A stretch of DNA of 64,000 bases from the NCBI RefSeq assembly GCF_036365525.1, contig NC_090374.1, positions 13,619,168 to 13,683,167 on the forward strand. The letters run 5' to 3'. Source of the stretch: Heterodontus francisci (lineage: Eukaryota). The position numbers and the translations under genes are program-made. This document shows, piece by piece, positions 1-64,000 of the stretch. Within the stretch, counting starts at the first letter, position 1. Every line of letters starts with the position of its first letter. The notes under the pieces were generated by a model. That model was not told where the DNA came from, did no database searches, and saw only the letters and a program-made list of their open reading frames with translations.

Positions 1-890
1 CCAGATGGTGCAGGTGGGGAAGGAAGAGCTCACCAGGAATGAAGGGTGGGACGTCTGACAAAATGACCCGTTGTGCAATGGCCTCCAGGGGGTCCACTGG
101 CAGAAAGATCCCGCCACAGTGAGCCGCTTGCTCAGGGCCAGGGTCACCACCCGCTCGGTCTTCAGGAAAAACACTGCCTTCCTGTACATTATAGAGGCTG
201 CAACAATGGCCGAAGGGCCAACAAACCTGGCCATTGACTTAACACAAACCTCTATCGTCATGTTCGGATGGACTTGGCTCTTGACTCAATGCTTTGATGT
301 TATTAGAGCAAACGGTGACGGGGCAACAGCTGCAGTAGCATATGTGCGAGAAAGCCCTGTCACCGGCAAAGAGGGTCTTGCCATCGTGTCGCAGAACCAT
401 GCCCACCCTTAAGAAATTAGGCTAACAACAGTTTTTAAACTAAAGCAATATGATGGGAGGGGTGGTGGTGGGGGTAGAGGAGAATACGGGTGCAAAGGAA
501 AAGGACAAGGAGAGGAGAGGATAGATGTTGCTGTGTTTCGTGGTTGGAGCACCTCACTGTAGAGTCTACAGTCTACAGTCCAGTCTTCCAGTTAGCGGAG
601 TGTTCTTCGCCCGGGTCAGTTAGAGCCGCCCGGTTCTTTCCTTTTCCGCTGTTCTCTAAAAACTGTGAAGACTTTCTTCAGCCGGCCAGCTCCTGCCATC
701 CCGAGCCACACAATTGGGGGTGGGGAGGGAGCCCCCTTTGTGCAGGATGGAAGGTAAACACAAGAGCAAGTACACGGGCTTCCCTATAGAATTTGGCAGC
801 CCCACCCCTGGATCTTCCGCACCTCCTCCCTTCCCCAACAGTCTAAGCAAAAAACAGTTCTCTGCTGCTCCAACACCCATAGGGATAGAT
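1..890 (-). mobile_element. 5' part of a degenerate Tx1-clade LINE (5'UTR plus ORF1 start at 384)
   Basis: Minus-strand translation MARPSLPVTG...VGPSAIVAAS..KAVFFLKTER is homologous to ORF1 of the element at 48352-53655; contains a stop and a frameshift. Confidence 0.8.
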
Positions 891-934
891 TTGAAACAAA
901 TGTTTTTTATATATAAGCAGAGATATTCACTCAC

Positions 935-970
935 AGTCTTCTGAAGCACTGATTGTGAATCTCTTGCCAC
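935..970 (-). CDS. Exon 8: short cytoplasmic exon; gene likely continues beyond base 1
   Basis: Acceptor cttcttgttttggttaaag|, consensus donor |gtgagt, 36 nt, phase 1-1. Encodes GGKRFTISASED. Confidence 0.55.
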
Positions 971-1063
971 CTTTAACCAAAACAAGAAGTTCTGTTAGTT
1001 GGAAGATGAAATCTGAATATAAAATAAAAAACAGCTCTAAACCATTAAGGTGCAGCTGCGGAC

Positions 1064-3814
1064 ATTAGAACATTAGAACATTACAGCGCAGTACAGGCCC
1101 TTCGGCCCTCGATGTTGCGCCGACCTGTGAAATCATCTGACCTACACTATTCCATTTTCATCCATATGTCTATCCAATGACCACTTAAATGCCCTTAAAG
1201 TTGGCGAGTCTACTACTGTTGCAGGCAGGGCGTTCCACGCCCCTACTACTCTCTGAGTAAAGAAACTACCTCTAACATCTGTCCTATATCTATCACCCCT
1301 CAACTTAAAGCTATGTCCCCTCGTGTTTGCCATCACCATCCGAGGAAAAAGACTCTCACTATCTACCCGATCTAACCCTCTGATTATCTTATATGTCTCT
1401 ATTAAGTCACCTCTCCTCCTCCTTCTCTCCAACGAAAACAACCTCAAGTCCCTCAGCCTTTCCTCGCAAGACCTTCCCTCCATACCAGGCAACATCCTAG
1501 TAAATCTCCTCTGCACCCTTTCCAAAGGTTCCACATCCTTCCTATAATGCGGTGACCAGAACTGCACGCAATACTCCAGGTGCGGCCTCACCAGAGTTTT
1601 GTACAGCTGCAGCATGATCTCGTGGCTCCGAAACTCGATCCCCCTACTAATAAAAGCTAACACACCATATGCCTTCTTAACAACCTGGGTAGCAACTTTC
1701 AGGGATTTATGTACCTGGATACCAAGATCTCTCTGCTCATCTACACTACCAAGAATCTTCCCATTAGCCCAGTACTCTGCATTCCTGTTACTCCTTCCAA
1801 AGTGAATCACCTCACACTTTTCCGCATTAAACTCCATTTGCCATCTCTCAGCCCAGCTCTGCAGCCTATCTATGTCCCTCTGTACCCTACAACATCCTTC
1901 GGCACTATCCACAACTCCACCGACCTTCGTGTCATCCGCAAATTTACTAACCCACCCTTCTACACCCTCATCCAGGTCATTTATAAAAATGACAAACAGC
2001 AGTGGCCCCAAAACAGATCCTTGCAGTACACCACAAGTAACTAAACTCCAGGATGAACATTTGCCATCAACTACCACCCTCTGTCTTCTTTCAGCTAGCC
2101 AATTTCTGATCCAAAGCTCTAAATCACCTTCAACCCCATACTTCTGTATTTTCTGCAATAGCCTACCATGGGGAACCTTATCAAACGCCTTACTGAAATC
2201 CATATACACCACATCCACTGCTTTACCCTCATCCACCTGTTTGGTCACCTTCTTGAAAAACTCAATAAGGTTTGTGAGGCACGACCTACCCTTCACAAAA
2301 CCGTGCTGACTATCGCTAATGAACTTATTCTTTTCAAGATGATTATAAATCCTATCTCTTATAACCTTTTCCAACATTTTACCCACAACCGAAGTAAGGC
2401 TCACAGGTCTATAATTACCAGGGCTGTCTCTACTCCCCTCCTTGAACAAGGGGACAACATTTGCTATCCTCCAGTCTTCCGGCACTATTCCTGTCGACAA
2501 TGACGACATGAAGATCAAGGACAAAGGCTCTGCAATCTCCTCCCTGGCTTCCCAGAGAATCCTAGGATAAATCCCATCTGGCCCAGGAGACTTATCTATT
2601 TTCACACTTTCCAAAATTGCTAACACCTCCTCCTTGTGAACCTCAATCTCATCTATCCTAGTGGTCTGAATCTCAGTATTCTCCTCGACAATATTTTCCT
2701 TCTCTACTGTAAATACTGACGAAAAATATTCATTTAACGCTTCCCCTATCTCCTCTGATTCCACACACAACTTCCCACTACTATCCTTGATTGGCCCTAA
2801 TCTAACTCTAGTCATTCTTTTATTCCTGATATACCTATAGAAAGCCTTAGGGTTTTCCTTGTTCCTATCCGCCAATGACTTCTCTTGTCCTCTCCTTGCT
2901 CTTCTTAGCTCTCCCTTTGGATCCTTCCTGGCTAGCTTGTAACTCTCAAGTGCCCTAACTGAGCCTTCACGTCTCATCCTAACATCAGCCTTCTTCTTCC
3001 TCTTGACAAACGCTTCAACCTCTTTAGTAAACCACGGCTCCCTCGCTCGACAACTTCCTCCCTGCCTCACAGGTACATACTTATCAAGGACACGCAGTAG
3101 CTGCTCCTTGAATAAGCTCCACATTTCGATTGTGCCCATCCCCTGCAGTTTCCTTCCCCATCCTACGCATCCTAAATCTTGCCTAATCGCATCATAATTT
3201 CCTTTCCCCCAGCTATAATTTTTGCCCTGCGGTATATACCTGTCCCTGCCCATCGCTAAGGTAAACCTAACCGAATTGTGATCACTATCACCAAAGTGCT
3301 CACCTACATCTAAATCTAACACCTGGCCAGGTTCATTACCCAGTACCAAATCCAATGTGGCATCGCCCCTGTTTGGCCTGTCTATATACTGTGTCAGAAA
3401 ACCCTCCTGCACACACTGGACAAAAACTGATCCATCTAAAGTACTCGAACTATAGTATTTCCAGTCAAAATTTGGAAAGTTAAAGTCCCCCATAACAACT
3501 ACCCTGTTACTCTCGCTCCTGTCGAGAATCATCTTCGCTATCCTTTCCTCTACATCTCTGGAACTATTCAGAGGTCTACAGAAAACTCCCAACAGGGTGA
3601 CCTCTCCTCTCCTGTTTCTAACCTCGGCCCATACTACCTCAGTAGACGAGTCCTCAAACGTCCTTTCTGCCGCTGTTATACTCTCCTTGATTAACAATGC
3701 CACACCCCCCCCTCTTTTACCATCTTCTCTGTTCTTACTGAAACATCTAAATCCCGGAACCTGCAACATCCATTCCTGCCCCTGCTCTACCCATGTCTCC
3801 GAAATGGCCACAAC
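1064..3814 (-). mobile_element. Young 5'-truncated CR1 LINE (copy A), uninterrupted partial EN plus RT frame
   Basis: ORF 1142-3832 has APE motifs (GDFN, SDH) and RT motifs (QGSVLGP, FADD); 3' tail (CTAATGTT)n. Near-identical to the copies at 19451-23768 and 32778-35514. Confidence 0.97.
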
Positions 3815-3856
3815 CTGTTCGGTTGGTGTCAATCTCAGCGTAGGTGCAGGAATTGT
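3815..3856 (-). CDS. Exon 7: tyrosine-motif exon (ITIM-like CTYAEI)
   Basis: Begins at the first AG after the pyrimidine tract tttcactcctgtttgtctt (an AAG acceptor); 42 nt, phase 1-1. Encodes DNSCTYAEIDTNRT. Its GT donor coincides with the 5' end of a CR1 insertion. Confidence 0.65.
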
Positions 3857-3919
3857 CTTGTGTTGTAAGACAAACAGGAGTGAAATAGTGTTATTCGTCC
3901 GACATATTTGTCCTTAGGT

Positions 3920-4035
3920 GTCAGCCGTGCCTCGATGAATGACACACTCGCCTCAGAGTCTGAAGGTTGTTGGTTCAAATCCACACTCGGGAGACCTGAA
4001 CACAAAATCTAGGCTGATGCTTCAGTAAAGTACAT
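3920..4035 (+). mobile_element. 5' fragment of SacSINE1-like DeuSINE
   Basis: tRNA-like head gtcagccgtg...ggttcaaatcc, homologous to the start of 16257-16675. Confidence 0.6.
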
Positions 4036-4037
4036 AG

Positions 4038-4680
4038 GGGGCAGTAGTGTAGTGGCAATGTTACTGGACTCATCCAGGGGATTGGACTAATGCTCGGGAG
4101 ATGAGTTCAAATCCCAACACGGCAACTGATGGAATTTAAATTCAATTAATTAACTAAACTGGAATAAAAAGTAATGATAATCATGAAACTACTGGATTGT
4201 TATAAAGCCCATCTGGTTCATAAGCATCCTTCAGGGAAAGAAATCTGCTATCCTTACTCAGTCTGGCCTTCTTGTGACTCTAGACCCTTAACTGCCCTCT
4301 GAAATGGCCTGCAAGCCACTCAATTGTATCAAACTGCTACAGAAAAGTCAAAGAAGAATAAAGTATGAGCAAGGAAACCTCCTGCAGATTACCACCTCCC
4401 ACCCTCCCTCACCATGCTAAATGAGATAGATTCAGAGCAGATCTAGCAGCTCAAAACAGGCATCTATGAGGCGCTGTGGGTCATCAGCAGCAGGATTGTA
4501 TTCAATCACAATCTTGTAACCTCATGACCTGGCATATCCCTCACTCTACCGTTACCATCAAGTGAGGGGATCAACCCTGATTTGATCAGGAGCAGCACCA
4601 GGCATACCTGAAAATGAGATGCTAACTGGGTGAAGCGACAACACAGGACTACATGCATGCTCAAGGACATAAGCGAACGA
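4038..4680 (+). mobile_element. Decayed 5' part of the tRNA-headed LINE family
   Basis: A/B-box head followed by fragments homologous to 44570-45945. Confidence 0.65.
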
Positions 4681-5100
4681 GTCATGCTTTGCTGACAATC
4701 CAACAGCTTCACAGTCATTTACTGATACCAGCTTTTTCAATTCCAGATTTCTTTATGAAATGATTTCAAGTTCTCAAACTGCCATGGTGGAATTTAAACT
4801 TCTGATCTAACCTGCTGTATTAATCCAAGCGTCTAGATTAGAAGCAGTAATAAATACAGGTCACTGTGACCCATCTGTAATATGTCCTTTTTAATGATAT
4901 AAAACTTTATGTTATCTATAAAAAGGTCTAAGCACATTTAGGCCACTTTGATGTGTTTCTGCAAAACAAAAGCACGTTTATCCCCACCGGCTGCAATGTA
5001 GCCACGGTGACCCTTTTAAAGGGCATGACATTTGATCGGCTCACGTCTTCGAGTTTTGGGAAAAACTCTCCTACAGAATCTGTACAGACAGAATCTTTGC

Positions 5101-5803
5101 GGGGAATTTTATGCTCTCCCCATGGGCGACTTTGGAGGCAGGGAGAGCATTAATCGGGCGGGATGGTGGCAGTGGGGCCCCCGCCACCTTCCCACCTCCA
5201 TCAAATTTAGTCCGGGGCGGGGGCAACTGGAATTAGCCCAGTGGGCGTGGGGTGGGTGAGGAGGGGGGGCACTGGGGGCGGGCCTATCACCGCACATGGA
5301 GCATGCCAAGCAAACTTGTGTGGGTTGCCTGCTGGCTCTGGGGTGGGAGTGTCCCTCATTAAAGGACAATGAGTGCTTGATCGAGAGAGCGAGAATTGGA
5401 AAGGGGGGGGGGGGGGGGGTGCCCGCTGAGAACCACCCCCTGCCCTGACTGTCGATCCCTTACACACCCTTCCCTGTGACCCCCCCAACCCGCGAAACCC
5501 CTCACGCTGTGACGTACCTGTGGCCTGGGTCCAGTGCCTCCGGTGAGTTCAGTGCCGGCAGCTGCCACAGCCTCTGTGGTGGTGCTGCTCAGTTAAACAG
5601 CTGCCAGCCTCTGACTGGCTAACAGCTCTCAGCAGGCAGGACTTCCGCCACCGGGTTCCTTCATCCTGGGGACGGCCCGCCGCTGTCTACTTGAGTGCCT
5701 AACTGGCACGTAATATGGCAGGACTTCCCCAGAGGAGGCAACGCAGGGCTCTCGCTGGGGCTTTAACTGGTGGCTGAGACCCCTGTGACCCAGATAAAAT
5801 CCC
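5101..5803. mobile_element. GC-rich MITE-like element
   Basis: Inverted termini ggggaattttat ... ataaaatccc, internal G/C runs, no coding signature. Confidence 0.55.
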
Positions 5804-6647
5804 AGCCTTCGATTTATTCTGCAGGTGGTCACTTCAGGTAAAGGTTTCAACAAACCTTTTCAAGAGGAATTAGACAACTGCTTCAAAGTGTGTAATTAAA
5901 GGGTATGGGAAATGAATAGGAGAGTCGGATAGACCGAGTGAGTCATTGAAGGGTGTGGGGAGTGAACAGAAAAGTGGGATTAGACTGGATGGGATACCAA
6001 AGGTTATGGTTGTGGAGCAGTAGAGAGTGCAATTACACTAGATAGGATATTGAAGAGTCTGGGCAGTGACAGGATGGTGGGAGTAGAATGCATGGGATAT
6101 CAAGAGGAATGAGTAAATATTCTGGAATATTAATTAGTGCCCTGAATACCTTCTGTCTCCACCCCTCCCCCCGCCCCTTCATTCGGCAGTGAGTTTTATC
6201 AGTTCTGTTAACTCTTTCAGCACAATGTGGTTTTGAATATTTCTCTCTGGTTGTGGCTCGTTCACCCCCTCCCTCCCTCAGGTACATCTACAGTCCCACT
6301 TTCAACTTCCTCTGCAAAAACTGAGGTAAATCAAAGTGTAGCAGGCGGGCGACTCCAAGAATGGTGTTTATAAACCTGTAGACTGTAGCAGGAAGGGAAA
6401 ACTGAGGGAGGAGTTGTACAGTTTACAGAGAAAGAATAAGTGAGAGTAGGAGATGGTTCTGCGGAGTGAGCAGGAGATGGTGTGATGAACCTTGGTTAGA
6501 TGCTGCTTTCCCCCTCCCAGCACAGCTATTGGGAGTCTTTTGGATGACTGAAGATGAGGAGAGAGTTTCAGCCAGTAATTCAACCTGAGGATTCAGGTAA
6601 TGTGAAATGGTTATTGTCCAAAAAATAATCTAGAGGCAGCGATTGAG

Positions 6648-6829
6648 GGGAGGATTTTCACCTTCACGGCCTGGGCAATTGTCGAGAGAGGATCACCCGC
6701 CCTTTATAGAACAAACCTGATTTACACTCAATTATTTTCAATAGTATGAAATTCGGACAGGGTCTATAAAGGGTCATCAATCTGTCCCATCAGTTTATCA
6801 CTCAGATAATGAAGGTGAGAATCTGCCCC
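6648..6829. mobile_element. Short palindromic MITE-like element
   Basis: Inverted termini gggaggattttcaccttca ... tgaaggtgagaatctgccc. Confidence 0.55.
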
Positions 6830-6931
6830 TGAATATCTGTCCAGTATTTTCTATTTGTAGATATTCTGTAAACTCTCTCTGCTAAACTGTCTGAATGGAC
6901 TTTGATCTGTTAACTGGAGTGTAGACGGTAC

Positions 6932-6993
6932 CTGGTGCAGACTGCTGGTGGGTCTGATCGGTCCCGGCAATGCTGGATGAATCTGGATCCTTC
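6932..6993 (-). CDS. Exon 6: cytoplasmic exon (extends to stop at 6882 if the donor at 6931 is not used)
   Basis: Acceptor ggttttttttcag|, phase 2. Encodes KDPDSSSIAGTDQTHQQSAP, then either the donor CAG|gtaccg (phase 1) or read-through GTVYTPVNRSKSIQTV*. Confidence 0.78.
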
Positions 6994-7724
6994 CTGAAAA
7001 AAAACCAGCGACAGAAATATTCAGAGAAAGCTAATGGAATAATTGCAGGTGACAGTAAGGAACATCCTGTGTACACATCATCTTCCTGTTCATGTTATAC
7101 AGAGAACAGATTTCTGAGAGTGAGTAACACAGTTAATCGATCGAACCCTGCTGGAAATTGCAGATGCTGGGATGTGGACACAATCAGACTTAGTGCAGGT
7201 GAATAGATCACCACTGCTCACAGTCTCAGCTTGGCACCAGAGTGTGACTGGTATCCAAGGAACCCAGGGCATAGTCAGCAGCTGCAACACTGGGAGGGCT
7301 GCAGAAACTAGAAAAAAAATCAAGGTAACAAATGATTCCAGGCAGCTTTGATGCACCTTCCAGTAACTGGTTCTAGGGCAGTAATGGGGGGGTTATTGGA
7401 GATAAGAGATAAATTTCTGCAGCGGCTTTTCAAAGTCGTCTGCCGTAACTTTGGTGGGAGAGTTGCTGAAACCCTAGAAAATGGAGGACGATCGGGTGAC
7501 TCCCTCCCACCCAGTGGAAATTCAGCTGTTTGAAGGGGAAGGGAGAAAATAACAATATTCAAAAATACTATAAAATGACACACTTCCATATTATACTCAA
7601 ACATTCACCGCAACTGATAACAATTCAATCAAGGAAAGTCTTTCCCTCCAGCAGGCATCCACTACAACTCAGTGTCGAAAGTGATAAAAATGAGCAAGAA
7701 CCTCATTTTTACACTAAAATAAAA

Positions 7725-7915
7725 GACTTCATTTATATATTGCCTTACACGACCATCGGACATCTCAAAGTGCTTTACAGCCAATGAAATACTTTTTGAA
7801 GTGTAGTCACTGTTGTCATGCAGCAAACACAGCAGCCAGTGCACGCACAGCACCTCCCACAAACAGCAATATGTCAATCACCAGATAATCTGTCTTTGTG
7901 AAGTTGATTGAGGGT
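7725..7915 (-). mobile_element. 3' fragment of SacSINE1-like SINE
   Basis: Reverse complement matches the 3' half of 16257-16675. Confidence 0.6.
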
Positions 7916-8213
7916 GAATTAAAGGTTAATTTGGGGAAGGAAGCTCACAGGTGAATCTGGAGTCAGAGATTTACAAGCATCCTGGCAATTGGGAGCTTTT
8001 GCTCAGTAACGATTAGCCTGTGATTCATCTCAGAGCCTTTTCAGATCACTTTCCGCACAGCAAGTGCCTGAACAGCTGCTTTGAAAGGACAATCCGTGTT
8101 CACAGTTCATCACCATCAGGCTGCACTCTTATCTGTGAGCAAAAGATGTTCAATTCAACTCTGGACCAGGGAACTTAAGCTACCCTGCATGTATTAATAG
8201 ACAATCATCCTAC

Positions 8214-8253
8214 CTTTTTGTACATCTGATGCACCCTATTAGCCATGAACATC
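8214..8253 (-). CDS. Exon 5: Cys-rich juxtamembrane cytoplasmic exon
   Basis: Acceptor catttttatctctttag|, donor AAAG|gtagga, 40 nt, phase 1-2. Encodes GCSWLIGCIRCTKR and supplies exactly the phase change needed to join the TM exon to exon 6. Confidence 0.8.
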
Positions 8254-8899
8254 CTAAAGAGATAAAAATGATGAGTAAATATTTAGTTGATTAACTGAAA
8301 TCCTTATCTGGAGCATTAGAAAATGAAAGATAAAAAAGTTAATCAAAGCCACACCCCATCTACACTCTACCCCATCATGGACTCTACCCACACATTTAAT
8401 CCCCTCCCACAGCCCATGTTCACTGATTGGTCCATATCATTCCATGTGCCATGAGTGAATGTGAAGAATGTAGCCAATTAGAATTTTATACAATGGCGTA
8501 CACGTGAAGCACACACTAAATCCTGCACACTACCTTTAACATGTTGATCACATTATATTGACAAATGTATTACATAAACTCCACTATTGGAAGGGTATCA
8601 GGCCAAACCAACCCTTTTCATCAATACATACATATTGCACAATTGGATAGGTCTGGGGTTTTATTATATGATCCTTAGATTCTTTTTCTCAAGACCACCC
8701 AACATAGTCCAGTCCAATATCAATTATTGACCAAACCAGATTGCCAACAGCAGGAATCCCAACACCGAGTGAAGAGTAACAAAACACTTTCTGCCACACA
8801 AACTGTTCCACCGCCAGTTCTCTCTGTCTTTGTTCTTTTGCATTGCCCTTGCCCACTGCCCTTTCTCTGATTTCTTAAAATGTTTGTTCATTTCAGAAG

Positions 8900-9345
8900 A
8901 ATCAAAGAATCTTACAAAACAGAAGGAGGTCATTCGGCCCATTGTGCCAGTGCCGGCTCTTTGAAAGAACTTTCCAATCAGTTCCTTCCCCCTAGCTTTC
9001 CCCCAAAGCCCTGTAAATATCCAATTCCCTTTTGGAAGTTACTATTGAATCGGCTTCAATCGCCCTTTCAGGCAGCGCATTCCAGACCAGGACAACTCGC
9101 TAGATGAAAAAAATGTCATGTCACCTCAGGCTCTTTTGCCAATTACCTTAAATCTGTGGCCTCTGGTTACTGACCCCCTGCCAGTGGAAACAGTTTCTCC
9201 ATATTTACTTTATTAAAACCCTTCATGATTTTGAACACATCTATGAAATCTCCCCTGAACCTTCTCTGCTTTAAGGAGAACAACCCCAGCTTCTCTGGTT
9301 TCTGCACATAACTGAAAACCCTCATCTCTGATACCAGGCCAGTAA
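8900..9345 (-). mobile_element. Old CR1 3' fragment
   Basis: Encodes LGLFSLKQRRFRGDFIDVFKIMKG followed by a CR1-type 3'UTR. Confidence 0.8.
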
Positions 9346-9469
9346 ATCTCCGAGAAAAGCCAACGCGTTTACATTGATCCCTTTCCAAGGTGTCGTTCAA
9401 ACATAGAGACATATCTTAGGACATCATAACCATCGCTCTACTGGAACTGTCACAATATCATTGCTACAC

Positions 9470-12400
9470 TGATGGGTTGCATCTAAACTGGAGGGGGACC
9501 ATTATCCTTGCGGGGAGGTTTGCTAGTACTACTCAGGAGGGTTTAAACTAGTCTTGCAGGGGGGTGGGACCCAAAGTACTAGTCTCTCCGATGAGATAGT
9601 TGAGGCAAATGTAGATGTTAAAGCAAACAAGTCCAGTAGGAAGATGGGCAGGGGCAGGACAGGGAGCGTGGAAGGTCTGATAGGCTAAACTGCATTTACT
9701 TTAATGCAAGAAGCCTTACAGGTAAGGTAGATGAACTCAGAGCATGGATCGGTACATGGGATTATGATATTATAGCTATTACAGAAACGTGGTTGAGGGA
9801 TGGGCAGGACTGGCAGCTCAATGTTCCGGGGTACTGATGCTTCCGGCGTGACAGAGGTGGAGGTAAGAGAGGAGGGGGAGTTGCACTATTGATTAGGGAG
9901 GACATCACGGCAGTACTTAGAGAGGATATCCCGGGGGGAATGTCCAGCGAAGCCATATGGGTAGAATTTGAAATAAGAAACGGGTGATCAATTTGATGGG
10001 ATTATACTATAGACCCCCCAATAGTCAGAGGGAAGTGGAGGAGCATAGATGTAGGGAAATCACAGATTGGTGTTGGAATTACAGGGTTGTAATAGTGGGC
10101 GATTTTAACTTCCCTAATATTGACTGGGACTGCCTTAGTGCTAAGGGATCAGATGGGGAAGAATTTGTGAAGTGTGTCCAGGATAGTTTTCTGAAGCAGA
10201 ATGTGGATGGCCCTACTAGAGAAGGGGCTATACGCGACCTTCTCTTAGGAAATGAGGATGGGCAGGTGGTTGATATGTTAGTGGGGGAGCACTTTGGGAC
10301 CAGTGACCATAACTCTATTAGCTTCAAGATAGTTGTGGAAAAGGATAGGATTGGTCCTCAGGTTGAAGTCCTAAATTGGGGGAAGGCTAATTTCGATGGC
10401 ATCAGACATGAACTCTCAAAAGTTGAATGGGAGAGGCTGTTTACAGGTAAAGGGACGTCTGGCAAGTGGGAGGCTTTTAAAAGTGAGATTGGAAGAGTTT
10501 AGGGCCGGCATGTTCCTGTTAGATGGAAGGGCAAGGATGGTAAGATTAGGGAACCTTGGTTGACGAGGGATATTGAGGGTCTGGTCAGGACAAAGAAGGA
10601 GGCATATGTCAGGTACAGGCAGCTGGGATCAAGCAAGTCCCTGGAGGAGTATAGAGGATGTAGGACTACACTTAAGAAGGAAATCAGGAGGGTGAAAAGG
10701 GGCCATGAGATTTCCCTGGCATATAAGATAAAGGAGAATCCTGAAATATTCTATAAGTATATTAAGAGCAAAAGGGTAGCTAGGGAGAGAGTAGGCCCCC
10801 TTAAGGATCAGTATGGCAATCTGTGTGTGGAGCCACGGGAAATGGGCGAGGTCTTAAATGAATATTTCTCGTCCGTATTTACCGTGGAGACGGTCATGGA
10901 AGCTAGTAAGTACAAGGGAGGGAACAGCGATATCCTGGAGCATATCAACATTACAAAGGAGGAGGTGATAGAGGTTTTGAAGCGCATTAAGGTGGATAAA
11001 TCCCCAGGGCCTGAACAGGTGTATCCTAGGATGCTATGGGAAGCAAGGGAGGAGATTGCCGGGCCCTGGCAGAGATTTTTGTATCATCGTTAGCCACGGG
11101 TGAGGTACCGGAAGACTGCAGGATAGCTAATGTTCTGCCTGTATCTAAGAAGGGCAGCAGGGATAAACCAGGGAACTACAGGCCGGTAAGCCTACCACAT
11201 CAGTGGTGGGAAAATTATTGGAAGGGATTCTGAGAGACAGGATTTATATGCATTTGGAAAGGCATGGTCTGATTAGGGATAGTCAGCATGGCTTTGTGTG
11301 TGGGAAATCATGTCTCACGAATTTGATTGAGTTTTTCGAGGAGGTGATCAAGAGGATTGACGAGGGCAGGGTGATGGACGTTGTCTACATGGACTTTAGC
11401 AAGGCCTCTGACAAGGTCCTGCATGGTAGGCTGGTCCAGAAGGTTCGAACACATGGGATCCGGGGTGAGCTAGCAAATTGGATACAAAATTGGCTTGGTG
11501 ATAGGAGGCAGAGCATATCCTGGAGCATATCAACATTATAAAGGAGGGTTTATTGTCAGATTGGAGGCCGGTGATCAGTGGTGTGCCGCAGGGATCGGTG
11601 CTGGGCCCTCTGTTGTTTGTCATATATATTAATGACTTGGATGTGAATGTAGGGGGAATGAGTAGTATGTCTGCAGAAGACACCAAAATTGGTGGTATAG
11701 TGGACAGTGAAGAAGGTTGTCTAAGGTTACAACAGGATATAGATCAGCTGGGAAAGTGGGCAAGGGAGTGGCAAATGGAATTTAACTCAGACAAGTGCGA
11801 AGTGATGCATTTTGGGAAGTTAAGCCAGGGCAGAACATATACAGTGAATGGCAAGGCCCTGGGGAGTGTGGTTGAGCAGAGAGACCTTGGGGTGCAAGAC
11901 ATAGTTCCCTGAAAGTGGCAACACAGGTAGACAGGGTGGTGAAGAAGGCGTATGGCATGCTTGCCTTCATCGGCCGAGGCATTGAGTACAAGAGTTGAGT
12001 CGTCATGTTACAGTTGTACATAATGTTGGTTCGGCCGCATTTGGAGTACTGTGCGCAGTTCAGGCCGCCGCACTACAGGAAAGATGTGATTCAGCTAGAG
12101 AGGGTGCAGAAAGGATTCACAAGGATGTTGCCTGGTTTGGAGGGCTTGAGTTATAAGGAGAGATTGGATAGGCTGGGTCTGTTTTCCCTGGAGCGAAGAA
12201 GGCTGAGAGGGGACATGATAGAGGTATATAAAATTATGAAAGGCATAGATAGGGTAGATAGCCAGAGTCTGTTTCCCATGGTAGGGGTGACTAAAACTAG
12301 AGGGCATAGATTTAAGGTGAGAGGGAGGAAGTTTAAAGGGGATCAAAGGGGTAAATTTTTCACACAAAGAATAGTGGGTATCTGGAATGAGCTGCCTGAG

Positions 12401-12588
12401 GAGGTGGTGGAGGCAGGAACAGTAGCAACATTTAAGAGGCATCTGGACAGGTACTTGAATGAGCAAGGCATAGAGGGATATGGAATTAATGCAGGCAGGT
12501 GGGATTAGTATAGATAGGCATTATGGTTGGCAAGGACGCGATGGGCCAAAGGGCCTGTTTCTATGCTGTATGACTCGATGACTCTATA
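9470..12588 (+). mobile_element. Degenerate CR1 LINE (family C): ORF1 end plus ORF2
   Basis: DGLHLN...QEGLN* (esterase C-terminus), then fragmented EN/RT ORFs and a tail of gactctat-like repeats. Confidence 0.93.
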
Positions 12589-13276
12589 AATGATAACACT
12601 CATTCCACCACATTCTTAGACTGTATGGTTTGTTGTTCTTACACAAGGCCGCATGTCTCAATGTTGTAAAGGCCTTCCTTGTTTTATCAACATCAGCTGC
12701 CTCCATTCAGATGATGATACACTCAATAACAACTTGTAATTATATAGCACCTTTAACATAAAGTGTTTCACAGGAGCGTAATTTGACACTGAGCCACATA
12801 AGGAGAGATTCGAATAGGCCAATGAAAGCTTGGTCAAAAAGGTAGGTTTTTAAAAATATCGTAAAAAAGGAGGAGAAAGAGGTAGAGAGGTGGAGAGGTT
12901 TAGGGAGGGAATTCCAGACCTTCGGGTCGAAATAGCAGAAGGCACAGCTGCCAATGGTGGGGTAAAGGAAACTGGGATTTACAAGAGGTGAGAGCTGGAC
13001 AAAGACAGAGGGTTATAGGTCTGGAAGAGGTTACAGAGATAGTGAGGGCGAGGTCATAAACAAAAGGATGAGAATTTTAAATTCTCAAGATCATTGATCA
13101 CCCACATTATTGGACTCAGCAGCTTGAGCTCTATAATGTGTCCAAGGCACCTTACACCTCCAATTCAAGCAGCCCGTGCAAAGAGGGCTTGAGGTGCCTG
13201 TGCACTCAAGGATCATTATGCCCCTCAAACACTGAAACATATCGTTTTATTTGACTGCATCCTGTACACAACCCAC

Positions 13277-13384
13277 CTCCTTTCTTCCTGAAGATGATGA
13301 AAATGATGATGAGGATGAAGAGAATGAGCAGCAAAATCAGCAGTAGAAGGACCAGTAGAATGGTGCTGGAGGCAGGCGGCTTCT
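13277..13384 (-). CDS. Exon 4: transmembrane exon, no charged residue
   Basis: Acceptor cttgctgttttacag|, donor GGAG|gtgggt, 108 nt, phase 1-1. Encodes EKPPASSTILLVLLLLILLLILFILIIIFIIFRKKG. This frame is not shown in the ORF track. Confidence 0.9.
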
Positions 13385-15065
13385 CTGTAAAACAGCAAGA
13401 ACACCATTGATAAACAACATCTTAAACCGAGGATGTGTTCACCCTTGAGTCATTCCCCAGCTTGGTTCAGTTGGTGGTGTCAGAAAGCCAGAGGTTCAAG
13501 CCCCATTCATAATTTGAGCACCTAATTCACACTGAACAGCCAATACAGTAATGAAGTGTAGAGCTACATCATCAGCAGTGCTGTCTTTCAGATGAGACTT
13601 AAAACTAAGCTTCCGACTGCCTGATCAGGTAGATGCCAAAGATCCCATGACAGGCACTTTTTGAAGGAGAGCAGGGAATTCTGCTGGTGTCCTGCTAAGG
13701 TTCCCACTAAGCCATGTGAGTGTGTGGCTGCACAGCAATCCAGAACATACCGCACATTGAAATCAGCAGGCCACGCACAATGAAGAAAATTTAGAGGGAA
13801 CATTGGTCCTGGACAACCAACAGAAAATAGCTAAAATAAAAGCAAAATACTGTGGATGCGGGAAATCTGAAATAAAAACAGTAAGTGCTGGCAGGTCACA
13901 GATCTGAAACGTTAACTCTGTTTCTCTCTCCACAGATGCTGCCAGACATGCCGTGTATTTCCAGCTCTTTCCGTTTTTATTACACATATTGGCTGCTACA
14001 TTTGCTTACATAACAAAAGTTACTGCACTTCAGTAAGGGGAAGGGGAAGTTTCTGGTCCTGAGAAGTCTGTTCATAAACCCTGCCCTGAAGTGAAGTTGT
14101 GATCTATCTGCAGCTCTCGGCCTCTCTCTTCTTCCACCTCACCTGCCTCTATTGCTTTCTGCAAGATGAATGTTTCTTGGCCCTGTGGATCTGTCATGTA
14201 GAATCATACAATCTCACAGTACAGAAGGCAGCCATGCTTTCACGGAGCTATCCAATTAGTCCTACTTCTCTGCCCTTTCCCCATAGCCCTGCAGTTTCCT
14301 CCCCTCCGAGTATTCATCCAATTGCCTTGTCAAAGTTACTGAAGAATTTGTTCCACTTTCAGACAATACATTCCAGATCATAACAGTACATCAAGGAAGA
14401 CAGCTGTTTAATTATGTGTGACACCGAATATAAGATTAGATAGATATTCTAAATGACCCCACAGAGTAGTTCCCGGGTCCTGCGCAGACTCACCTGGACT
14501 CAGATGGGAAGCAGTAAGGGTTGCTTTTGGCTCCAGCTACCCCCGGGTTGAATAAAAAAGAATTGGCAATGGTTATGGATTTCTCTGAGGAGAGCTGGCA
14601 TGGACTTGATGGGCCGAATGGCCTCCTTCTGGGCTCTAAATGACTCTACAGTTCTCCCTCCTTAGTCTTTTCACTCCCTGTCGGTAATCCATGTGTGAAT
14701 GCTGAGCTAGGACAGGATCCAACTTGGCTGTGATGCCTCCCACAGTCAGACAGCCACTTGGGTAAATGTACCAGTACCTATGGAACCATTCCCGATGAAG
14801 GAGTCACACATTCTTTTTAAATCAAGAGGGACATCTTATCCTGTTGCACCTTCCAGTTAGAGATGACCTAAATGTCAGTGTAAATTTGGGTCCTTTGGAC
14901 ACTGACACACGTAACATTCAGTTCAATGGCTTTCAATACTGAATACCAAAATGTACCTAAAAGGATCAGCACATGCAAATTACTGTAAATACAATAAACA
15001 GCAAAACTGTTAGACCCTCACTGCACAACCTCGATACACTGGAGAATGTGGGAATGGTTTCTTAC

Positions 15066-15416
15066 CATGTACAACCTGCAGCTGTGTCTCAGTCTGGATC
15101 AGATATTGATAATTGTCCAATGATGTGTATTCCACCAGACACAGGTAAGTGTGATTGTCATTCACACTCAGCTGGTTTATCCTGGTTGAGGCGTTTCCCT
15201 CCTTTGGATTCCCGATGAGCTCGTACCGATTTCCACCATTTGCAGTTGTCCAAGATCCATTTGATTGGGCTCTGAATGTGACTATGTGTTGGTAGGGCTC
15301 CTTCCTCATCCATGTAACAGTGGACAGGGTGCGGTAACTCCTGGGTGTGAACATACAGGGCAATGTAACTGAAGCTCCCTCGGTCCCAGTCACCACTGAG
15401 ACATTTCCACTAGCAG
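15066..15416 (-). CDS. Exon 3: Ig V-set domain 2 (Siglec-15/NKp30/PILR-like, Arg replaced by Leu)
   Basis: Acceptor tgtcctttcctcag|, donor CATG|gtaag, 351 nt, phase 1-1. Motifs SVTLPC, TVTW, RYELIGN and DNHTYLCLVEY; four N-glycosylation sequons (NVS, NGS, NAS, NHT). Confidence 0.92.
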
Positions 15417-16256
15417 CTGAGGAAAGGACAGACATCAGAATGGATCATATGAACATCAGAAATTGGAGCAGGAATAGGCCATTCAGCCCCTCAAGCCTGC
15501 TCCACCATTTAATAAGATCATGGCTGATCTGATTATGGCCTTAACTCCACTTTTCTGCCAGCTCCCAGAACCCTTGACCTCCTCAGTGTGCTCAGATCAG
15601 TGTGCAGAATTTTTAGATTAAATTTGTTTTGTATTTTTCGACTTTACAATAGAATTAATTTCTTAAAAACTCCACTCTCATATCTCAGCAGGTCTGTCCC
15701 AGACAGGCTGTTACATTCTCCTACAGTACCCACCCTGATCATTTTAAACATTTTCTTTCATTCATGGGATGGGCATCGCTGGCTATGACAGCATTTATTG
15801 CCCATCCCTAATTGCCCTTGAGAAAGTGGTGGTGTGGCACCTTCTTGAACGGCTGCAGTCCATGTGGGGTATGTACACCCATAAGTAACTTACAGGTTAG
15901 AAAGTCCACCTACTCGAATTCATTGATCCAGAGCCCCACACCCTTCCCGCATTGCTGAATGCAATTGTTCCTTAAATTATTTCAAGGATTTCACTCCCTC
16001 CATCACTCTGTCCAGAAATCCCTTTGCAAGTGTTGACCACTCTTTGTGTAAAGGGGAACCTCCTGACATCAGTCTTCACTTGACAGTTCAGTACTTTCAA
16101 CCCATGACCATTGCTACTCACACAGTTTGATTTAAAGGAGTATTCCAGATTAATTTGGGTTGTGGGGAAATCTGCCGCTCTTCTCTGCACCACCTCCAGT
16201 GCTTGAATGTCTCTCCTCTCTCAATGCGCAGCACTTAAGATGCAGCCTGATTGCAT

Positions 16257-16675
16257 GTATCAGCCATGACTCAGTGGGTGGTGCTCTCACCTCCGAGTTA
16301 GAGTGTTACGGGATCAAGTCCCACTCCAAAGACCTGAGCACCATATCCAGGCTGACACACCAGTGCAGTACTGAGGGAATGCTGCACTGTCAAAGAGAGG
16401 TTAAACTGAGGGCCCCATCTGCCCTCTTATACAGATGTAAAAATCCCATGTTACTACTTGATGAAAATCAGGGGCATTCTCCCCAGTGTCCCGCCCAACA
16501 TTTATTCCTCAATATCACTCAGATTGCTTCGCTATTATCACATTGCTGTTTGTGGAACGTTGCTGTGCTTAAATTGGCTGCTGCATTTCCTACATTACAA
16601 CAATTACAACTTCAAAAGTACTTTTATGTTTGTAAAGTGCTTTGGGACAGGCTGAGGCTGTGAATGACACTGTAT
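16257..16675 (+). mobile_element. SacSINE1-like DeuSINE, near full length
   Basis: tRNA-like head, Deu-domain-like core (ggttaaactgagggccccatctgccctc...) and 3' tail cttcaaaagtac...gctttgggac. A more decayed copy lies at ~13460-14035. Confidence 0.7.
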
Positions 16676-17089
16676 TTTTTTAAATTCATTCACAGGTTGT
16701 GGTGTCACTGGCGAGGACAGCACTAATTGCCCATCCCTAAAAACTGAGTAGTTATTTTAGAGGGCAGTTAAGAATCAACTGTTCCGAATCAGGGTCACTG
16801 ACCCGTAACATTAACTCTGCTTCTCTTTCCACAGATGCTGCCAGACCTGCCGAGTGGTTACAGCATTTCTTGTTTTTATTTCAGATTTCCAGCATCCGCA
16901 GTATTTTGCTTTTATATAAGAATCAACCACATTGCTGTGGGTCTGGATTCACAGTTAGACTAGACCAAATAAGTAAACCAGAAGGGTTTTTAAGATAATC
17001 CAGTCATTTCATGGTCACCATTACTGATACTAGCTTTTACTCCAGATTTATTTAATTAACTGAATGTGCGAATTAATTTACCAGCTGCC

Positions 17090-19120
17090 CAGGGGGGAAG
17101 GCTGATTTCAATATGATAAAACAGGATCTGGCCAAAGTGCACTGGGAGCATCGGCTTGTAGGAAAGCCTGCATCAGACCAGTGGGAGTCGTTGAAAAAGG
17201 AAAATGTGAGAATTCAGAGCCAACGTGTTCCCGTAAAGGGGATAAGAAAAAAAAAGGAGGCTTATGGCAGATTCAGAGAGTTGAAAACAGCAGAGGTGCT
17301 AGAGGAGTATAGAAAGCGAAGGGGAGTACTTAAAAAAGTAATTAGGAGAGCGAAGAGGGGACATGAATAAACATTGGCAGACAAGATAAAGGAAAATCCC
17401 AAGGCGTTTTATAAGTATGTTAAGGGCAACAGGATAACCAGGGAAAGAGTAGGGCCCATTAGGGACCAAAGTGGCAATCTGTGTGTGGAGCTGGAGGACA
17501 TTGGTGAGATTTTAAATGATTACTTTTTATCTATGTCCACTGTGGAGAAGGACGATGTAGATGTAGAGCTCAGGGAGGGGGACTGTGATATACTTGAACA
17601 AATTAGCATTGAAAGGGAGGAAGTATTAGCGGTTTTAGGGGGCTTAAAATTGGATAAATCTCCAGGCCCAAATGAAATGTATCCCAGTCTATTATGGGAG
17701 GCAAGGGAGAGATAGCAGGGGCTCTGACACAAATTTTCAAATCCTCTCTGGCCACAGGAGAGGTACCAGAGGACTGGAGGACAGTGAATGTGGTACCATT
17801 ATTCAAGAAAGGTAGCAGGGATAGAGTCATAGTCATAGAGTCATAGAGAGATACAGCACTGAAACAGGCCCTTCGGCCCACCGAGTCTGTGCTGACCAAC
17901 AACCATCCATTTATAATAATCCTACATTAATCCCATATTCCCTACCACATCCCCACCATTCTCCTACCACCTACCTACACTAGGGGCAATTTACAATGGC
18001 CAATTTACCTATCAACCTGTAAGTCTTTGGCTGTGGGAGGAAACCAGAGGACCCGGCAGAAACCCACGCGGTCACAGGGAGAACTTGCAAACTCCGCACA
18101 GGCAGCACCCAGAACCAGGTAATTACAGGCCGGTGAGTCTAACATCAGTGGTAGGGAAACTACTGGAAAAAACTCTGAGGTACAGGATTAATCTCCACTT
18201 GGAGAGGCAGGGATTAATCAGGGATAGTCAGCATGGCTTTGTCAGGGGGAGATTGTGTCTAACAAACTTGATTGAATTTTCGAGGAGGTGACTAGATGTG
18301 TAGATGAGGGTAAGGCAGTTGATGTAGTCTACAAGGACTTCAGTAAGGCTTTTGATAAGATTGGTTAAGAAGGTAAGAGCCCATGAGATCCAGGGCAATT
18401 TGGCAAATTGGAACCAAAAATGGCTTAGTGGCAGGAGGCAGAGGGTGATGGTCGAGGGTTGTTTTGCAAGTGGAAGCAGGAACCAGGGGTGTACCACAGG
18501 GATCGGTGCCAGGACCCTTGCTGTTTGTAGTGTACATTAATGATTTAGATGTGAATATAGGAGGTATGATCAGTAAATTCGCAGATGACATGAAAATTGG
18601 TGGTGTCATAAATAGTGAGGAGGAAAGCCTTAGATTACAGGACGATATAGATGGGCTAGTAAGATGGGCAGAGCAATGGTAAATGGAATTTAATCCTGAG
18701 AAGTGTGAGGTGGTGCATTTTGGGAGGACTAACAAGACAAGGGAATATACAATGGATGGTAAGACCCTAGGAAGTACACCTTGGTGTACTTGTTCATAGA
18801 TCACTGAAGGCAGCAGCACAGGTAGCTAAGGTGGTTAGGAAGGCATATGGGATACTTGCCTTTATTAGCCGAGGCATAGAATATAAGAGCAGGGAGGTTA
18901 TGATGGAGCTGTATAAAACGCTAGTTAGGCCACAGCTGGAGTACTGTGTACAGTTCTGGTCACCACACTATAGGAAGGATGTGATTGCACTGGAGAGGGT
19001 GCAGATGAGATTCACCAGGATGTTGCCTGGGCTGGAGCATTTCAGCTATGAAGTGAGACTGGATAGACTGGAGTTGTTTTCCTTAGAGCAGAAAAGTCTA
19101 AGGGGAGACCTGATTGAGGT
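17090..19120 (+). mobile_element. Degenerate CR1 (family D) interrupted by an HE1-like SINE
   Basis: Fragmented RT ORFs (NYRPVSLTS, FADD); minus-strand SINE at ~17822-18115. Confidence 0.9.
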
Positions 19121-19450
19121 AACCACCACCTTCTCAAGGGAAATTAGGGATGGGCAATAAATGCTGGCCTAGCCAGCGACACCCACATCCCATGAATGAA
19201 TAAAACAAAACCTGTTCCTGCTTTCCCCCCATATCCTTGGATCGCTTTCGCCCCAAGAGCTATATCTAACTCCTTCAACCTACAGTGAAAACTGCACCCC
19301 TAAGTCCTGTACCAATGTTAGGAGGATCCTCCAGCAGAGGGCTGGTGAACTGTAAGGGACCTACGCGGAGAACAAAAGGGACAGGCAGGCACAAGGCTGG
19401 CAATTCATTAGGCAGAGAAGAGGAAAAAGTGACCAAGAGGGCAGGTTAAA

Positions 19451-22400
19451 GGAGGTCCAGGGGACTGCTGGGTAAGTAAAAACTATATATTTGGGTGGTT
19501 TATAATCTCTTTCTTTTAGTTTTGGTGACTGCAGCTTTGACAGTAGCGAAGGTGCGAGAGCGAACTTACAGCTGGGAAGTCAATTTCAGTGGAAGTTTAA
19601 AAGTTAATTCCCTTTTGTTTTCGGAGGACCAGGGGACTGCTGGGTAAGTAAAAACTATATATTTGGGTGGTGGCTGTACCCGAGACACTACACGTGTAGT
19701 GTCTCCCACCCACCCTCCTCCTCTAACTAAAAAAAAAGGACTCTGTTGTGTTGATAAGGTAAGCTTTTTATTTAAGAAGTTCTGTCCGTTGGATTGCTAA
19801 CCTTACAAGTTTTGACTTTTTGTTTTTGGTTTTTCAGTAGATTTGTTGGGAATTTAGAATAGAGGGAATGGAAGTTAAGGCAGTTGTATGTTCCTCCTGC
19901 AGAATGAGGGAGGTAAGGGTCGCCAAGAGTGTCCCTGCTGACTGCATCTGCGGGAAGTGCACCCAACTCCAGCTCCTCGAGAACCGCGTTAGGGAGCTGG
20001 AGCTGGATGAACTTCGGATCATTTGGGAGGCGGAGGGGGTTATTGAGAGGAGTTATGGGGAGGTAGTCACACCTCAGGTAAAAGAAGTAGGTAGATGGGT
20101 TACCGTCAGGGGAAGGAGAGGGAACCAGCAGGCAGTGCAGGGATCCCCTGTGGCCGTTTCCCTCAACAACAGGTATACCGTTTTGGATACTGTTGCGAGG
20201 GACGACTTACCAGGGGTAAGCAATGGGGTACAGGTATCTGGCACAGAGTCTGTCCCTGTTGCTCAGAAGGGAAGGGGGAAGAGGAGCAGAGCATTAGTCA
20301 TTGGGGACTCCATAGTTAGGGGAACAGATAGGAGGTTCTGTGGGAACGAGAGAGACTCACGGTTGGTATGTTGCCTCCCAGGTGCCAGGGTTCGTGATGT
20401 CTCGGATCGTGTTTTTGGGATCCTTAAGGGGGAGGGGGAGCAGCCCCAAGTCGTGATCCACATAGGCACCAACGACATAGGTAGGAAGAGAGATGGGGAT
20501 TTAAGACAGAAATTCAGGGAGCTAGGGTGGAAGCTTAGAGCGAGAACAAACAGAGTTGTTATCTCTGGGTTGTTGCCCGTGCCACGTGATAGCGAAGCGA
20601 GGAATAGGGAGAGAGAGGAGTTGAACACGTGGCTGCAGGGATGGTGCAGGAGGGAGGGTTTTGGTTTCCTGGATAATTGGGGCTCTTTCTGGGGTAGGTG
20701 GGACCTCTACAAACAGGATGGTCTTCACCTGAACCAGAGGGGTACCAATATCCTGGGGGAGAGATTTGCTAGTGCTCTTCGGGGGGGGTTTAAACTAATT
20801 CAGCAGGGGAATGGGAACCTAAAATGTAGTGCCAGTGTACAGGATGTTGAGAGTAGTGAGGTCAGGGATAAGGTTACAAGGACGCAAGAGGGCACTGGCA
20901 AGCAAGAACCTGGTTTAAAGTGTGTCTACTTCAACGCCAGCAGCATTCGGAATAAGGTGGGTGAGCTTGCAGCACGGGTTGGTACCTGGGATCTCGATGT
21001 AGTGGCCATTTCGGAGACATGGGTAGAGCAGGGGCAGGAATGGATGTTGCAGGTTCCGGGATTTAGATGTTTCAGTAAGAACAGAGAAGATGGTAAAAGA
21101 GGGGGGGGGTGTGGCATTGTTAATCAAGGAGAGTATTACAGCGACAGAAAGGACGTTTGAGGACTCGTCTACTGAGGTAGTATGGGCCGAGGTTAGAAAC
21201 AGGAGAGGTGAGGTCACCCTGTTGGGAGTCTTTTATAGACCTCCAAATAGTTCCAGAGATGTAGAGGAAAGGATAGCGAAGATGATTCTCGACAGGGGCG
21301 AGAGCAACAGGGTAGTTGTTATGGGGGACTTTAACTTTCCAAATATCGACTGGAAATACTATAGTTCGAGTACTTTAGATGGGTCAGTTTTTGTCCAGTG
21401 TGTGCAGGAGGGTTTTCTGACACAGTATGTAGACAGGCCAACCAGGGGCGATGCCACATTGGATTTGGTACTGGGTAATGAACCCGGCCAGGTGTTAGAT
21501 TTAGATGTAGGTGAGCACTTTGGTGATAGTGATCACAATTCGATTAGGTTTACCTTAGCGATGGGCAGGGACAGGTATATACCGCAGGGCAAAAATTATA
21601 GCTGGGGGAAAGGAAATTATGATGCGATTAGGCAAGATTTAGGATGCATAGGATGGGGAAGGAAACTGCAGGGGATGGGAACAATCGAAATGTGGAGCTT
21701 ATTCAAGGAGCAGCTACTGCGTGTCCTTGATAAGTATGTACCTGTGAGGCAGGGAGGAAGTTGTCGAGCGAGGGAGCCGTGGTTTACTAAAGAAGTTGAA
21801 GCGCTTGTCAAGAGGAAGAAGAAGGCTTATGTTAGGATGAGACGTGAAGGCTCAGTTAGGGCGCTTGAGAGTTACAAGCTAGCCAGGAAGGATCTAAAGG
21901 GAGAGCTAAGAAGAGCAAGGAGAGGACACGAGAAGTCATTGGCGGATAGGATCAGGGAAAACCCTAAGGCTTTCTATAGGTATATCAGGAATAAAAGAAT
22001 GACTAGAGTTAGATTAGGGCCAATCAAGGATAGTAGTGGGAAGTTGTGTGTGGAATCAGAGGAGGTAGGGGAAGTGTTAAATGAATATTTTTCATCAGTA
22101 TTTACAGTAGAGAAAGAAAATGTTGTCAAGGAGAATACTGAGATTCAGGCTACTAGGCTAGATGGGATTGAGGTTCACAAGGAGGAGGTGTTAGCAATTT
22201 TGGAAAGTGTGAAAATAGATAAGGCCCCTGGGCCAGATGGGATTTATCCTAGGATTCTCTGGGAAGCTAGGGAGGAGATTGCAGAGCCTTTGTCCTTGAT
22301 CTTTATGTCGTCATTGTCGACAGGAATAGTGCCGGAAGACTGGAGGATAGCAAATGTTGTCCCCTTGTTCAAGAAGGGGAGTAGAGACAGCCCTGGTAAT

Positions 22401-23768
22401 TATAGACCTGTGAGCCTTACTTCGGTTGTGGGTAAAATGTTGGAAAAGGTTATAAGAGACAGGATGTATAATCATCTTGAAAAGAATAAGTTCATTAGCG
22501 ATAGTCAGCACGGTTTTGTGACGGGTAGGTCGTGCCTCACAAACCTTATTGAGTTTTTCGAGAAGGTGACCAAACAGGTGGATGAGGGTAAAGCAGTGGA
22601 TGTGGTGTATATGGATTTCAGTAAGGCGTTTGATAAGGTTCCCCATGGTAGGCTATTGCAGAAAATACGGAAGTATGGGGTTGAAGGTGATTTAGAGCTT
22701 TGGATCAGAAATTGGCTAGCTGAAAGAAGACAGAGGGTGGTGGTTGATGGCAAATGTTCATCCTGGAGTTTAGTTACTTGTGGTGTACCGCAAGGATCTG
22801 TTTTGGGGCCACTGCTGTTTGTCATTTTTATAAATGACCTGGAAGAGGGTGCAGAAGGTTGGGTTAGTAAATTTGCAGATGACACTAAGGTCGGTGGAGT
22901 TGTGGAAAGTGCCGAAGGATGTTGTAGGGTACAGAGGGACATAGATAGGCTGCAGAGCTGGGCTGAGAGATGGCAAATGGAGTTTAATGCGGAAAAGTGC
23001 GAGGTGATTCACTTTGGAAGGAGTAACAGGAATGCAGAGTACTGGGCTAATGGGAAGATTCTTGGTAGTGTAGATGAACAGAGAGATCTTGGTCTCCAGG
23101 TACATAAATCCCTGATGGTTGCTACCCAGGTTAATAGGGCTGTTAAGAAGGCATATGGTGTGTTCGCTTTTATCAGTAGGGGGATCGAGTTTCGGAGCCA
23201 CGAGGTCATGCTGCAGCTGTACAAAACTCTGGTGAGGCCGCACCTGGAGTATTGCATGCAGTTCTGGTCACCACATTATAGGAAGAATGTGGAAGCTATG
23301 GAAAGGGTGCAGAGGAGATTTACTAGGATGTTGCCTGGTATGGAGGGAAGGTCTTACGAGGAAAGGCTGAGGGACTTGATGTTGTTTTCGTTGGAGAGAA
23401 GGAGGAGGAGAGGTGACTTAATAGAGACATATAAGATAATCAGAGGGTTAGATAGGGTGGATAGTGAGAGTCTTTTTCCTCGGATGGTGATGGCAAACAC
23501 GAGGGGACATAGCTTTAAGTTGAGGGGTGATAGATATAGGACAGATGTCAGAGGTAGTTTCTTTACTCAGACAGTAGTAGGGGCGTGGAACGCCCTGCCT
23601 GCAACAGTAGTAGACTCGCCAACTTTAAGGGCATTTAAGTGGTCATTGGATAGACATATGGATGAAAATGGAATAGTGTAGGTCAGATGGTTTCACAGGT
23701 CGGCGCAACATCGAGGGCCGAAGGGCCTGTACTGCGCTGTAATGTTCTAATTCTAATTCTAATTCTAA
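19451..23768 (+). mobile_element. Full-length young CR1 LINE (copy B): 5'UTR, ORF1 (zinc finger plus SGNH esterase), ORF2 (APE EN plus RT)
   Basis: ORF1 from 19868 has CSSC..CICGKC, GDSIVRG, HIGTND and DGLHLN. ORF2 runs to 23681; tail (TTCTAA)n. The 5' boundary is approximate. Confidence 0.96.
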
Positions 23769-23769
23769 A

Positions 23770-24452
23770 AAAACCTCTACTGTCCGGTCAGCTAACCCTG
23801 AAAAATGTGAAAAGTTAGACCCCACATCCTCCTTCATAAATGCTAGAAGCACGCCACCAGAGTTGCTAACAGTATTTACAGGAAACTGCAGAGACAAAGA
23901 AAGCCCTGTAGGGGGCAGAGAAACCATGAGGGTGATGCCTCACCTAGTCAAAGTGCTAGAGGGAAGTGCAGTAGAGTCTGCACAAATACCTGCAGGCAGG
24001 AGTGTCCTTTGGGACAAAGGGGAGATTAGCAAAGAATTCTCCCCCACAGTCAGAAAAAAAACAAACCACCCATTCCCTGAAGCCAAAAGCCTTTGCATCA
24101 CTCAGCAAAGCACTGAAAGAGAGTTCAGGATAGACCCGCCCACTACTGACTCTTCTTTAAAATAAATTACATCAGCAGGAACAAAGACCCAAGGCAGCCA
24201 TGGAAATGGGCAATCGGAAGAGAAACTTCCCATAAAAAAAGAACCACATGTTCATTGGGATGCCAAAAAGGGGGCAGTTAAAGCAGCACTGGCACCAAGA
24301 GAAGGCAGGCTGTAATAAGTTTTAGGATTTATGAATGAATGGGAATGAATGAGAGAAATGCATATTTTTTTCTGTATCTTACATTTTTCTCTTGACTGTT
24401 TTAATGAAATGCACTTCTCTCAAATCACATTTCATTCTGTTGGGTGTGGAGG
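23770..24452 (+). mobile_element. Probable 3' internal remnant of an LTR retrotransposon
   Basis: Ends in the purine-rich, PPT-like gggtgtggagg directly before the TG of the LTR at 24453. Confidence 0.4.
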
Positions 24453-26147
24453 TGTCATGCTCGGCCCCCACCTGCCAAGAATGAGGCACATTAATTTTGT
24501 CATGAATATTGCTTTTAAACGATTACTGGTGTGAAGCAAGGATTTGTTCGATGGATAAAACATTTGCACATTAACAGACAGTGTTTGGAAGAACACAGCA
24601 GCCATTCCCTGACACATTCAACACACAATGGACTTTTGATCACCAGACGTTAAAGGTGGGGGAGCTCACATTCCAGGTTGACTGCTAAGATGGCCGAGTA
24701 CGCAAACGGACATGGTCAAACCAGCTTGTCATAGAGTCATAGTTATACAGCACAGAAACAGACCCTTCGGCCCATCGTGTCTTTGCCGGCCATCAAGCAC
24801 TTAATCCCATTTTCCAGCACTTGGCCCGTAACCTTCCATTCTATGGCATTTCAAGTGCTCATCTTAAATGTTGTGAGGGTTCCTGCCTCTACCACCCCTT
24901 CAGGCAGTGTGTTCCAGATTGCAACCACCCTCTGGGTGAAAAAATTTTCATCAAATCCCCTCTAAACCTCCTGCCCCTTACCTTAAATCTAGGCCCCTTG
25001 GTTATTGATCCCTCTGCGAAGGGAAAAAGTTCCTTCCTATCTACCCTATCTATGCCCCTCATAATTTTGTATACCTCTATCAGGTCCCCCCTCAGCCTTC
25101 TCTGCTCTGAGGAAAACAACCCTCGCCTTTTCAGTCTCTCTTCATAGCTGAAATCCCAGTGCAGAAATCCCACATCCTTCCTATAGTGCGGTGTCCAGAA
25201 CTGTGCACAGTATTCCAGCTGTGGCCTAACTAGCGTTTTATACAGCTCCATCATAACTTCCCTGCTCATATATTCAATGCCTCAGCTCATAAAAGCAAGT
25301 ATCCCATATGCCTTACTAACCACCTTATCTACCTGTGCTGCTGCCTTCAGTGATTTATGGACAAGTACACCAAGGTCCCTCTGACCCTCTGCACTTCCTA
25401 GGGACCTACCATCCATTGTATATTCCCTTACCTTGATAGTCCTCCCAAAATGCATCACCTCACACTTCTCAGGATTAAATTCCATTTGCCATTTAATCTG
25501 GATCATCCTGAAATCTAAGGCTTTCCTCACTATTTACGACACCATCGATTATCGTGTCATCTGCGAACCTACTGATCATACCTCCTATATTCACGTCTAA
25601 ATCATTAATATACACTCAATGTTCCGGGGTACCAATGCTTCCGGCATGACAGAGGTGGCGGTAAGAGAGGAGGGGGAGCTGCACTATTGATTAGGGAGGA
25701 CATCACGGCAGTACTTAGAGAGGATATCGCGGGGGGAAAGTCCAGCGAGGCCATATGGGTAGAACGTAGAACTGAGAAATAAGAAAGGGGTGATCACTTT
25801 GATGGGATTAAACTATAGGCCCCCCAATAGTCAGAGGGAAGTGGAGGAGCATATAAGTAGGGAAACCACAGATAGGTGTAGGAATTGTAGGGGGGTTGTA
25901 ATAGTAGGTGATTTTAACTTCCCTAATATTGACTGGGACTGCCTTAGGATCAGATGGGGAAGAATTTGTTAAGTGTGTCCAGGATAATTTTCTGAAGCAA
26001 TATGTGGATGGCCCTACTAGAGAAGGGGCTAGACTCAACCTCCTCTTAGGAAATGAGGCAGGGCAGGTGGTTGATGTGTCAATGGGGCAGCACTTTGGGA
26101 CCAGTGACCATAACTCTATTCGCTTCAAGATAGTTAAGGAAAAGGAT

Positions 26148-26878
26148 AGTAGAGGAGTATTGACAGTCAGAGAGATCTGGGCGTACAGGTCCACAGGTCA
26201 CTGAAAGTGGCAACGCAGGTGAATAAGGTAGTCAAGAAGGCATACGGCATGCTTGCCTTCATCGGTCAGGGAATAGAGTATAAAAATTGGCAAGTCATGC
26301 TGCAGCTGTACAGAACTTTAGTTAGGCCACACTTAGAATATTGCGTGCAATTCTGGCTGCCACACTACCAGAAGGATGTGGAGGCTTTGGAGAGGGTACA
26401 GAAGAGGTTTACCAGGATGTTGCCTGGTCTGGAGGGCATTAGCTATGAGGAGAGGTTGGATAAACTCGGATTGTTTTCACTGGAACGACGGAGGTGGAGG
26501 GGCGACATGATAGAGGTTTACAAAGTTATGAGCGGCATGGACAGAGTGGATAGTCAGAAGCTTTTTCCCAGTGTGGAAGAGTCAGTTACTGGGGGACATA
26601 GGTTTAAGGTGAGAGGGGCAAAGTTTAGAGGGGATGTGCGAGGCAAGTTCTTTACACAGAGGGTGGTGAGTGCCTGAAACTTGCTGCCGGGAGAGGTGGT
26701 GGAAGCAGGTACGATAGCAACGTTTAAGAGGCATCTTGACAAATACATGAATAGGATGGGAATAGAGGGATACGGTCCCCGGAAGTGCAGAAGGTTTTAG
26801 TTTAGGCAGGCATCAAGATCGGCGCAGGCTTGGACGGCCGAATGGCCTGTTCCTGTGCTGTACTGTTGTTTGTTCTTT
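26148..26878 (+). mobile_element. CR1 family E 3' fragment
   Basis: ORF 26207-26677; near-identical to the reverse complement of 62863-63600. Confidence 0.88.
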
Positions 26879-27296
26879 GACTGGTCCTCAGGTTGAAGTC
26901 CTAAATTGGGGGAAGGTTAATTTCAATGGCATCAGACAGGAACTCTCAAAAGTTGAATGGGAGAGGCTGTTTACAGGTAAAGGGACGTCTGGCAAGTGGG
27001 AGGCTTTTAAAAGTGAGATAGGAGGAGTTCAGGGCCGGCATGTTCCTGTTAGATGGAAGTGCAGGGTTGGCAAGTTTAGGGAACCTTGGTTGACGAGGGA
27101 TATTGAGGGTCTGGTCAGGACAAAGAAGGAGGCATATATCAGGTATAGGCAGCTGGGATCAAGCGAGTCCCTCGAGGAGTTTGGGGCATGTAGGACTACA
27201 CGTAAGAAGGAAATTAGGAGGGTGAAAAGGGGCCATGAGATTTCCCTGGGAGATCAGATAAAGCAGAATCCTAAAAGATTCTGTAAGTATATTAAG

Positions 27297-27623
27297 CGGC
27301 ACAGCGGTTAGCACCGCAGCCTCACAGCTCCAGCGACCCGGGTTCAATTCTGGGTACTGCCTGTGTGGAGTTTGCAGGTTCTCCCTGTGTCTGCGTGGGT
27401 TTCCTCCCACATGCCAAAGACTTGCAGGTTGATAGGTTAATTGGCCATTATAAATTGCCCCTAGTATAGGTAGGTGGTAGGGAAATATAGGGACAGGTGG
27501 GGATGTGGTAGAAATATGGGATTAGTGTAGGATTAGTATAAAATGGGTGGTTGATGGTCGGCACAGACTCGGTGGGCCGAAGGGCCTGTTTCAGTGCTGT
27601 ATCTCTAAACTAAACTAAACTAA
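27297..27623 (+). mobile_element. HE1-like V-SINE
   Basis: tRNA-like head, V-domain core gcctgtgtggagtttgcaggttctccctgtgtctgcgtgggtttcctcc, CR1-derived 3' end and (ctaaa)n tail. Confidence 0.85.
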
Positions 27624-28012
27624 AAGGGTAGCTAGGGAGAGAGTAGGTCCCCTTAAGGATCAGTGTGGTGATCTATGTGTGGAGCCACGGGAAATGGGCG
27701 AGGTCTTAAATAAATACTTCTCGGCTGTATTTACCATGGAGAAGGTCATGGAAGCTGTGTGTTCAAGGGAGGGAACAGCAATACCCTGGAACATATCAAC
27801 ATTACAAAGGAGGAGATGTTGGAGGTTTTGAAGCACATTAAGGTGGATAAATCTCCAGGGCCTGACCGGATGTATCCTAGGATGCTATGGGAAGCAAGGG
27901 AGGAGAGGGCCCTGGCAGAGATTTTTGTGTCATCGTCAGCCATGGTTGAGGTACCGGAAGACTGGAGGATAGCTAATGTTGTGCCTTTATTTAAGAAGGG
28001 CAGCAGACATAA

Positions 28013-28361
28013 ATTAGATTAGAGATACAGCACTGAAACAGGCCCTTCGGCCCACCGAGTCTGTGCCGAACATCAACCACCCATTTATACTAATCCTACA
28101 CTAATCCCATATTCCTACCAAACATCCCCACCTGTCCCTATATTTCCCTACCACCTATCTATACGAGTGACAATTTATAATGGCCAATTTACCTATCAAC
28201 CTGCAAGTCTTTTGGCTTGTGGGAGGAAACTGGAGCACCCGGAGAAAACCCACGCAGACACAGGGAGAACTTGCAAACTCCACACAGGCAGTACCCGGAT
28301 TCGAACCCGGGTCTCTGGAGCTGTGAGGCTGCGGTGCTAACCACTGCGCCACTGTGCCGCC
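28013..28361 (-). mobile_element. HE1-like V-SINE, full length
   Basis: Reverse complement of the 27297-27623 family, with an intact A/B-box head. Confidence 0.87.
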
Positions 28362-28742
28362 AGGGAACTAGAGGCCGGTGAGCCTTACATCAGTGGTGGG
28401 AAAGTTATTGGAAGGGATTCTGAGAGACAGGATTTAAAAAGCATTTGGAAAGGCATGGTCTGATTAGGGATAGTCAGCATGGCTTTGTGCGTGGGAAATC
28501 ATTTCTCACGAATTTGATTGAGTTTTTCGAGGAGGTGACCAAGAGGATTGACGAGGGCAGGGCGATGGATGTTGTCTACATGGACTTTAGCAAGGCCTTT
28601 GACAAGGTCCCGCATGGTAGGCGTAAGCAGCATGCGATAGACAGAGCTAAGCGATCCCATAACCAACAAATTAGATCTAAGCTCTGCAGTCCTGCCACAT
28701 CCAGCCGTGAATGGTGGTGAACAATTAAACAACTAATTGTCA

Positions 28743-29146
28743 GGAAGCAGTGGTGTACTGGTATTGTCACTGGACTAGTAACCTAGAGACCCAGGTATTT
28801 CTCTGGGGACATGGGTTCGAATCCCACCGCAGCAAAAGGTGATATTTGAATTCAATTAATAAAAAATAAAATCTGGAATTTATAAAGCTAGTCTAATGAT
28901 GGCCATGAAACCATTGTCGATTGTTGTAAAAACCCATCTGGTTCACAAATGTCCTTTAGGGAAGGAAATCTGCTGTCCTTACCTGGTCTGGCCTACATGT
29001 GACTCCAAATCCACAGCAATGTGGTTGACTCTTACATGCCTTTGAAATGGCCCAGCAAGCCACTCAGTTCAAGGGCAATTAGGGATGGGCAATAAATGCT
29101 GGCCTGGCCTGCGACGCCCACATCCCATGAAAGAATAAAAAATACT
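28743..29146 (+). mobile_element. tRNA-headed SINE made of the head and tail of the LINE at 42755-45945
   Basis: A box tggtgtactgg and B box ggttcgaatcc; ~330 nt of the LINE 5' end joined to its last ~75 nt; A-rich tail. Confidence 0.8.
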
Positions 29147-30911
29147 AACTGGAGGAAGTGGCTGCACAAATATCCCCATCCTCAATGATGGGGGAGCCCA
29201 GCACATCAGTGCGAAAGATAAGGCTGAAGCATTTGCAACAATCTTCAGCCAGAAGTGCCGAGTCGATGATCCATCTCGGCCTCCTCCGAAAGTCCCCAGC
29301 ATCACAGATGCCAGACTTCAGCCAATTCAATTCACTCCGCGTGATATTAAGAAACGACTGAAGGCACTGGATACTGCAAAAGCTATGGGCCCTGACAATA
29401 TTCCGGCAATAGTACTGAAGACCTGTGCTCCAGAACTTGCCGCGCCCCTAGCCAAGCTGTTCCAGTACAGCTACAACACTGGCATTTACCCTGCAATGTG
29501 GAAAGTTGCTGCATTTCTACACGGACTGCTTACGTATCTGAGGAGTCACGAATGGTGCTGAACATTGTGCAATCATCAGCGAACATCCCCACCTCTGACC
29601 TTATGATTGAAGGAAGGTCATTGATGAAGCAGCTGAAGATGATTGGACCTCGGACACTAACCGGAGGAACTCCTGCAGTGATGTCCTGGAGCTCAGATGA
29701 TTGACCTCCAACAACCACAACCATTTTCCTTTGCGCTGGGTATGACTCCAGACAGCGGAGGGTTTTCCCCTGATTCCCATTGACCTCAGTTTTGCTCGGG
29801 CTCCTTGATGCCATACTCGGTCAAATGCTGCCTTGATGTCAAGGGCAGTCACTCTCACCTCACCTCTTGAGTTCAGTTCTTTTGTCCATGTTTGAAACAA
29901 GGCTGTAATGAGGTCAGGAGCTGAGTGGCCCTGGCAGAACCCAAACTGAGCGTCACTGAGCAGGTTCTTGCAGGTTTAAAGGGGATCAAAGGGGTAAATT
30001 TTTCACACAAAGAATAGTGTGTATCTGGAATGAGCTGCCTGAGGAGGTGGTGGAGGCAGGAATAGTAGCAACATTTAAGAGGCATCTGGACAGGTACTTG
30101 AATGAACAAGGCATACAGGGATATGGAATTAATGCAGGCAGGTGAGTTTAGTATAGATAGGCATTATGATCGGCATGGACGCGGTGGGCCGAAGGGCCTG
30201 TTTTTATGCTGTACAACTCTATGACTCTATGACTACCAACAGCAAGGGTGCCAGCACCGATCTCTGCAGTACACTACTGGTCACAGGCTTCCACTCGCAA
30301 AAACAACCCTCGACCATCACACTCTGCCTCCTGCCACAAAACCAATTTTGGATCCAATTTGCCAAATTGCCCTGGATCCCATGGGCTCGTATCTTCTTAA
30401 CCAATCTCCCATGCAGGACCTTATGAAAAGGCTTCCTGAAGTCCATGTCGACTACATCAGCTGCTTTACCCTCATCTACACATCTAGTCACCTCCTTGAA
30501 AAATTCAATCAAGTTCTGTTAGACATGACACTTGACTAACCTGCTAGGCAACCTGAGTTTTTTGAATTTGTACAAACAGTTTGGGCAGAAAGCTGTTTGC
30601 TCCTGGACTGAGAAGGTCTCTCTCCTGTCTGCTCCCATCTCTTTCTCACTAGCCTCTGAATCCACTGAAGACACATGAACCCCAACAGAGAAAAGTCTCC
30701 TACAGTGAACAAGGTTTAGGAAGAATACTGGGCCCCAATGAAATGCAAGATCTACCTACAATCAAGGACTCTACAGTGAACTCGAAGAAGCATAACAACA
30801 ACTCTTCAGATATTGCCTCAAACTTTTCCACTTTATTTTTCTGCTGCTCTTTTCTGTCTCTATTTGCATGTGTGTATCATGTATGCATGATAGCATGGAC
30901 ATGTTGTGTAT

Positions 30912-31228
30912 TTAATTTATTTATAGATACAGCACTGAAACAGGCCCTTCGGCCCACCGAGTCTGGTCTGACCAACAACCACCTATTTATACTAATCCTA
31001 CATTAATCCCATATACCTACCATATCCTCACCTTCCCTACCTATACTAGGGGCAATTTATAATGGCCAATTTACCTATCAACCTGCAAGTCTTTTGGCTG
31101 TGGGAAGAAAATGCAGCACCCCAGTCACAGGGAGAACTTGCAAACTCCACACAGGCAGTACTCAGAATCGAACCCGGGTCGTTGCAGCTGTGAGATTGCA
31201 GTGCTAACCACTGCGCCACTGTGCTGCC
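30912..31228 (-). mobile_element. HE1-like V-SINE inside the LTR
   Basis: Same family as 28013-28361. Confidence 0.85.
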
Positions 31229-31691
31229 TACTGTATCGGTAGGCGTCAACCGAATAGAGTTTAAGCTTTAATTTAATAAATTTCAACTTTTCTTCTTTAA
31301 ACCTAAGAAAGACTGTTTGTGCTGGTTTCTTTGCCTTATAATTGGAAAGCAGTGAACAAGGATTCACCAAGGGGGAGCTAAAAACAAGGTGTGTTTAAAA
31401 TTAAACCCTCTTACAGTAAAACCAGGTGAGGAACCCTGGACCCCGTTCTCACCCGGTCTTAACACCAGTTTGAACAGGTCAAATCAGCGAGTGTGCCAAA
31501 CACCGCAGGAGGCTTGGGAGACAGGTGATGGAATGGTCTAGAAATAGTCTCTCTCCTTCTTACTGCCTCCTGCCTCAGGTCAACTGAGAGAGCCCAGGAC
31601 AGGGAGCAAAACCCGAAACCTACCAGACCAGGTGGAGTCTTTAGCCATTGAGCTACCGGGGCAGCTGCAGCCCCTGAATATTGTTCCTCAC

Positions 31692-32084
31692 CTTCCACTC
31701 TCAGACTCGTTAGTTTCTGTGTTTGAAATTGTCCAACAGTGAGCTCCACACGACACTGATAAGGACCACTGTCCGCCCGGATCAGCCGCTCCATCATTAT
31801 TGAGACATCTTTGTTACTGAAGTTCCCCACGAATCTGAATCGATTCCCGCCGTCCTGTTGTTTCACATCCTCACACAGCTCACTCTGTGAATGGCCCGGA
31901 CCAGAATATGTACACTTAAAAATAACATTGTAATCCCATGAATCGCGGTTGTACCATGTCACAGAGCCGGTGACCGTCTGATCAGTGTGTGGGTGGGTGA
32001 AAGTACACGGCAAGACAGCGGACCCTCCTTCCTCAACACTCACATCATCCGCAGCGCTCATTGTCCAACCATTCTCAGAAAACT
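31692..32084 (-). CDS. Exon 2: Ig V-set domain 1, Siglec-15-like, with essential Arg
   Basis: Acceptor (ct)n-ccacag|, donor GAAG|gtgagg, 393 nt, phase 1-1. Encodes WTMSAADDVSVEEGGSAVLPCTFTHPH...VTW...IFKC..SELC...RFRFVGN...DSGPYQCRVEL, which matches the Siglec-15 V-domain motifs AVLPCTFTHPH, FRC..SELC, RFRLLGN and YFCRVEF. Confidence 0.93.
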
Positions 32085-32777
32085 CTGTGGAGAGAGAGAG
32101 AGAGAATATTAAAACAGCACAGGGACAGAGAATACTGTTTCAAAATCAAACTGTGAGACAATATACTGAGTCTGTTATATAGTGACAACAGATATAACAT
32201 CGTATGGTCAGATTGGGATGTTTATATACAGAAATCAGACACTGGAGTGAGTTACAGACTGGAATATAACCGAGGGTTCCAGATGGTTTGTAAAAATCCT
32301 CTGTTCCCAAGGTTCGAGTTCAGGTGTTTGATATAATTTTTTCTGCTTCATTTGTTTGAAGAGGGGGTTTGGTCATACTTTTTCCAGCTCTGACGTGAGT
32401 CAGAGTTTTCTGAACTGTCTCCATTGTGTTAGGAGACCCAGAGTTGTCTGAAGACTCTCACTCAAGATGTATTTCCTATCCACCACCACTTTCTACTCTA
32501 TTGCCGAGCCAGACCTCATCATTTGTCAGTCGTGCCACAGTCTTTGAGCTGGTTTAAAAGTCTCAAATGTGAAACTTGAAACAATGCCTTCGAAATTCAC
32601 GGAGATTCTATACCTTTATCTTTTAAGAGTTCCCATGGATTTGTCAGGTAAAACATTCCAAACCATGTTCCATAGACAAATAAAAACATTTTCTGTGCCT
32701 GGGGTTTGGGAATCTTTGGAATTCTTTACTCCAGAGAGCTGCAGATGCTTGTGCGGAGGGTTCAGGGGAAGGTAGAG

Positions 32778-35514
32778 TTAGAAATTGGAACATTAGAACA
32801 TTACAGCGCAGTACAGGCCCTTCGGCCCTCGATGTTGCGCCGATCATCTGACCTACACTATTCCATTTTCATCCATATGTCTATCCAATGACCACTTAAA
32901 TGCCCTTAAAGTTGGCGAGTCTACTACTGTTGCAGGCAGGGCGTTCCACGCCCCTACTACTCTCTGCGTATAGAAACTACCTCTGACATCTGTCCTATAT
33001 CTTTCACCCCTCAACTTAAAGCTATGTCCCCTCGTGTTTGCCATCATCATCCGAGGAAAAAGACTCTCACTATCCACCCTATCTAACCCTCTGATTATCT
33101 TGTATGTCTCTATTAAGTCACCTCTCCTCCTCCTTCTCTCTAACGAAAACAACCCCAAGTCCCTCAGCCTTTCCTCGTAAGACCTTCCTTCCATACCAGG
33201 CAACATCCTAGTAAATCTCCTCTGCACCCTTTCCAAAGCTTCCACATCCTTCCTATAATGCGGTGACCAGAACTGCACGCAATACTCAAGGTGTGGCCTC
33301 ACCAGAGTTTTGTACAGCTGCATCATGACCTCGTGGCTCCGAAACTCGATCCTCCTACTAATAAAAGCTAACACACCATATGCCTTCTTAACAGCCCTAT
33401 TAACCTGGGTAGCAACTTTCAGGGATTTATGTACCTGGACACCAAGATCTCTCTGCTCATCTACACTACCAAGAATCTTCCCATTAGCCCAGTACTCTGC
33501 ATTGCTGTTACTCCTTCCAAAGTGAATCACCTCACACTTCTCCGCATTAAACTCCATTTGCCATCTCTCAGCCCAGCTCTGCAGCCTATCTATGTCCCTC
33601 TGTACCCTACAACACCCTTCGACACTATCCACAACTCCACCGACCTTCGTGTCATCCGCAAATTTACTAACCCACCCTTCTACACCCTCATCCAGGTCAT
33701 TTATAAAAATGACAAACAGCAGTGGCCCCAAAACAGAACCTTGCGGTACACCACTAGTAACTAAACTCCAGGATGAACATTTGCCATCAACCACCACCCT
33801 CTGTCTTCTTTCAGCTAGCCAATTTCTGATCCAAAGCTCTAAATCACCTTCAACCCCATACTTCCGTATTTTCTGCAATAGCCTACCGTGGGGAACCTTA
33901 TCAAACGCCTTACTGAAATCCATATACACCACATCCACGGCTTTACCCTCATCCACCTGTTTGGTCACCTTCTCGAAAAACTCAATAAGGTTTGTGAGGC
34001 ACGACCTACCTTTCACAAAACCGTGCTGACTATCGCAAATGAACTTATTCTTTTCAAGATGATTATAAATCCTATCTCTTATAATCCTTTCCAACATTTT
34101 ACCCACAACCGAAGTAAGGCTCACAGGTCTATAATTACCAGGGCTGTCTCTACTCCCCTTCTTGAACAAGGGGACAACATTTGCTATCCTCCAGTCCTCC
34201 GGCACTACTCCTGTCGACAATGACGACATAAAGATCAACAACAACGGCTCTGCAATCTCCTCCCTGGCTTCCCAGAGAATCCTAGGATAAATCCCATCTG
34301 GCCCAGGGGACTTATCTATTTTCACTCTTTCCAAAATTGCTAACACCTCCTCCTTGTGAATCTCAATCCCATCTAGCCTAGTAGGCTGTATCTCAGTAAT
34401 CTCCTCGACAACATTTTCTTTCTCTACTGTAAATACTGATGAAAAATATTCATTTAACGCTTCCCCTATCTCCTCCGATTCCGCACACAACTTCCCACTA
34501 CTATCCTTGATTGGCCCTGTTCTAACTCTTATCATTCTTTTATTCCTGATTTACCTATAGAAAGCCTTAGGGTTTTCTTTGATCCTATCCGCCAATGACT
34601 TCTCGTGTCCTCTCCTTGCTCTTCTTAGCCCTCCCTTTAGATCCTTCCTGGCTAGCTTGTAACTCTCAAGCGCCCTAACTGAGCCTTCACGCCTCATCCT
34701 AACATAAGCCGCCCTCTTCCTCTTGACAAGCGCTTCAACTTCTTGAGTAAACCACGGCTCCCTCGCTCGACAACTTCCTCCCTGCCTGACAGGTACATAC
34801 TTATCAAGGACACGCATTAGCTGCTCCTTGAATAAGCTCCACATTTCGTTTGTGCCCATCCCCTGCAGTTTCCTTCCCCATCCTACACATCCTAAATCTT
34901 GCCTAATCGCGTCATAATTTCCTTTCCCCCAGCTATAATTCTTGCCCTGCGGTATATACCTGTCCCTGCCCATCGCTAAGGTAAACCTAACCGAATTGTG
35001 ATCACTATCGCCAAAGTGCTCACCTACATCTAAATCGAACACCTGTCCGGGTTCATTACCCAATACCAAATCCAATGTGGCATCGCCCCTGGTTGGCCTG
35101 TCCACATACTGTGTCAGAAAACCCTCCTGCACACACTGGACAAAAACAGACCCATCTAAAGTACTCGAACGATAGTATTTCCAGTCATTATTTGGAAAGT
35201 TAAAGTCCCCCATAACCACTACCCTGTTACTCTCGCTCCTGTCGAGAATCATCTTCGCTATCCTTTCCTCTGCATCTCTGGAACTATTCGGAGGTCTATA
35301 GAAAACTCCCAACAGGGTGACCTCTCCTCTCCTGTTTCTAACCTCGGCCCATACTACCTCAGTAGACGAGTCCTCAAACGTCCTTTCTGCCGCTGTAATA
35401 CTTTCCTTGATTAACAATGCCACACCCCCCCCTCTTTTACCATCTTCTCTGTTCTTACTGAAACATCTAAATCCCGGAACCTGCAACATCCATTCCTGCC
35501 CCTGCTCTACCCAT
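32778..35514 (-). mobile_element. Young 5'-truncated CR1 (same family as copies A and B), single nonsense codon
   Basis: ORFs 34551-35489 and 32853-34535 are in the same frame, split by a TAT>TAA change at 34551-34553; CTAATGTT tail. Confidence 0.96.
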
Positions 35515-36053
35515 TGCAGAAAAGTCAGGACAATAGAATAGTGGTAGCAATGTGGGTAAAGGCAAGCAGAGTGGGACAGGAAGGGACAGAGTGTTTAACG
35601 GTAATAATGCATCAGTGAATAAGGTCCATGCAAAGAACAATAAATAGGGCCCTACCAAATTCATGGTCAAATTTTACAAATTTCTCGGACATGGCATTTT
35701 TAGAATAATAAATTTCAGTGTCGCAACAAGCCATGAAAATGATCTATTTAAAAAAAGACGAGAGGTTTCTGGTGTCAAATGGCATTTATTATATACTGAA
35801 AAACTATTGTTAAAAAGCTGACTATAAACAGGTTTCATTCTTTACCTGCTGAAGTCAGTGGTTGAATGTGAGCATGGAGTCTCACACGCATTAATCTGAG
35901 ATTTCATCTCCTCACAATGTGTAGCAAACAGCTTTGGTAGGTAATCCTGTCATAGTTTATTTGCACTTGGCAAGCAACCACCATTTTGCACATTGTGTCG
36001 GCTGACTACCAGCAGTTTTGGCGGATCAGGTTTTTCCAAGGCTATGTCTCTTG

Positions 36054-36190
36054 TGTCATGGTCCTGTAGTTTTTTTTCAGGAATATGTGGTTTGCCTTTA
36101 AGGCTTACAAGGGACCAGTATTGCTTTAAGAACCAGCAAGCCTCATTAGTTATAGGAAGGTGCATTCTCGTTGCCTTAGAAACAGCCATT
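36054..36190 (+). mobile_element. 5' fragment of an LTR related to 59083-60046
   Basis: Shared start tgt.atg.tc.tgtagttttttt...atgtggt.tgcctttaaggct. Confidence 0.55.
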
Positions 36191-36810
36191 TGGAGACATC
36201 CTTCTCCTCCTATTCTCTTTCATGCTGGTTCTTTGCTCAGTCTCAAAGGTGTCTGTAGCCCTCCTGATGTAGCATCTCCAGGCATCACGATCTATAGCCT
36301 GTGCTTCCCACTGGCGATGGTCGATATGGCACACAGAGAGGGACTTCTTCAGAGAGTCCTTGAAATGTTTCCATGGGGCCCCTCTGTTCCTTTTATCCGT
36401 GGTCAGTTCTCCATACAACACGATTTTGGGCAGGCGACTATCGTCCATCCAGGCAACATGACCCGCCCAACGCAGTTGGCTTTGCAGGAGAATGGCCTCA
36501 ATGCTGGTGATGTTGGCTGTTTCCAGGACTTCAATGTTTGTTTTGCCAGTGGACCTTGAGGATGCTGCGGATGCAGCCCTGATGAAGTGCTCTAGAAGGC
36601 GTACATGACGAAGGTATAGGACCCATGACTCGGTGCCAGACAGAAGGGTTGTGAGGACTATGGCTTTGTACAGTTCGAGTTTGGTCTGTGCTCTGAGGCT
36701 GTGGTTACTCAACAGATATTTGTACAGTCTGCTGAATGTTCTGTTTGTTTTTGAAAGCCTATTGTCCACTTCCTTGTCGATGGTGGCATCAAATGAGATG
36801 ATACTCCCCA
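36190..36810 (-). mobile_element. RTE-clade LINE 3' fragment
   Basis: LRWAGHVAWMDDSRLPKIVLYGEL..RNRGAPWKHFKDSLK is the typical RTE ORF C-terminus. Confidence 0.88.
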
Positions 36811-37350
36811 AATGCTTGCAAAAGCATCCACAAGTTCCATTGTAAAAAGAGACGAAATCATTGTTTGTTTTCGTTTTCCAGCAGTGCAGTGTCGGATGCT
36901 CTCTTTCTGCTGCGATGGCTTTCGGACTCTAAGTAGTGCTGAACCATTGCCCGCCATGTGATCCAACGAGACATTGCAGCTTGTACAAAACAGTATTCCA
37001 CCATTGGCAGGCAGAATTTGGCTTCCAAATTCTTTCACTCCATGTGCTGCAGTAATGGTCGTGGCCGTTTTTGATTTGCTCTTTCTGGCATTCTCACTTG
37101 GCTGCTAATACTTGAGACTGTTTCTCTCAAAACTGCACTGGCAGCCCTCCCTCATCCACAAATCAATGAGGTGAGCCTTGTGTCAATCACTGAAACGCGC
37201 CAAGTTCGCAACATGCCCAGCAATCAGCAAGGTTAGCCTTGTGCCAATGAATAAAACATGCAATGTTCACAAAAAGGCCGATCCATGGAGGACCCAAAAT
37301 TTCACAGTCCATGACACATTTTGCACAGCTGTGAATTTGGTAGGGCCCGA

Positions 37351-40300
37351 GCAATAAGATTGATAAACTAGTAGAACAAATACAGTTAAATGGATTCGAT
37401 CAAATCACCATTGCAGAGACATGTTTACAAGGTTGCGAAATAAATACTCCAGGATATACAACATTTTGAAAAGACAGACAGAATAGAAAAAGAGGAGGAG
37501 TAGCCCTGATAGTAAAGGATGACACAAGGACAGTAGAGAGAAAAGATCGTGTCTCAGATGATCGGGAAGTAGAATCAGTATGGGTGGAGATTAGGAATAG
37601 CAAAGGTCAGAAAATACTCATGGGAGTAGTTCATAGCTCCCTAACAGTGGTTATACCATTAACAAAGCTTTAAGCAAGAAATTATTGGAGCTTGTAACAA
37701 AGACAGTGTAATAATTGTGGGGGACTTTAATTTTCACATAGACTGGACCAATCAAATTGGCAAACATGGGCTGCCATAGTATGTTTCGTGACAGTTTCCT
37801 GGAACAACACTAGGGATAAAGCTGTTTTAGATCCAGTATTATGCAATCAGGCAGGGTTAGTTAGTAATCTCATAATAAAAGATCAGCTGGGAAAAATGAT
37901 CATAATACAACTGAATTCCATATTAAGTATGAAAGTGGCATATTCCAGTCCCATACACAAATCTTAAACTTAAAGCCAATTACTTAAACATGAGGGGGAG
38001 AGCTGCGTCGATTGCTTGGGTAAATAGACTAAAAGGTGTGGCGGTAAATAAACTGTGGGAAACATTAAAAGAAATAAAACAAAATATTCAAAAAACAAAA
38101 ACTTAGCAAGAAAGATTCTTTTGTGGCTTACAAAGGAAGTTAAGGATAGTCCCTTACATTTCTCCAGTACTTTTTCTCTGTTGATATCAATTACCTTAAT
38201 TTCCTCTCTCTTGTTAGTCCCTAGATTACCCTCAATTTCTGACATGTAACTTAAGTCTTATACTGTGAAGATAAACACAAATTATTTGTTCAATGTCTCT
38301 GCCATTTCCCATGATAATTTCGCATGTCTCTGCCTCTAAGGGACCAACATTTACTTTAGCTACTCGCTTCTTTCTTATATACTTGTAAAAGCTCTTGCAA
38401 TCTGTTTTTATACTCCCATATTCTATTATTTTTCCTTTTAATCAACATTTTGGTAGCCCTTTGTTGGTTTCTAAAACAGTACCAATCTTCAGGCTTACTA
38501 CTATTCTTTGCAACATTATAAGCCTCTTCTGTTAATCTGTTCTGATGAAAGGTCACAAACCTGAAAAGTTAACTCTGCTTCTCTCTCCACAGATGCTGCC
38601 AGACTTGCTGAGTATTTTCAGCACTTTCTGTTTTTATTTCACATTCCCACCTAGTTTTGTGTCATCAGCAAACTTGGAAATATTACATTTAGTCCCCACA
38701 TCCAAAACACTTATAAAGATGGTGAATAGCTGGGACCCAAGCAGTGATCCTTGTGGTATCACACTAGTCACAGCCTGCCAACCTGAGATTAACTTGTTTA
38801 TTCCTACTCTCTGTTTTCTGTCTGTTAACCAATTCGCAATCTATAGCAGTATATTACCCCCAATCCCATGTGTTTTTATTTTGTTTATTAACCTCCTGTG
38901 TGGGACCTTATCAAAAGCCTTCTCAAAATCCTAATTCACCACATCCACTGGTTCCCCCATTCTGCTAGTTACATCCTCAAAAAACCCCAACAGGTTTGTC
39001 AAACATAATTTTCCTTTCATAAATCCATATTGATGCTGGCCAATCCTCCCAGTGTCCAGTTATCACATCCTTTGTAATAGATTCTAGCATTTTCCCTACT
39101 ACTGATGTCAGGCTAACAGGTCTGTAGCTCTCTGTTTTCTCTCTCCCTCCTACATTTGCTACTTTTCAATCTTCAGGAACCATTCCAGAATCTATAGACT
39201 TTTGGAAAATGATCACCAATGCATCCACTATCTCTACAGCCACCTCTTTCAACACTCTGGGATATAGATCATTGGGTCTAGGGGATTTATCAACTTTCAG
39301 TCCCATTCATTTCTCCAGTATTACTTTCTTACTTATACTAATTTCTTTCAGTACCTCATTCTTGCTAGTCCCTTGGTTCTTTAGTATTTCTGGGAGGTTT
39401 TTTTTTTATCTTCCTCCGTGAAGGCAGACACAAAATATTTGTTTAGTTTCTTTGCCATTTCCTTACTCCCCATTATAAATTCTCCTGTCTTGGCCTGTAA
39501 TAGGCCCATATTTGTCTTTGCTAATCTTTTTACATACCTATAAAGCTTTTACAGTCATTTTTTATGTTTCTCGCTAGTTTACTTTCATATTCTATTTTCT
39601 CTTTCTTTATCTGTTTCTTAGTCCTCCTTTGCTGAATTCTAAAATGTTCCCAATCCTCAGGTTTACTACTTTTTTGGGAAATTTTATAAGCCTCTTCCTT
39701 TGATTTAATACAATCTTTAACTTCTCTTGTTAGCCATGGTTGGATCAACTTTCCTGTTGGGTTTTTGGGCCGCAAAGGAATGTAAATTTGTTGTAAACCA
39801 TGCATTAATTCTTTAAATGCTACCCATTGCCCATCCATTGACATACCTTTTAATGTAGTTCCCCAAACTATGACAGCCAACTTGCCTCTCAACCCTTTGC
39901 AGTTTCCTTTACATTTAAGACCCTAGTTTCAGATTGAACTATATCACTTTCAAGCTTAAAGTAAAATTCTAACATATTATGATCACTCTTCCCTATAGTC
40001 TCCTTTACAACGGGATTGTTAATTAGCCTTTTCTCATTGCACAATACCTGATGTAAAATAGCCCATTCTCTAGTTGATTCCTCAACATATTGTTTTAGAA
40101 AACCATCTCGTATACATTCCAGGAATTCGTTCTCCACAGCATTAATGCTAATTAGGTTTACCCAGTCTATATGTAGATTGAATCTCCTCATGATTACTGT
40201 ATTACCCTTGTTACCTCTAATTTCCTGATTTATACTGTGTTGTACATTACCGCTGCTGTTTGGTGGCTTATAAACAATTCCTACCAATGTTTGCTGTCCC

Positions 40301-40400
40301 TTGCTGTTTCTTAGCTCCACCCAAATTGATTCTACATCTTGACCCTTCAATTTAAGATCCTCTCTCATTAACGGATTGATCAAATCCTCTCACTAATGTA
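37351..40400. mobile_element. Old CR1 fragments (plus strand 35515-35644 and 37351-38150; minus strand 38150-40400)
   Basis: Degenerate EN/RT motifs (VESIWVELRNSKG, SDHN). Confidence 0.75.
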
Positions 40401-40644
40401 TTGATCGATGGGCCTTATGGTCTACTCCTGCTCCTGTTTCTTATGTTGTTATGTTCTCAGTTGTTGACTATATTCAAGACAGAGATCAATAGATTTTTGT
40501 ATACTAAAGGAATTGAGGGAGGAAAGGTGGATTTAAGGTTGAAGATTAGGCACGATCATGTTGAATGATGGAGCAGGCTCGAAGGGACCAATGGCCTACT
40601 CCAGCTCCTATTTCTCATGTTCTTATGACACATAGCATTATTTT

Positions 40645-41215
40645 TGCAAGAGCAAAATACTACAGATGCTGGAAATCTGAAATTAAACAGAAAATGCTGG
40701 ACATATTCAGTGGGTCAGGCAGCATCTGTTCAGGTCGATGACCTTTGATCAGAACTGGAAAAAGTTAGAGATGGAACAGCCTTTAACCAAATACAAAGGC
40801 GGGGGAAAGGGGGATGGAGTGGAAAGAACAAAAGGGAAGATCTATATTAGGGTGGAAGGCAGGAAAGATGAAATGACAAAAGGGTTTATAGTACAAAGCA
40901 AAAGGAAGTGGTAATGGGGGAAGTAAAGAAATAAAAGACGTGGCCAGAGGAGCGACTGGCAGAATGTGGCAGAATGATAAACAGCTGCCGTCCAGAAAAA
41001 ACAAAACTAAGAAAGAAAAAGGAAACAAAATGGAGGCAGAGATTACGCTCTGAAATTGTTGAACTCAATATCTGGAAGGCCGTAAAGTGCCTAATCAAAA
41101 GGTGCGGTGCTGTGCTCAAGCTTAGGTTGAGCTTCAATGCAATACTGTAGGAGGCCGAGAACAGAAAGGTCAGAGTAGGAGCAAAGTGGAGAATTAAAAT
41201 GACAGATGAAAGGAA
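40645..41215. mobile_element. Probable Penelope-like element fragment
   Basis: Begins with the dispersed module aaagcaaaatactgcagatgctggaaatctgaaat, also present at ~13835-13980, 16780-16915, 38540-38640, 54778-54915 and 60650-60785. Family assignment is from memory only. Confidence 0.45.
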
Positions 41216-41679
41216 GTAATTTTGTTTTGGGTCAGAGTCCAGTGTATCCTTATTTTGTTTCTCAGAAACTTGTTTTGTTTCTAAGAAACTTCATTTGTTT
41301 GAAATTAGTTCTTGTGTGTTGATGTGGACATTAAAAAAGAGAAGACCTGACTTCAAGCATCTCAGTTTTGTGCTTCATTCCAAAAAATTTTCACCTCATC
41401 AACTCTTGATTCTATAAAGCTGAGGGCCATCCATTGCTCGAGTACTGGGAAGGCTCTTCCAATATCTCTCTCTTCCACGGTCTGTCTCAGGAGTCTCGAA
41501 CAGAATACTGGAAAAAGCTTGTGATCTGATCTCTGACCTCTCGGATCAAATCTGTATCTTCATCTCAACCTTTCCTCTCTCAGTTTCTTTCTATCTCTCA
41601 CAACAATACTACTGAAGTCAATATTCCTCTGCAATTCCTCTCCTTAGTACACCTATAGTCATGCAAAGCTCTCTGCTGC

Positions 41680-42275
41680 ATGTTGACCTTTATTGCAAGC
41701 GGATTGGACCACAAGAATAAAGAAGTCTTGTTAAAATTATGCAGGGTTTTGGTGAGACCACATCTGGAGTACTGTGTGCAGTTTTGGTCTCCACATTTAA
41801 GAAAGGATATACTTGCATTGGAGGCGATACAGCAAAGGTTCACTAGCTTGGTCCCTGGGGTGAGAGGGTTGTCCTGTGATGAGAGGCTGATTAAATTGGG
41901 CCTATATTCTCTGGAGTTTAGAAGAATGAGAGGCAATCTCATTGAAGCATACAAGATTCTGAAGGGGCTGGATAAGGTAGATGCTGAGAGATTGTTTCTG
42001 CTGGTCCAGGAATCTAAAACATGAAAGGCAAAGTCTCAGGGTAAGGGGCTGATCATTTAGAACCCTGATAAGGAGAAATTATTTCAAACGGTAACGCAGG
42101 GGGTTGTGGATGCTTTGTCGTTGAGTATATTTAAGGCTGGGATAGACAGAATTGGGGTCTCTCAGGCAATCAAGGGATAGGGGAGTGGGTGGTATAGCCC
42201 AAAGATCAGCCAATGGCGGAGCAGGCTCGACCAGCCATTTGGTCTACTCACGCTCCTATTTGTTGTGTTCTTGTA
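41680..42275 (+). mobile_element. Old CR1 3' fragment
   Basis: Encodes LVRPHLEYCVQFWSPHLRKD. Confidence 0.82.
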
Positions 42276-42754
42276 TTGAAGTAAAGGCTGATTGCATTGT
42301 CTGCTCCTCTAATTCATTCTTTTACAGGCATCACACAACTGTATCGCCTCTCTCAGTTTTCCCTTCTTCAACCTACAAGCTACCAAAACCATACCTCATG
42401 ATGACTTCTTAATTTGTTTATCCTCTATCCGGTCTTTTGGTGTCCTCTAGTTTGAGGCCTTCATTTAAATTTCTCAGTGTTAAACATTACACAGTCAAAT
42501 AGAGCTTGAACTCTGATGTCACTTAACTGACCCCACCACCACCATAATAATGTTTCCCCACAACATCCCAGTAATCTGTCCTCCTTTACACCCCAATAAC
42601 TGATGATGCCCAACCTAAAGGCACTGGAGAAGATGCAAAACAGGTTTTCAAGGATGATACCAGGACTGAGAGGTTCGCTAACAACCACCAACAGATACTA
42701 TGGCTGCTCTAAACCCACTCATCAAACCTGTGAAAAAACGCAGGGAGTTTTAAA

Positions 42755-45700
42755 AATTTATTCATGTGATGTGGGAGTCGCTGGCCAGGCCAGCATTTAT
42801 TGCCCATTCCTAATTTCCCTTGAAAAGGTGGTGGTGAGCCGCCTTCTTGAACTGCTGCAGTTCATGTGGAGTGTAGGTACACCCACAGTGCTGTTAGAAA
42901 GATGATATAGTTCCAAGTCAGGATGGTGTGTGGCTTGAAGGGGAACTTGCAGGTGGTGGTGTTCGCATTCATCTGCTGCCCTTGTCCTTCCAGGTGGTAG
43001 AGGTCGTGGGTTTGGAAGGTGCTGTCTAAGCAGCCTTGGTGCGTTGCAGCAGTGCATCTTTTAGATGGTACACACTGCTGCCACTGTGCGTCAGTGGTGG
43101 AGGCAGTGAATGTTGAAGGTGGTGGATGGGGTGCCAATCAAGCGGGCTGCTTTGCCCCTGATCGTGTCAAGCTTCTTGAGTGTTGTTGGAGCTGCAGCCA
43201 TCCAGGCAAGTGGAGAGTATTCCATCACACTCCTGACTTATGCCCTGTAGATGGTGAACAGGCTTTGGGGTGTCGGGAGGTGGGCTACTTTCCACAGAAT
43301 TCCCAGCCTCTGACCTGCTCTTGTAGCCATAGCATTTATGTGGCTGGTCCAGTTCAGTTTCTGGTCAATGGTAACCCCCAGGATGTTAATAGTGGGGGTT
43401 TCAACAATGGTAATGCCAATGAAAATCAAGGGGAGATGATTAGATTCTCTCTTGTTGGAGATGGTCATTGCCTGGCACGTGTGCGGCACGAATGTTATTT
43501 GTCACTTATTAGCCCAAGCCTGGATGTTGTCCAGGTTTTGCTGCATCTGGACACGGGCTGCTTCAGTATCTGAGGAGTCGCAAATGGTGCTGAACATTGT
43601 GTAATCATTAGCAAACATACCCACTTCTGACCTTATGATGGAGGGAGCAGCTGAAGATGGTTGGGTCCAGGACACTACCCTGAGGAACTCCTGCAGTTAT
43701 GTCCTGGGACTGAGATAATTGACCTCCAACAACCACAACCATCTTCATTTGTGCTAGGTATGACTCCAACCAGCAAAGAGTTTTCCCCTGATTCACATTG
43801 ACTTCAGTTTTGCTCGGACTCCTTGATACCATACTCAGTCAAATGCTGCCGTGATGTCAAGTGCAATCACTCTCACCTCGCCTCTGGAGTTCAGCTCTTT
43901 TGTCCATGTTTGGACTAAGTTTGTAATGAGGTCAGGAGCAGAGTTGTCCTGGCGGAACCCAATCTGAGTGTCAGTAAGCAGGTTATTGCTGAGCAAGTGC
44001 CGCTTGATAGCACTGTCAACGACCCCTTCCATCACATTGCTGATGATTGAGAGTAGACTGATAGGGTAGCAATTGGTCGGGTTGGAATTGTCCTGCTTTT
44101 TGTGGACAGGATATACCTGGGAAATTTTCCACATTGCCTGGTAGATGCCAGTGTTGTAGCTGTACTGGAACAGCTTGTCTGGGGGGGTGCGGCTAGTTCT
44201 GGAGCACAAGTCTTCAGTACTATTGCCGGAATGTTGTCAGGGTCCAAAGCCTTTCAAGTATCCAGTGCCTTCAGCCGTTTCTTGATATCACGTGGAGAGA
44301 ATTGGATTGGCTGAAGACTGGCATCTGTGATGATGGGGACCTAAGGAGGAGGCCGAGATGGATCATCAACTTGGCACTTCTGACTGAAGATGGATGCAAA
44401 TATTTCAGCCTTGTCTTTCGTACTGATGTGTTGGGCTCCCCCATCATTGAGGATGGGGATATTTGTGGAGACTCCCGCTCCTGTTAGTTGTTTAATTGTC
44501 CACCACCATTCAGGACTCGATGTGGCATGACTGCAGAGCTTAGATCTGATCTGTTGCTTGTGTGATTGCTTTGCCCTGTCTATCACATGCCGCTTCTGCT
44601 GTTTGGCATGCAAGTAGTCCTGTGTTGTAGCTTCACCATGCAAATACCTAATTTTTAGGTATGCCTGGTGCTGCTCCTGGCATGCTCTCCTGCACTCTTC
44701 ATTGAACCAGAGTCGGTCCCCCAGCTTGAAGGTAATGATACAGTGGAGGATATGCCAGGCCATGAGATTGCAGATTGTGGTTGAATACAATTCTGCAGCT
44801 GCTGATGGCCCACAGCGCCTCATGGATGCCCAGTTTTGAGTTGCTAGATCTGTTCGAGATCTATCCCATTTAGCACAGTGATAGTGCCACACAACACGAT
44901 GCAGGGTATCCTCAATGTGAAGTTGGGACTTCATCTCCACAAGGACTGTGTTGTGGTCACTCCTACCAATACTGTCATTGACAGGTGAGGATGAGGTCAG
45001 GTAGGTTTCTCCCTCACCACCTGCTGCAAACCCAGTCTAGCATCTATGTCATTTAGGACTCAGTCAGCATGGTGCTACTGAGCCACTCTTGGTGATGAAC
45101 ATTGAAGTTCCCCACCCAGAGTACATTCTGTGCCCTTGCTACCCTCAGAGCTTCTTTGAATTGGTGTTTAACATGGAGAAGCACTGATTCATCAGCTGAG
45201 GATTGTGAGGGGGTGGGGGGTGGATAGTGGTGGTGTTGCAGGAGCGATAGGTGGTAATCAGCAGGAAGTTTCCTTTCCCAGGTTTGACCTGATACCATGA
45301 GACTTTATGGGGTCTGGAGTCCATGTTAAGAACACCCAGGGCAGCTCCCTCCTGACTATGTCATTGTGTCGCCAACTCTGGTGCCACCTCAGGGATGGTG
45401 ATGGTGGTGTCTGGGACATTGTAAGGTATGATTCCGTGAGTATGACTATATCATGCTGTTGCTTGACTAGTCTGTGGGACAGCTCTCCCAATGTTGGCAC
45501 AAGCCCCAAAATGTTAATAAGGAGGACTTTTCAGGGTCGTCAGGGCTGGGTTTGCTGTTGTCGTTTCTGGTGCCTGGGTCGATGCCAGGTGGTCTGTCTG
45601 GTTTCATTCCTTCTCTTAGGCTTCATAGCAGTTAGATACAACTGACTGGCTTGCTAGGTGATTTCGGAGGGTATTTAAGAGTCAACCACATTGCTGTGGG

Positions 45701-45945
45701 TTTGGAGTTACCTGTAGGCCAGACCAGACCTGGTAAGGATAGCAGATTTTCTTCCCTAAATGACATTAGTGAATCAGATGGGTTTTTACAACAATCAACA
45801 ATGGCTGCATGGTCCCCATTAGACTAGCTTTTAATTCCAGATTTATTAATTGAATTCAAATTTCACCATCTGCCATGGTGGGATTTGAACCCATATCCCC
45901 AGAGCTTTGTTCAGTGGCAATACCACTACGCCACCGCCTCCCCTA
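42755..45945 (-). mobile_element. Near full-length degenerate CR1/L2-group LINE with a tRNA-like (Pol III) 5' head and no evident ORF1
   Basis: Head ggggaggcggtggcgtagtgg...ggttcaaatcc at ~45870-45943; EN (IVILTESYL, GNFNVHH) and RT (ALDITAAFD, PQGSVL) fragments; 3' tail gggcaataaatgctggcc. Confidence 0.85.
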
Positions 45946-46764
45946 AGTTCATGGATTACCAGGCAGACCTCTCTGTGAAGATGTTGCGTAAATATCTCAA
46001 ACCTGAGGGATTGGCAACAGAGTTTGCAGGAGGTTTAAAGGTCAGGTTTTATTACCAGACATTGGTTATGGCAGAAACAAGACCAAACACATGCTGTCCT
46101 CGGGATTCAAGAAACTCTTAATCCCCAATATTAAGGAGCTGGAATGATGAACAAGAATTACTGTGCTGAGATTTCTCACAATATCCCCTCCAGAAAGTGC
46201 AGTGTGATTGTGGAGACGGCAGCCCAGTTCGCAATGAAGATCACCAATCCCAAAGACAGGTTACACAGCAGAGGGTATGAATAGCGTCTTGGCAAAGCTA
46301 TAAAGTTCTTTACTAAAAGTTTATAATACAGAAATAAGGAAAGGCTATAATATCAGGAAAGACTGAACAGGCTGGTGCTCTTCCCTCGAGGAAAGAGAAG
46401 GCTGAAGGATGACCTGATAGATATCTTTAAAATTATGAAGTGGTGCAATAGGGTAGACCTACAGAAGATGTGAAGGAACCCAAAATCACAGACCATAAAT
46501 ATAAGATCGTCACCAACAAATGACTAAGGAATTCAGGAGAAGCATTTTACTCAGAGAGTGGTTAGAATGTGGAACTTGGAGTGATTGAGGTGAACAGCAT
46601 CGAAGTATTTAAGGGGAAGCTAAATAAACACATGAGGGAGGAAGGAATAGAAGGAAATGCTGATAGGGTGAGATGAAGATGGGTGGAATGAGGCTCGTGT
46701 GGAGCATAAACCCTGACAAAGACCAGTTGGGCCAAATGGCCTGTTTCTGTGCTGTAAATTCTAT

Positions 46765-47492
46765 GGGCCATAATTTGCTGTAGCAGTGCACCTAACAGTG
46801 TCTCCCATTAGTTAGACTTGCCCATGCACGTTTAGGCTTTTACCTTTTTCGTAGAAGGTTGCTGAAAATGTGAGCTGATAACATCGCTGATAATAAGGAA
46901 AACCGGACATCTAGAGCCTGAGTGAAGGCAAACAACTGTGTGTCTCCTTAATTAATGATACAAAGTATTGTAAAAATAACAGTGCAAGGACTGAGAAGAA
47001 AGTGTGAGTGAATTCAATGCTAAATCAGGTACAAAAAGAGAAATAAAGAGAGGGAAAGAAAGATTGGAATAAGAGAGAGAGAAAGGGACAGAAAGGAAAA
47101 GTAACAAAAATATTGACATTGTTTAAATCACCAGAAATTAAAACCTGAAGGAATGAGACTTCACACTTGTAATATTTAGATTTCAGTGCCAGAGTGGTTG
47201 ACTGACAGTAACTAACTCATCACCTTGATAAAAAGAGTACTTTGACTGAAATGGACAAGACAACTTTATGTGCTGAATTTTTAGTTTGTATCTACCACGT
47301 AAGCACATCAACTTCACATCGTTCAATACATCTCTATGGTGAGCCAGACAGCAGGATGCTGTTTTCACGAAGCAGCAACTTTGGATTTCTGCATTTAACT
47401 GTGCCTTTCATCTGAAGTTGCTGTACCATTTGTGCATAAATAGCAGTGAGTGCCAATAGCTTCACCATTATTTTGACAGTAAGTTATTGCCC
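46765..47492. mobile_element. MITE-like element
   Basis: Inverted termini gggccataatttgctgt ... acagtaagttattgccc. Confidence 0.5.
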
Positions 47493-47817
47493 AATGTGCC
47501 CTTAACCTGGCAGTGACTGCAGCATTCTGTTGCTCCTCTCACACCCTGAAAGTTCCTATTAGCTTCTCTGTGCTTCTTCCTACTACGAGCTCTGCTTTGG
47601 CAGCTGTAGTTAAGCAATCTTATCTTGCTTTGAATTTACTTAACAAGCAAAACATTTTCTCCTGTTAAGAAACAATGGGGAAGGAAGGACAGGGTACAAA
47701 TTCTGGACAGCACCAGGGTTTGGAAAGTAAATGCAGACAAGCAGATAAGGTAAAGAAAAGGAGGCAATTGGGTGACATAACAATGAATTTGAACAGTTAT
47801 TATTAGAAAGCACCTAC

Positions 47818-47878
47818 TGGAACCCCACACTGAGACCGACAGCAGAACTGTGGAAAGCCAAACGTAGAGAGAACTCAT
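47818..47878 (-). CDS. Exon 1 (signal peptide) of Siglec-15-like two-V-domain receptor
   Basis: GCG-ATG start; encodes MSSLYVWLSTVLLSVSVWGS (hydrophobic leader). It ends in the phase-1 donor TCCA|gtaggt, matching the phase-1 acceptor of the first V exon. Confidence 0.8.
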
Positions 47879-47959
47879 CGCCAACTCTTCAATGATTTGT
47901 CCTTCTCACTTGCTGCTTTCTGTCTCTTAACACTGAAATACAGAAGTTGCTCAAAGTTT

Positions 47960-48095
47960 CTTCACTTCCTGTGCAACCCCTGAGAAATGTTGATCAATCT
48001 CACTTAGTTTAACAGCAGATAGGAAGTCCATGTATGTTGAGCAGGAGCTGAGATATTTATTTAACACTGTAAAATACAGGCACAAACCACAGAAC
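47960..48095 (-). promoter_or_regulatory. Putative leukocyte-type proximal promoter (ETS/PU.1 and RUNX motifs)
   Basis: ACAGGAAGTGAAG (ETS, near ETS-IRF composite) at ~47960-47972 and TGTGGTTT (RUNX) at 48084-48091, 85-210 bp upstream of the ATG. Motif matches only. Confidence 0.4.
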
Positions 48096-48199
48096 ATGTT
48101 GAGAATGAGAGATGTGGCATCAGCTTCCAATAGAGTCCTTAGAATGTCCACCAGACTCTATAATTACTGAGGTAGCACTTTCCATTTCCGTATCAGCGG

Positions 48200-48351
48200 C
48201 AAACACTCCCAGGACAGGTACAGCACAGGTTAGACACAGAGTAAAGCTCCCTCTACACAAAAAAAAACGGGGTTAGATACAGAGTAAAGCTCCCTCTACA
48301 CTGTCCACATCAAACACTCAACACTCCCAGGGCAGGTATAGCACTGGGGTT
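48200..48351 (+). repeat. Two to three units of the ~67-bp minisatellite, continuing at 53656-53705
   Basis: ggttagatacagagtaaagctccctctacactgtcc is the reverse complement of the array at 61571-62180. Confidence 0.85.
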
Positions 48352-51300
48352 GGCTGCTTCCTAATTAGGACTCCAAAGTGCATCAACGAGGTGCAGCTGA
48401 CAGTGCTGCAGTCAGTTGCTGGAGGTGCTGCTGGAGGAGTGCTGAGGAGAAACTGCAAAAACTTTGAACAACATTTGCTGCAGAGGAGGAAAGACTTTTG
48501 GAATAAGCCTGTATTTCGAGGTGGGTGTTGAGCACCAGACTTTTATTTCATTTGGACTGTTGTGGGAGGTGGAAGAGGCCAGAAAAACAAGGGGTGGGGG
48601 CTATACAATTCTGCAGGGAGCTGTGCAGTTGCACTAAAGTTGCAGGGAAGCTCCCTCCCCACCTCAATTGCCCAGCCCGAGTCAGCTGAAGCTGCCTGGC
48701 TAATATACAGAAGGGGATAAGTAGTGCCTGGGCAGTTTCAGCTGACCCAGGTGAAGACGCCTCCCCCAACCAGAAGACCGTAAGACCAAGTGTGCTGGCA
48801 GAGACTGTTTCAAGTGTGATGTGTGCACCACCTCCAGAAAGGAAAAGAAAGTCATCCCTTACAGCCTGTCTTTCCCTCTCCTCTATTCGCTCAGCCGCTC
48901 CCCTAACCTGTTGTTTGTTTGTTTGTTTTGTGCATCTTAAAGTTTTCAAGCCTACAATTTGGGGTGGGTTAGCTCTTAGACCCATGGCAAGCCCTTCATC
49001 ACAGGTGGCGGGGCCCTCTAAAACCTATGCAGCTGCAGCCTCTGTGGCTGCCCACGTGACCCCATCACCCTTTAAATTAATAATATCAAGCCATGGGGTG
49101 AAGAGCTATCCCTACCCCAACATGTCCACTGAGACCTGCGTGAAGGCAATGGCCGAGGTTGTCGGCCCTTCGGCCATTGTTGCGGCCTCAAAGATGTATG
49201 GGAGGCAGTGTTTTTTCTAAAGACCGAGCGGGCAGTGTCCCTGGCCCTGAATAAGGGGCTCACTGTGGGGGGGACCTTCCTGCCGGTGGACCCTCTGGGG
49301 GCCACTGCGCAGCGGATAATGTTATCCAACGTCCCACCCTTCATTCTCAGTGAGCTCCTCCTCCCTCACCTGCACCATCTGGGGGAGGTGAGGTCAGGGA
49401 TCACCCCAGTCCGGCTTGGTCTTCGGGAGCACAGCCTCCAACATGTCTACTCCTTCTGCCGCCAGTTATTTATGCAGCTGGCGCGGGAGGAGGACTCGGA
49501 AGGCCAATTTAATGTGCAGTTCCAGGGGATGGCCTACCGCGTCTTTTGGACCTCGGACGGGGCGCGGTGCCATGTCTGCAAGGCGGTGGGGCATGTTCGT
49601 AAGAACTGCCCCAACCTCCCGGCCGCCAGCTCCACCTCTGGGGCGAGGCCCCAGAGGGTCGGCCCTCCCAGCCGGAGTCCACCACCAACCAGGAGACACC
49701 TGACCCGGTTACAACTGAGAATGCTGCCCCATCTGCTGGGCCTGTGGGTGCTGGCGGAGCGGGAGATGGCTTCCTCCCTCCACCTCCGGTCTCGGTTCCG
49801 GCTGTATTTCTGGAGTCAGGAACTTCTGTCTCCCCTGGACCACTCATTGGCCTGGGGACGGAGGTGGAGGGGGGTCCTGGACTGCTGGCACCCACAGGCT
49901 CCAGTTTCACAGTAGAACCCAGAGAGGACTCCTCCGCCATCGATCCTGGGGGTGGGATTGTGACGGAGGCAGGACCAGCTAGCGCGGCCGGGATGTCCGC
50001 CCCACAGTGTGTGGTGGATGTGTCGGCCACTGGCAGTGACGACCCGGAGGAGGATGGGGATTCGGTGTGGGGCACGGAGGATGAACTTGATTCCATCGCC
50101 AGTGAGGTGGTGGAGTCCCTCGTGCCTCCCACCGAATCTCTCATCACCACGGCGGAACTCCGGGATTTCCTCGTGGCTTGCAGGGGTTGCCGCGATAAAG
50201 TTCAGCTGGCCCTCGGCCGTTGGTCGAATCTGGCGCTGATCAGACAGTCCGTCCGTGCTGCCCTGAAGAAAGCAGGCAAGCGCGCGGGCGTGAAACTGGT
50301 TGAGAGGCGCCGTTTTAATGTGTTCCTCAATGGGTTGCTGGGGGAGTGGAAGGCCAGGTGCACTTCCACTCGCTCCTCACAGTGAGCTGTTGGTGACGGG
50401 TTTTAAGTACCTTTGACATGAAGATAACCATAGCCAGCCTCAACATCAACGGCAGCAGGGGGTCTCACCACAGATTTCACAATCTCTCAGTCCTCAGGGA
50501 AGGGAGATACGCGGTGAGCTTTCTGCACTTTAACAACCGGCTGCTGGAGGACGAGCGATTTCGGGACTCGTTCTGTCAATTCTGGGCCGACTGGAGAAGG
50601 AAGCAGGGGGGCTTCCCCTCCTAGTGGCTATGGTGGGATGTGGGTAAGACTCACATCCGCGTCTTCTGTCAGGAGTACGCGAAGGGGTCGACCAAGAGGC
50701 GGGAAGCCGAGATCGGGCGCCTTGAGAGGGAGGTGTTCGACTTGGAGTCCCGCCTCGGTCATGCCGTCGTAGACCCGGCCCTGTGGCAGGCGTACAAAGA
50801 GAAGAAGGGCGTGCTGAGGGACCTGCAGCTCATACGGTCCCAAAGCACGTATGTGAGGTCGCGGATCCAGATCCTGGAAGATTTGGACTGCGCCGCACCC
50901 TTCTTCTACTCGCTGGAAAAATGGCCGGGGGTCCGTAAGCAGCTCATTGAGCTGCTGGCCGACGACGGATCCTCCATCACGGATCCGGAGGGAATGGGCC
51001 TCCTGGTCCGTACTTATTACAGTGCGTTGTTCTCTCCGGATCCGTCCAGCGAAGATGCGCGCAGAGTTTTGTGGGAGGACCTGCAGCAGGTCAGCCCGGA
51101 GGGCGCCGACGGACTGGAAGCTCCGCTCACGTTGGCGGAGCTGACTGGCACCCTCCACCAGCTCTCAAGGGGCAAATCCCCAGGGCTGGATGGGTTGACC
51201 GTGGAGTTCCTCAGGGCGTTCTGGGACGTCCTGGGGGACGATTACGCGCGGGTCCTGGGAGAAAGCCTGGCGACCGGGGAGATGCCCCTCTCGTGGTGAA

Positions 51301-53655
51301 GGGCGGTCATCGTCCTGCTGCCGAAGAGGGGCTATCTCCGCCTGCTTAAAAACTGGCGTCCGGTCTCCCTCCTCAGCACGGATTATAAGATCTTTGCCCG
51401 GGCTATGTCTACCCGCCTGGGCTCCGTGTTGGCCCACATGATCCACCCCGACCAGTCCTACACAGTCCCGGGCCGGTCCATCCAGGACAACATCCACCTG
51501 GTCCGGGACCTGGTCCATCTTTCCCAGAGGTCTGGTCAGTCAGTCGCCTTTCTCGTCCTCGATCAGGAGAAGGCGTTCGACAGGGTGGATCACGAATACC
51601 TTTTCGGGACTCTGCGCGCTTTCAGACTTGGGCCGCATTTCGTGGCCCGGGTCCGACTCTTATACGCCGCCGCAGTGTCTAGTCAAAGTTAACGGGTCCT
51701 TGACAGCGCCCCTTCGCTTTGGGAGAGGAGTGCATCAGGGATGCCCCATGTCCGGCCAATTGTATACCATCTGCGTGGAGCCCTTGCTGTGCCTGTTTCG
51801 CAGGAGGTTGACGGGATTGGCTCTGCGCGAGCCGGCCATGTGAGTTGTCCTCTCGGCTTATGCCGACGACGTGCTCCTCGCAGTCACAGATCCCGTTGAC
51901 TTGCGGAGGATGCGCGACTGCCAGCAGACCTTTTCTGCCGCGTCCTCCGCGAGCATCAACTGGGAGAAATGTTCCGGACTCCTGGTGGGTCAGTGGCGGG
52001 TGGACTCCCTGCCGGAGGAGATGCCACCTTTTGCATGGAGCACCACGCACCTCCTCTATCTGGGAGTCCACCTTAGCCCCGCTGAGGAAGCCTGGCCGGC
52101 AAACTGGCAGGAGTTGGAGGCGAAAGTCACCGCTCGGCTGGGGCGCTGGACAGGACTGCTCCGAGTGCTTTCCTAGAGGGGCCGAGCGCTGGTCATAAAC
52201 CAACTGGTGACCTCCATGCTGTGGTACCGGTTGGTCACTTTGGCCCCGCCCTCTGTAATTGCCACCAAGATCCAGAAGAAACTCGTCGATTTCTTCTGGG
52301 GCAAGAGGAAACACTGGATCTCTGCCGCGGTCCTGAGTCTCCCGATTGAGGAGGGCGGCCAGTTGCTGGTGTGCGTCCGCACCCAGGCTGCGACTCTCCG
52401 CCTTTGGACCCTGCAGAGATACCTGTACGTCGAGCGTCCTCCCAGATGGTGTGCACTGGCGACGTATTTTTTCCGCCAGTGTCACTGCCTTCAAGACGAC
52501 ACGCAGCTCCCGGTGGAGTCCGTTAGCCGCGCCTCTCTGAGGGAGTTGCCTGTCTTTTACTGGGATCTATTCCGAGTCTGGAACATGGGCGCCTCCAGTC
52601 AGGGCGCTCCCCCGCCGGCGGAGGAGAGCGCCTCGGCTGTCCGGGCGGCCGACTCCGGGGACGGTCCGGCAGGCGGAGGAGTAGTCGAAACCCCCTGGAC
52701 GCCCCTCACTGCAGGTGGGGAGGGGGCTCGTGAGTGCGGAACTCTCCCGGCCGAGCTGACCTCCGCTCGGCCGGAACTGCTCATCGGACCCAGGCCCCGA
52801 AACCCTCCTCGGGAGCTGGTCCCACACAACCCGAGCCGCCTCTCGGAAATGCCCTCCGTGCCATTCCAATCGGTGCGGGGGAGTTTCCTGTACGGGCTGC
52901 TCCTGTACACTCTCCACTTCCTCGCCCTCGTCAGCTGGCCGGACACGCCCTGGCGGTCCGCGTTGCTATCTGGCGGCGAGGGAAACCCCGATGGAGGCCT
53001 CTCTACGTGGGAGTCTTCCCCCTTTATTTTGGGGACCTGGGGTGGAGGGCAGTCCCGTGCAATCGACTTTTAAGTAGGTTCACGGACTCCCAGGCCGCCT
53101 GTACTTTCTGCAGCCTGGACATGTCCGTGTTTCACATATATACCGAGTGTGCGAGGTTGCAGCCCCTCTTTGAGTATTTGAAGGGGCTGCTCCTCAAGTT
53201 CTGGCTGCACTTCAGTCCCATGCTCCTGATCTTTGGGCACCCGGTGCGGAGGGGCGTGGGCCGGGAGGAGGATCTCCTCGTCGGTCTGCTCCTGGCCTGG
53301 CCAAGGTGGCAATTCACAGGTCCAGGCTGCGGGCCGTCGGGGGGGTCTGTCCTTCCCGATTGCCTGCCCCTCTTCCGCGGTTATGTTTGCGCCCGGGTGT
53401 CCCTGGAGAGGGAGCATGCGGTGTCTGCCAGTACGCTTGAGGCCTTCCGTGAGCGGTGGGCACCGCAGGGACTGGAGTGCATCATCGATGCTGAGAATGG
53501 CATTTTAATTTGAGTTTTTTGTTTATTTATCTGTTTTTAATAGTTATTTTAAAAATATGTATATAAAGGGGGCCTGAGGAATAAAGGCCCCCTCGACATG
53601 AAATATATAAAAGGGGCCTGGGGTATAAAGGTCACCTTCAAGGAAAAAAAAAAAA
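48352..53655 (+). mobile_element. Nearly full-length Tx1-clade LINE (L1 group), pseudogenised
   Basis: ORF1 from 48984 has the CCHC knuckle CHVCKAVGHVRKNC. ORF2 from 50418 (MKITIASLNING) has a large EN deletion near 50525, RT motifs DQEKAFDRV, QGCPMSG and YADD, and a C-terminal Cys/His motif. Also a 3'UTR hairpin, an A12 tail and a probable TSD (tggggtt/tggagtt). Confidence 0.92.
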
Positions 53656-56600
53656 TGGAGTTAAATACAGAGTAAACCTCCCTCTCCGCTGTCCCAGCAA
53701 ACACTTGCATGTCAGCTGTTTGGTCTATGTACACTCTTTAGAACATCTATACTTACTCTCCTGATCCCTTCTGCCAGAATGTATCACTTCACACTTGTCT
53801 GTATTAAAGTCCATCTGCCACTTGTCTGCGCATTCTGCAAGTCCAGTCCTGTTGCAGTCAATTGGTATCATACTGTTTGCCCACCTCCAAGTTTGATATC
53901 ATGGACAAAGTTTGAAATTTTGCTCTATATTCCAATATCCAATATCCAAGCCATTATATATATGTATTTTTAAAAAAGCAATGGTCCTCGCATTGAATCT
54001 TAGGGAACACCAATGTATATTATCTTTCAGTCTGAAAAACAACAATTTACCAGTTTTCTCTCTTTAAGCCAATTTTTTTTTTCATTCAAGTTGACACTCC
54101 CTCCTAGTCCATGAGCCTTTTAACCAGCCTTTTCTGTGGTACTTTCTCAAATGCTTTCTTAAAGTTCATAGACAACATCCATTATTTTCCCTTCATCAAC
54201 CTTCTCTTGTTACTTCATCAGAAAATTTAATTAGAATTTCAATTATCAGCAAAGTGATGGAAGGCATAATCAACAATGCTGTCAAGCATCACTTCCTCAC
54301 TAATAACCTGCTCACCATGCTTAGTTTGGGTTCCGCCAGGACCACTAGGTTCCAGACCTCATTACAGCCTTGGTCCAAACATGGACAAAAGAGCTGAAAT
54401 CCACAGGTCAGGTTGAGAGTAACTGCCCTTGATCTGATGTAAGCATTTGATCTGTCAAAACTCTTTATAATTTTGAACTCAGTTTCATCTCCCATTAAAC
54501 TTCTCTGCTCTAAGAAGAAAAATCCTAATTTCTCTAATCTCTCCACATGAAGCAAGTTCTTCATCCCTCCTATCATTCTCATTCAATCGTCTCAGCCCCA
54601 GGATATCACTGTAGAAGTACCTCCGGGCAGTGTCCTAGGCCCAACTATCTTCAGCTGCTTCATTAATACCTTGCCCTCCCTCAAAAGGTTCACTGATAGC
54701 ACAATGTTCAGTTCCATTTGCAACTCCTCGGATAATGAAGCAGTGTGTGGCTGCATGCAGGAAGACCTAGACAACATTCTGATGAAAGGTCACTGACCTG
54801 AAACGTTAACTCTGCTTCTCTCGCACAGATGCTGCCAGACCTGCTGAGTATTTCCAACATTTTTTTTTGTATTCATTTCAGATTTCCGGCATCTGCAGTA
54901 TTTTGCTTTTATTTTAGACAACATTCAGGCTTGGGCTGATATGTGGCAAATAATATTTATGCTGCACGAGTACCAGGCACTGACTATCTGCAATGAAAGA
55001 GTCTAACCTCTTCCCCTTGACATTCAACTGCATTACCTTCACCGAATACCCCACCATCAACATTTTGGGAATCACCATTGACCAGAAACTTAACTGGACA
55101 AACCATACAAACCATACTGTGGCTACAAGAGCAGGTCACAGGCTGGGAATTCTGCAGAGAGTGACTCACCTCTTAACTCCCCAAAGCCTTTCCAACATCT
55201 ACGAACATACGAATTAGGTGCAATAGTAGGCCACTTGGCCGCTCGAGCCTGCTCTGCCATTCAACATCATGGCTGATCTGAATGTAACCTCAATTCAACA
55301 TTCCCACCTACCCCCAATAACCTTTCAGCCCCTTGCTTATCAAGAATCTATCTACCTCTGGCTTAAAAATATTCAAAGACTACTTCCACCACCTTTTGAG
55401 GAAGAGTGTTTAAAAGACTCTCAACCCTCTGAGAGAAAATAATTCTCCTCATCTCTGTCTTAAATGTGGGACCCCCTAATTCTAGATTCTCCCACAAGTG
55501 GAAACACCATTTTTTGACAGGGAATCCACCCTGTCAAGACCTCTCAAGATCTTATATGTTTCAACCAAGTCTCTTACTCTTCTAAACTCCAGTGGATACA
55601 AGCCTAGCCTGTCCAACCTTTCGTCATAAGACAACCCACCCATTCCAGGTATTAGTATATTAAACGTCTATGAACTGCTTTCAACGCATTTACATCCTTC
55701 CTTAAATAAGGAGACGAATACCATGCACAGTACTCCAGATGTAGTCTCACCAATGCCCTGTATAGCTGAAGCATAACCTCCTTACTTTTGTATACAATTT
55801 CCCTCATAATAAACGATAACATTCTATTAGCTTTCCCAATTACTTGCTGTACATGTATACTAACCTTTTGTGATTCATGCATGATGACACCCAGATCCCT
55901 CTGCATCTGAGCTCTGCAAGCTCTCACCATTTAGATAATGTGCTCCTTTTTTATTCTTCCTTCCAAAATGGACAATTCACATTTTCCTACATTATATTCT
56001 ATTTGCCAGATCTTTGCCCACTCATTTAACCTACCTACATTCCTTTGTAGCCCCCTTATGTCCTCTTCGCAACTTATTTTCCTACCCATCTTTGTGTCAT
56101 GAGCAAATTTAGCATCCATACATCATCTCTTCTTCTAAGTCATTTATAGAAATTGTAAAAAGTTGAGGCCGCAGCACTGATCCCTGCAGCACACCACTCG
56201 TTACATCTTGTCAACCAGAAAATGACCCATTTATGCCTACTCTCTGTTTCCAGTTAGCTAGCCAATCTTCTATCTGTGCCACTATGTTACCCACTACATC
56301 ATGAGCTTTAATTTTCCACAATAACCTTTGATGTGGTACTTTATCAAATGTCTTTTAGAAATCTAAATACAGTACATCCACCGGTTCCCCTTTATCCACA
56401 GCACATGTTACTTCAAAGTCCAATAAATTGGTTAAACATGATTTCCCTTTCATAAAGCCATTTTTCTAAGTGCCCTGCTATAACGTCGTTAATAAGCTTC
56501 CAACATTTTCCCTATGACAGATGTTAAGCTAACTGGCCTGGTAGTTTCCTGCTTTCTGTCGCCCTCCCTTTTTGGAATAAAGGAGTTACATTCCAACCTA

Positions 56601-56820
56601 ATGGAACCTTCGCTGAATCTAGGAAATTTTGGAAAATTAAAACCAATGCATCAACTACCTCACTAGCGACTTCTTTTAAGATCCTAGGATGAAGTCCATC
56701 AGGACCCGGGGACTTGTCAGCCAGCAGCTCCAACAATTTGCTCAGCACCACTTCCCTGGTGATTGTAATTTTCTTGAGTTCCTTTCTCTCTTTCATTTCC
56801 TAATTTACATCTATTTCTGG

Positions 56821-59025
56821 TGTCAGGCAAGTCCCCCACCTGCCAAGAAGGAGGAAAATTAATTTCGCCACATGAACATTGATTTTAAACAGTTGTTGGT
56901 GAAGAAAGAACTCTCTTTAAAATAACAATTGGAGACTTTGGCTGGACAGAGACATTAGCATATTCACAGACAGTACTTCAAGGAACAAAGGGGCTATTCC
57001 CTGCTCCAATTTAATTTTTTTTTATTTTTTTATTTATTTAGAGATACAGCACTGAAACAGGCCCTTCGGCCCACCGAGTCTGTGCCGACCATCAACCACC
57101 CATTTATACTAATCCTACACTAATCCCATATTCCTACAACATCCCCACCTGTCCCTATATTTCCCTACCACCTACCTCAACTAGGGGCAATTTATAATGG
57201 CCAATTTACCTATCAACTGCAAGTCTTTTGGTGGTGGGAGGAAACGGGAGAACCCGGCGCAAACCCACGCAGACACGGAGAAATTGCAAACTCCACACAG
57301 GCAGTACCCAGAATTGAACCCGGGTCGCTGGAGCTGTGAGGCTGTGGTGCTAACCACTGCGCCACTGTGCTGCCCATAATCCACAATGGACTTTTGATTA
57401 CCAGACGTTGAAGGTGGAAAGGCTAGCATTCCAGGTTAACTACTAAGATGGCCGAATACACAGAAGAAGTGGTCAAACCAGTTTAATTACATGACTGACT
57501 GGCTGTTGGTTTTTTGAATTTTGAACTTGCCACAGAGTGTTTGAAACTCAGACGGTTGTTAGCTCCTGGACTGAGAACACCTCTCTTCACCTACTCCTAT
57601 CTCTTTCACACGGAACTGAAGAACCATTGAAGACACGGAAACTCAAAGAGAGGAAAGTCTCCTACGTGAACAAGGTTTAAGAAGAATACTGGGCCTCAAT
57701 GGAAAATAAGAGCTGTCTACAATCAAAGACTCGATAGCAAGCTGTAAACACAGAAATAGTAATGTCAGGCAAACACCCACCTGCCAAGAATGAGGAAAAT
57801 TAATTTTGCCACATGAACATTGATTTTTAACTGCTGATGGTGAAGAAAGAACTTGCTTTAAAAAACAGTTTGAAACTTTGGCTGGAGAGAGACATTAGCA
57901 TATCCACAGACAGTACTTCAAAGAACAAAGGGGCTATTCCCTGCTCCAATTTAATCTACAATGGACTTTAGACTACCAGATGTTGAAGGTGGATAGGATA
58001 GTACTCCAGGTTAATGGCTAAAATGGCCGAATACACAAACAGATGTGTTCGGACCGGTTTGATCGCATGGCTGGCTGACTGTTGGAGTTGTTTGAATTTT
58101 AAACTGAGTTTGAAATTCAGAAGGCTGTTTTCTCCTGGACTGAGAACACCTCTCTCCTGTCTGCTCTTATCTCGCTCTCACCAGCTTCGGAAACCTTGAA
58201 GACATGAGCACCAAGAGAGAAAAGTCTCCTACAGTGAACAAAGTTTAAGAAGAATACTGGGTCCCAACGAAAAGTAAGAGCTGTCTACAATCAAGGAGCT
58301 GGAACCACAGAAACAGTAACAAGAAACCCCCTTTGGAGACTGCCTCAAACCTCTCCATTTTATTTTTCTTCTGCTCTTTTCTGTCCCTATTTGCATGTGT
58401 GTATCGCGTGTGCATGCCAGCATGGGCGTGTCGTATATCCGTAGGCGTTGCCGTATTAGAGTTTAAGATTAAGTTTAAGGTTTAATAAATTTCACTTTTC
58501 TTCTTTAAACCTAATGAAAACCTGGTGCGCTCATTTCTTTGCTTTATAGTTGGAAAGCTATGAACAAGGATTCACAAAGGGGGAGCTCAAAACAGTGTGT
58601 TAAAATCAAACTCTATTACAATAAGACCAGGTGAAGACAGTAAAAGATCCCCTAGACACCTTTCTCACCTGGCCATAACAGTAACAAGAAACCCTCTTCT
58701 GATATTGCCTCAAACTGCTCTTCTCTGTCTCTATTTGCATGTGCATATCGCGTACGCATGCTAGCGTGGGACATGGCATGTAATCCGTAGGTGTTAACTG
58801 AATTAGAGTTTAAGTTTAAGGTTTAATAAAATTTCACTTTTCTTCTTTAAACCAAAGAAAACTTGTTTATACTCATTTCTTTGCTTTATAATTGGAAAGT
58901 GGTGAACAAGGATTCACCAAAGGGGAAGCTCAAAACACAGTGTGTTTAAAAACTAAACCCTGCTACAATAAGACCAGGTGAAGACAGTAACAGACCCTAG
59001 ACACCTTACTCACCTGGTTGTAACA
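56821..59025 (+). mobile_element. Solo LTR (outer) with 4-bp TSD CTGG
   Basis: Runs TGTCAGG...GTTGTAACA and is flanked by ctgg on both sides. Contains an HE1-like SINE (~57016-57375, minus strand) and a nested LTR. Confidence 0.88.
57763..58680 (+). mobile_element. Solo LTR (inner, same family) with 4-bp TSD GTAA
   Basis: Runs TGTCAGG...CATAACA and is flanked by gtaa on both sides. Confidence 0.9.
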
Positions 59026-59082
59026 CTGGGATATTACTTGTACACTCTATAATGAAGATCGATGCAAAATACCTGTTCAATT

Positions 59083-60046
59083 TGTTATGATCTTGTAGTT
59101 TTTTGGGGGGAAGAATGTGGTGTGCCTTTAAGGCTGGGAAAAGGAGCCATCCTGCTTTAAGGCAGCAAGTTCCAGAAGCTGAGTCAAAGAATGCATTTTC
59201 GTTTCCCGGGGATACAGCCATTCAGAAACTGCGATTCAAAGGGTGCATTCTCGTTGCCTTGGGTACAGCCACTTGGACTGAGCATCGAGAAATACATTTG
59301 TTACAATTTAATTTTGAACTGGCTTATAGTGACAACAGCCTGTACTAACAGAGAAACAGACAGACAGCTATGTGTTATCACCTGAATGAATGCTGTCAGA
59401 CCATTTAAACTGAAGCAAGAGAATTTAGTCTGTTTATTTATTATTGTCTCAAAATTCTGAAATGTCAAGCCAAAACAGAGATCTCTGAGAATTTAAACTG
59501 AAGGAAGGGAAATTAGACTGTGGCAATCTTTTATCCCTCAAAAATTCTAAAGCCAAATTGATTCATTAAAAAGTGTTTGCAAGTTGTTAATTGTAGAAAT
59601 TCATCACTGGAGAAGGAAAGCAACAATTTCGATTTCTGGATTAGACTACGGACTGTTCTACTGCTGAAGAACCTTTTCTCCCCCATCGGACGGCTGTGAG
59701 GACTTCAAGCAACCTTGGACTGTTTAACATCCAGCAGGAGCGTAAATTTGCAAAGACTCTAATTTTTTCTATTTTAAATGTTGTTTATATCTTCGTGGCG
59801 TTTAAGAATATAGCTTTTCTAATTAAGCGGTTAATTTGTTGATTTAAAGACACCTGGTTTGTTTAGCCTCATTCGGGGGTGAATGGATGGTACAATTTGG
59901 CTGGGTCTTTCTTTAATTTGGAAAGTTTAAAATGATATGTTAGGTGATCTGTGGAGAGACGGGATTGAATTAACAGTGTGTTTCTCCCACCACCATCAGA
60001 ATCGTATATTTTGATTGGGGGCTTGGCTGAGTGGTTGGTCGTAACA
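59083..60046 (+). mobile_element. Solo LTR of a second family
   Basis: Inverted termini TGTTATGA...TCGTAACA; interrupts the old CR1. TSD not clear. Confidence 0.7.
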
Positions 60047-60274
60047 CATCTGCCATCTCCTTATTTTCCATTATTAATTGCCCAGATTCACTTTCTATAG
60101 GACCAACACTCACTTTGTTTACTCATTTCTTTTTGAAATATCTATAGAAACTCTTACTATCTGTTTTTATTTTTCTAGCTAGCTTTCTCACGTACTCTAA
60201 TTTTTCCCTCCTTATTAATCTTTTAGTCATTCTTTGCTGTTTTTGATATTCTATCCAATCTTCTGATCTTAGCA

Positions 60275-61495
60275 TGAATTGATAATTGGTTAATGGACAG
60301 CAAATAGAAAGTAGGAATAAACAGGACTTTTTCAGGTTGGCAGGCTGTAACTAGCGGGGTACCGGAGGGATCAGTGCTGGGTCTCAGCTATTTACAAACT
60401 ACATTAATGGCTTAGATGAAAGGACTGTGTAGAATATATCCAAGCTTGATGATGATACAAAGCTAAGTGGAAAAGTAAGCTGTGAGGAGAACAGAAAGAG
60501 GCAACAAAGGGATACAGACCGTTTTAAGTGAGTGGTTGAGAAGTTGGCAGATGGAGTATAATGTGGGGAACTGTAAAATTATCCACTTTGGTAAAAAGAA
60601 TGAAAAATTAGAATTTTTTTTGAAAAGGTGACAGACTAGTTCAAGCCTAAGCAAAAGCAAAATACTGCAGATGTTGGAAATCTGAAATGAAAACAGAAAA
60701 TGCAAGAAATTCTAAACTGGTCTGGCAGTATCTGTAGAGAGAGAAACAGAGTTAAATTTTCAGGTCGATACCTTTCATCATAACAGACTAGCAAATGTTG
60801 GTATTCATTTGGGTATCCTTGGACATGAGTCACAGAGAGTTAACATGTAGGTCAGACAGCAATTAGGAAAGTAAATGGTATGTTACCCTTTACTGCCAGG
60901 GGATTGGGGTTTTAGAATAAGGATGTCTTGCTGCAATTATACAAGGATTTGGTGAGACCACTCCTAGAGTACTGTATATAGTTCTGGTCTCTGTACCTAA
61001 GAAAGAATATAGTTGACTAGAGGGAATGTGTAATGAAGGTTCACTCGAATGATTCCTGGGAGCAGAAGCTTGTCCTACGAGGAGAGATTGAGTAGAATAG
61101 ACCTATAGAGTTTAGAATCATGAGAGGTGTTGTCATTGAAAAGTAGAAAATTCTTTGAGGGCTTGACACAGTAGATACCGAGAGGCCTGATTAGAGATTC
61201 TAGCACAAACGGTCATAATCGCAGGATAAGGGGTTGGCCACTTAGAACTAAGAGCAGAACAAATTCTTCAGTCACAGAGTTGTGATTCTTTGGAATTCTC
61301 TACTCCAGAGAGCTGTGGATGCTCAGTCGTTGAATATATTCAAGACTGAGATTGATAGATTTTTGGGCACTAAGGAATAGAGGGATGGGCTGGGTAAGAG
61401 AAGTTGATGTGGAAGCTCAGTCATGATCTTGATGAATGGCAGAGCAGGCTCAAGGGGCTGCACAACCTACGCCTGTTCCTATTTCTTATGTTCTT
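60275..61495 (+). mobile_element. Old CR1 3' fragment
   Basis: Degenerate RT C-terminal region and 3'UTR. Confidence 0.75.
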
Positions 61496-61570
61496 GAGAT
61501 GGTGTAGAGGGATGGGCAGCAAATGCTGGCCTAGCCAGCGATGCCCACATCCTGCGAACGAATAAAAAAA

Positions 61571-62180
61571 TCCCCGTGCTTTACCTGCCCTGGGAGTATT
61601 TGTTGGGACCCTGCAGAGGGAGCCTTACTCTGTATCTAACCCCTGCTGTAGCTGCACTGGGAGCGTTTGATGGGACAGTGTAGAGGGAGCTTTACTCTGT
61701 ATCTAACCCCGTGCTGTAGCTGCACTGGGAGTGTTTGATGGGACAGTGTAGAGGGAGTTTTACTCTGTATCTAACCTGTGCTGTACCTGCCCTGGGAGTG
61801 TTTGATGGGACAGTGTAGAGGGAGCTTTACTCTGTATCTAACCCCGTGCTGTAGCTGCACTGGGAGTGTTTGATGGGACAGTGTAGAGGGAGTTTTACTC
61901 TGTATCTAACCTGTGCTGTACCTGCCCTGGGAGTGTTTGATGGGATAGTGTAGAGGGAGCTTTACTCTGTATCTAACCCCTGCAGTAGCTGCACTGGGAG
62001 TGTTTGATGGGACAGTGTCGAGGGAGCTTTACTCTGTATCTAACCCCTGCTGTAGCTGCACTGGGAGTGTTTGATGGGATAGTGTAGAGGGAGCTTTACT
62101 CTGTATCTAACCCCTGCAGTAGCTGCACTGGGAGTGTTTGATGGGATAGTGTCGAGAGAGCTTTACTCTGTATCTAAACC
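61571..62180 (+). repeat. Minisatellite, ~67-68 bp unit, ~9 copies
   Basis: Unit ctttactctgtatctaacccc(g)tgctgtagctgcactgggagtgtttgatgggacagtgtagagggag, repeated head-to-tail. Confidence 0.95.
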
Positions 62181-62862
62181 ATTTTTTTTCTTTTATTGGG
62201 GGGGGACTGTGTACAGGGGGCTTTATACTCGATCTAACTTGTGCTATTCAGAGGGTTGCCAACCCTCCCTGATTGCCTTGGGAATTGACGAGGGATCTCC
62301 CAGGCACTCCATTTAGTGACACAGAACAAAAGTACTTTCCATGTGTGATTCATGCCCGTGTGGCTCAATTCCCACTGCAACAAAAATGTTGAACTGTCTA
62401 TTTAAAAAAATAATGTTCATTGTATCTTCTGTTTTTTTTCCAAAAATAGAAAGTAAACTCAAATGACAAATAGCCAGTTGGACATTACACAATCCAAAGT
62501 CATGATTAATAACCAATCTGCACTGGAAAGCTGTCGGAGGTGAGGGGGCTAACAATTTGTGAATTAACCACTCGCATCACCACTCAACAGAAATCCAGAA
62601 GCTAGCAGCTGCAGTGACTTAAAATGTACTGGTTTTAAATCCAGATGAAGAATATTCGAAGTTCATGTGGCAACATAGGGCTGAATTTATTCAGCCAGTA
62701 GAAGTGGGCTCAGAGGCATGGAGGGCAGAAAAATCGGGAGAGGATGTGCTCGCCTGGAACTCCAATGCCGTGACTTTGGTTCCAGATTTTGTCAGCGGCA
62801 GAAAAGGTCCAAGACAGGTTTGTTGCAATGATGCAGCAGGACTGAAACCGACCTTGGTGATA

Positions 62863-63890
62863 AGAACAAAGAACAGTACAGCACTGGAACAGGCCATTCA
62901 GCCCTCCAAGCCTGCACCGATCTTGATGCCTGTCTAAACTAAAATCTTCTGCACTTCTGTGGTCCGTATCCCTCTATTCCCATCCTATTCATGTATTTGT
63001 TCAAGATGTCTCTTAAACGTCGCTATCGTATCTGCTTCCACCACCTCCCCCGGCAGCAAGTTCCAGGCACTCGCCACCCTCTGTGTAAAAAAAACTTGCC
63101 TCGCACATCCCTCTAAACTTTGCCCCTCGCACCTTAAATCTATGTCCCCTAGTAACTGACTCTTCCACCCTGGGAAAAAGCTTCTGACTATCCACTCTGA
63201 CCATGCCACTTATAACTTTGTAAACCTCTATCATGTCGCCCCTCCACCTCCGTCGTTCCAGTGAAAACAATCCGAGTTTATCCAACCTCTCCTCATAGCT
63301 AATGCCCTCCAGACCAGGCAACATCCTGGTAAACCTCTTCTGTACCCTCTCCAAAGCCTCCACATCCTTCTGGTAGTGTGGCGACCAGAATTGCACGCAA
63401 TATTCTAAGTGCGGCCTAACTAAGGTTCTGTACAGCTGCAGCATAACTTGCCAATTTTTATACTCTATGCCCCGACCGATGAAGGCAAGCATGTCGTATG
63501 CCTTCTTGACTACCTTATCCACCTGCTTTGCCACTTTCAGTGATCTGTGGACCTGTACGCCCAGATCTCTCTGTCTGCCAATACTCCTAAGGGTTCTGCC
63601 ATTTACTGTATACCTCCCACCTGCATTAGACCTTCCAAAATGCATTACCTCACATTTGTCCGGATTAAACTCCATCTGCCATTTCTCCGCCCAAGTCTTC
63701 AACTGATCTATATCCTGCTGTATCCTCTGACAATCCTCATCACTATCCGCAACTCCACCAACCTTTGTGTCGTCCGCAAACTTACTAATCAGACCAGCTA
63801 CATTTTCCTCCAAATCATTAATATATACTACAAACAGCAAAGGTCCCAGCACTGATCCCTGCAGAACACCAGTCACATCCCTCAATTCAG
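62863..63890 (-). mobile_element. Young CR1 family E, 5'-truncated
   Basis: ORF 63013-63993 has QGSVLGP, FADD and LEYCVQFW; 3'UTR matches 26760-26878. Confidence 0.93.
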
Positions 63891-64000
63891 AAAACACTGT
63901 AACTAAAATAAAAACTAACCTTGTAACTAAAATCCTCCATCCCTGCAACCATTCAGGTAAATCTCCTCTGCATCCCCTCAAGGACCCTGACATCCTTCCT

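Follow-up and report, generated by a model that had tools for sequence, protein, structure and literature searches.

On the minus strand of the analysed stretch of Heterodontus francisci DNA (64,000 nucleotides, hereafter the window; coordinates count from its first letter) lies an intact, transcribed gene for a type-I membrane receptor composed of a signal peptide, two V-set domains (V1 and V2), an uncharged transmembrane (TM) segment and a tail of approximately 80 residues. Eight exons with compatible phases and AG/GT borders encode the leader, V1, V2, the TM segment and four short tail pieces, which confirms the architecture proposed by an earlier inspection of the letters (hereafter the sequence-only reading). 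The translation of exons 1-6 agrees residue for residue with the RefSeq products XP_067885265.1 and XP_067885266.1 (P0001, an ‘uncharacterized protein’ of 381 amino acids), and exons 7 and 8 are missing from this product.

Exon 1 (47818-47878, all exons being on the minus strand) begins with an ATG at 47878, encodes the signal peptide MSSLYVWLSTVLLSVSVWGS with a 100% match to P0001 residues 1-20, and ends in a phase-1 donor (A/GTAGGT). Exon 2 (31692-32084) carries V1, whose V-set fold (Pfam V-set, E 5e-14) is of the Siglec-15 type, and exon 3 (15066-15416) carries V2, a second V-set domain with the motif YLCLVEY (Pfam V-set, E 2.5e-16); both are supported by their sequences, by matches in the PDB and by RNA contigs. 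Exon 4 (13277-13384) supplies a short stalk and the TM segment, ends in RKKG, and matches P0001 residues 269-305 at 100%. The tail begins with a Cys-rich juxtamembrane piece, (G)CSWLIGCIRCTK, in exon 5 (8214-8253), which also matches P0001, and continues with (R)KDPDSSSIAGTDQTHQQSAP in exon 6 (6932-6993; 100% match to P0001 residues 318-338), where reading through the donor CAG/GTACCG would encode TVYTPV...SIQTV followed by a stop. Two optional mini-exons, recognized from the sequence and by tblastn with the paralogues P0004 and P0005, complete the set: exon 7 (3815-3862, or with its start at 3856), encoding (A)QDNSCTYAEIDTNRT, and exon 8 (935-970; donor T/GTGAGT), encoding GGKRFTISASED. Exon 7 is used by the paralogues P0004, P0005 and P0196, and exon 8 is likewise used by paralogues. 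At the exon 7 acceptor expected from the paralogue protein boundary, AA stands at the AG position, and an in-frame AG is located 6 nt further on, giving the start at 3856.

Transcription across the domain borders is evident from RNA-type contigs, in which we found both the V1-to-V2 and the V2-to-TM splices that the sequence-only reading had wished to see confirmed by RNA. Contigs from three runs that end at 15418 run on with 24 letters unique to 31694-31717, which is the end of the V1 exon, and runs X1 and X3 each contain contigs with the joint from 15066 to 13384. A 593-letter RNA-type contig covers V2 without a mismatch, and some of the RNA contigs placed on V2 originate from paralogues, as is apparent from differences at 15105-15122. 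If the V2 donor is read through (15007-15065, minus strand), the sequence encodes GKKPFPHSPVYRGCAVRV and then a stop. This peptide is 71% identical to the C-terminus of the Hemiscyllium protein P0012, and the read-through product is considered a candidate soluble V-V isoform.

V1 is, judging from its sequence, homologous to the lectin domain of Siglec-15, with which it shares the Trp, both disulfides and the F-strand Arg. Its best PDB match is human Siglec-15 (7zoz_A, E 3e-16), and the next (E 4e-6) is ten orders of magnitude weaker. The domain contains a canonical Cys pair (LPC...YQC), an extra Cys pair (FKC...SELC) and an F-strand Arg (CRVEL), and it aligns to W44, C64, C95, C104, C142 and R143 of human Siglec-15, which are structural or ligand residues (PMC10264397). 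In this alignment, LPC and YQC fall on C64 and C142, the cysteines of the canonical B-F disulfide; FKC and SELC fall on FRC and SELC of 7zoz_A (human C95-C104), which predicts the extra C'-C'' disulfide; and CRVEL falls on CRVEF, whose Arg is the R143 that is essential for sialic acid. The Siglec-15 hallmarks previously recognized in the first domain are therefore upheld. Among family members, the first Cys of the extra pair is kept in 43 of 44 and the F-strand Arg in 35 of 44. The Arg is present in 28 of the 29 ITIM-type members and is lacking in half of the members with a TM lysine.

Not every feature of the Siglec-15 binding site is retained. Residues Y154 and E155 of the Siglec-15 G strand touch sialic acid (PMC10264397), and these contacts are not kept in V1: the motif reads RYE in human and K-Y-E in bird and frog Siglec-15, and V1 has GQFQTQK, with Phe as the only aromatic residue left. 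A V-domain tree did not group V1 with Siglec-15 orthologues, but left it in a polytomy with a weak pull toward classical Siglecs (86/89, not starred). Approximately unbiased (AU) tests fail to reject either a Siglec-15-like placement of V1 (p 0.37) or a position as sister to the V1 of V-V-C2 proteins (p 0.44).

The second domain belongs to the V-set class rather than to the C2-set of Siglec-15, and the proposal that it is a V domain whose Arg position is taken by Leu was borne out. Its PDB matches include the Siglec-15 V domain (1e-9), TIM-2 (9e-9) and pIgR. Because V1 and V2 are only ~30% identical, and because V2 forms a clade with the second V domain of chimaera, sevengill-shark and manta V-V-C2 proteins (support 98/84), V2 is, on sequence grounds, an old and separate chondrichthyan domain type and not a recent copy of V1; the notion of duplicated Siglec-15-type V exons is not supported by this comparison. 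The same clade suggests that a C2 domain was probably lost and that this loss is the novelty of the gene. No C2-like exon or remnant was found in the window, and the V2-to-TM splice in the RNA contigs is direct, with no C2 between.

The TM segment, LVLLLLILLLILFILIIIFII, is uncharged and rich in Leu and Ile, coincides with a helix predicted by AF2 at residues 275-302, and does not carry the Siglec-15-type lysine that serves DAP12/DAP10. The tail of P0001 contains CTYASI, which is not a canonical ITIM, and a C-terminal VTYAAV, which is one, fitting [S/I/V/L]xYxx[I/V/L]. Thus, the uncharged TM and inhibitory-type tail anticipated by the sequence-only reading are both supported. VTYAAV or VIYAAV together with CTYAS[IL] recur in ~30 family members from many species. 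The terminal coding exon or exons with CTYASI and VTYAAV are not in the window, and therefore the gene extends past coordinate 1; the ITIM is seen in the database protein only.

The gene is a member of a paired activating/inhibitory receptor family, since paralogues on the same chromosome combine near-identical domains with a TM lysine and short tails. A search for charged-TM relatives, suggested earlier along with the guess that such a family exists, led to P0002 and P0003, which are encoded on the same 212-Mb record and are 88-89% identical to this gene in V1 and 92-96% in V2. Their lysine-bearing TM segment, IPLGVKLLALIV, resembles that of bird Siglec-15, VPLGIKVLILLV, with the motif PLGxK common to both, and a TM lysine also occurs in mole, frog and teleost Siglec-15. 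When 62 V1 domains of the family, drawn from many species, are placed on a tree, activating and inhibitory forms switch at least 11 times. In the V-domain tree, the ectodomains of the two forms group by species, as is seen for Siglec-5/14 and Siglec-11/16 (PMC4042635, PMC5701461).

With these characteristics in mind, we judge that the gene is best explained as a whole as a Siglec-15-related V-V inhibitory receptor paired with lysine-TM activating paralogues, and we assign this reading a probability of roughly 0.6. V1 would bind sialylated glycans via Arg132, and V2 may act as a spacer or as a second surface. Once a ligand is engaged, the tail tyrosines would be phosphorylated and SHP-1/SHP-2 recruited, which would damp cell activation, and the lysine-TM paralogues would use a DAP12-type adaptor to signal in the opposite direction. 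The family would represent an elasmobranch expansion of the Siglec-15-related lineage that may fill the role of the mammalian CD33-related Siglecs.

A receptor of identical anatomy might instead recognize a protein or a non-sialylated ligand, as in JAML, TIM, CD300 or PILR co-recognition, in which case the Arg, though conserved, would be a relic or take part in a different contact. The missing G-strand Y-E pair and the absence of the Arg from half of the lysine-TM members favour this view, as do the presence of TIM-2 and pIgR among the nearest solved relatives of V2 and a fold search with the whole ectodomain, which returned JAML, pIgR and VCBP3, all tandem-V proteins with non-sialic ligands. 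Moreover, zebrafish Siglec-15 binds the tested glycans poorly (PMC7226832). However, the near-universal Arg among ITIM-type members, the conserved Trp and disulfides, and the large gap in similarity between Siglec-15 and any non-Siglec make a non-sialic ligand rather unlikely.

We also considered whether the locus is a decaying birth-and-death copy, its tail broken by a CR1 element, that is perhaps transcribed but yields no working receptor. A 5'-truncated young CR1 LINE occupies 1040-3814 on the minus strand, 3814 being the point from which two other CR1 copies are similar to it (97.7% and 99%), and a reverse transcriptase (RT)-type ORF is found at 1145-3913. The CR1 opens with the G of the GT that serves the CTYAEI exon (3862-3815) as donor, so that the insertion sits exactly on this donor, and the ancestral acceptor AG of the same exon is now AA. 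Decay would also be consistent with the skipping in the RefSeq product of two tail exons that paralogues use, with the transposon-rich locus, and with the paralogue origin of many contigs placed on V2. Nevertheless, each of the six core exons has an open frame and good splice sites, one contig fits V2 perfectly, and skipping of the phase-1 mini-exons preserves the frame, with CTYASI...VTYAAV retained at the end of the RefSeq product. We therefore regard decay as improbable.

It is very improbable that the family is already known under another name, as the MDIRs (modular domain immune-type receptors) reported from clearnose skate in 2006. MDIRs reportedly (Cannon et al. 2006) form a large multigene family in skate, whose members have between one and six Ig domains and include both charged-TM and ITIM forms. 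The family described here is similarly modular, with V1-V2-V1-V2 and V1-V2-V2-V2 arrays and pIgR-like automatic names, and MDIRs have pIgR/CD300 similarity and an activating/inhibitory multigene character (PMC3031540). However, MDIR domains are described as CD300/TREM/pIgR-like and not as Siglec-like (PMC3031540), and among the 90 homologues that a skate member has in sharks and rays, none bears the MDIR name or comes from Raja eglanteria. Finally, although the V1 and V2 exons are 16 kb apart with LINEs between them, the reading of V1 and V2 as two adjacent genes, with the V-V model as an annotation artefact, has a negligible chance of being correct and is already refuted for the family by the RNA joints at the predicted bases and by the identical V1-V2 border modelled in many species.

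More than 20 species of sharks and rays, skates among them, have the family, and V-V Siglec-15-like proteins also occur in chimaera, lungfish, salamanders and gar; an assignment to the shark lineage, as first proposed, is thus too narrow. A literature search returned no paper describing the shark-and-ray V-V family, and this large paired-receptor family related to Siglec-15 is apparently undescribed.

The prevailing view of Siglec-15, at present a target of immunotherapy, is that of a solitary and conserved Siglec with an activating role. An ITIM-bearing relative with its lectin domain, embedded in a large shark and ray paired family, would show that the lineage once had both signalling arms, and would mean that paired, fast-evolving Siglec families predate, and arise outside, the mammalian CD33-related group. 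The receptors would be candidate self-sialoglycan checkpoints in cartilaginous fish, and structure-function studies could draw on the family's natural variation in the Siglec-15 binding site (with or without the Arg, and with V2 replacing C2). Shark and salamander V-V proteins have the tail module CTYA[S/D]I...VTYA[A/V]V in common, and CD33-related Siglecs are reported to be absent from teleost fish (PMC7226832). Tentatively, we can envisage an ancestral jawed-vertebrate system of paired Siglec-15 receptors (V-V-C2 with a lysine TM or an ITIM tail), of which only the activating V-C2 form was retained in amniotes. Elasmobranchs would have dropped C2 and expanded V-V into dozens of genes, activating and inhibitory, that exchange rapidly, a functional counterpart of CD33-related Siglecs, with the tail module as a relic of the ancestral inhibitory arm.

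Among known systems, human SIGLEC15 (PDB 7ZOZ) resembles the gene in the Trp, canonical and extra C'-C'' disulfides and F-strand Arg of V1, and, through the paralogues, in the TM lysine and its PLGxK context. It differs in having a C2 second domain, a lysine with a DAP12/DAP10 adaptor in place of an uncharged TM and ITIM-type tail, the G-strand Y-E contacts that V1 has lost, and a single conserved gene instead of a multigene family. The chondrichthyan V-V-C2 ‘Siglec-15 / Siglec-12-like’ proteins (Callorhinchus XP_042192165.1, Heptranchias XP_067838218.1 and Mobula XP_062903801.1) share the V1-V2 order and the V2 clade and exist in both lysine-TM and uncharged/ITIM forms, but retain a C2 domain (AEGEPP...W) that resembles the one in tetrapod Siglec-15 and have His, not Leu, at the V2 Arg position. 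Siglec-5/14 and Siglec-11/16 likewise pair ITIM and charged-TM partners with near-identical ectodomains, group by species, a pattern that gene conversion or recent duplication would produce, and show repeated Arg loss, although they belong to another, mammal-specific Siglec lineage with V then C2 domains. JAML (PDB 3MJ6) is the best whole-ectodomain fold match, and is also a type-I receptor with two tandem V-set domains, but it is 16-17% identical to the H. francisci ectodomain with no sequence-level kinship shown, binds a protein (CAR) and is not a lectin. Skate MDIRs likewise make up a multigene family of elasmobranchs, in which modular Ig receptors exist as activating and inhibitory forms, but they are described as CD300/TREM/pIgR-like, and no protein named MDIR occurs among the 90 homologues.

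The minus strand of the window, a stretch with 0 N, approximately 46% G+C and abundant LINE reverse-transcriptase frames throughout, carries every motif on which the sequence-only reading relied. The eight exons that it proposed, with AG/GT borders and compatible phases, can be read from the DNA (all on the minus strand). A leader exon (47878-47818, with its ATG at 47878) is followed by the exons for the two V-set domains, V1 (32084-31692; Pfam V-set, E 5e-14) and V2 (15416-15066; Pfam V-set, E 2.5e-16), and by a transmembrane (TM) exon identified by reading the DNA (13384-13277). Downstream are exon 5 (8253-8214, encoding GCSWLIGCIRCTK), exon 6 (6993-6932, encoding KDPDSSSIAGTDQTHQQSAP) and two tail mini-exons, exon 7 (3862/3856-3815, encoding QDNSCTYAEIDTNRT) and exon 8 (970-935, encoding GGKRFTISASED). 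The V1 open frame, used as a protein query, retrieved a 381-aa Heterodontus francisci RefSeq product (P0001; XP_067885265.1/XP_067885266.1) named "uncharacterized protein", which by tblastn is encoded exactly by exons 1-6 of the window. Its last 43 residues (AQPDSCTYASIMTDSSKKVQGSKKPTVADSEENVTYAAVVTTR) have no match in the window DNA, and the gene therefore extends past coordinate 1. Exons 7 and 8 do not belong to the annotated product: they are skipped in P0001, although their counterparts are used by three paralogues (P0004, P0005 and P0196). Sequence searches used the exons individually, with P0001 as the query wherever the full length was required. Searches across the window for a C2 exon, a Lys-TM exon and a terminal ITIM exon found none.

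A 5'-truncated CR1 element (1040-3814, minus strand), which has two further copies in the window at 97.7-99% identity, starts exactly at the donor of the CTYAEI mini-exon (3862/3856-3815) that RefSeq skips: base 3814 is both the first base of the element and the G of the donor GT, and the element itself therefore provides a weak GTTGTG donor. At the other end of the gene, the 5' leader region (47884-47961, minus strand) resembles the N-terminal extension of the paralogue P0003 (KHFDQLLYFGVKRHEAASEKD) and contains a stop here, such that the upstream start is unavailable in this copy. Just upstream of the first exon, the segment 48000-53700 is GC-rich (0.575 vs approximately 0.45) and holds long LINE-type reverse-transcriptase frames.

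Between 13277 and 15416, 15-20% of sequence words, approximately the exonic share, were found in four sequencing runs (X1-X4) from one sample, whose RNA nature is a guess made from the data, and whose contigs do carry spliced joints. The joint 15066|13384, with GT..AG borders on the minus strand, is present in contigs from two runs, X1 and X3. In X2, X3 and X4, contigs whose match stops at 15418 continue with 24 further letters that have a single occurrence in the window, at 31694-31717, immediately beside the two final bases of the V1 exon. The V1→V2 and V2→TM splices are thus both observed directly, and consequently the alternative in which V1 and V2 belong to separate genes is rejected. A 593-letter X1 contig covers V2 with zero mismatches. 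High-depth contigs of X2-X4 show up to six differences from the window at 15105-15122, at the end of V2, where they match the TLRSNYQH variant of paralogues that carry a Lys TM; some abundant contigs therefore derive from paralogues, which seem to be abundant in that sample. The gene itself is annotated and transcribed.

Two unspliced frames were also noted. Read-through of the V2 donor (15007-15065, minus strand) yields GKKPFPHSPVYRGCAVRV and then a stop, a peptide that shares 71% identity with the C-terminal end of a Hemiscyllium protein (P0012); this may represent a conserved soluble V-V isoform produced by intron retention. If the CAG|GTACCG donor at 6932, which the RefSeq model uses, is left unused, the frame (6885-6931, minus strand) continues to an ITSM-like TVYTPV and ends with a PDZ-ligand-like SIQTV before a stop.

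The call of an uncharged TM and an inhibitory-type tail holds for the annotated protein: there are 0 charged residues in the TM, and the RefSeq product carries CTYASI followed 28 residues on by the canonical ITIM VTYAAV. An AlphaFold2 single-sequence run was unusable (mean pLDDT 39). With a 53-sequence alignment, the ectodomain was modelled confidently (pLDDT about 90-97) as two beta-sandwich domains, followed by a TM helix (residues 275-302) and a tail without ordered structure. Foldseek searches with both domains together returned only generic tandem-V matches (JAML, pIgR, VCBP3, scFv) at rmsd >10 Å owing to domain orientation, and these matches have no bearing on kinship. Two salamander V-V 'Siglec-12-like' proteins, P0041 (Pleurodeles) and P0048 (Ambystoma), end in CTYADI...[D/E]VTYAVV, the two motifs of the shark tail at similar spacing. 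Local alignment of the shark and salamander tails beats 300/300 shuffles (z ~7), a lenient measure given that a spurious Ig match (P0101) reaches z 5.7. The motif pair is possibly an ancient inhibitory tail module.

The Siglec-15 hallmarks attributed to V1 are borne out by comparison with solved structures. The best relative is human Siglec-15 (7zoz_A, E 3e-16), with a TIM-1 homologue and CD33 next at 4e-6 to 1.6e-5, and the Cys pairs and the Arg align (shark/human W26/W44, C47/C64, C78/C95, C91/C104, C131/C142 and R132/R143). In the human protein, C64-C142 is the inter-sheet bond, C95-C104 a unique extra bond, and R143 forms a salt bridge to sialic acid, which is also contacted by W44, Y87, Y154 and E155 (PMC10264397). 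Unlike the human domain, however, shark V1 has a Trp aligned with Y87, and the G-strand motif around Y154/E155 is GQFQTQK, in which only a Phe is kept.

The second domain is likewise a V-set domain as described, with Leu at the Arg position (YLCLVEY). Its best solved matches are the Siglec-15 V domain (1e-9) and TIM-2 (9e-9), then pIgR, and across the family of shark and ray V-V Siglec-15-related receptors the Arg position holds Leu in 38/44 members and Gln in 6/44. The proposal that the receptor was built from duplicated Siglec-15-type V exons is not supported. V1 and V2 are only approximately 30% identical. When 75 V domains were placed in a maximum-likelihood tree with TIM-like domains as the root, the elasmobranch V2 clade (100/99) came out as sister (98/84) to the V domains in second position in the V-V-C2 proteins of chimaera, sevengill shark and manta. 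This makes V2 a distinct domain type of long standing rather than a recent V1 copy. In the V-V-C2 proteins, the C2 domain is retained and shows the tetrapod Siglec-15 signature AEGEPP...W; their C-termini comprise, in chimaera, a Lys TM or an uncharged TM and, in sevengill shark, a multi-ITIM tail. The simplest history suggested by these sequences would be that a V-V-C2 ancestor lost its C2; neither the V2-TM intron (1.7 kb) nor any other part of the window holds a C2 remnant.

The placement of V1 is less sharply defined. Its clade (100/99) is part of a polytomy that also contains the Siglec-15-like domains of tetrapods, lungfish, teleosts, gar and salamanders, with a weak pull (86/89, not starred) towards the classical Siglecs, which have long branches. 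A constraint uniting every Siglec-15-like domain lowers the log-likelihood by 4.4 units (AU p 0.37), and one that joins V1 to the V1 domains of the V-V-C2 proteins lowers it by 1.75 (AU p 0.44). The trees are thus compatible with V1 being orthologous to Siglec-15.

The suggestion that the gene belongs to a paired-receptor family with charged-TM members is supported by two paralogues on the same chromosome record (P0002 and P0003), which carry a Lys TM (ILCIPLGVKLLALIVMWIILL; bird Siglec-15, VPLGIKVLILLV) and a tail of 9-23 residues, and are 88-89% (V1) and 92-96% (V2) identical to the gene. Siglec-15 of mole, frog and teleosts has the TM Lys as well, the residue through which Siglec-15 couples to DAP12/DAP10 (PMC7226832). 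When V1, V2 or a skate member of the family served as query, well over one hundred proteins were recovered; they come from >20 species of sharks, rays and skates, and their names are all automatic (uncharacterized, Siglec-15/10/12, pIgR-like, JAML, HAVCR1-like, sialoadhesin-like). Among the first 80 family proteins sampled, two C-terminal modules recur: a Lys TM, mostly PLGxK-type, with a short tail (~18/80), and an uncharged TM with a tail of ~100 residues (~35/80), most with CTYAS[I/L] and V[T/I]YAAV. Ectodomain composition varies, from a lone V1 or a V1-V2 pair to V1-V2-V1-V2 and V1-V2-V2-V2. Long V arrays also occur in a lungfish protein with seven V1-like domains (P0022, Protopterus), in P0023 (Narcine) and in shark proteins with V1-V2-V1-V2 or V1-V2-V2-V2 (P0190-P0194); some of these may be fused gene models.

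In Heterodontus and Scyliorhinus, activating and inhibitory ectodomains group by species in the 75-domain tree, and the V1 tree requires at least 11 switches between the two states, the same pattern of gene conversion or exon exchange as in Siglec-5/14 and Siglec-11/16 (PMC4042635, PMC5701461). Among P0001-P0293, the F-strand Arg of V1 is present in 28/29 ITIM-type members vs 16/33 Lys-TM members, with at least eight separate losses. Allowing for shared descent, the association with TM type is only a trend: of the phylogenetically independent pairs, ~3 favour it, 0 oppose it and 5 are ties (median p 0.25). That nearly all ITIM-type members have the Arg is consistent with a putative inhibitory arm that senses self glycans.

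Beyond the anatomy, splicing, homology and paired partners documented here, established knowledge of Siglecs and ITIM receptors suggests how the pair would operate. V1 would bind sialylated self glycans via R132, phosphorylation of the tail tyrosines would recruit SHP-1/SHP-2, and the Lys-TM paralogues would signal via a DAP12-type adaptor. The receptor gene is real and expressed, with a mechanism that would be an ordinary one; it holds a moderate interest in relation to Siglec evolution and to Siglec-15 structure-function studies.

Literature searches on Siglec-15 in sharks or cartilaginous fish, on Siglecs and paired receptors in Chondrichthyes, and on MDIR yielded no description of this family. 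One possible earlier description is the skate MDIR family. MDIR was reported as CD300/TREM/pIgR-like (PMC3031540), and none of 90 homologues of a skate member of the present family bears the MDIR name. A survey of fish Siglecs, covering teleosts only, describes fish as being without inhibitory CD33-related Siglecs (PMC7226832). We regard the gene as a Siglec-15-related inhibitory receptor. Compared with Siglec-15 itself, it is without two defining features, the C2 second domain and the TM Lys, and therefore should not be filed as Siglec-15.

Follow-up and report, generated by a model that had tools for sequence, protein, structure and literature searches.

A minus-strand receptor gene of the Siglec-15-like V-V type, here called W, occupies the window, the whole stretch of 64,000 nt that was analysed (G000:C4:13619168-13683167 of a 6.0-Gb assembly). 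Nine exons of this gene were mapped from P0007, a public protein of 381 aa (XP_067885265.1/266.1) labelled Heterodontus francisci, which is 100% identical to the second V-set domain of W and maps onto the nine exons except for three junction residues. All exons described below lie on the minus strand. Mapping of the protein to the genome placed the signal-peptide exon of the public model (47818..47878), a transmembrane exon whose helix carries no charged residue (13277..13384) and a first cytoplasmic exon of 40 nt (8214..8253). The first V-set Ig exon (V1, 31692..32084), which is Siglec-15-like, was recognized by a domain search and a structure match, and the second (V2, 15066..15416) by a domain search and by a contig from an RNA-type run. 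The next cytoplasmic exon, C2 (6932..6993), ends on the donor CCAG/GTACCG (the slash marks the exon border); paralog RNA shows it spliced onto exon A, the W model onto exon C. Of the last three exons, all beyond the window, C lies at about -12.7 kb, D at about -12.8 kb and E at about -17.8 kb; they are intact, exon C having the same sequence as that of the paralog P1 and canonical splice sites. A W-specific variant of C2, GATCCAGATTCATCC, is found 45-55 nt upstream of the C2 donor. A further candidate exon at 7264-7307 (ADYAL) was rejected, being in the wrong phase and missing from the models.

The receptor family and its cluster

Both V1 and V2 of W score as V-set in the domain search. Among solved structures, the best match of V1 is Siglec-15 (7zoz, E 3e-16), and the arginine of its YQCRVEL motif is aligned to that of YFCRVEF in Siglec-15. 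We take this residue to be the essential arginine of Siglecs. The genome holds 13 full-length copies of V2 at 95-100% identity, spread over G000:C4:13.32-13.67 Mb, 14.7-14.95 Mb and C2279. Among the genes bearing V2, the long tyrosine tail is present only in W and in two tandem paralogs, P1 (C4:13.51-13.56 Mb) and P2 (C4:13.32-13.41 Mb). Other members of the cluster (P0008, P0011) have a different transmembrane segment that contains a lysine, and the presence of such genes beside tyrosine-tail genes resembles the arrangement of paired activating and inhibitory receptors. W is transcribed: a 593-nt contig from run X5 matches its V2 with 0 differences and exits at the acceptor into 240 other bases, whereas the 12 other full-length copies are only 95-99% identical. 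Among the listings of the literature searched, no publication deals with the locus or with this family of receptors.

Several repeats and rearrangements were seen around these genes. In each of the three genes (L032, L033, L035), the intron between D and E contains a tandem repeat of 54-55 bp, which ranges from blocks of about 0.5 kb in W to more than 15 kb in P1, and a tandem array of about 67-bp units at 61570-62185 is related to a repeat near exon B of the paralogs. At positions 1-881, W diverges from both paralogs about 50 nt past exon B, a junction that was found in DNA run X1; beyond this point about 6.5 kb of P2 sequence is absent from W. Positions 1-323 are 78% like a degraded zinc-knuckle/RT element at 49.1-53.5 kb, presumably a Tx1/L1-like element.

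Tyrosine and spacer cassettes

Between C2 and exon C, the tail genes carry small exon pairs. In W, exon A (copy 2, 3815..3862) is a 48-nt phase-1 cassette encoding QDNSCTYAEIDTNRT, and exon B (copy 2, 935..970) is a 36-nt phase-1 spacer cassette with intact splice sites (TAAAG/ and /GTGAGT); the public W model omits it. The splicing of these cassettes was read from contigs of three runs of one sample (X5, X6 and X8), which were taken as RNA since their contigs skip introns, the records bearing no RNA label; 12 such contigs cover the P1 stretch. In paralog RNA, C2 is spliced onto the CAG/CACAAG acceptor of exon A in 3/3 runs, and A is joined to B across a 93-nt GT-AG intron, the P1 type being seen in X8 and the P2 type in all three runs. 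The first and second A exons (A1 and A2) are joined with a 48-nt step in two of the three runs, and exon C is reached from A and from B in two of three as well. It follows from these joins that exon A is 48 nt long, that both it and exon B are phase-1 cassettes of optional use, and that cassette skipping is normal in this family. The first-pass annotation had set the exonic status of 3815-3856 as a test; the homologous exon is indeed spliced in paralog RNA, but the exon extends to 3862, a cryptic AAG having been mistaken for its start. One low-depth contig on the P1 stretch (X5 record 9) runs from exon B through CTCAGCCTG into bases that resemble the end of C2, perhaps through template switching or back-splicing.

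Public models show the same variability. P1 has six isoforms with varied sets of A and B, one of them without any, and P0091 (P1) shares the skip of W. In the W model, C2 is joined straight to exon C at G000:C4:13606502, 12.7 kb past the window, and then to D and E, so that the protein tail reads ...HQQSAP-AQPDSCTYASI...ENVTYAAVVTTR. This single public protein, under two accessions, lacks both A and B; its gene model, and with it the W-specific C2-C junction, is a prediction of automatic annotation. W-specific bases of exon A or B occur in 0/12 RNA-run contigs of the P1 stretch, which is not evidence of absence as contigs lose rare forms. Contigs over 800-16000 (X5, X6, X7, X9) are mostly repeats, and 15 of their 404 joints were viewed, none being a gene junction, which makes them uninformative on a 3815-970 join.

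P1 and P2 each have two tandem units made of exon A, an intron and exon B. Only one such unit was found in W, the A1-B1 pair being gone. Since A1 and A2 differ from each other (82-85%) more than the paralogs do, the duplicated pair probably predates the triplication of the gene. In P2, B1 (L003) has lost both its acceptor and its donor with no LINE involved, the A1 acceptor is TAAAG, and the models leave A1 out; in P1, the acceptor tract of B1 (L004) is partly deleted. On these sequences, the duplicated unit has decayed in parallel in P1 and P2, and in P2, as in the loss of the A1-B1 pair from W, no LINE is involved.

The motif of exon A, CTYAEI, has a cysteine at Y-2 and falls outside both the ITIM consensus, (S/I/V/L)xYxx(I/V/L) in PMC12151841, and the ITSM consensus, TxYxx(V/I). 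By contrast, VTYAAV in the terminal exon E (G000:C4:13601401) fits the ITIM consensus and is intact in W. The earlier description of exon A as the inhibitory exon is thus not supported. A-type motifs are nevertheless present in 27 of 91 family proteins (84 hits plus 7 cluster members), across sharks. The cassette is therefore old and may matter, and its loss is maybe not neutral.

A CR1-type LINE at the exon A donor

Next to exon A, on the same strand, lies a 5'-truncated LINE of 2,753 bp (1062..3814), whose limits are ambiguous by a 2-nt GT at either end. An insertion here had been correctly proposed, but with one limit at 1040. The element contains the remainder of an ORF2 (1142..3814), 890 codons without a stop, in which a domain search found endonuclease (PF03372/PF14529) and reverse transcriptase (PF00078) domains; the truncation falls inside the endonuclease. 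These domains run in the direction of the host gene, which bears out the sense orientation proposed earlier. Neither ORF1 nor a promoter is present in this copy, and its sole sense AATAAA is at 2824. The 3' end (1062..1122) combines a predicted stem-loop (1084-1122), whose fold is not above shuffles (z -1.31; 22/200 shuffles equally stable), with 2.6 units of the 8-nt repeat AATGTTCT at 1062-1082. The frame of ORF2 has no stop in a further 33 codons upstream (1142-3913), running through exon A into the intron, and is not the frame in which the exon is read. A receptor-RT fusion through this frame was considered and rejected: it requires an acceptor at 3913 that lacks a pyrimidine tract, and the private changes of this copy are too few to show selection.

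The LINE belongs to an abundant family. Its 49-nt 3' end is exactly matched at 410 genome sites, and a single family 50-mer has 12,759 exact matches in the 6.0-Gb assembly, which puts the family at no fewer than that many copies (at least 12,759). A full-length copy in the window, at 19841-23757 on the plus strand, is 96.8% identical to the insertion copy and carries a GDSL-esterase ORF1 (PF13472, E 2e-14); near 21.0-21.2 kb, a frameshift splits its ORF2. Also in the window is a third copy, truncated, at 32784-35514 on the minus strand. The putative assignment to the CR1 type relies on the domains, the esterase ORF1 and the 8-nt 3' tail. An endonuclease and an RT in one ORF, a 3' microsatellite and an esterase ORF1 are CR1 traits according to PMC8665684 and PMC4316615, and for sharks PMC3747384 lists HER1 as the LINE that partners HE1 SINEs.

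To place the insertion among its relatives, 40 loci were fetched, of which 36 were distinct and 20 long enough for an alignment of 1.4 kb. Between the insertion copy and the other 19, divergence is 1.4-3.2%, with the nearest sampled relative at 1.4%; of 1,391 bases, 10 carry changes private to the insertion copy (0.72%; range 0.14-1.37% among the 20 copies). A sister subfamily of 14 copies has a median mutual difference of 1.1%. As judged from these alignments, the element, first described as young, is young yet not among the youngest copies. Its private changes in this 3' part comprise 6 non-synonymous and 4 synonymous ones, too few to show selection.

Both junctions were read as first reported. 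Exon A ends with ...CGAACAG at 3815 and is followed directly by the LINE sequence GTTGTGGCC from 3814; at the other end, the tail finishes with ...CTAATGT at 1062 and is followed by CCGCAGC, with the intron acceptor at 971. GT is present at both junctions, also as stated, and the 5' junction shares no further bases with the full-length copy of the window. This GT can be a 2-nt duplication or a microhomology at the 5' end; short microhomology is described for LINE 5' ends in PMC4760211. Between the LINE and exon B, the remainder of the A-B intron (971..1061) differs from the two paralogs at 2 and 4 of 90 nt.

The two units of P1 and of P2 provide four empty sites, which are paralogous and not orthologous to the W site. 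All four donors read CAG/GTAC (GTACGC in the two copies closest to W, at 94% and 91%, and GTACAT in the other two), and GTCCGC is found in 0/4. When the LINE is removed from W and one GT is kept, a 93-nt intron is restored with no large deletion and with a single mismatch, a C at +3 where the paralogs have A. The geometry predicted earlier for the empty site thus holds, but the CAG/GTCCGC that was taken for the ancestral donor is not documented as such. The C at +3 matches neither the A of the paralogs nor the next base of the tail, a T; it may have arisen by error at the junction or by a subsequent change. The insertion is taken to be younger than the gene triplication, both paralogs being empty at the site. 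It has lengthened the A-B intron from 93 nt, as in the paralogs, to 2,844 nt, about 31-fold and close to the 30-fold first estimated. The exon A donor has become CAG/GTTGTG, and its match to the U1 consensus is 5/9 against 7/9 in the paralogs, which makes the ancestral donor a better one than first assumed; the earlier claim of a real tyrosine-motif exon with a donor wrecked by a LINE is thereby upheld.

Assuming 1.5-2.5 x 10^5 donors, 12,759 copies and no selection, 0.2-1.6 donor hits by this family would be expected by chance in the whole genome, that is, about one. Chance alone suffices, so no target preference for donors needs to be invoked, and such hits would survive best in redundant exons.

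Fate of exon A and comparison with known systems

The LINE is not the sole lesion of exon A, as its acceptor is gone as well. At 3863..3864 the TACAG of the ancestral acceptor has become TACAA, whereas the AG is kept in 7/7 other A- and C-type exons across the three genes; this loss had gone unreported in the first-pass annotation. The exon has two private CpG-type changes besides, one of them D to N. A cryptic AAG lies 6 nt inside the exon (3857), in frame, and a 42-nt version starting from it would keep the tyrosine.

With both sites damaged, exon A of W is likely a pseudoexon. The explanation that we favour, with a probability of about three in four, is that the LINE in its donor and the mutated acceptor cause exon A to be skipped for good, which leaves a shorter, still ITIM-bearing receptor. 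The LINE would have arrived by target-primed reverse transcription after the triplication, the GT being a 2-nt duplication or a microhomology, in an ordinary retrotransposition into a tolerant site. C2 would then be spliced to C, perhaps through B, a join that keeps the reading frame, as A (48 nt) and B (36 nt) are both symmetric phase-1 cassettes. Exon A is optional and one of several similar copies, which is probably why the insertion was tolerated. The tail of W most likely carries two tyrosine motifs (CTYASI and VTYAAV), where P2 has three and P1 as many as four.

A more eventful history, in which the LINE was the first hit, appears unlikely. It would have deleted a conserved phosphotyrosine cassette in one of three sister Siglec-like inhibitory receptors, fixing the two-tyrosine isoform that the sisters obtain by alternative splicing; selection would have retained it to retune phosphatase recruitment, and a minor transcript ending in the LINE would add an ITIM-less decoy. 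That exon A is still usefully included, by way of the cryptic AAG and the GTTGTG donor over a 2.8-kb intron, with the LINE merely lowering its inclusion, is an idea of low probability: the GT and the exonic CAG are kept, the sites of exon B are intact and the 42-nt form is in frame with its tyrosine, but both sites of exon A are damaged, private changes have accumulated in it and the W model lacks it. Low-level inclusion by the same route, the new donor retaining GT, is possible.

Slightly less credible still is the outcome proposed at the outset, that a weakened exon A donor favours a short W isoform, made by reading through the C2 donor (6882..6931, GTVYTPV...stop) and ending in an ITSM. The TVYTPV of this segment, which arises only by passing the C2 donor, fits TxYxx(V/I), and the read-through and its stop are kept in all three genes (as TEYTPV in P1); this conservation is uninformative, as the flanking introns are about 95% alike anyway. 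Against it, YTP[VI] occurs in 0/91 family proteins, all three RNA-type runs show the C2 donor in use in the paralogs, exon C downstream has an intact in-frame acceptor to which the W model skips, and neither AATAAA nor ATTAAA lies within about 1 kb past the stop in W or P2. The segment is unsupported as an exon; for a rare form, contigs are no proof of absence. A use of exon A as a terminal exon is again a little less plausible. Entry at the in-frame AAG would be followed by 22 codons of LINE read-through, a stop at codon 23 and polyadenylation at the AATAAA of 2824, giving a receptor without an ITIM; a read-through of about 23 codons, out of frame with the RT, had been rightly noted. AAG is a weak acceptor, though, the true one is gone, and the public W model does not use AAG. 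Least probable of all, and by our estimate remote, is an assembly artefact or a rare insertion allele still segregating. The LINE family is young, and among the DNA contigs of the paralog stretch (8 of 10 viewed) none has the GTCCGC empty site or either LINE junction, an outcome uninformative on polymorphism as contigs lose rare forms. The 10 private changes and the distance to the nearest sampled relative indicate that the insertion is not brand new, and the W-specific sequence next to exon B is present in a DNA run.

In sum, nothing at this locus reveals a new mechanism: a LINE has landed in an optional exon that is decaying, within a duplicated receptor gene of a shark, which is an ordinary event. 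If the favoured reading of permanent skipping holds, it offers within one genome, with its empty sites and spliced sisters, a worked example of how receptor tails vary through small tyrosine exons gained and lost. Greater significance would require that the LINE came before the loss of the acceptor and altered signalling, or that it still segregates.

Retrotransposons at splice sites cause exon skipping in human disease alleles involving L1, Alu and SVA. As in those alleles, the element of W sits at a donor, replaces the bases +3 to +6 and lengthens the intron. Unlike them, it affects an exon that is optional and in frame, in a duplicated gene where a second lesion is present, so that loss of the protein is not expected. 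The element itself compares well with CR1-clade LINEs such as chicken CR1 and turtle PsCR1, sharing the APE and RT in a single ORF, the 5' truncation and an 8-nt 3' microsatellite, which here follows a stem-loop that is predicted but no more stable than shuffles; the esterase ORF1 is found in the full-length sister copy and is absent from the truncated insertion copy. Its tail unit, AATGTTCT, differs from the ATTCTRTG of amniote CR1. As for the receptors, they recall the clusters of CD33-related Siglecs, Siglec-15 and PILR-like genes: V1 is nearest to Siglec-15 among solved structures and has the arginine, the clustered ectodomains are near-identical, and three genes have tyrosine tails while others have different ones. 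This likeness, drawn from sequence, has its limits, since Siglecs combine a V-set with C2-set domains, whereas the family of W has two V-set domains and a tail built from repeated pairs of tyrosine and spacer exons.

Follow-up and report, generated by a model that had tools for sequence, protein, structure and literature searches.

In a 64,000-nucleotide stretch of the genome of the shark Heterodontus francisci (contig NC_090374.1, positions 13,619,168 to 13,683,167; hereafter the window), a LINE interrupts a unit of a dispersed minisatellite, and the question raised by this locus is whether the element selects the repeat as a target, carries it as cargo, or both. The reading we favor, with a probability of about 0.85, is that the window holds a dead Tx1L-like copy of a family that inserts at one base of the minisatellite, probably at a nick made by its own endonuclease, and that copies landing off target often arrive with repeat DNA, probably by read-through.

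The window element derives from a 6.6-kb Tx1L-like LINE, of which it is a dead copy with two deletions, and lies at CAGC^ACGGGG of the minisatellite (Table 1). To its left the unit runs ...caggtatagcac, to 48344, followed by the element. All three junctions between an A-tract and a unit listed in a preliminary description of the window, two on the plus strand and one on the minus strand, were recovered. The 'tggggtt' at the 5′ junction, which it had taken as unit sequence, more likely belongs to the element itself, as a head mimicking the target, than to a duplicated stretch of unit. The bare A9 tract probably represents an abortive or extremely 5′-truncated insertion. The ORF1 remnant has a possible CCHC zinc knuckle (zf-CCHC, E = 0.0098, below the Pfam cut-off), and the ORF2 remnant keeps the RT and has lost most of the endonuclease. 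A unit 29-mer on the element strand matched the window 11 times and shuffled sequence 0 times.

Table 1. The element, its tails and the surrounding minisatellite (positions within the window)
Feature	Position	Strand	Remarks
Minisatellite: 3′ part of one unit and first ~30 bp of the next	48200..48258	+	Ragged left end of the cluster
Bare A9 tract	48259..48267	+	Runs up to the target position; then cggggttagatac
One minisatellite unit	48268..48342	+	Small internal duplication; ends at the putative cut site CAGC^A
Element head	48343..48356	+	(A)CTGGGGTTGGCTG; mimics the target's right half, with an element-specific T
5′ UTR	48344..48983	+	L064/L077 subfamily type; 93% identity to L077
ORF1 remnant	48984..50385	+	Frameshifted; ~610-630 bp gone at ~49641-49644
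ORF2 remnant (APE endonuclease-RT)	50418..53513	+	Several stops and frameshifts; ~625 bp of endonuclease domain deleted at ~50525-50527; intact homolog P0001
3′ UTR	53514..53639	+	
A-rich tail	53640..53655	+	A12 at 53644-53655
Right part of the interrupted unit	53656..53705	+	Resumes with tggagttaaatacagagtaaa; ~50 bp, 88% to window units; ragged end without a second A-tract
Nine-unit array of the 67-bp minisatellite	61572..62177	-	Opposite orientation; TRF: 67 bp, 9.0 copies at 61573-62177; other end adjoins a CR1/L2-type tail
Bare A-rich tract	62182..62197	-	Same target position as the element's; then tggtttagatac on the minus strand
Partial, diverged unit	62198..62245	-	Upstream of the minus-strand A-tract

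The Tx1-clade placement proposed earlier was confirmed with an intact copy (L068), which encodes an ORF1 of 678 aa, without a Pfam match at E 0.05, and an ORF2 of 1,245 aa (P0001) with Exo_endo_phos at residues 6-226 and RVT_1 at 511-762. Across its full length this ORF2 shares 50% identity with that of Xenopus laevis Tx1L (P0005, YTX2 entry), likewise a two-ORF APE-RT LINE. In an RT phylogeny of 19 rows, rooted at the midpoint and built with neither an L1 nor a Keno reference, P0001 grouped with ray, sturgeon, turtle and Xenopus Tx1L rows with support of 100/99. A-rich tails, 5′ truncation, target-site duplications and the lack of LTRs complete the picture of a non-LTR retrotransposon of the Tx1 clade, Tx1L lineage. 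Parts of the element occur in 16 sequencing runs from 6 studies; the four inspected consist of contigs, for the most part only presumed to be RNA, and reveal no transcript start or end and no read-through.

The family differs from the Tx1 families with which it was compared. Tx1L uses a fixed insertion site within another repeat, according to the accessible text of PMC4494074 and PMC1950540, which reports no export of that target. Its target is the Tx1D DNA transposon, whereas the shark family's is a 67-69-bp minisatellite, and the shark endonuclease has a hairpin loop four residues shorter. Tx1L proper was rejected because the flanks are ragged-ended tandem units without common outer flanks, not a Tx1D-type DNA transposon; Keno, Kibi and Koshi, which target U2 snRNA or (TC)n/(TTC)n, were rejected on the identity of the target and because the window gave 0 Rfam matches at gathering scores. 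Satellites are already among Tx1 targets, and satellite-targeting Tx1 families appear in Figure 3 of Kojima 2015 (PMC4494074, accessible part), a paper with 0 mentions of shark. A search of openly accessible papers by terms found no description of the family or repeat, and four unit motifs gave 0 papers; supplements may list shark Tx1 targets.

Genome-wide, GGTTAGATACAGAG follows the 3′ ends of the family far above chance, as the preliminary description had predicted: the exact unit 13-mer lies 5-35 nt after 602 of 1,740 exact tails (35%), against an expectation of ~0.4-2. The unit follows the tail in 26 of the 29 top copies. In a positional sample drawn from two chromosomes and three sites of a third, with six sites reassigned by hand, the unit stood in register after 60 of 79 tails and an element head after 2 more; the script found neither after 17. 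Control CR1/L2-type tails in the same loci were followed by the unit in only 4 of 123 cases, none in register behind an A-tract. On the 5′ side, 35 of 76 scorable tails have the left half of the unit, or a chain of A-tracts in register, immediately upstream; the other 41 have no upstream unit, so that the family is site specific, as had been proposed, but leaky. These proportions (35% exact, 60/79 by alignment-like scoring, 35/76 on the 5′ side) all exceed the criterion of Kojima 2015, by which one repeat type must flank >20% of copies. In this preference and in its tandem insertion the family resembles target-specific Tx1 families such as Keno/U2, Kibi, Koshi, Tx1-Mar and the satellite-targeting ones (PMC4494074, accessible part), differing from them in its target.

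Two explanations would account for this association without a sequence-specific nick. According to one, a regional preference for subtelomeric chromatin, together with recombination between repeats, places the element in the arrays; all 35 on-target tails are indeed no more than 21 Mb from a contig end. However, insertions share a single-base register and one orientation: among A8 tracts preceding unit sequence, in loci enriched for the element, 156 of 164 end ≤2 nt from one target phase and 0 are antisense. Other LINE tails are not enriched in the same loci. The register already contradicts this explanation, to which we give hardly any credence. According to the other, the unit is a 3′ passenger of the element RNA, insertion is not sequence specific, and the enrichment after tails is hitchhiking. 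Among chromosome-interior copies the repeat is indeed downstream in 13 of 27 and upstream in 0, and some of the 3′ enrichment is therefore cargo. Yet the copies with the left half or A-tract chain upstream include 5′-truncated ones, cut at many internal positions, which makes the unit a true target and not cargo alone; every full-length head seen comes after the left half or an A-tract; and off-target sites retain C^A. The truncated copies largely refute the passenger explanation, which we consider very improbable.

Of 47 tails that lack a unit upstream, 21 had target-site duplications (1 of 300 in the null), although the automated classes erred over four 3′ UTR duplications, nested insertions and one AT-rich false duplication. 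At 24 hand-picked sites the median duplication was 14 bp and C^A was present. Repeat carried to such sites often ends in a second A-tract inside the ~14-bp duplication, and extends to ~8 units; in 7 of the 13 unit-carrying interior copies, unit DNA lies within the scored duplication. The clearest case (L227) is a 646-bp insert with ~8 units and a 14-bp duplication. The host sequence of L127 is contiguous without a unit in 42 library matches, overlapping loci not deduplicated. The spread of unit DNA by 3′ transduction, suggested in the preliminary description, is thus real, and it likely plants some new landing sites.

Could the element be the main source of the arrays, most of them being transduced seeds that then grew through slippage or unequal exchange and whose ends disappeared? 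Seeds of more than one unit, their target sites intact, do occur (L227, C2_112638245 and C1_148331359), and the element and arrays cluster together near chromosome ends. Against this, none of the 18 unit-only clusters keeps an A-tract or duplication at its end, one unit 35-mer has 15,688 exact occurrences as compared with 1,740 exact tails, and interior seeds are still short. We regard this origin as unlikely. None of the 42 clusters beginning with a unit has a real flanking duplication, and the usual ragged arrays, including the cluster in the window, are therefore unexplained by simple transduction, which seeds some arrays but not demonstrably most. For ordinary arrays, an origin from circular DNA, or one bounded by duplications, was rejected, there being no common start or end phase by eye and no flanking duplications, as was the unit being a piece of a larger element, since 10 singleton units lack common flanks except for one duplicated region. 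The unit may resemble the Deu domain of SINEs. Neither tandem nor minisatellite is mentioned in the accessible part of PMC5499810. The taxonomic spread of the repeat, sought through spurious translated ORFs (weak evidence), yielded nothing.

The element-specific T is found in 24 of 35 heads as against 20 of 186 array units (genome-wide, 931 heads have T versus 102 with G), and CTGG stands on the 3′ side of the head itself in only 2 of 18 T-heads. The T variant appears to be re-hit about 7-fold less by odds (odds ratio 7.5). A competing view, somewhat less probable than not, is that the excess of G in heads preceded by an A-tract reflects how new full-length copies are joined on after an old tail, or the age of subfamilies, rather than protection of T-heads: an A-tract followed by a head could be a new copy on an old head or a new full-length copy behind an old tail, the sequence concealing the order. 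The size of the odds ratio argues against it, and some truncated copies (L018 and L098) duplicate head sequence, so heads do act as targets.

From these sequence patterns we infer the enzymology and RNA ends of a possible insertion cycle. The APE endonuclease would make its nick at C^A on the bottom strand (off-target sites retain a weak CANC^A..R core), and target-primed reverse transcription would begin on a short A-tract. A top-strand cut ~14 nt downstream would generate the ~14-bp duplications of truncated copies. Full-length cDNA, in contrast, would terminate in the target-like head copy (C[T/G]GGG[A/G]TTGG) and anneal to the CGGGGTTAG overhang, giving uniform junctions without a visible 14-bp duplication. 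Read-through RNA, polyadenylated within the array or primed at a bare A-tract downstream, would carry from 6 bp to ~8 units of repeat to new sites. Finally, heads and bare A-tracts would remake targets, producing head-to-tail trains of elements in subtelomeric arrays.

R1, the 28S rDNA-specific APE element of Drosophila, offers mechanistic precedents: it makes 14-bp duplications and tandem trains, has off-target copies where the site is partly similar, and takes flanking target DNA with it, of which the accessible part of PMC2718515 gives ≤14 nt downstream and 7-28 nt upstream. The shark family belongs to a different clade, moves entire units, and arrays of several units whose target sites are intact, and has a non-coding, dispersed target. 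R2 has a restriction-like endonuclease and a ribozyme; the window gave no Rfam match. In earwig and sow bug it nevertheless shares uniform 5′ junctions and a slightly mutated target copy at the element's 5′ end, explained by cDNA pairing with target DNA (PMC3774820, accessible part).

Site-specific LINEs usually rely on a target maintained by the host (rDNA, snRNA, telomere) or spread by another transposon. The shark element moves its own target, in pieces big enough for complete landing sites, which makes the co-evolution of target specificity and dispersed minisatellites directly testable. Its intact copies, close to the well-studied Tx1L endonuclease but with a shorter hairpin loop and another target, form a natural pair for studying APE specificity, and the difference between full-length copies on target and truncated copies off target is relevant to the question, still open, of how the 5′ ends of LINEs become joined. 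More speculatively, element and repeat may form a self-seeding pair, in which the LINE exports target arrays, later copies land there, mimic-dependent full-length completion occurs on the repeat only, and a one-base change in the mimic shields residents. If so, the element would both build and police its own niche.

The tandem repeat proposed in the preliminary description proved to be genuine, with a period of 67 bp and 9.0 copies, and the three junctions at which an element or A-tract had been seen to abut its unit were all borne out in the window sequence. A 29-mer from the unit had 11 matches in the window and none in shuffled sequences, and 15,688 occurrences of one exact 35-mer were counted across the genome (6.0 Gb), against none for a control. 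The arrays are short, with ragged ends and flanks unrelated to one another. The 9-bp sequence gcaaacact is found at both ends of the window's cluster (48200; 53697-53705), representing a possible microhomology or duplication, although the pair did not pass the duplication test.

The LINE in the window is Tx1L-like and matches another copy (L077) at 93% along its length. Relative to L077 and to L068, which is intact, it has lost about 610-630 bp from ORF1 and some 625 bp from the endonuclease; stops and frameshifts are also present. L068 is 6.6 kb long, with ORF1 (678 aa) and ORF2 (1,245 aa; P0001) both open. P0001 has endonuclease (APE) and reverse transcriptase (RT) domains and, across its full length, shares 50% identity with Xenopus Tx1L ORF2, the closest named protein being a horn-shark (Heterodontus francisci) model (91% identity). 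In a tree of 19 rows, L1 and Keno references not being among them, it grouped with Xenopus Tx1L and with rows from ray, sturgeon and turtle (support 100/99). Several types of 5' UTR share a common ORF2 and a common insertion site. A second, older copy (L231), truncated at both ends, lies at the left edge of the window; it is 86% identical to L068, and no unit was detected next to it. The open frame at 31459-32139 probably represents one exon of a gene in the Ig superfamily. The GDSL-esterase-type ORF1 of one APE-RT LINE is as in CR1/L2 elements.

Features of the window
Positions	Strand	Feature	E value
1-880	-	Older Tx1L-like copy (L231)	
1142-3913	-	APE-RT LINE, intact-looking frame just upstream of the older copy	
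19841-23681	+	APE-RT LINE, ORF1 GDSL-esterase-type	
31459-32139	-	Ig V-set domain in open frame	2e-13
32853-35594	-	APE-RT LINE	
48344-53655		Tx1L-like element	
61573-62177		Minisatellite array	

When the 3' flanks were tabulated genome-wide, as the preliminary description had proposed, an exact 13-mer of the unit lay 5-35 nt downstream of 602 of 1,740 exact tail motifs, compared with 0.4-2 expected by chance if the genome is assumed to contain 100,000-500,000 units. Among the 29 best other copies, counted by eye, the unit came next in 26, an element head in one and neither in two. When the 1,740 tails were sampled by position, taking the first 79 (from contigs C1 and C2 and the beginning of C3), the corresponding figures were 60 for the unit, two for a head and 17 for other sequence, one of the latter being, by eye, a diverged unit. 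Control CR1/L2-type tails at the same loci had a unit within 70 nt in 4/123 cases, none in register after the A-tract. At loci chosen for the element, the end of 156 of 164 A8 tracts preceding unit sequence fell no more than 2 nt from a single phase, and no tract preceded the unit in antisense. That the left half of the unit directly adjoins 5'-truncated copies shows the unit to be a true target of the element and not only its cargo, upholding the site-specific insertion first proposed. In many tails, those of L002, L023 and L029 among them, short A-tracts (~9-12 nt) alternate with progressively longer prefixes of the target (C, CG, CGGGG, CGGGGTTAG and so on), suggesting repeated abortive priming at one site.

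Target specificity is incomplete. After six sites had been reassigned by hand, the unit was present upstream of 35 of the 79 tails and absent from 41, with three unscorable. None of the 35 was more than 21 Mb from a contig end, and all 27 interior copies were 5'-truncated (≤1.6 kb) with no unit upstream. Full-length heads and arrays are concentrated on small chromosomes and towards the termini of large ones, with only short off-target copies in chromosome interiors. Duplications scoring at least 8 were found at 21 of 47 tails first classed as having no upstream unit (one of the 21 being a chance AT-rich match), and in 1 of 300 shuffled pairs. At 24 hand-picked sites the median duplication was 14 bp; its first base was A in 19, the preceding base (never A, by construction) was C in 20, and position +4 was a purine in 23, a bias that echoes the target, CAGC^ACGGGG.

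Full-length copies carry CAGCA-C[T/G]GGG[A/G]TTGGCTG at the 5' junction, and the 14-bp duplication was not seen at them. The T variant occurred in 24/35 heads versus 20/186 array units (overlapping loci partly deduplicated), and genome-wide there were 931 T-heads and 102 G-heads. Since T is present in most heads and rare in array units, and just 2 of 18 T-headed copies had CTGG on their own 3' side, the head is element sequence that mimics the right half of the target. The cDNA end probably anneals via this head to the top-strand overhang, as has been suggested for R1 and R2 elements carrying target sequence (PMC2718515, PMC3774820). An A8 tract immediately precedes 171 heads, and a hand count of the 100 listed gave 45 G and 55 T (odds ratio 7.5 for G versus T, relative to intact heads). 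This excess would fit protection of T-heads from re-insertion, which we offer as a hypothesis because the order of events at these heads is illegible in the sequence.

Spread of the repeat by 3' transduction, also suggested in the preliminary description, was borne out at interior copies. In 13 of the 27, the tail was followed by unit DNA that invariably began at the target position; a second A-tract closed it in 12, and seven of the 13 lay inside a scored duplication. Six further unit-carrying inserts were found near chromosome ends. The cargo ranged from 6 bp up to 223 and 277 bp, and at the locus L227 about eight units sit in an insert 646 bp long, bounded by a 14-bp duplication. The repeat hosting the L127 insert was contiguous, with no unit, in 42 library hits (overlapping loci not deduplicated). 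These observations show that the repeat reaches new loci as cargo, in some cases with whole target sites included. However, a terminal A-tract or duplication was found in none of 18 unit-only clusters, and no real flanking duplication among 42 clusters beginning with the unit, the window's own included, which counts against a general role of transduction in making arrays. In organism C (run X9), a contig end consisting of a tail, a short piece of target, a second A-tract and unrelated sequence resembles transduction, a weak indication from a single contig. A second short tandem repeat (~33 bp; L024, L096, L097) often lies beside unit or element clusters. Another, made up of the first ~35 bp of the unit plus A9, is amplified about tenfold at L057/L058 (G000:C1:9681246-9682084) and at G000:C4:105875642-105875821; we read it as an insertion scar that has become a new minisatellite.

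Our literature search, with repeat libraries and subscription papers outside its scope, found no paper on this shark family or its unit. Target preference is described as common in the Tx1 clade, with satellites among the listed targets (PMC4494074), and R1 is described as producing 14-bp duplications and tandem trains and carrying up to 14 nt of downstream target (PMC2718515). The Tx1L endonuclease is likewise described as site-specific, with a hairpin loop influencing specificity (PMC1950540); the loop is four residues shorter in the shark family than in Tx1L. This is a genuine Tx1L-like family that is specific for a new target, and its export of the unit is unusually large. Each of the mechanisms has a precedent; what is new is their combination at such a scale.
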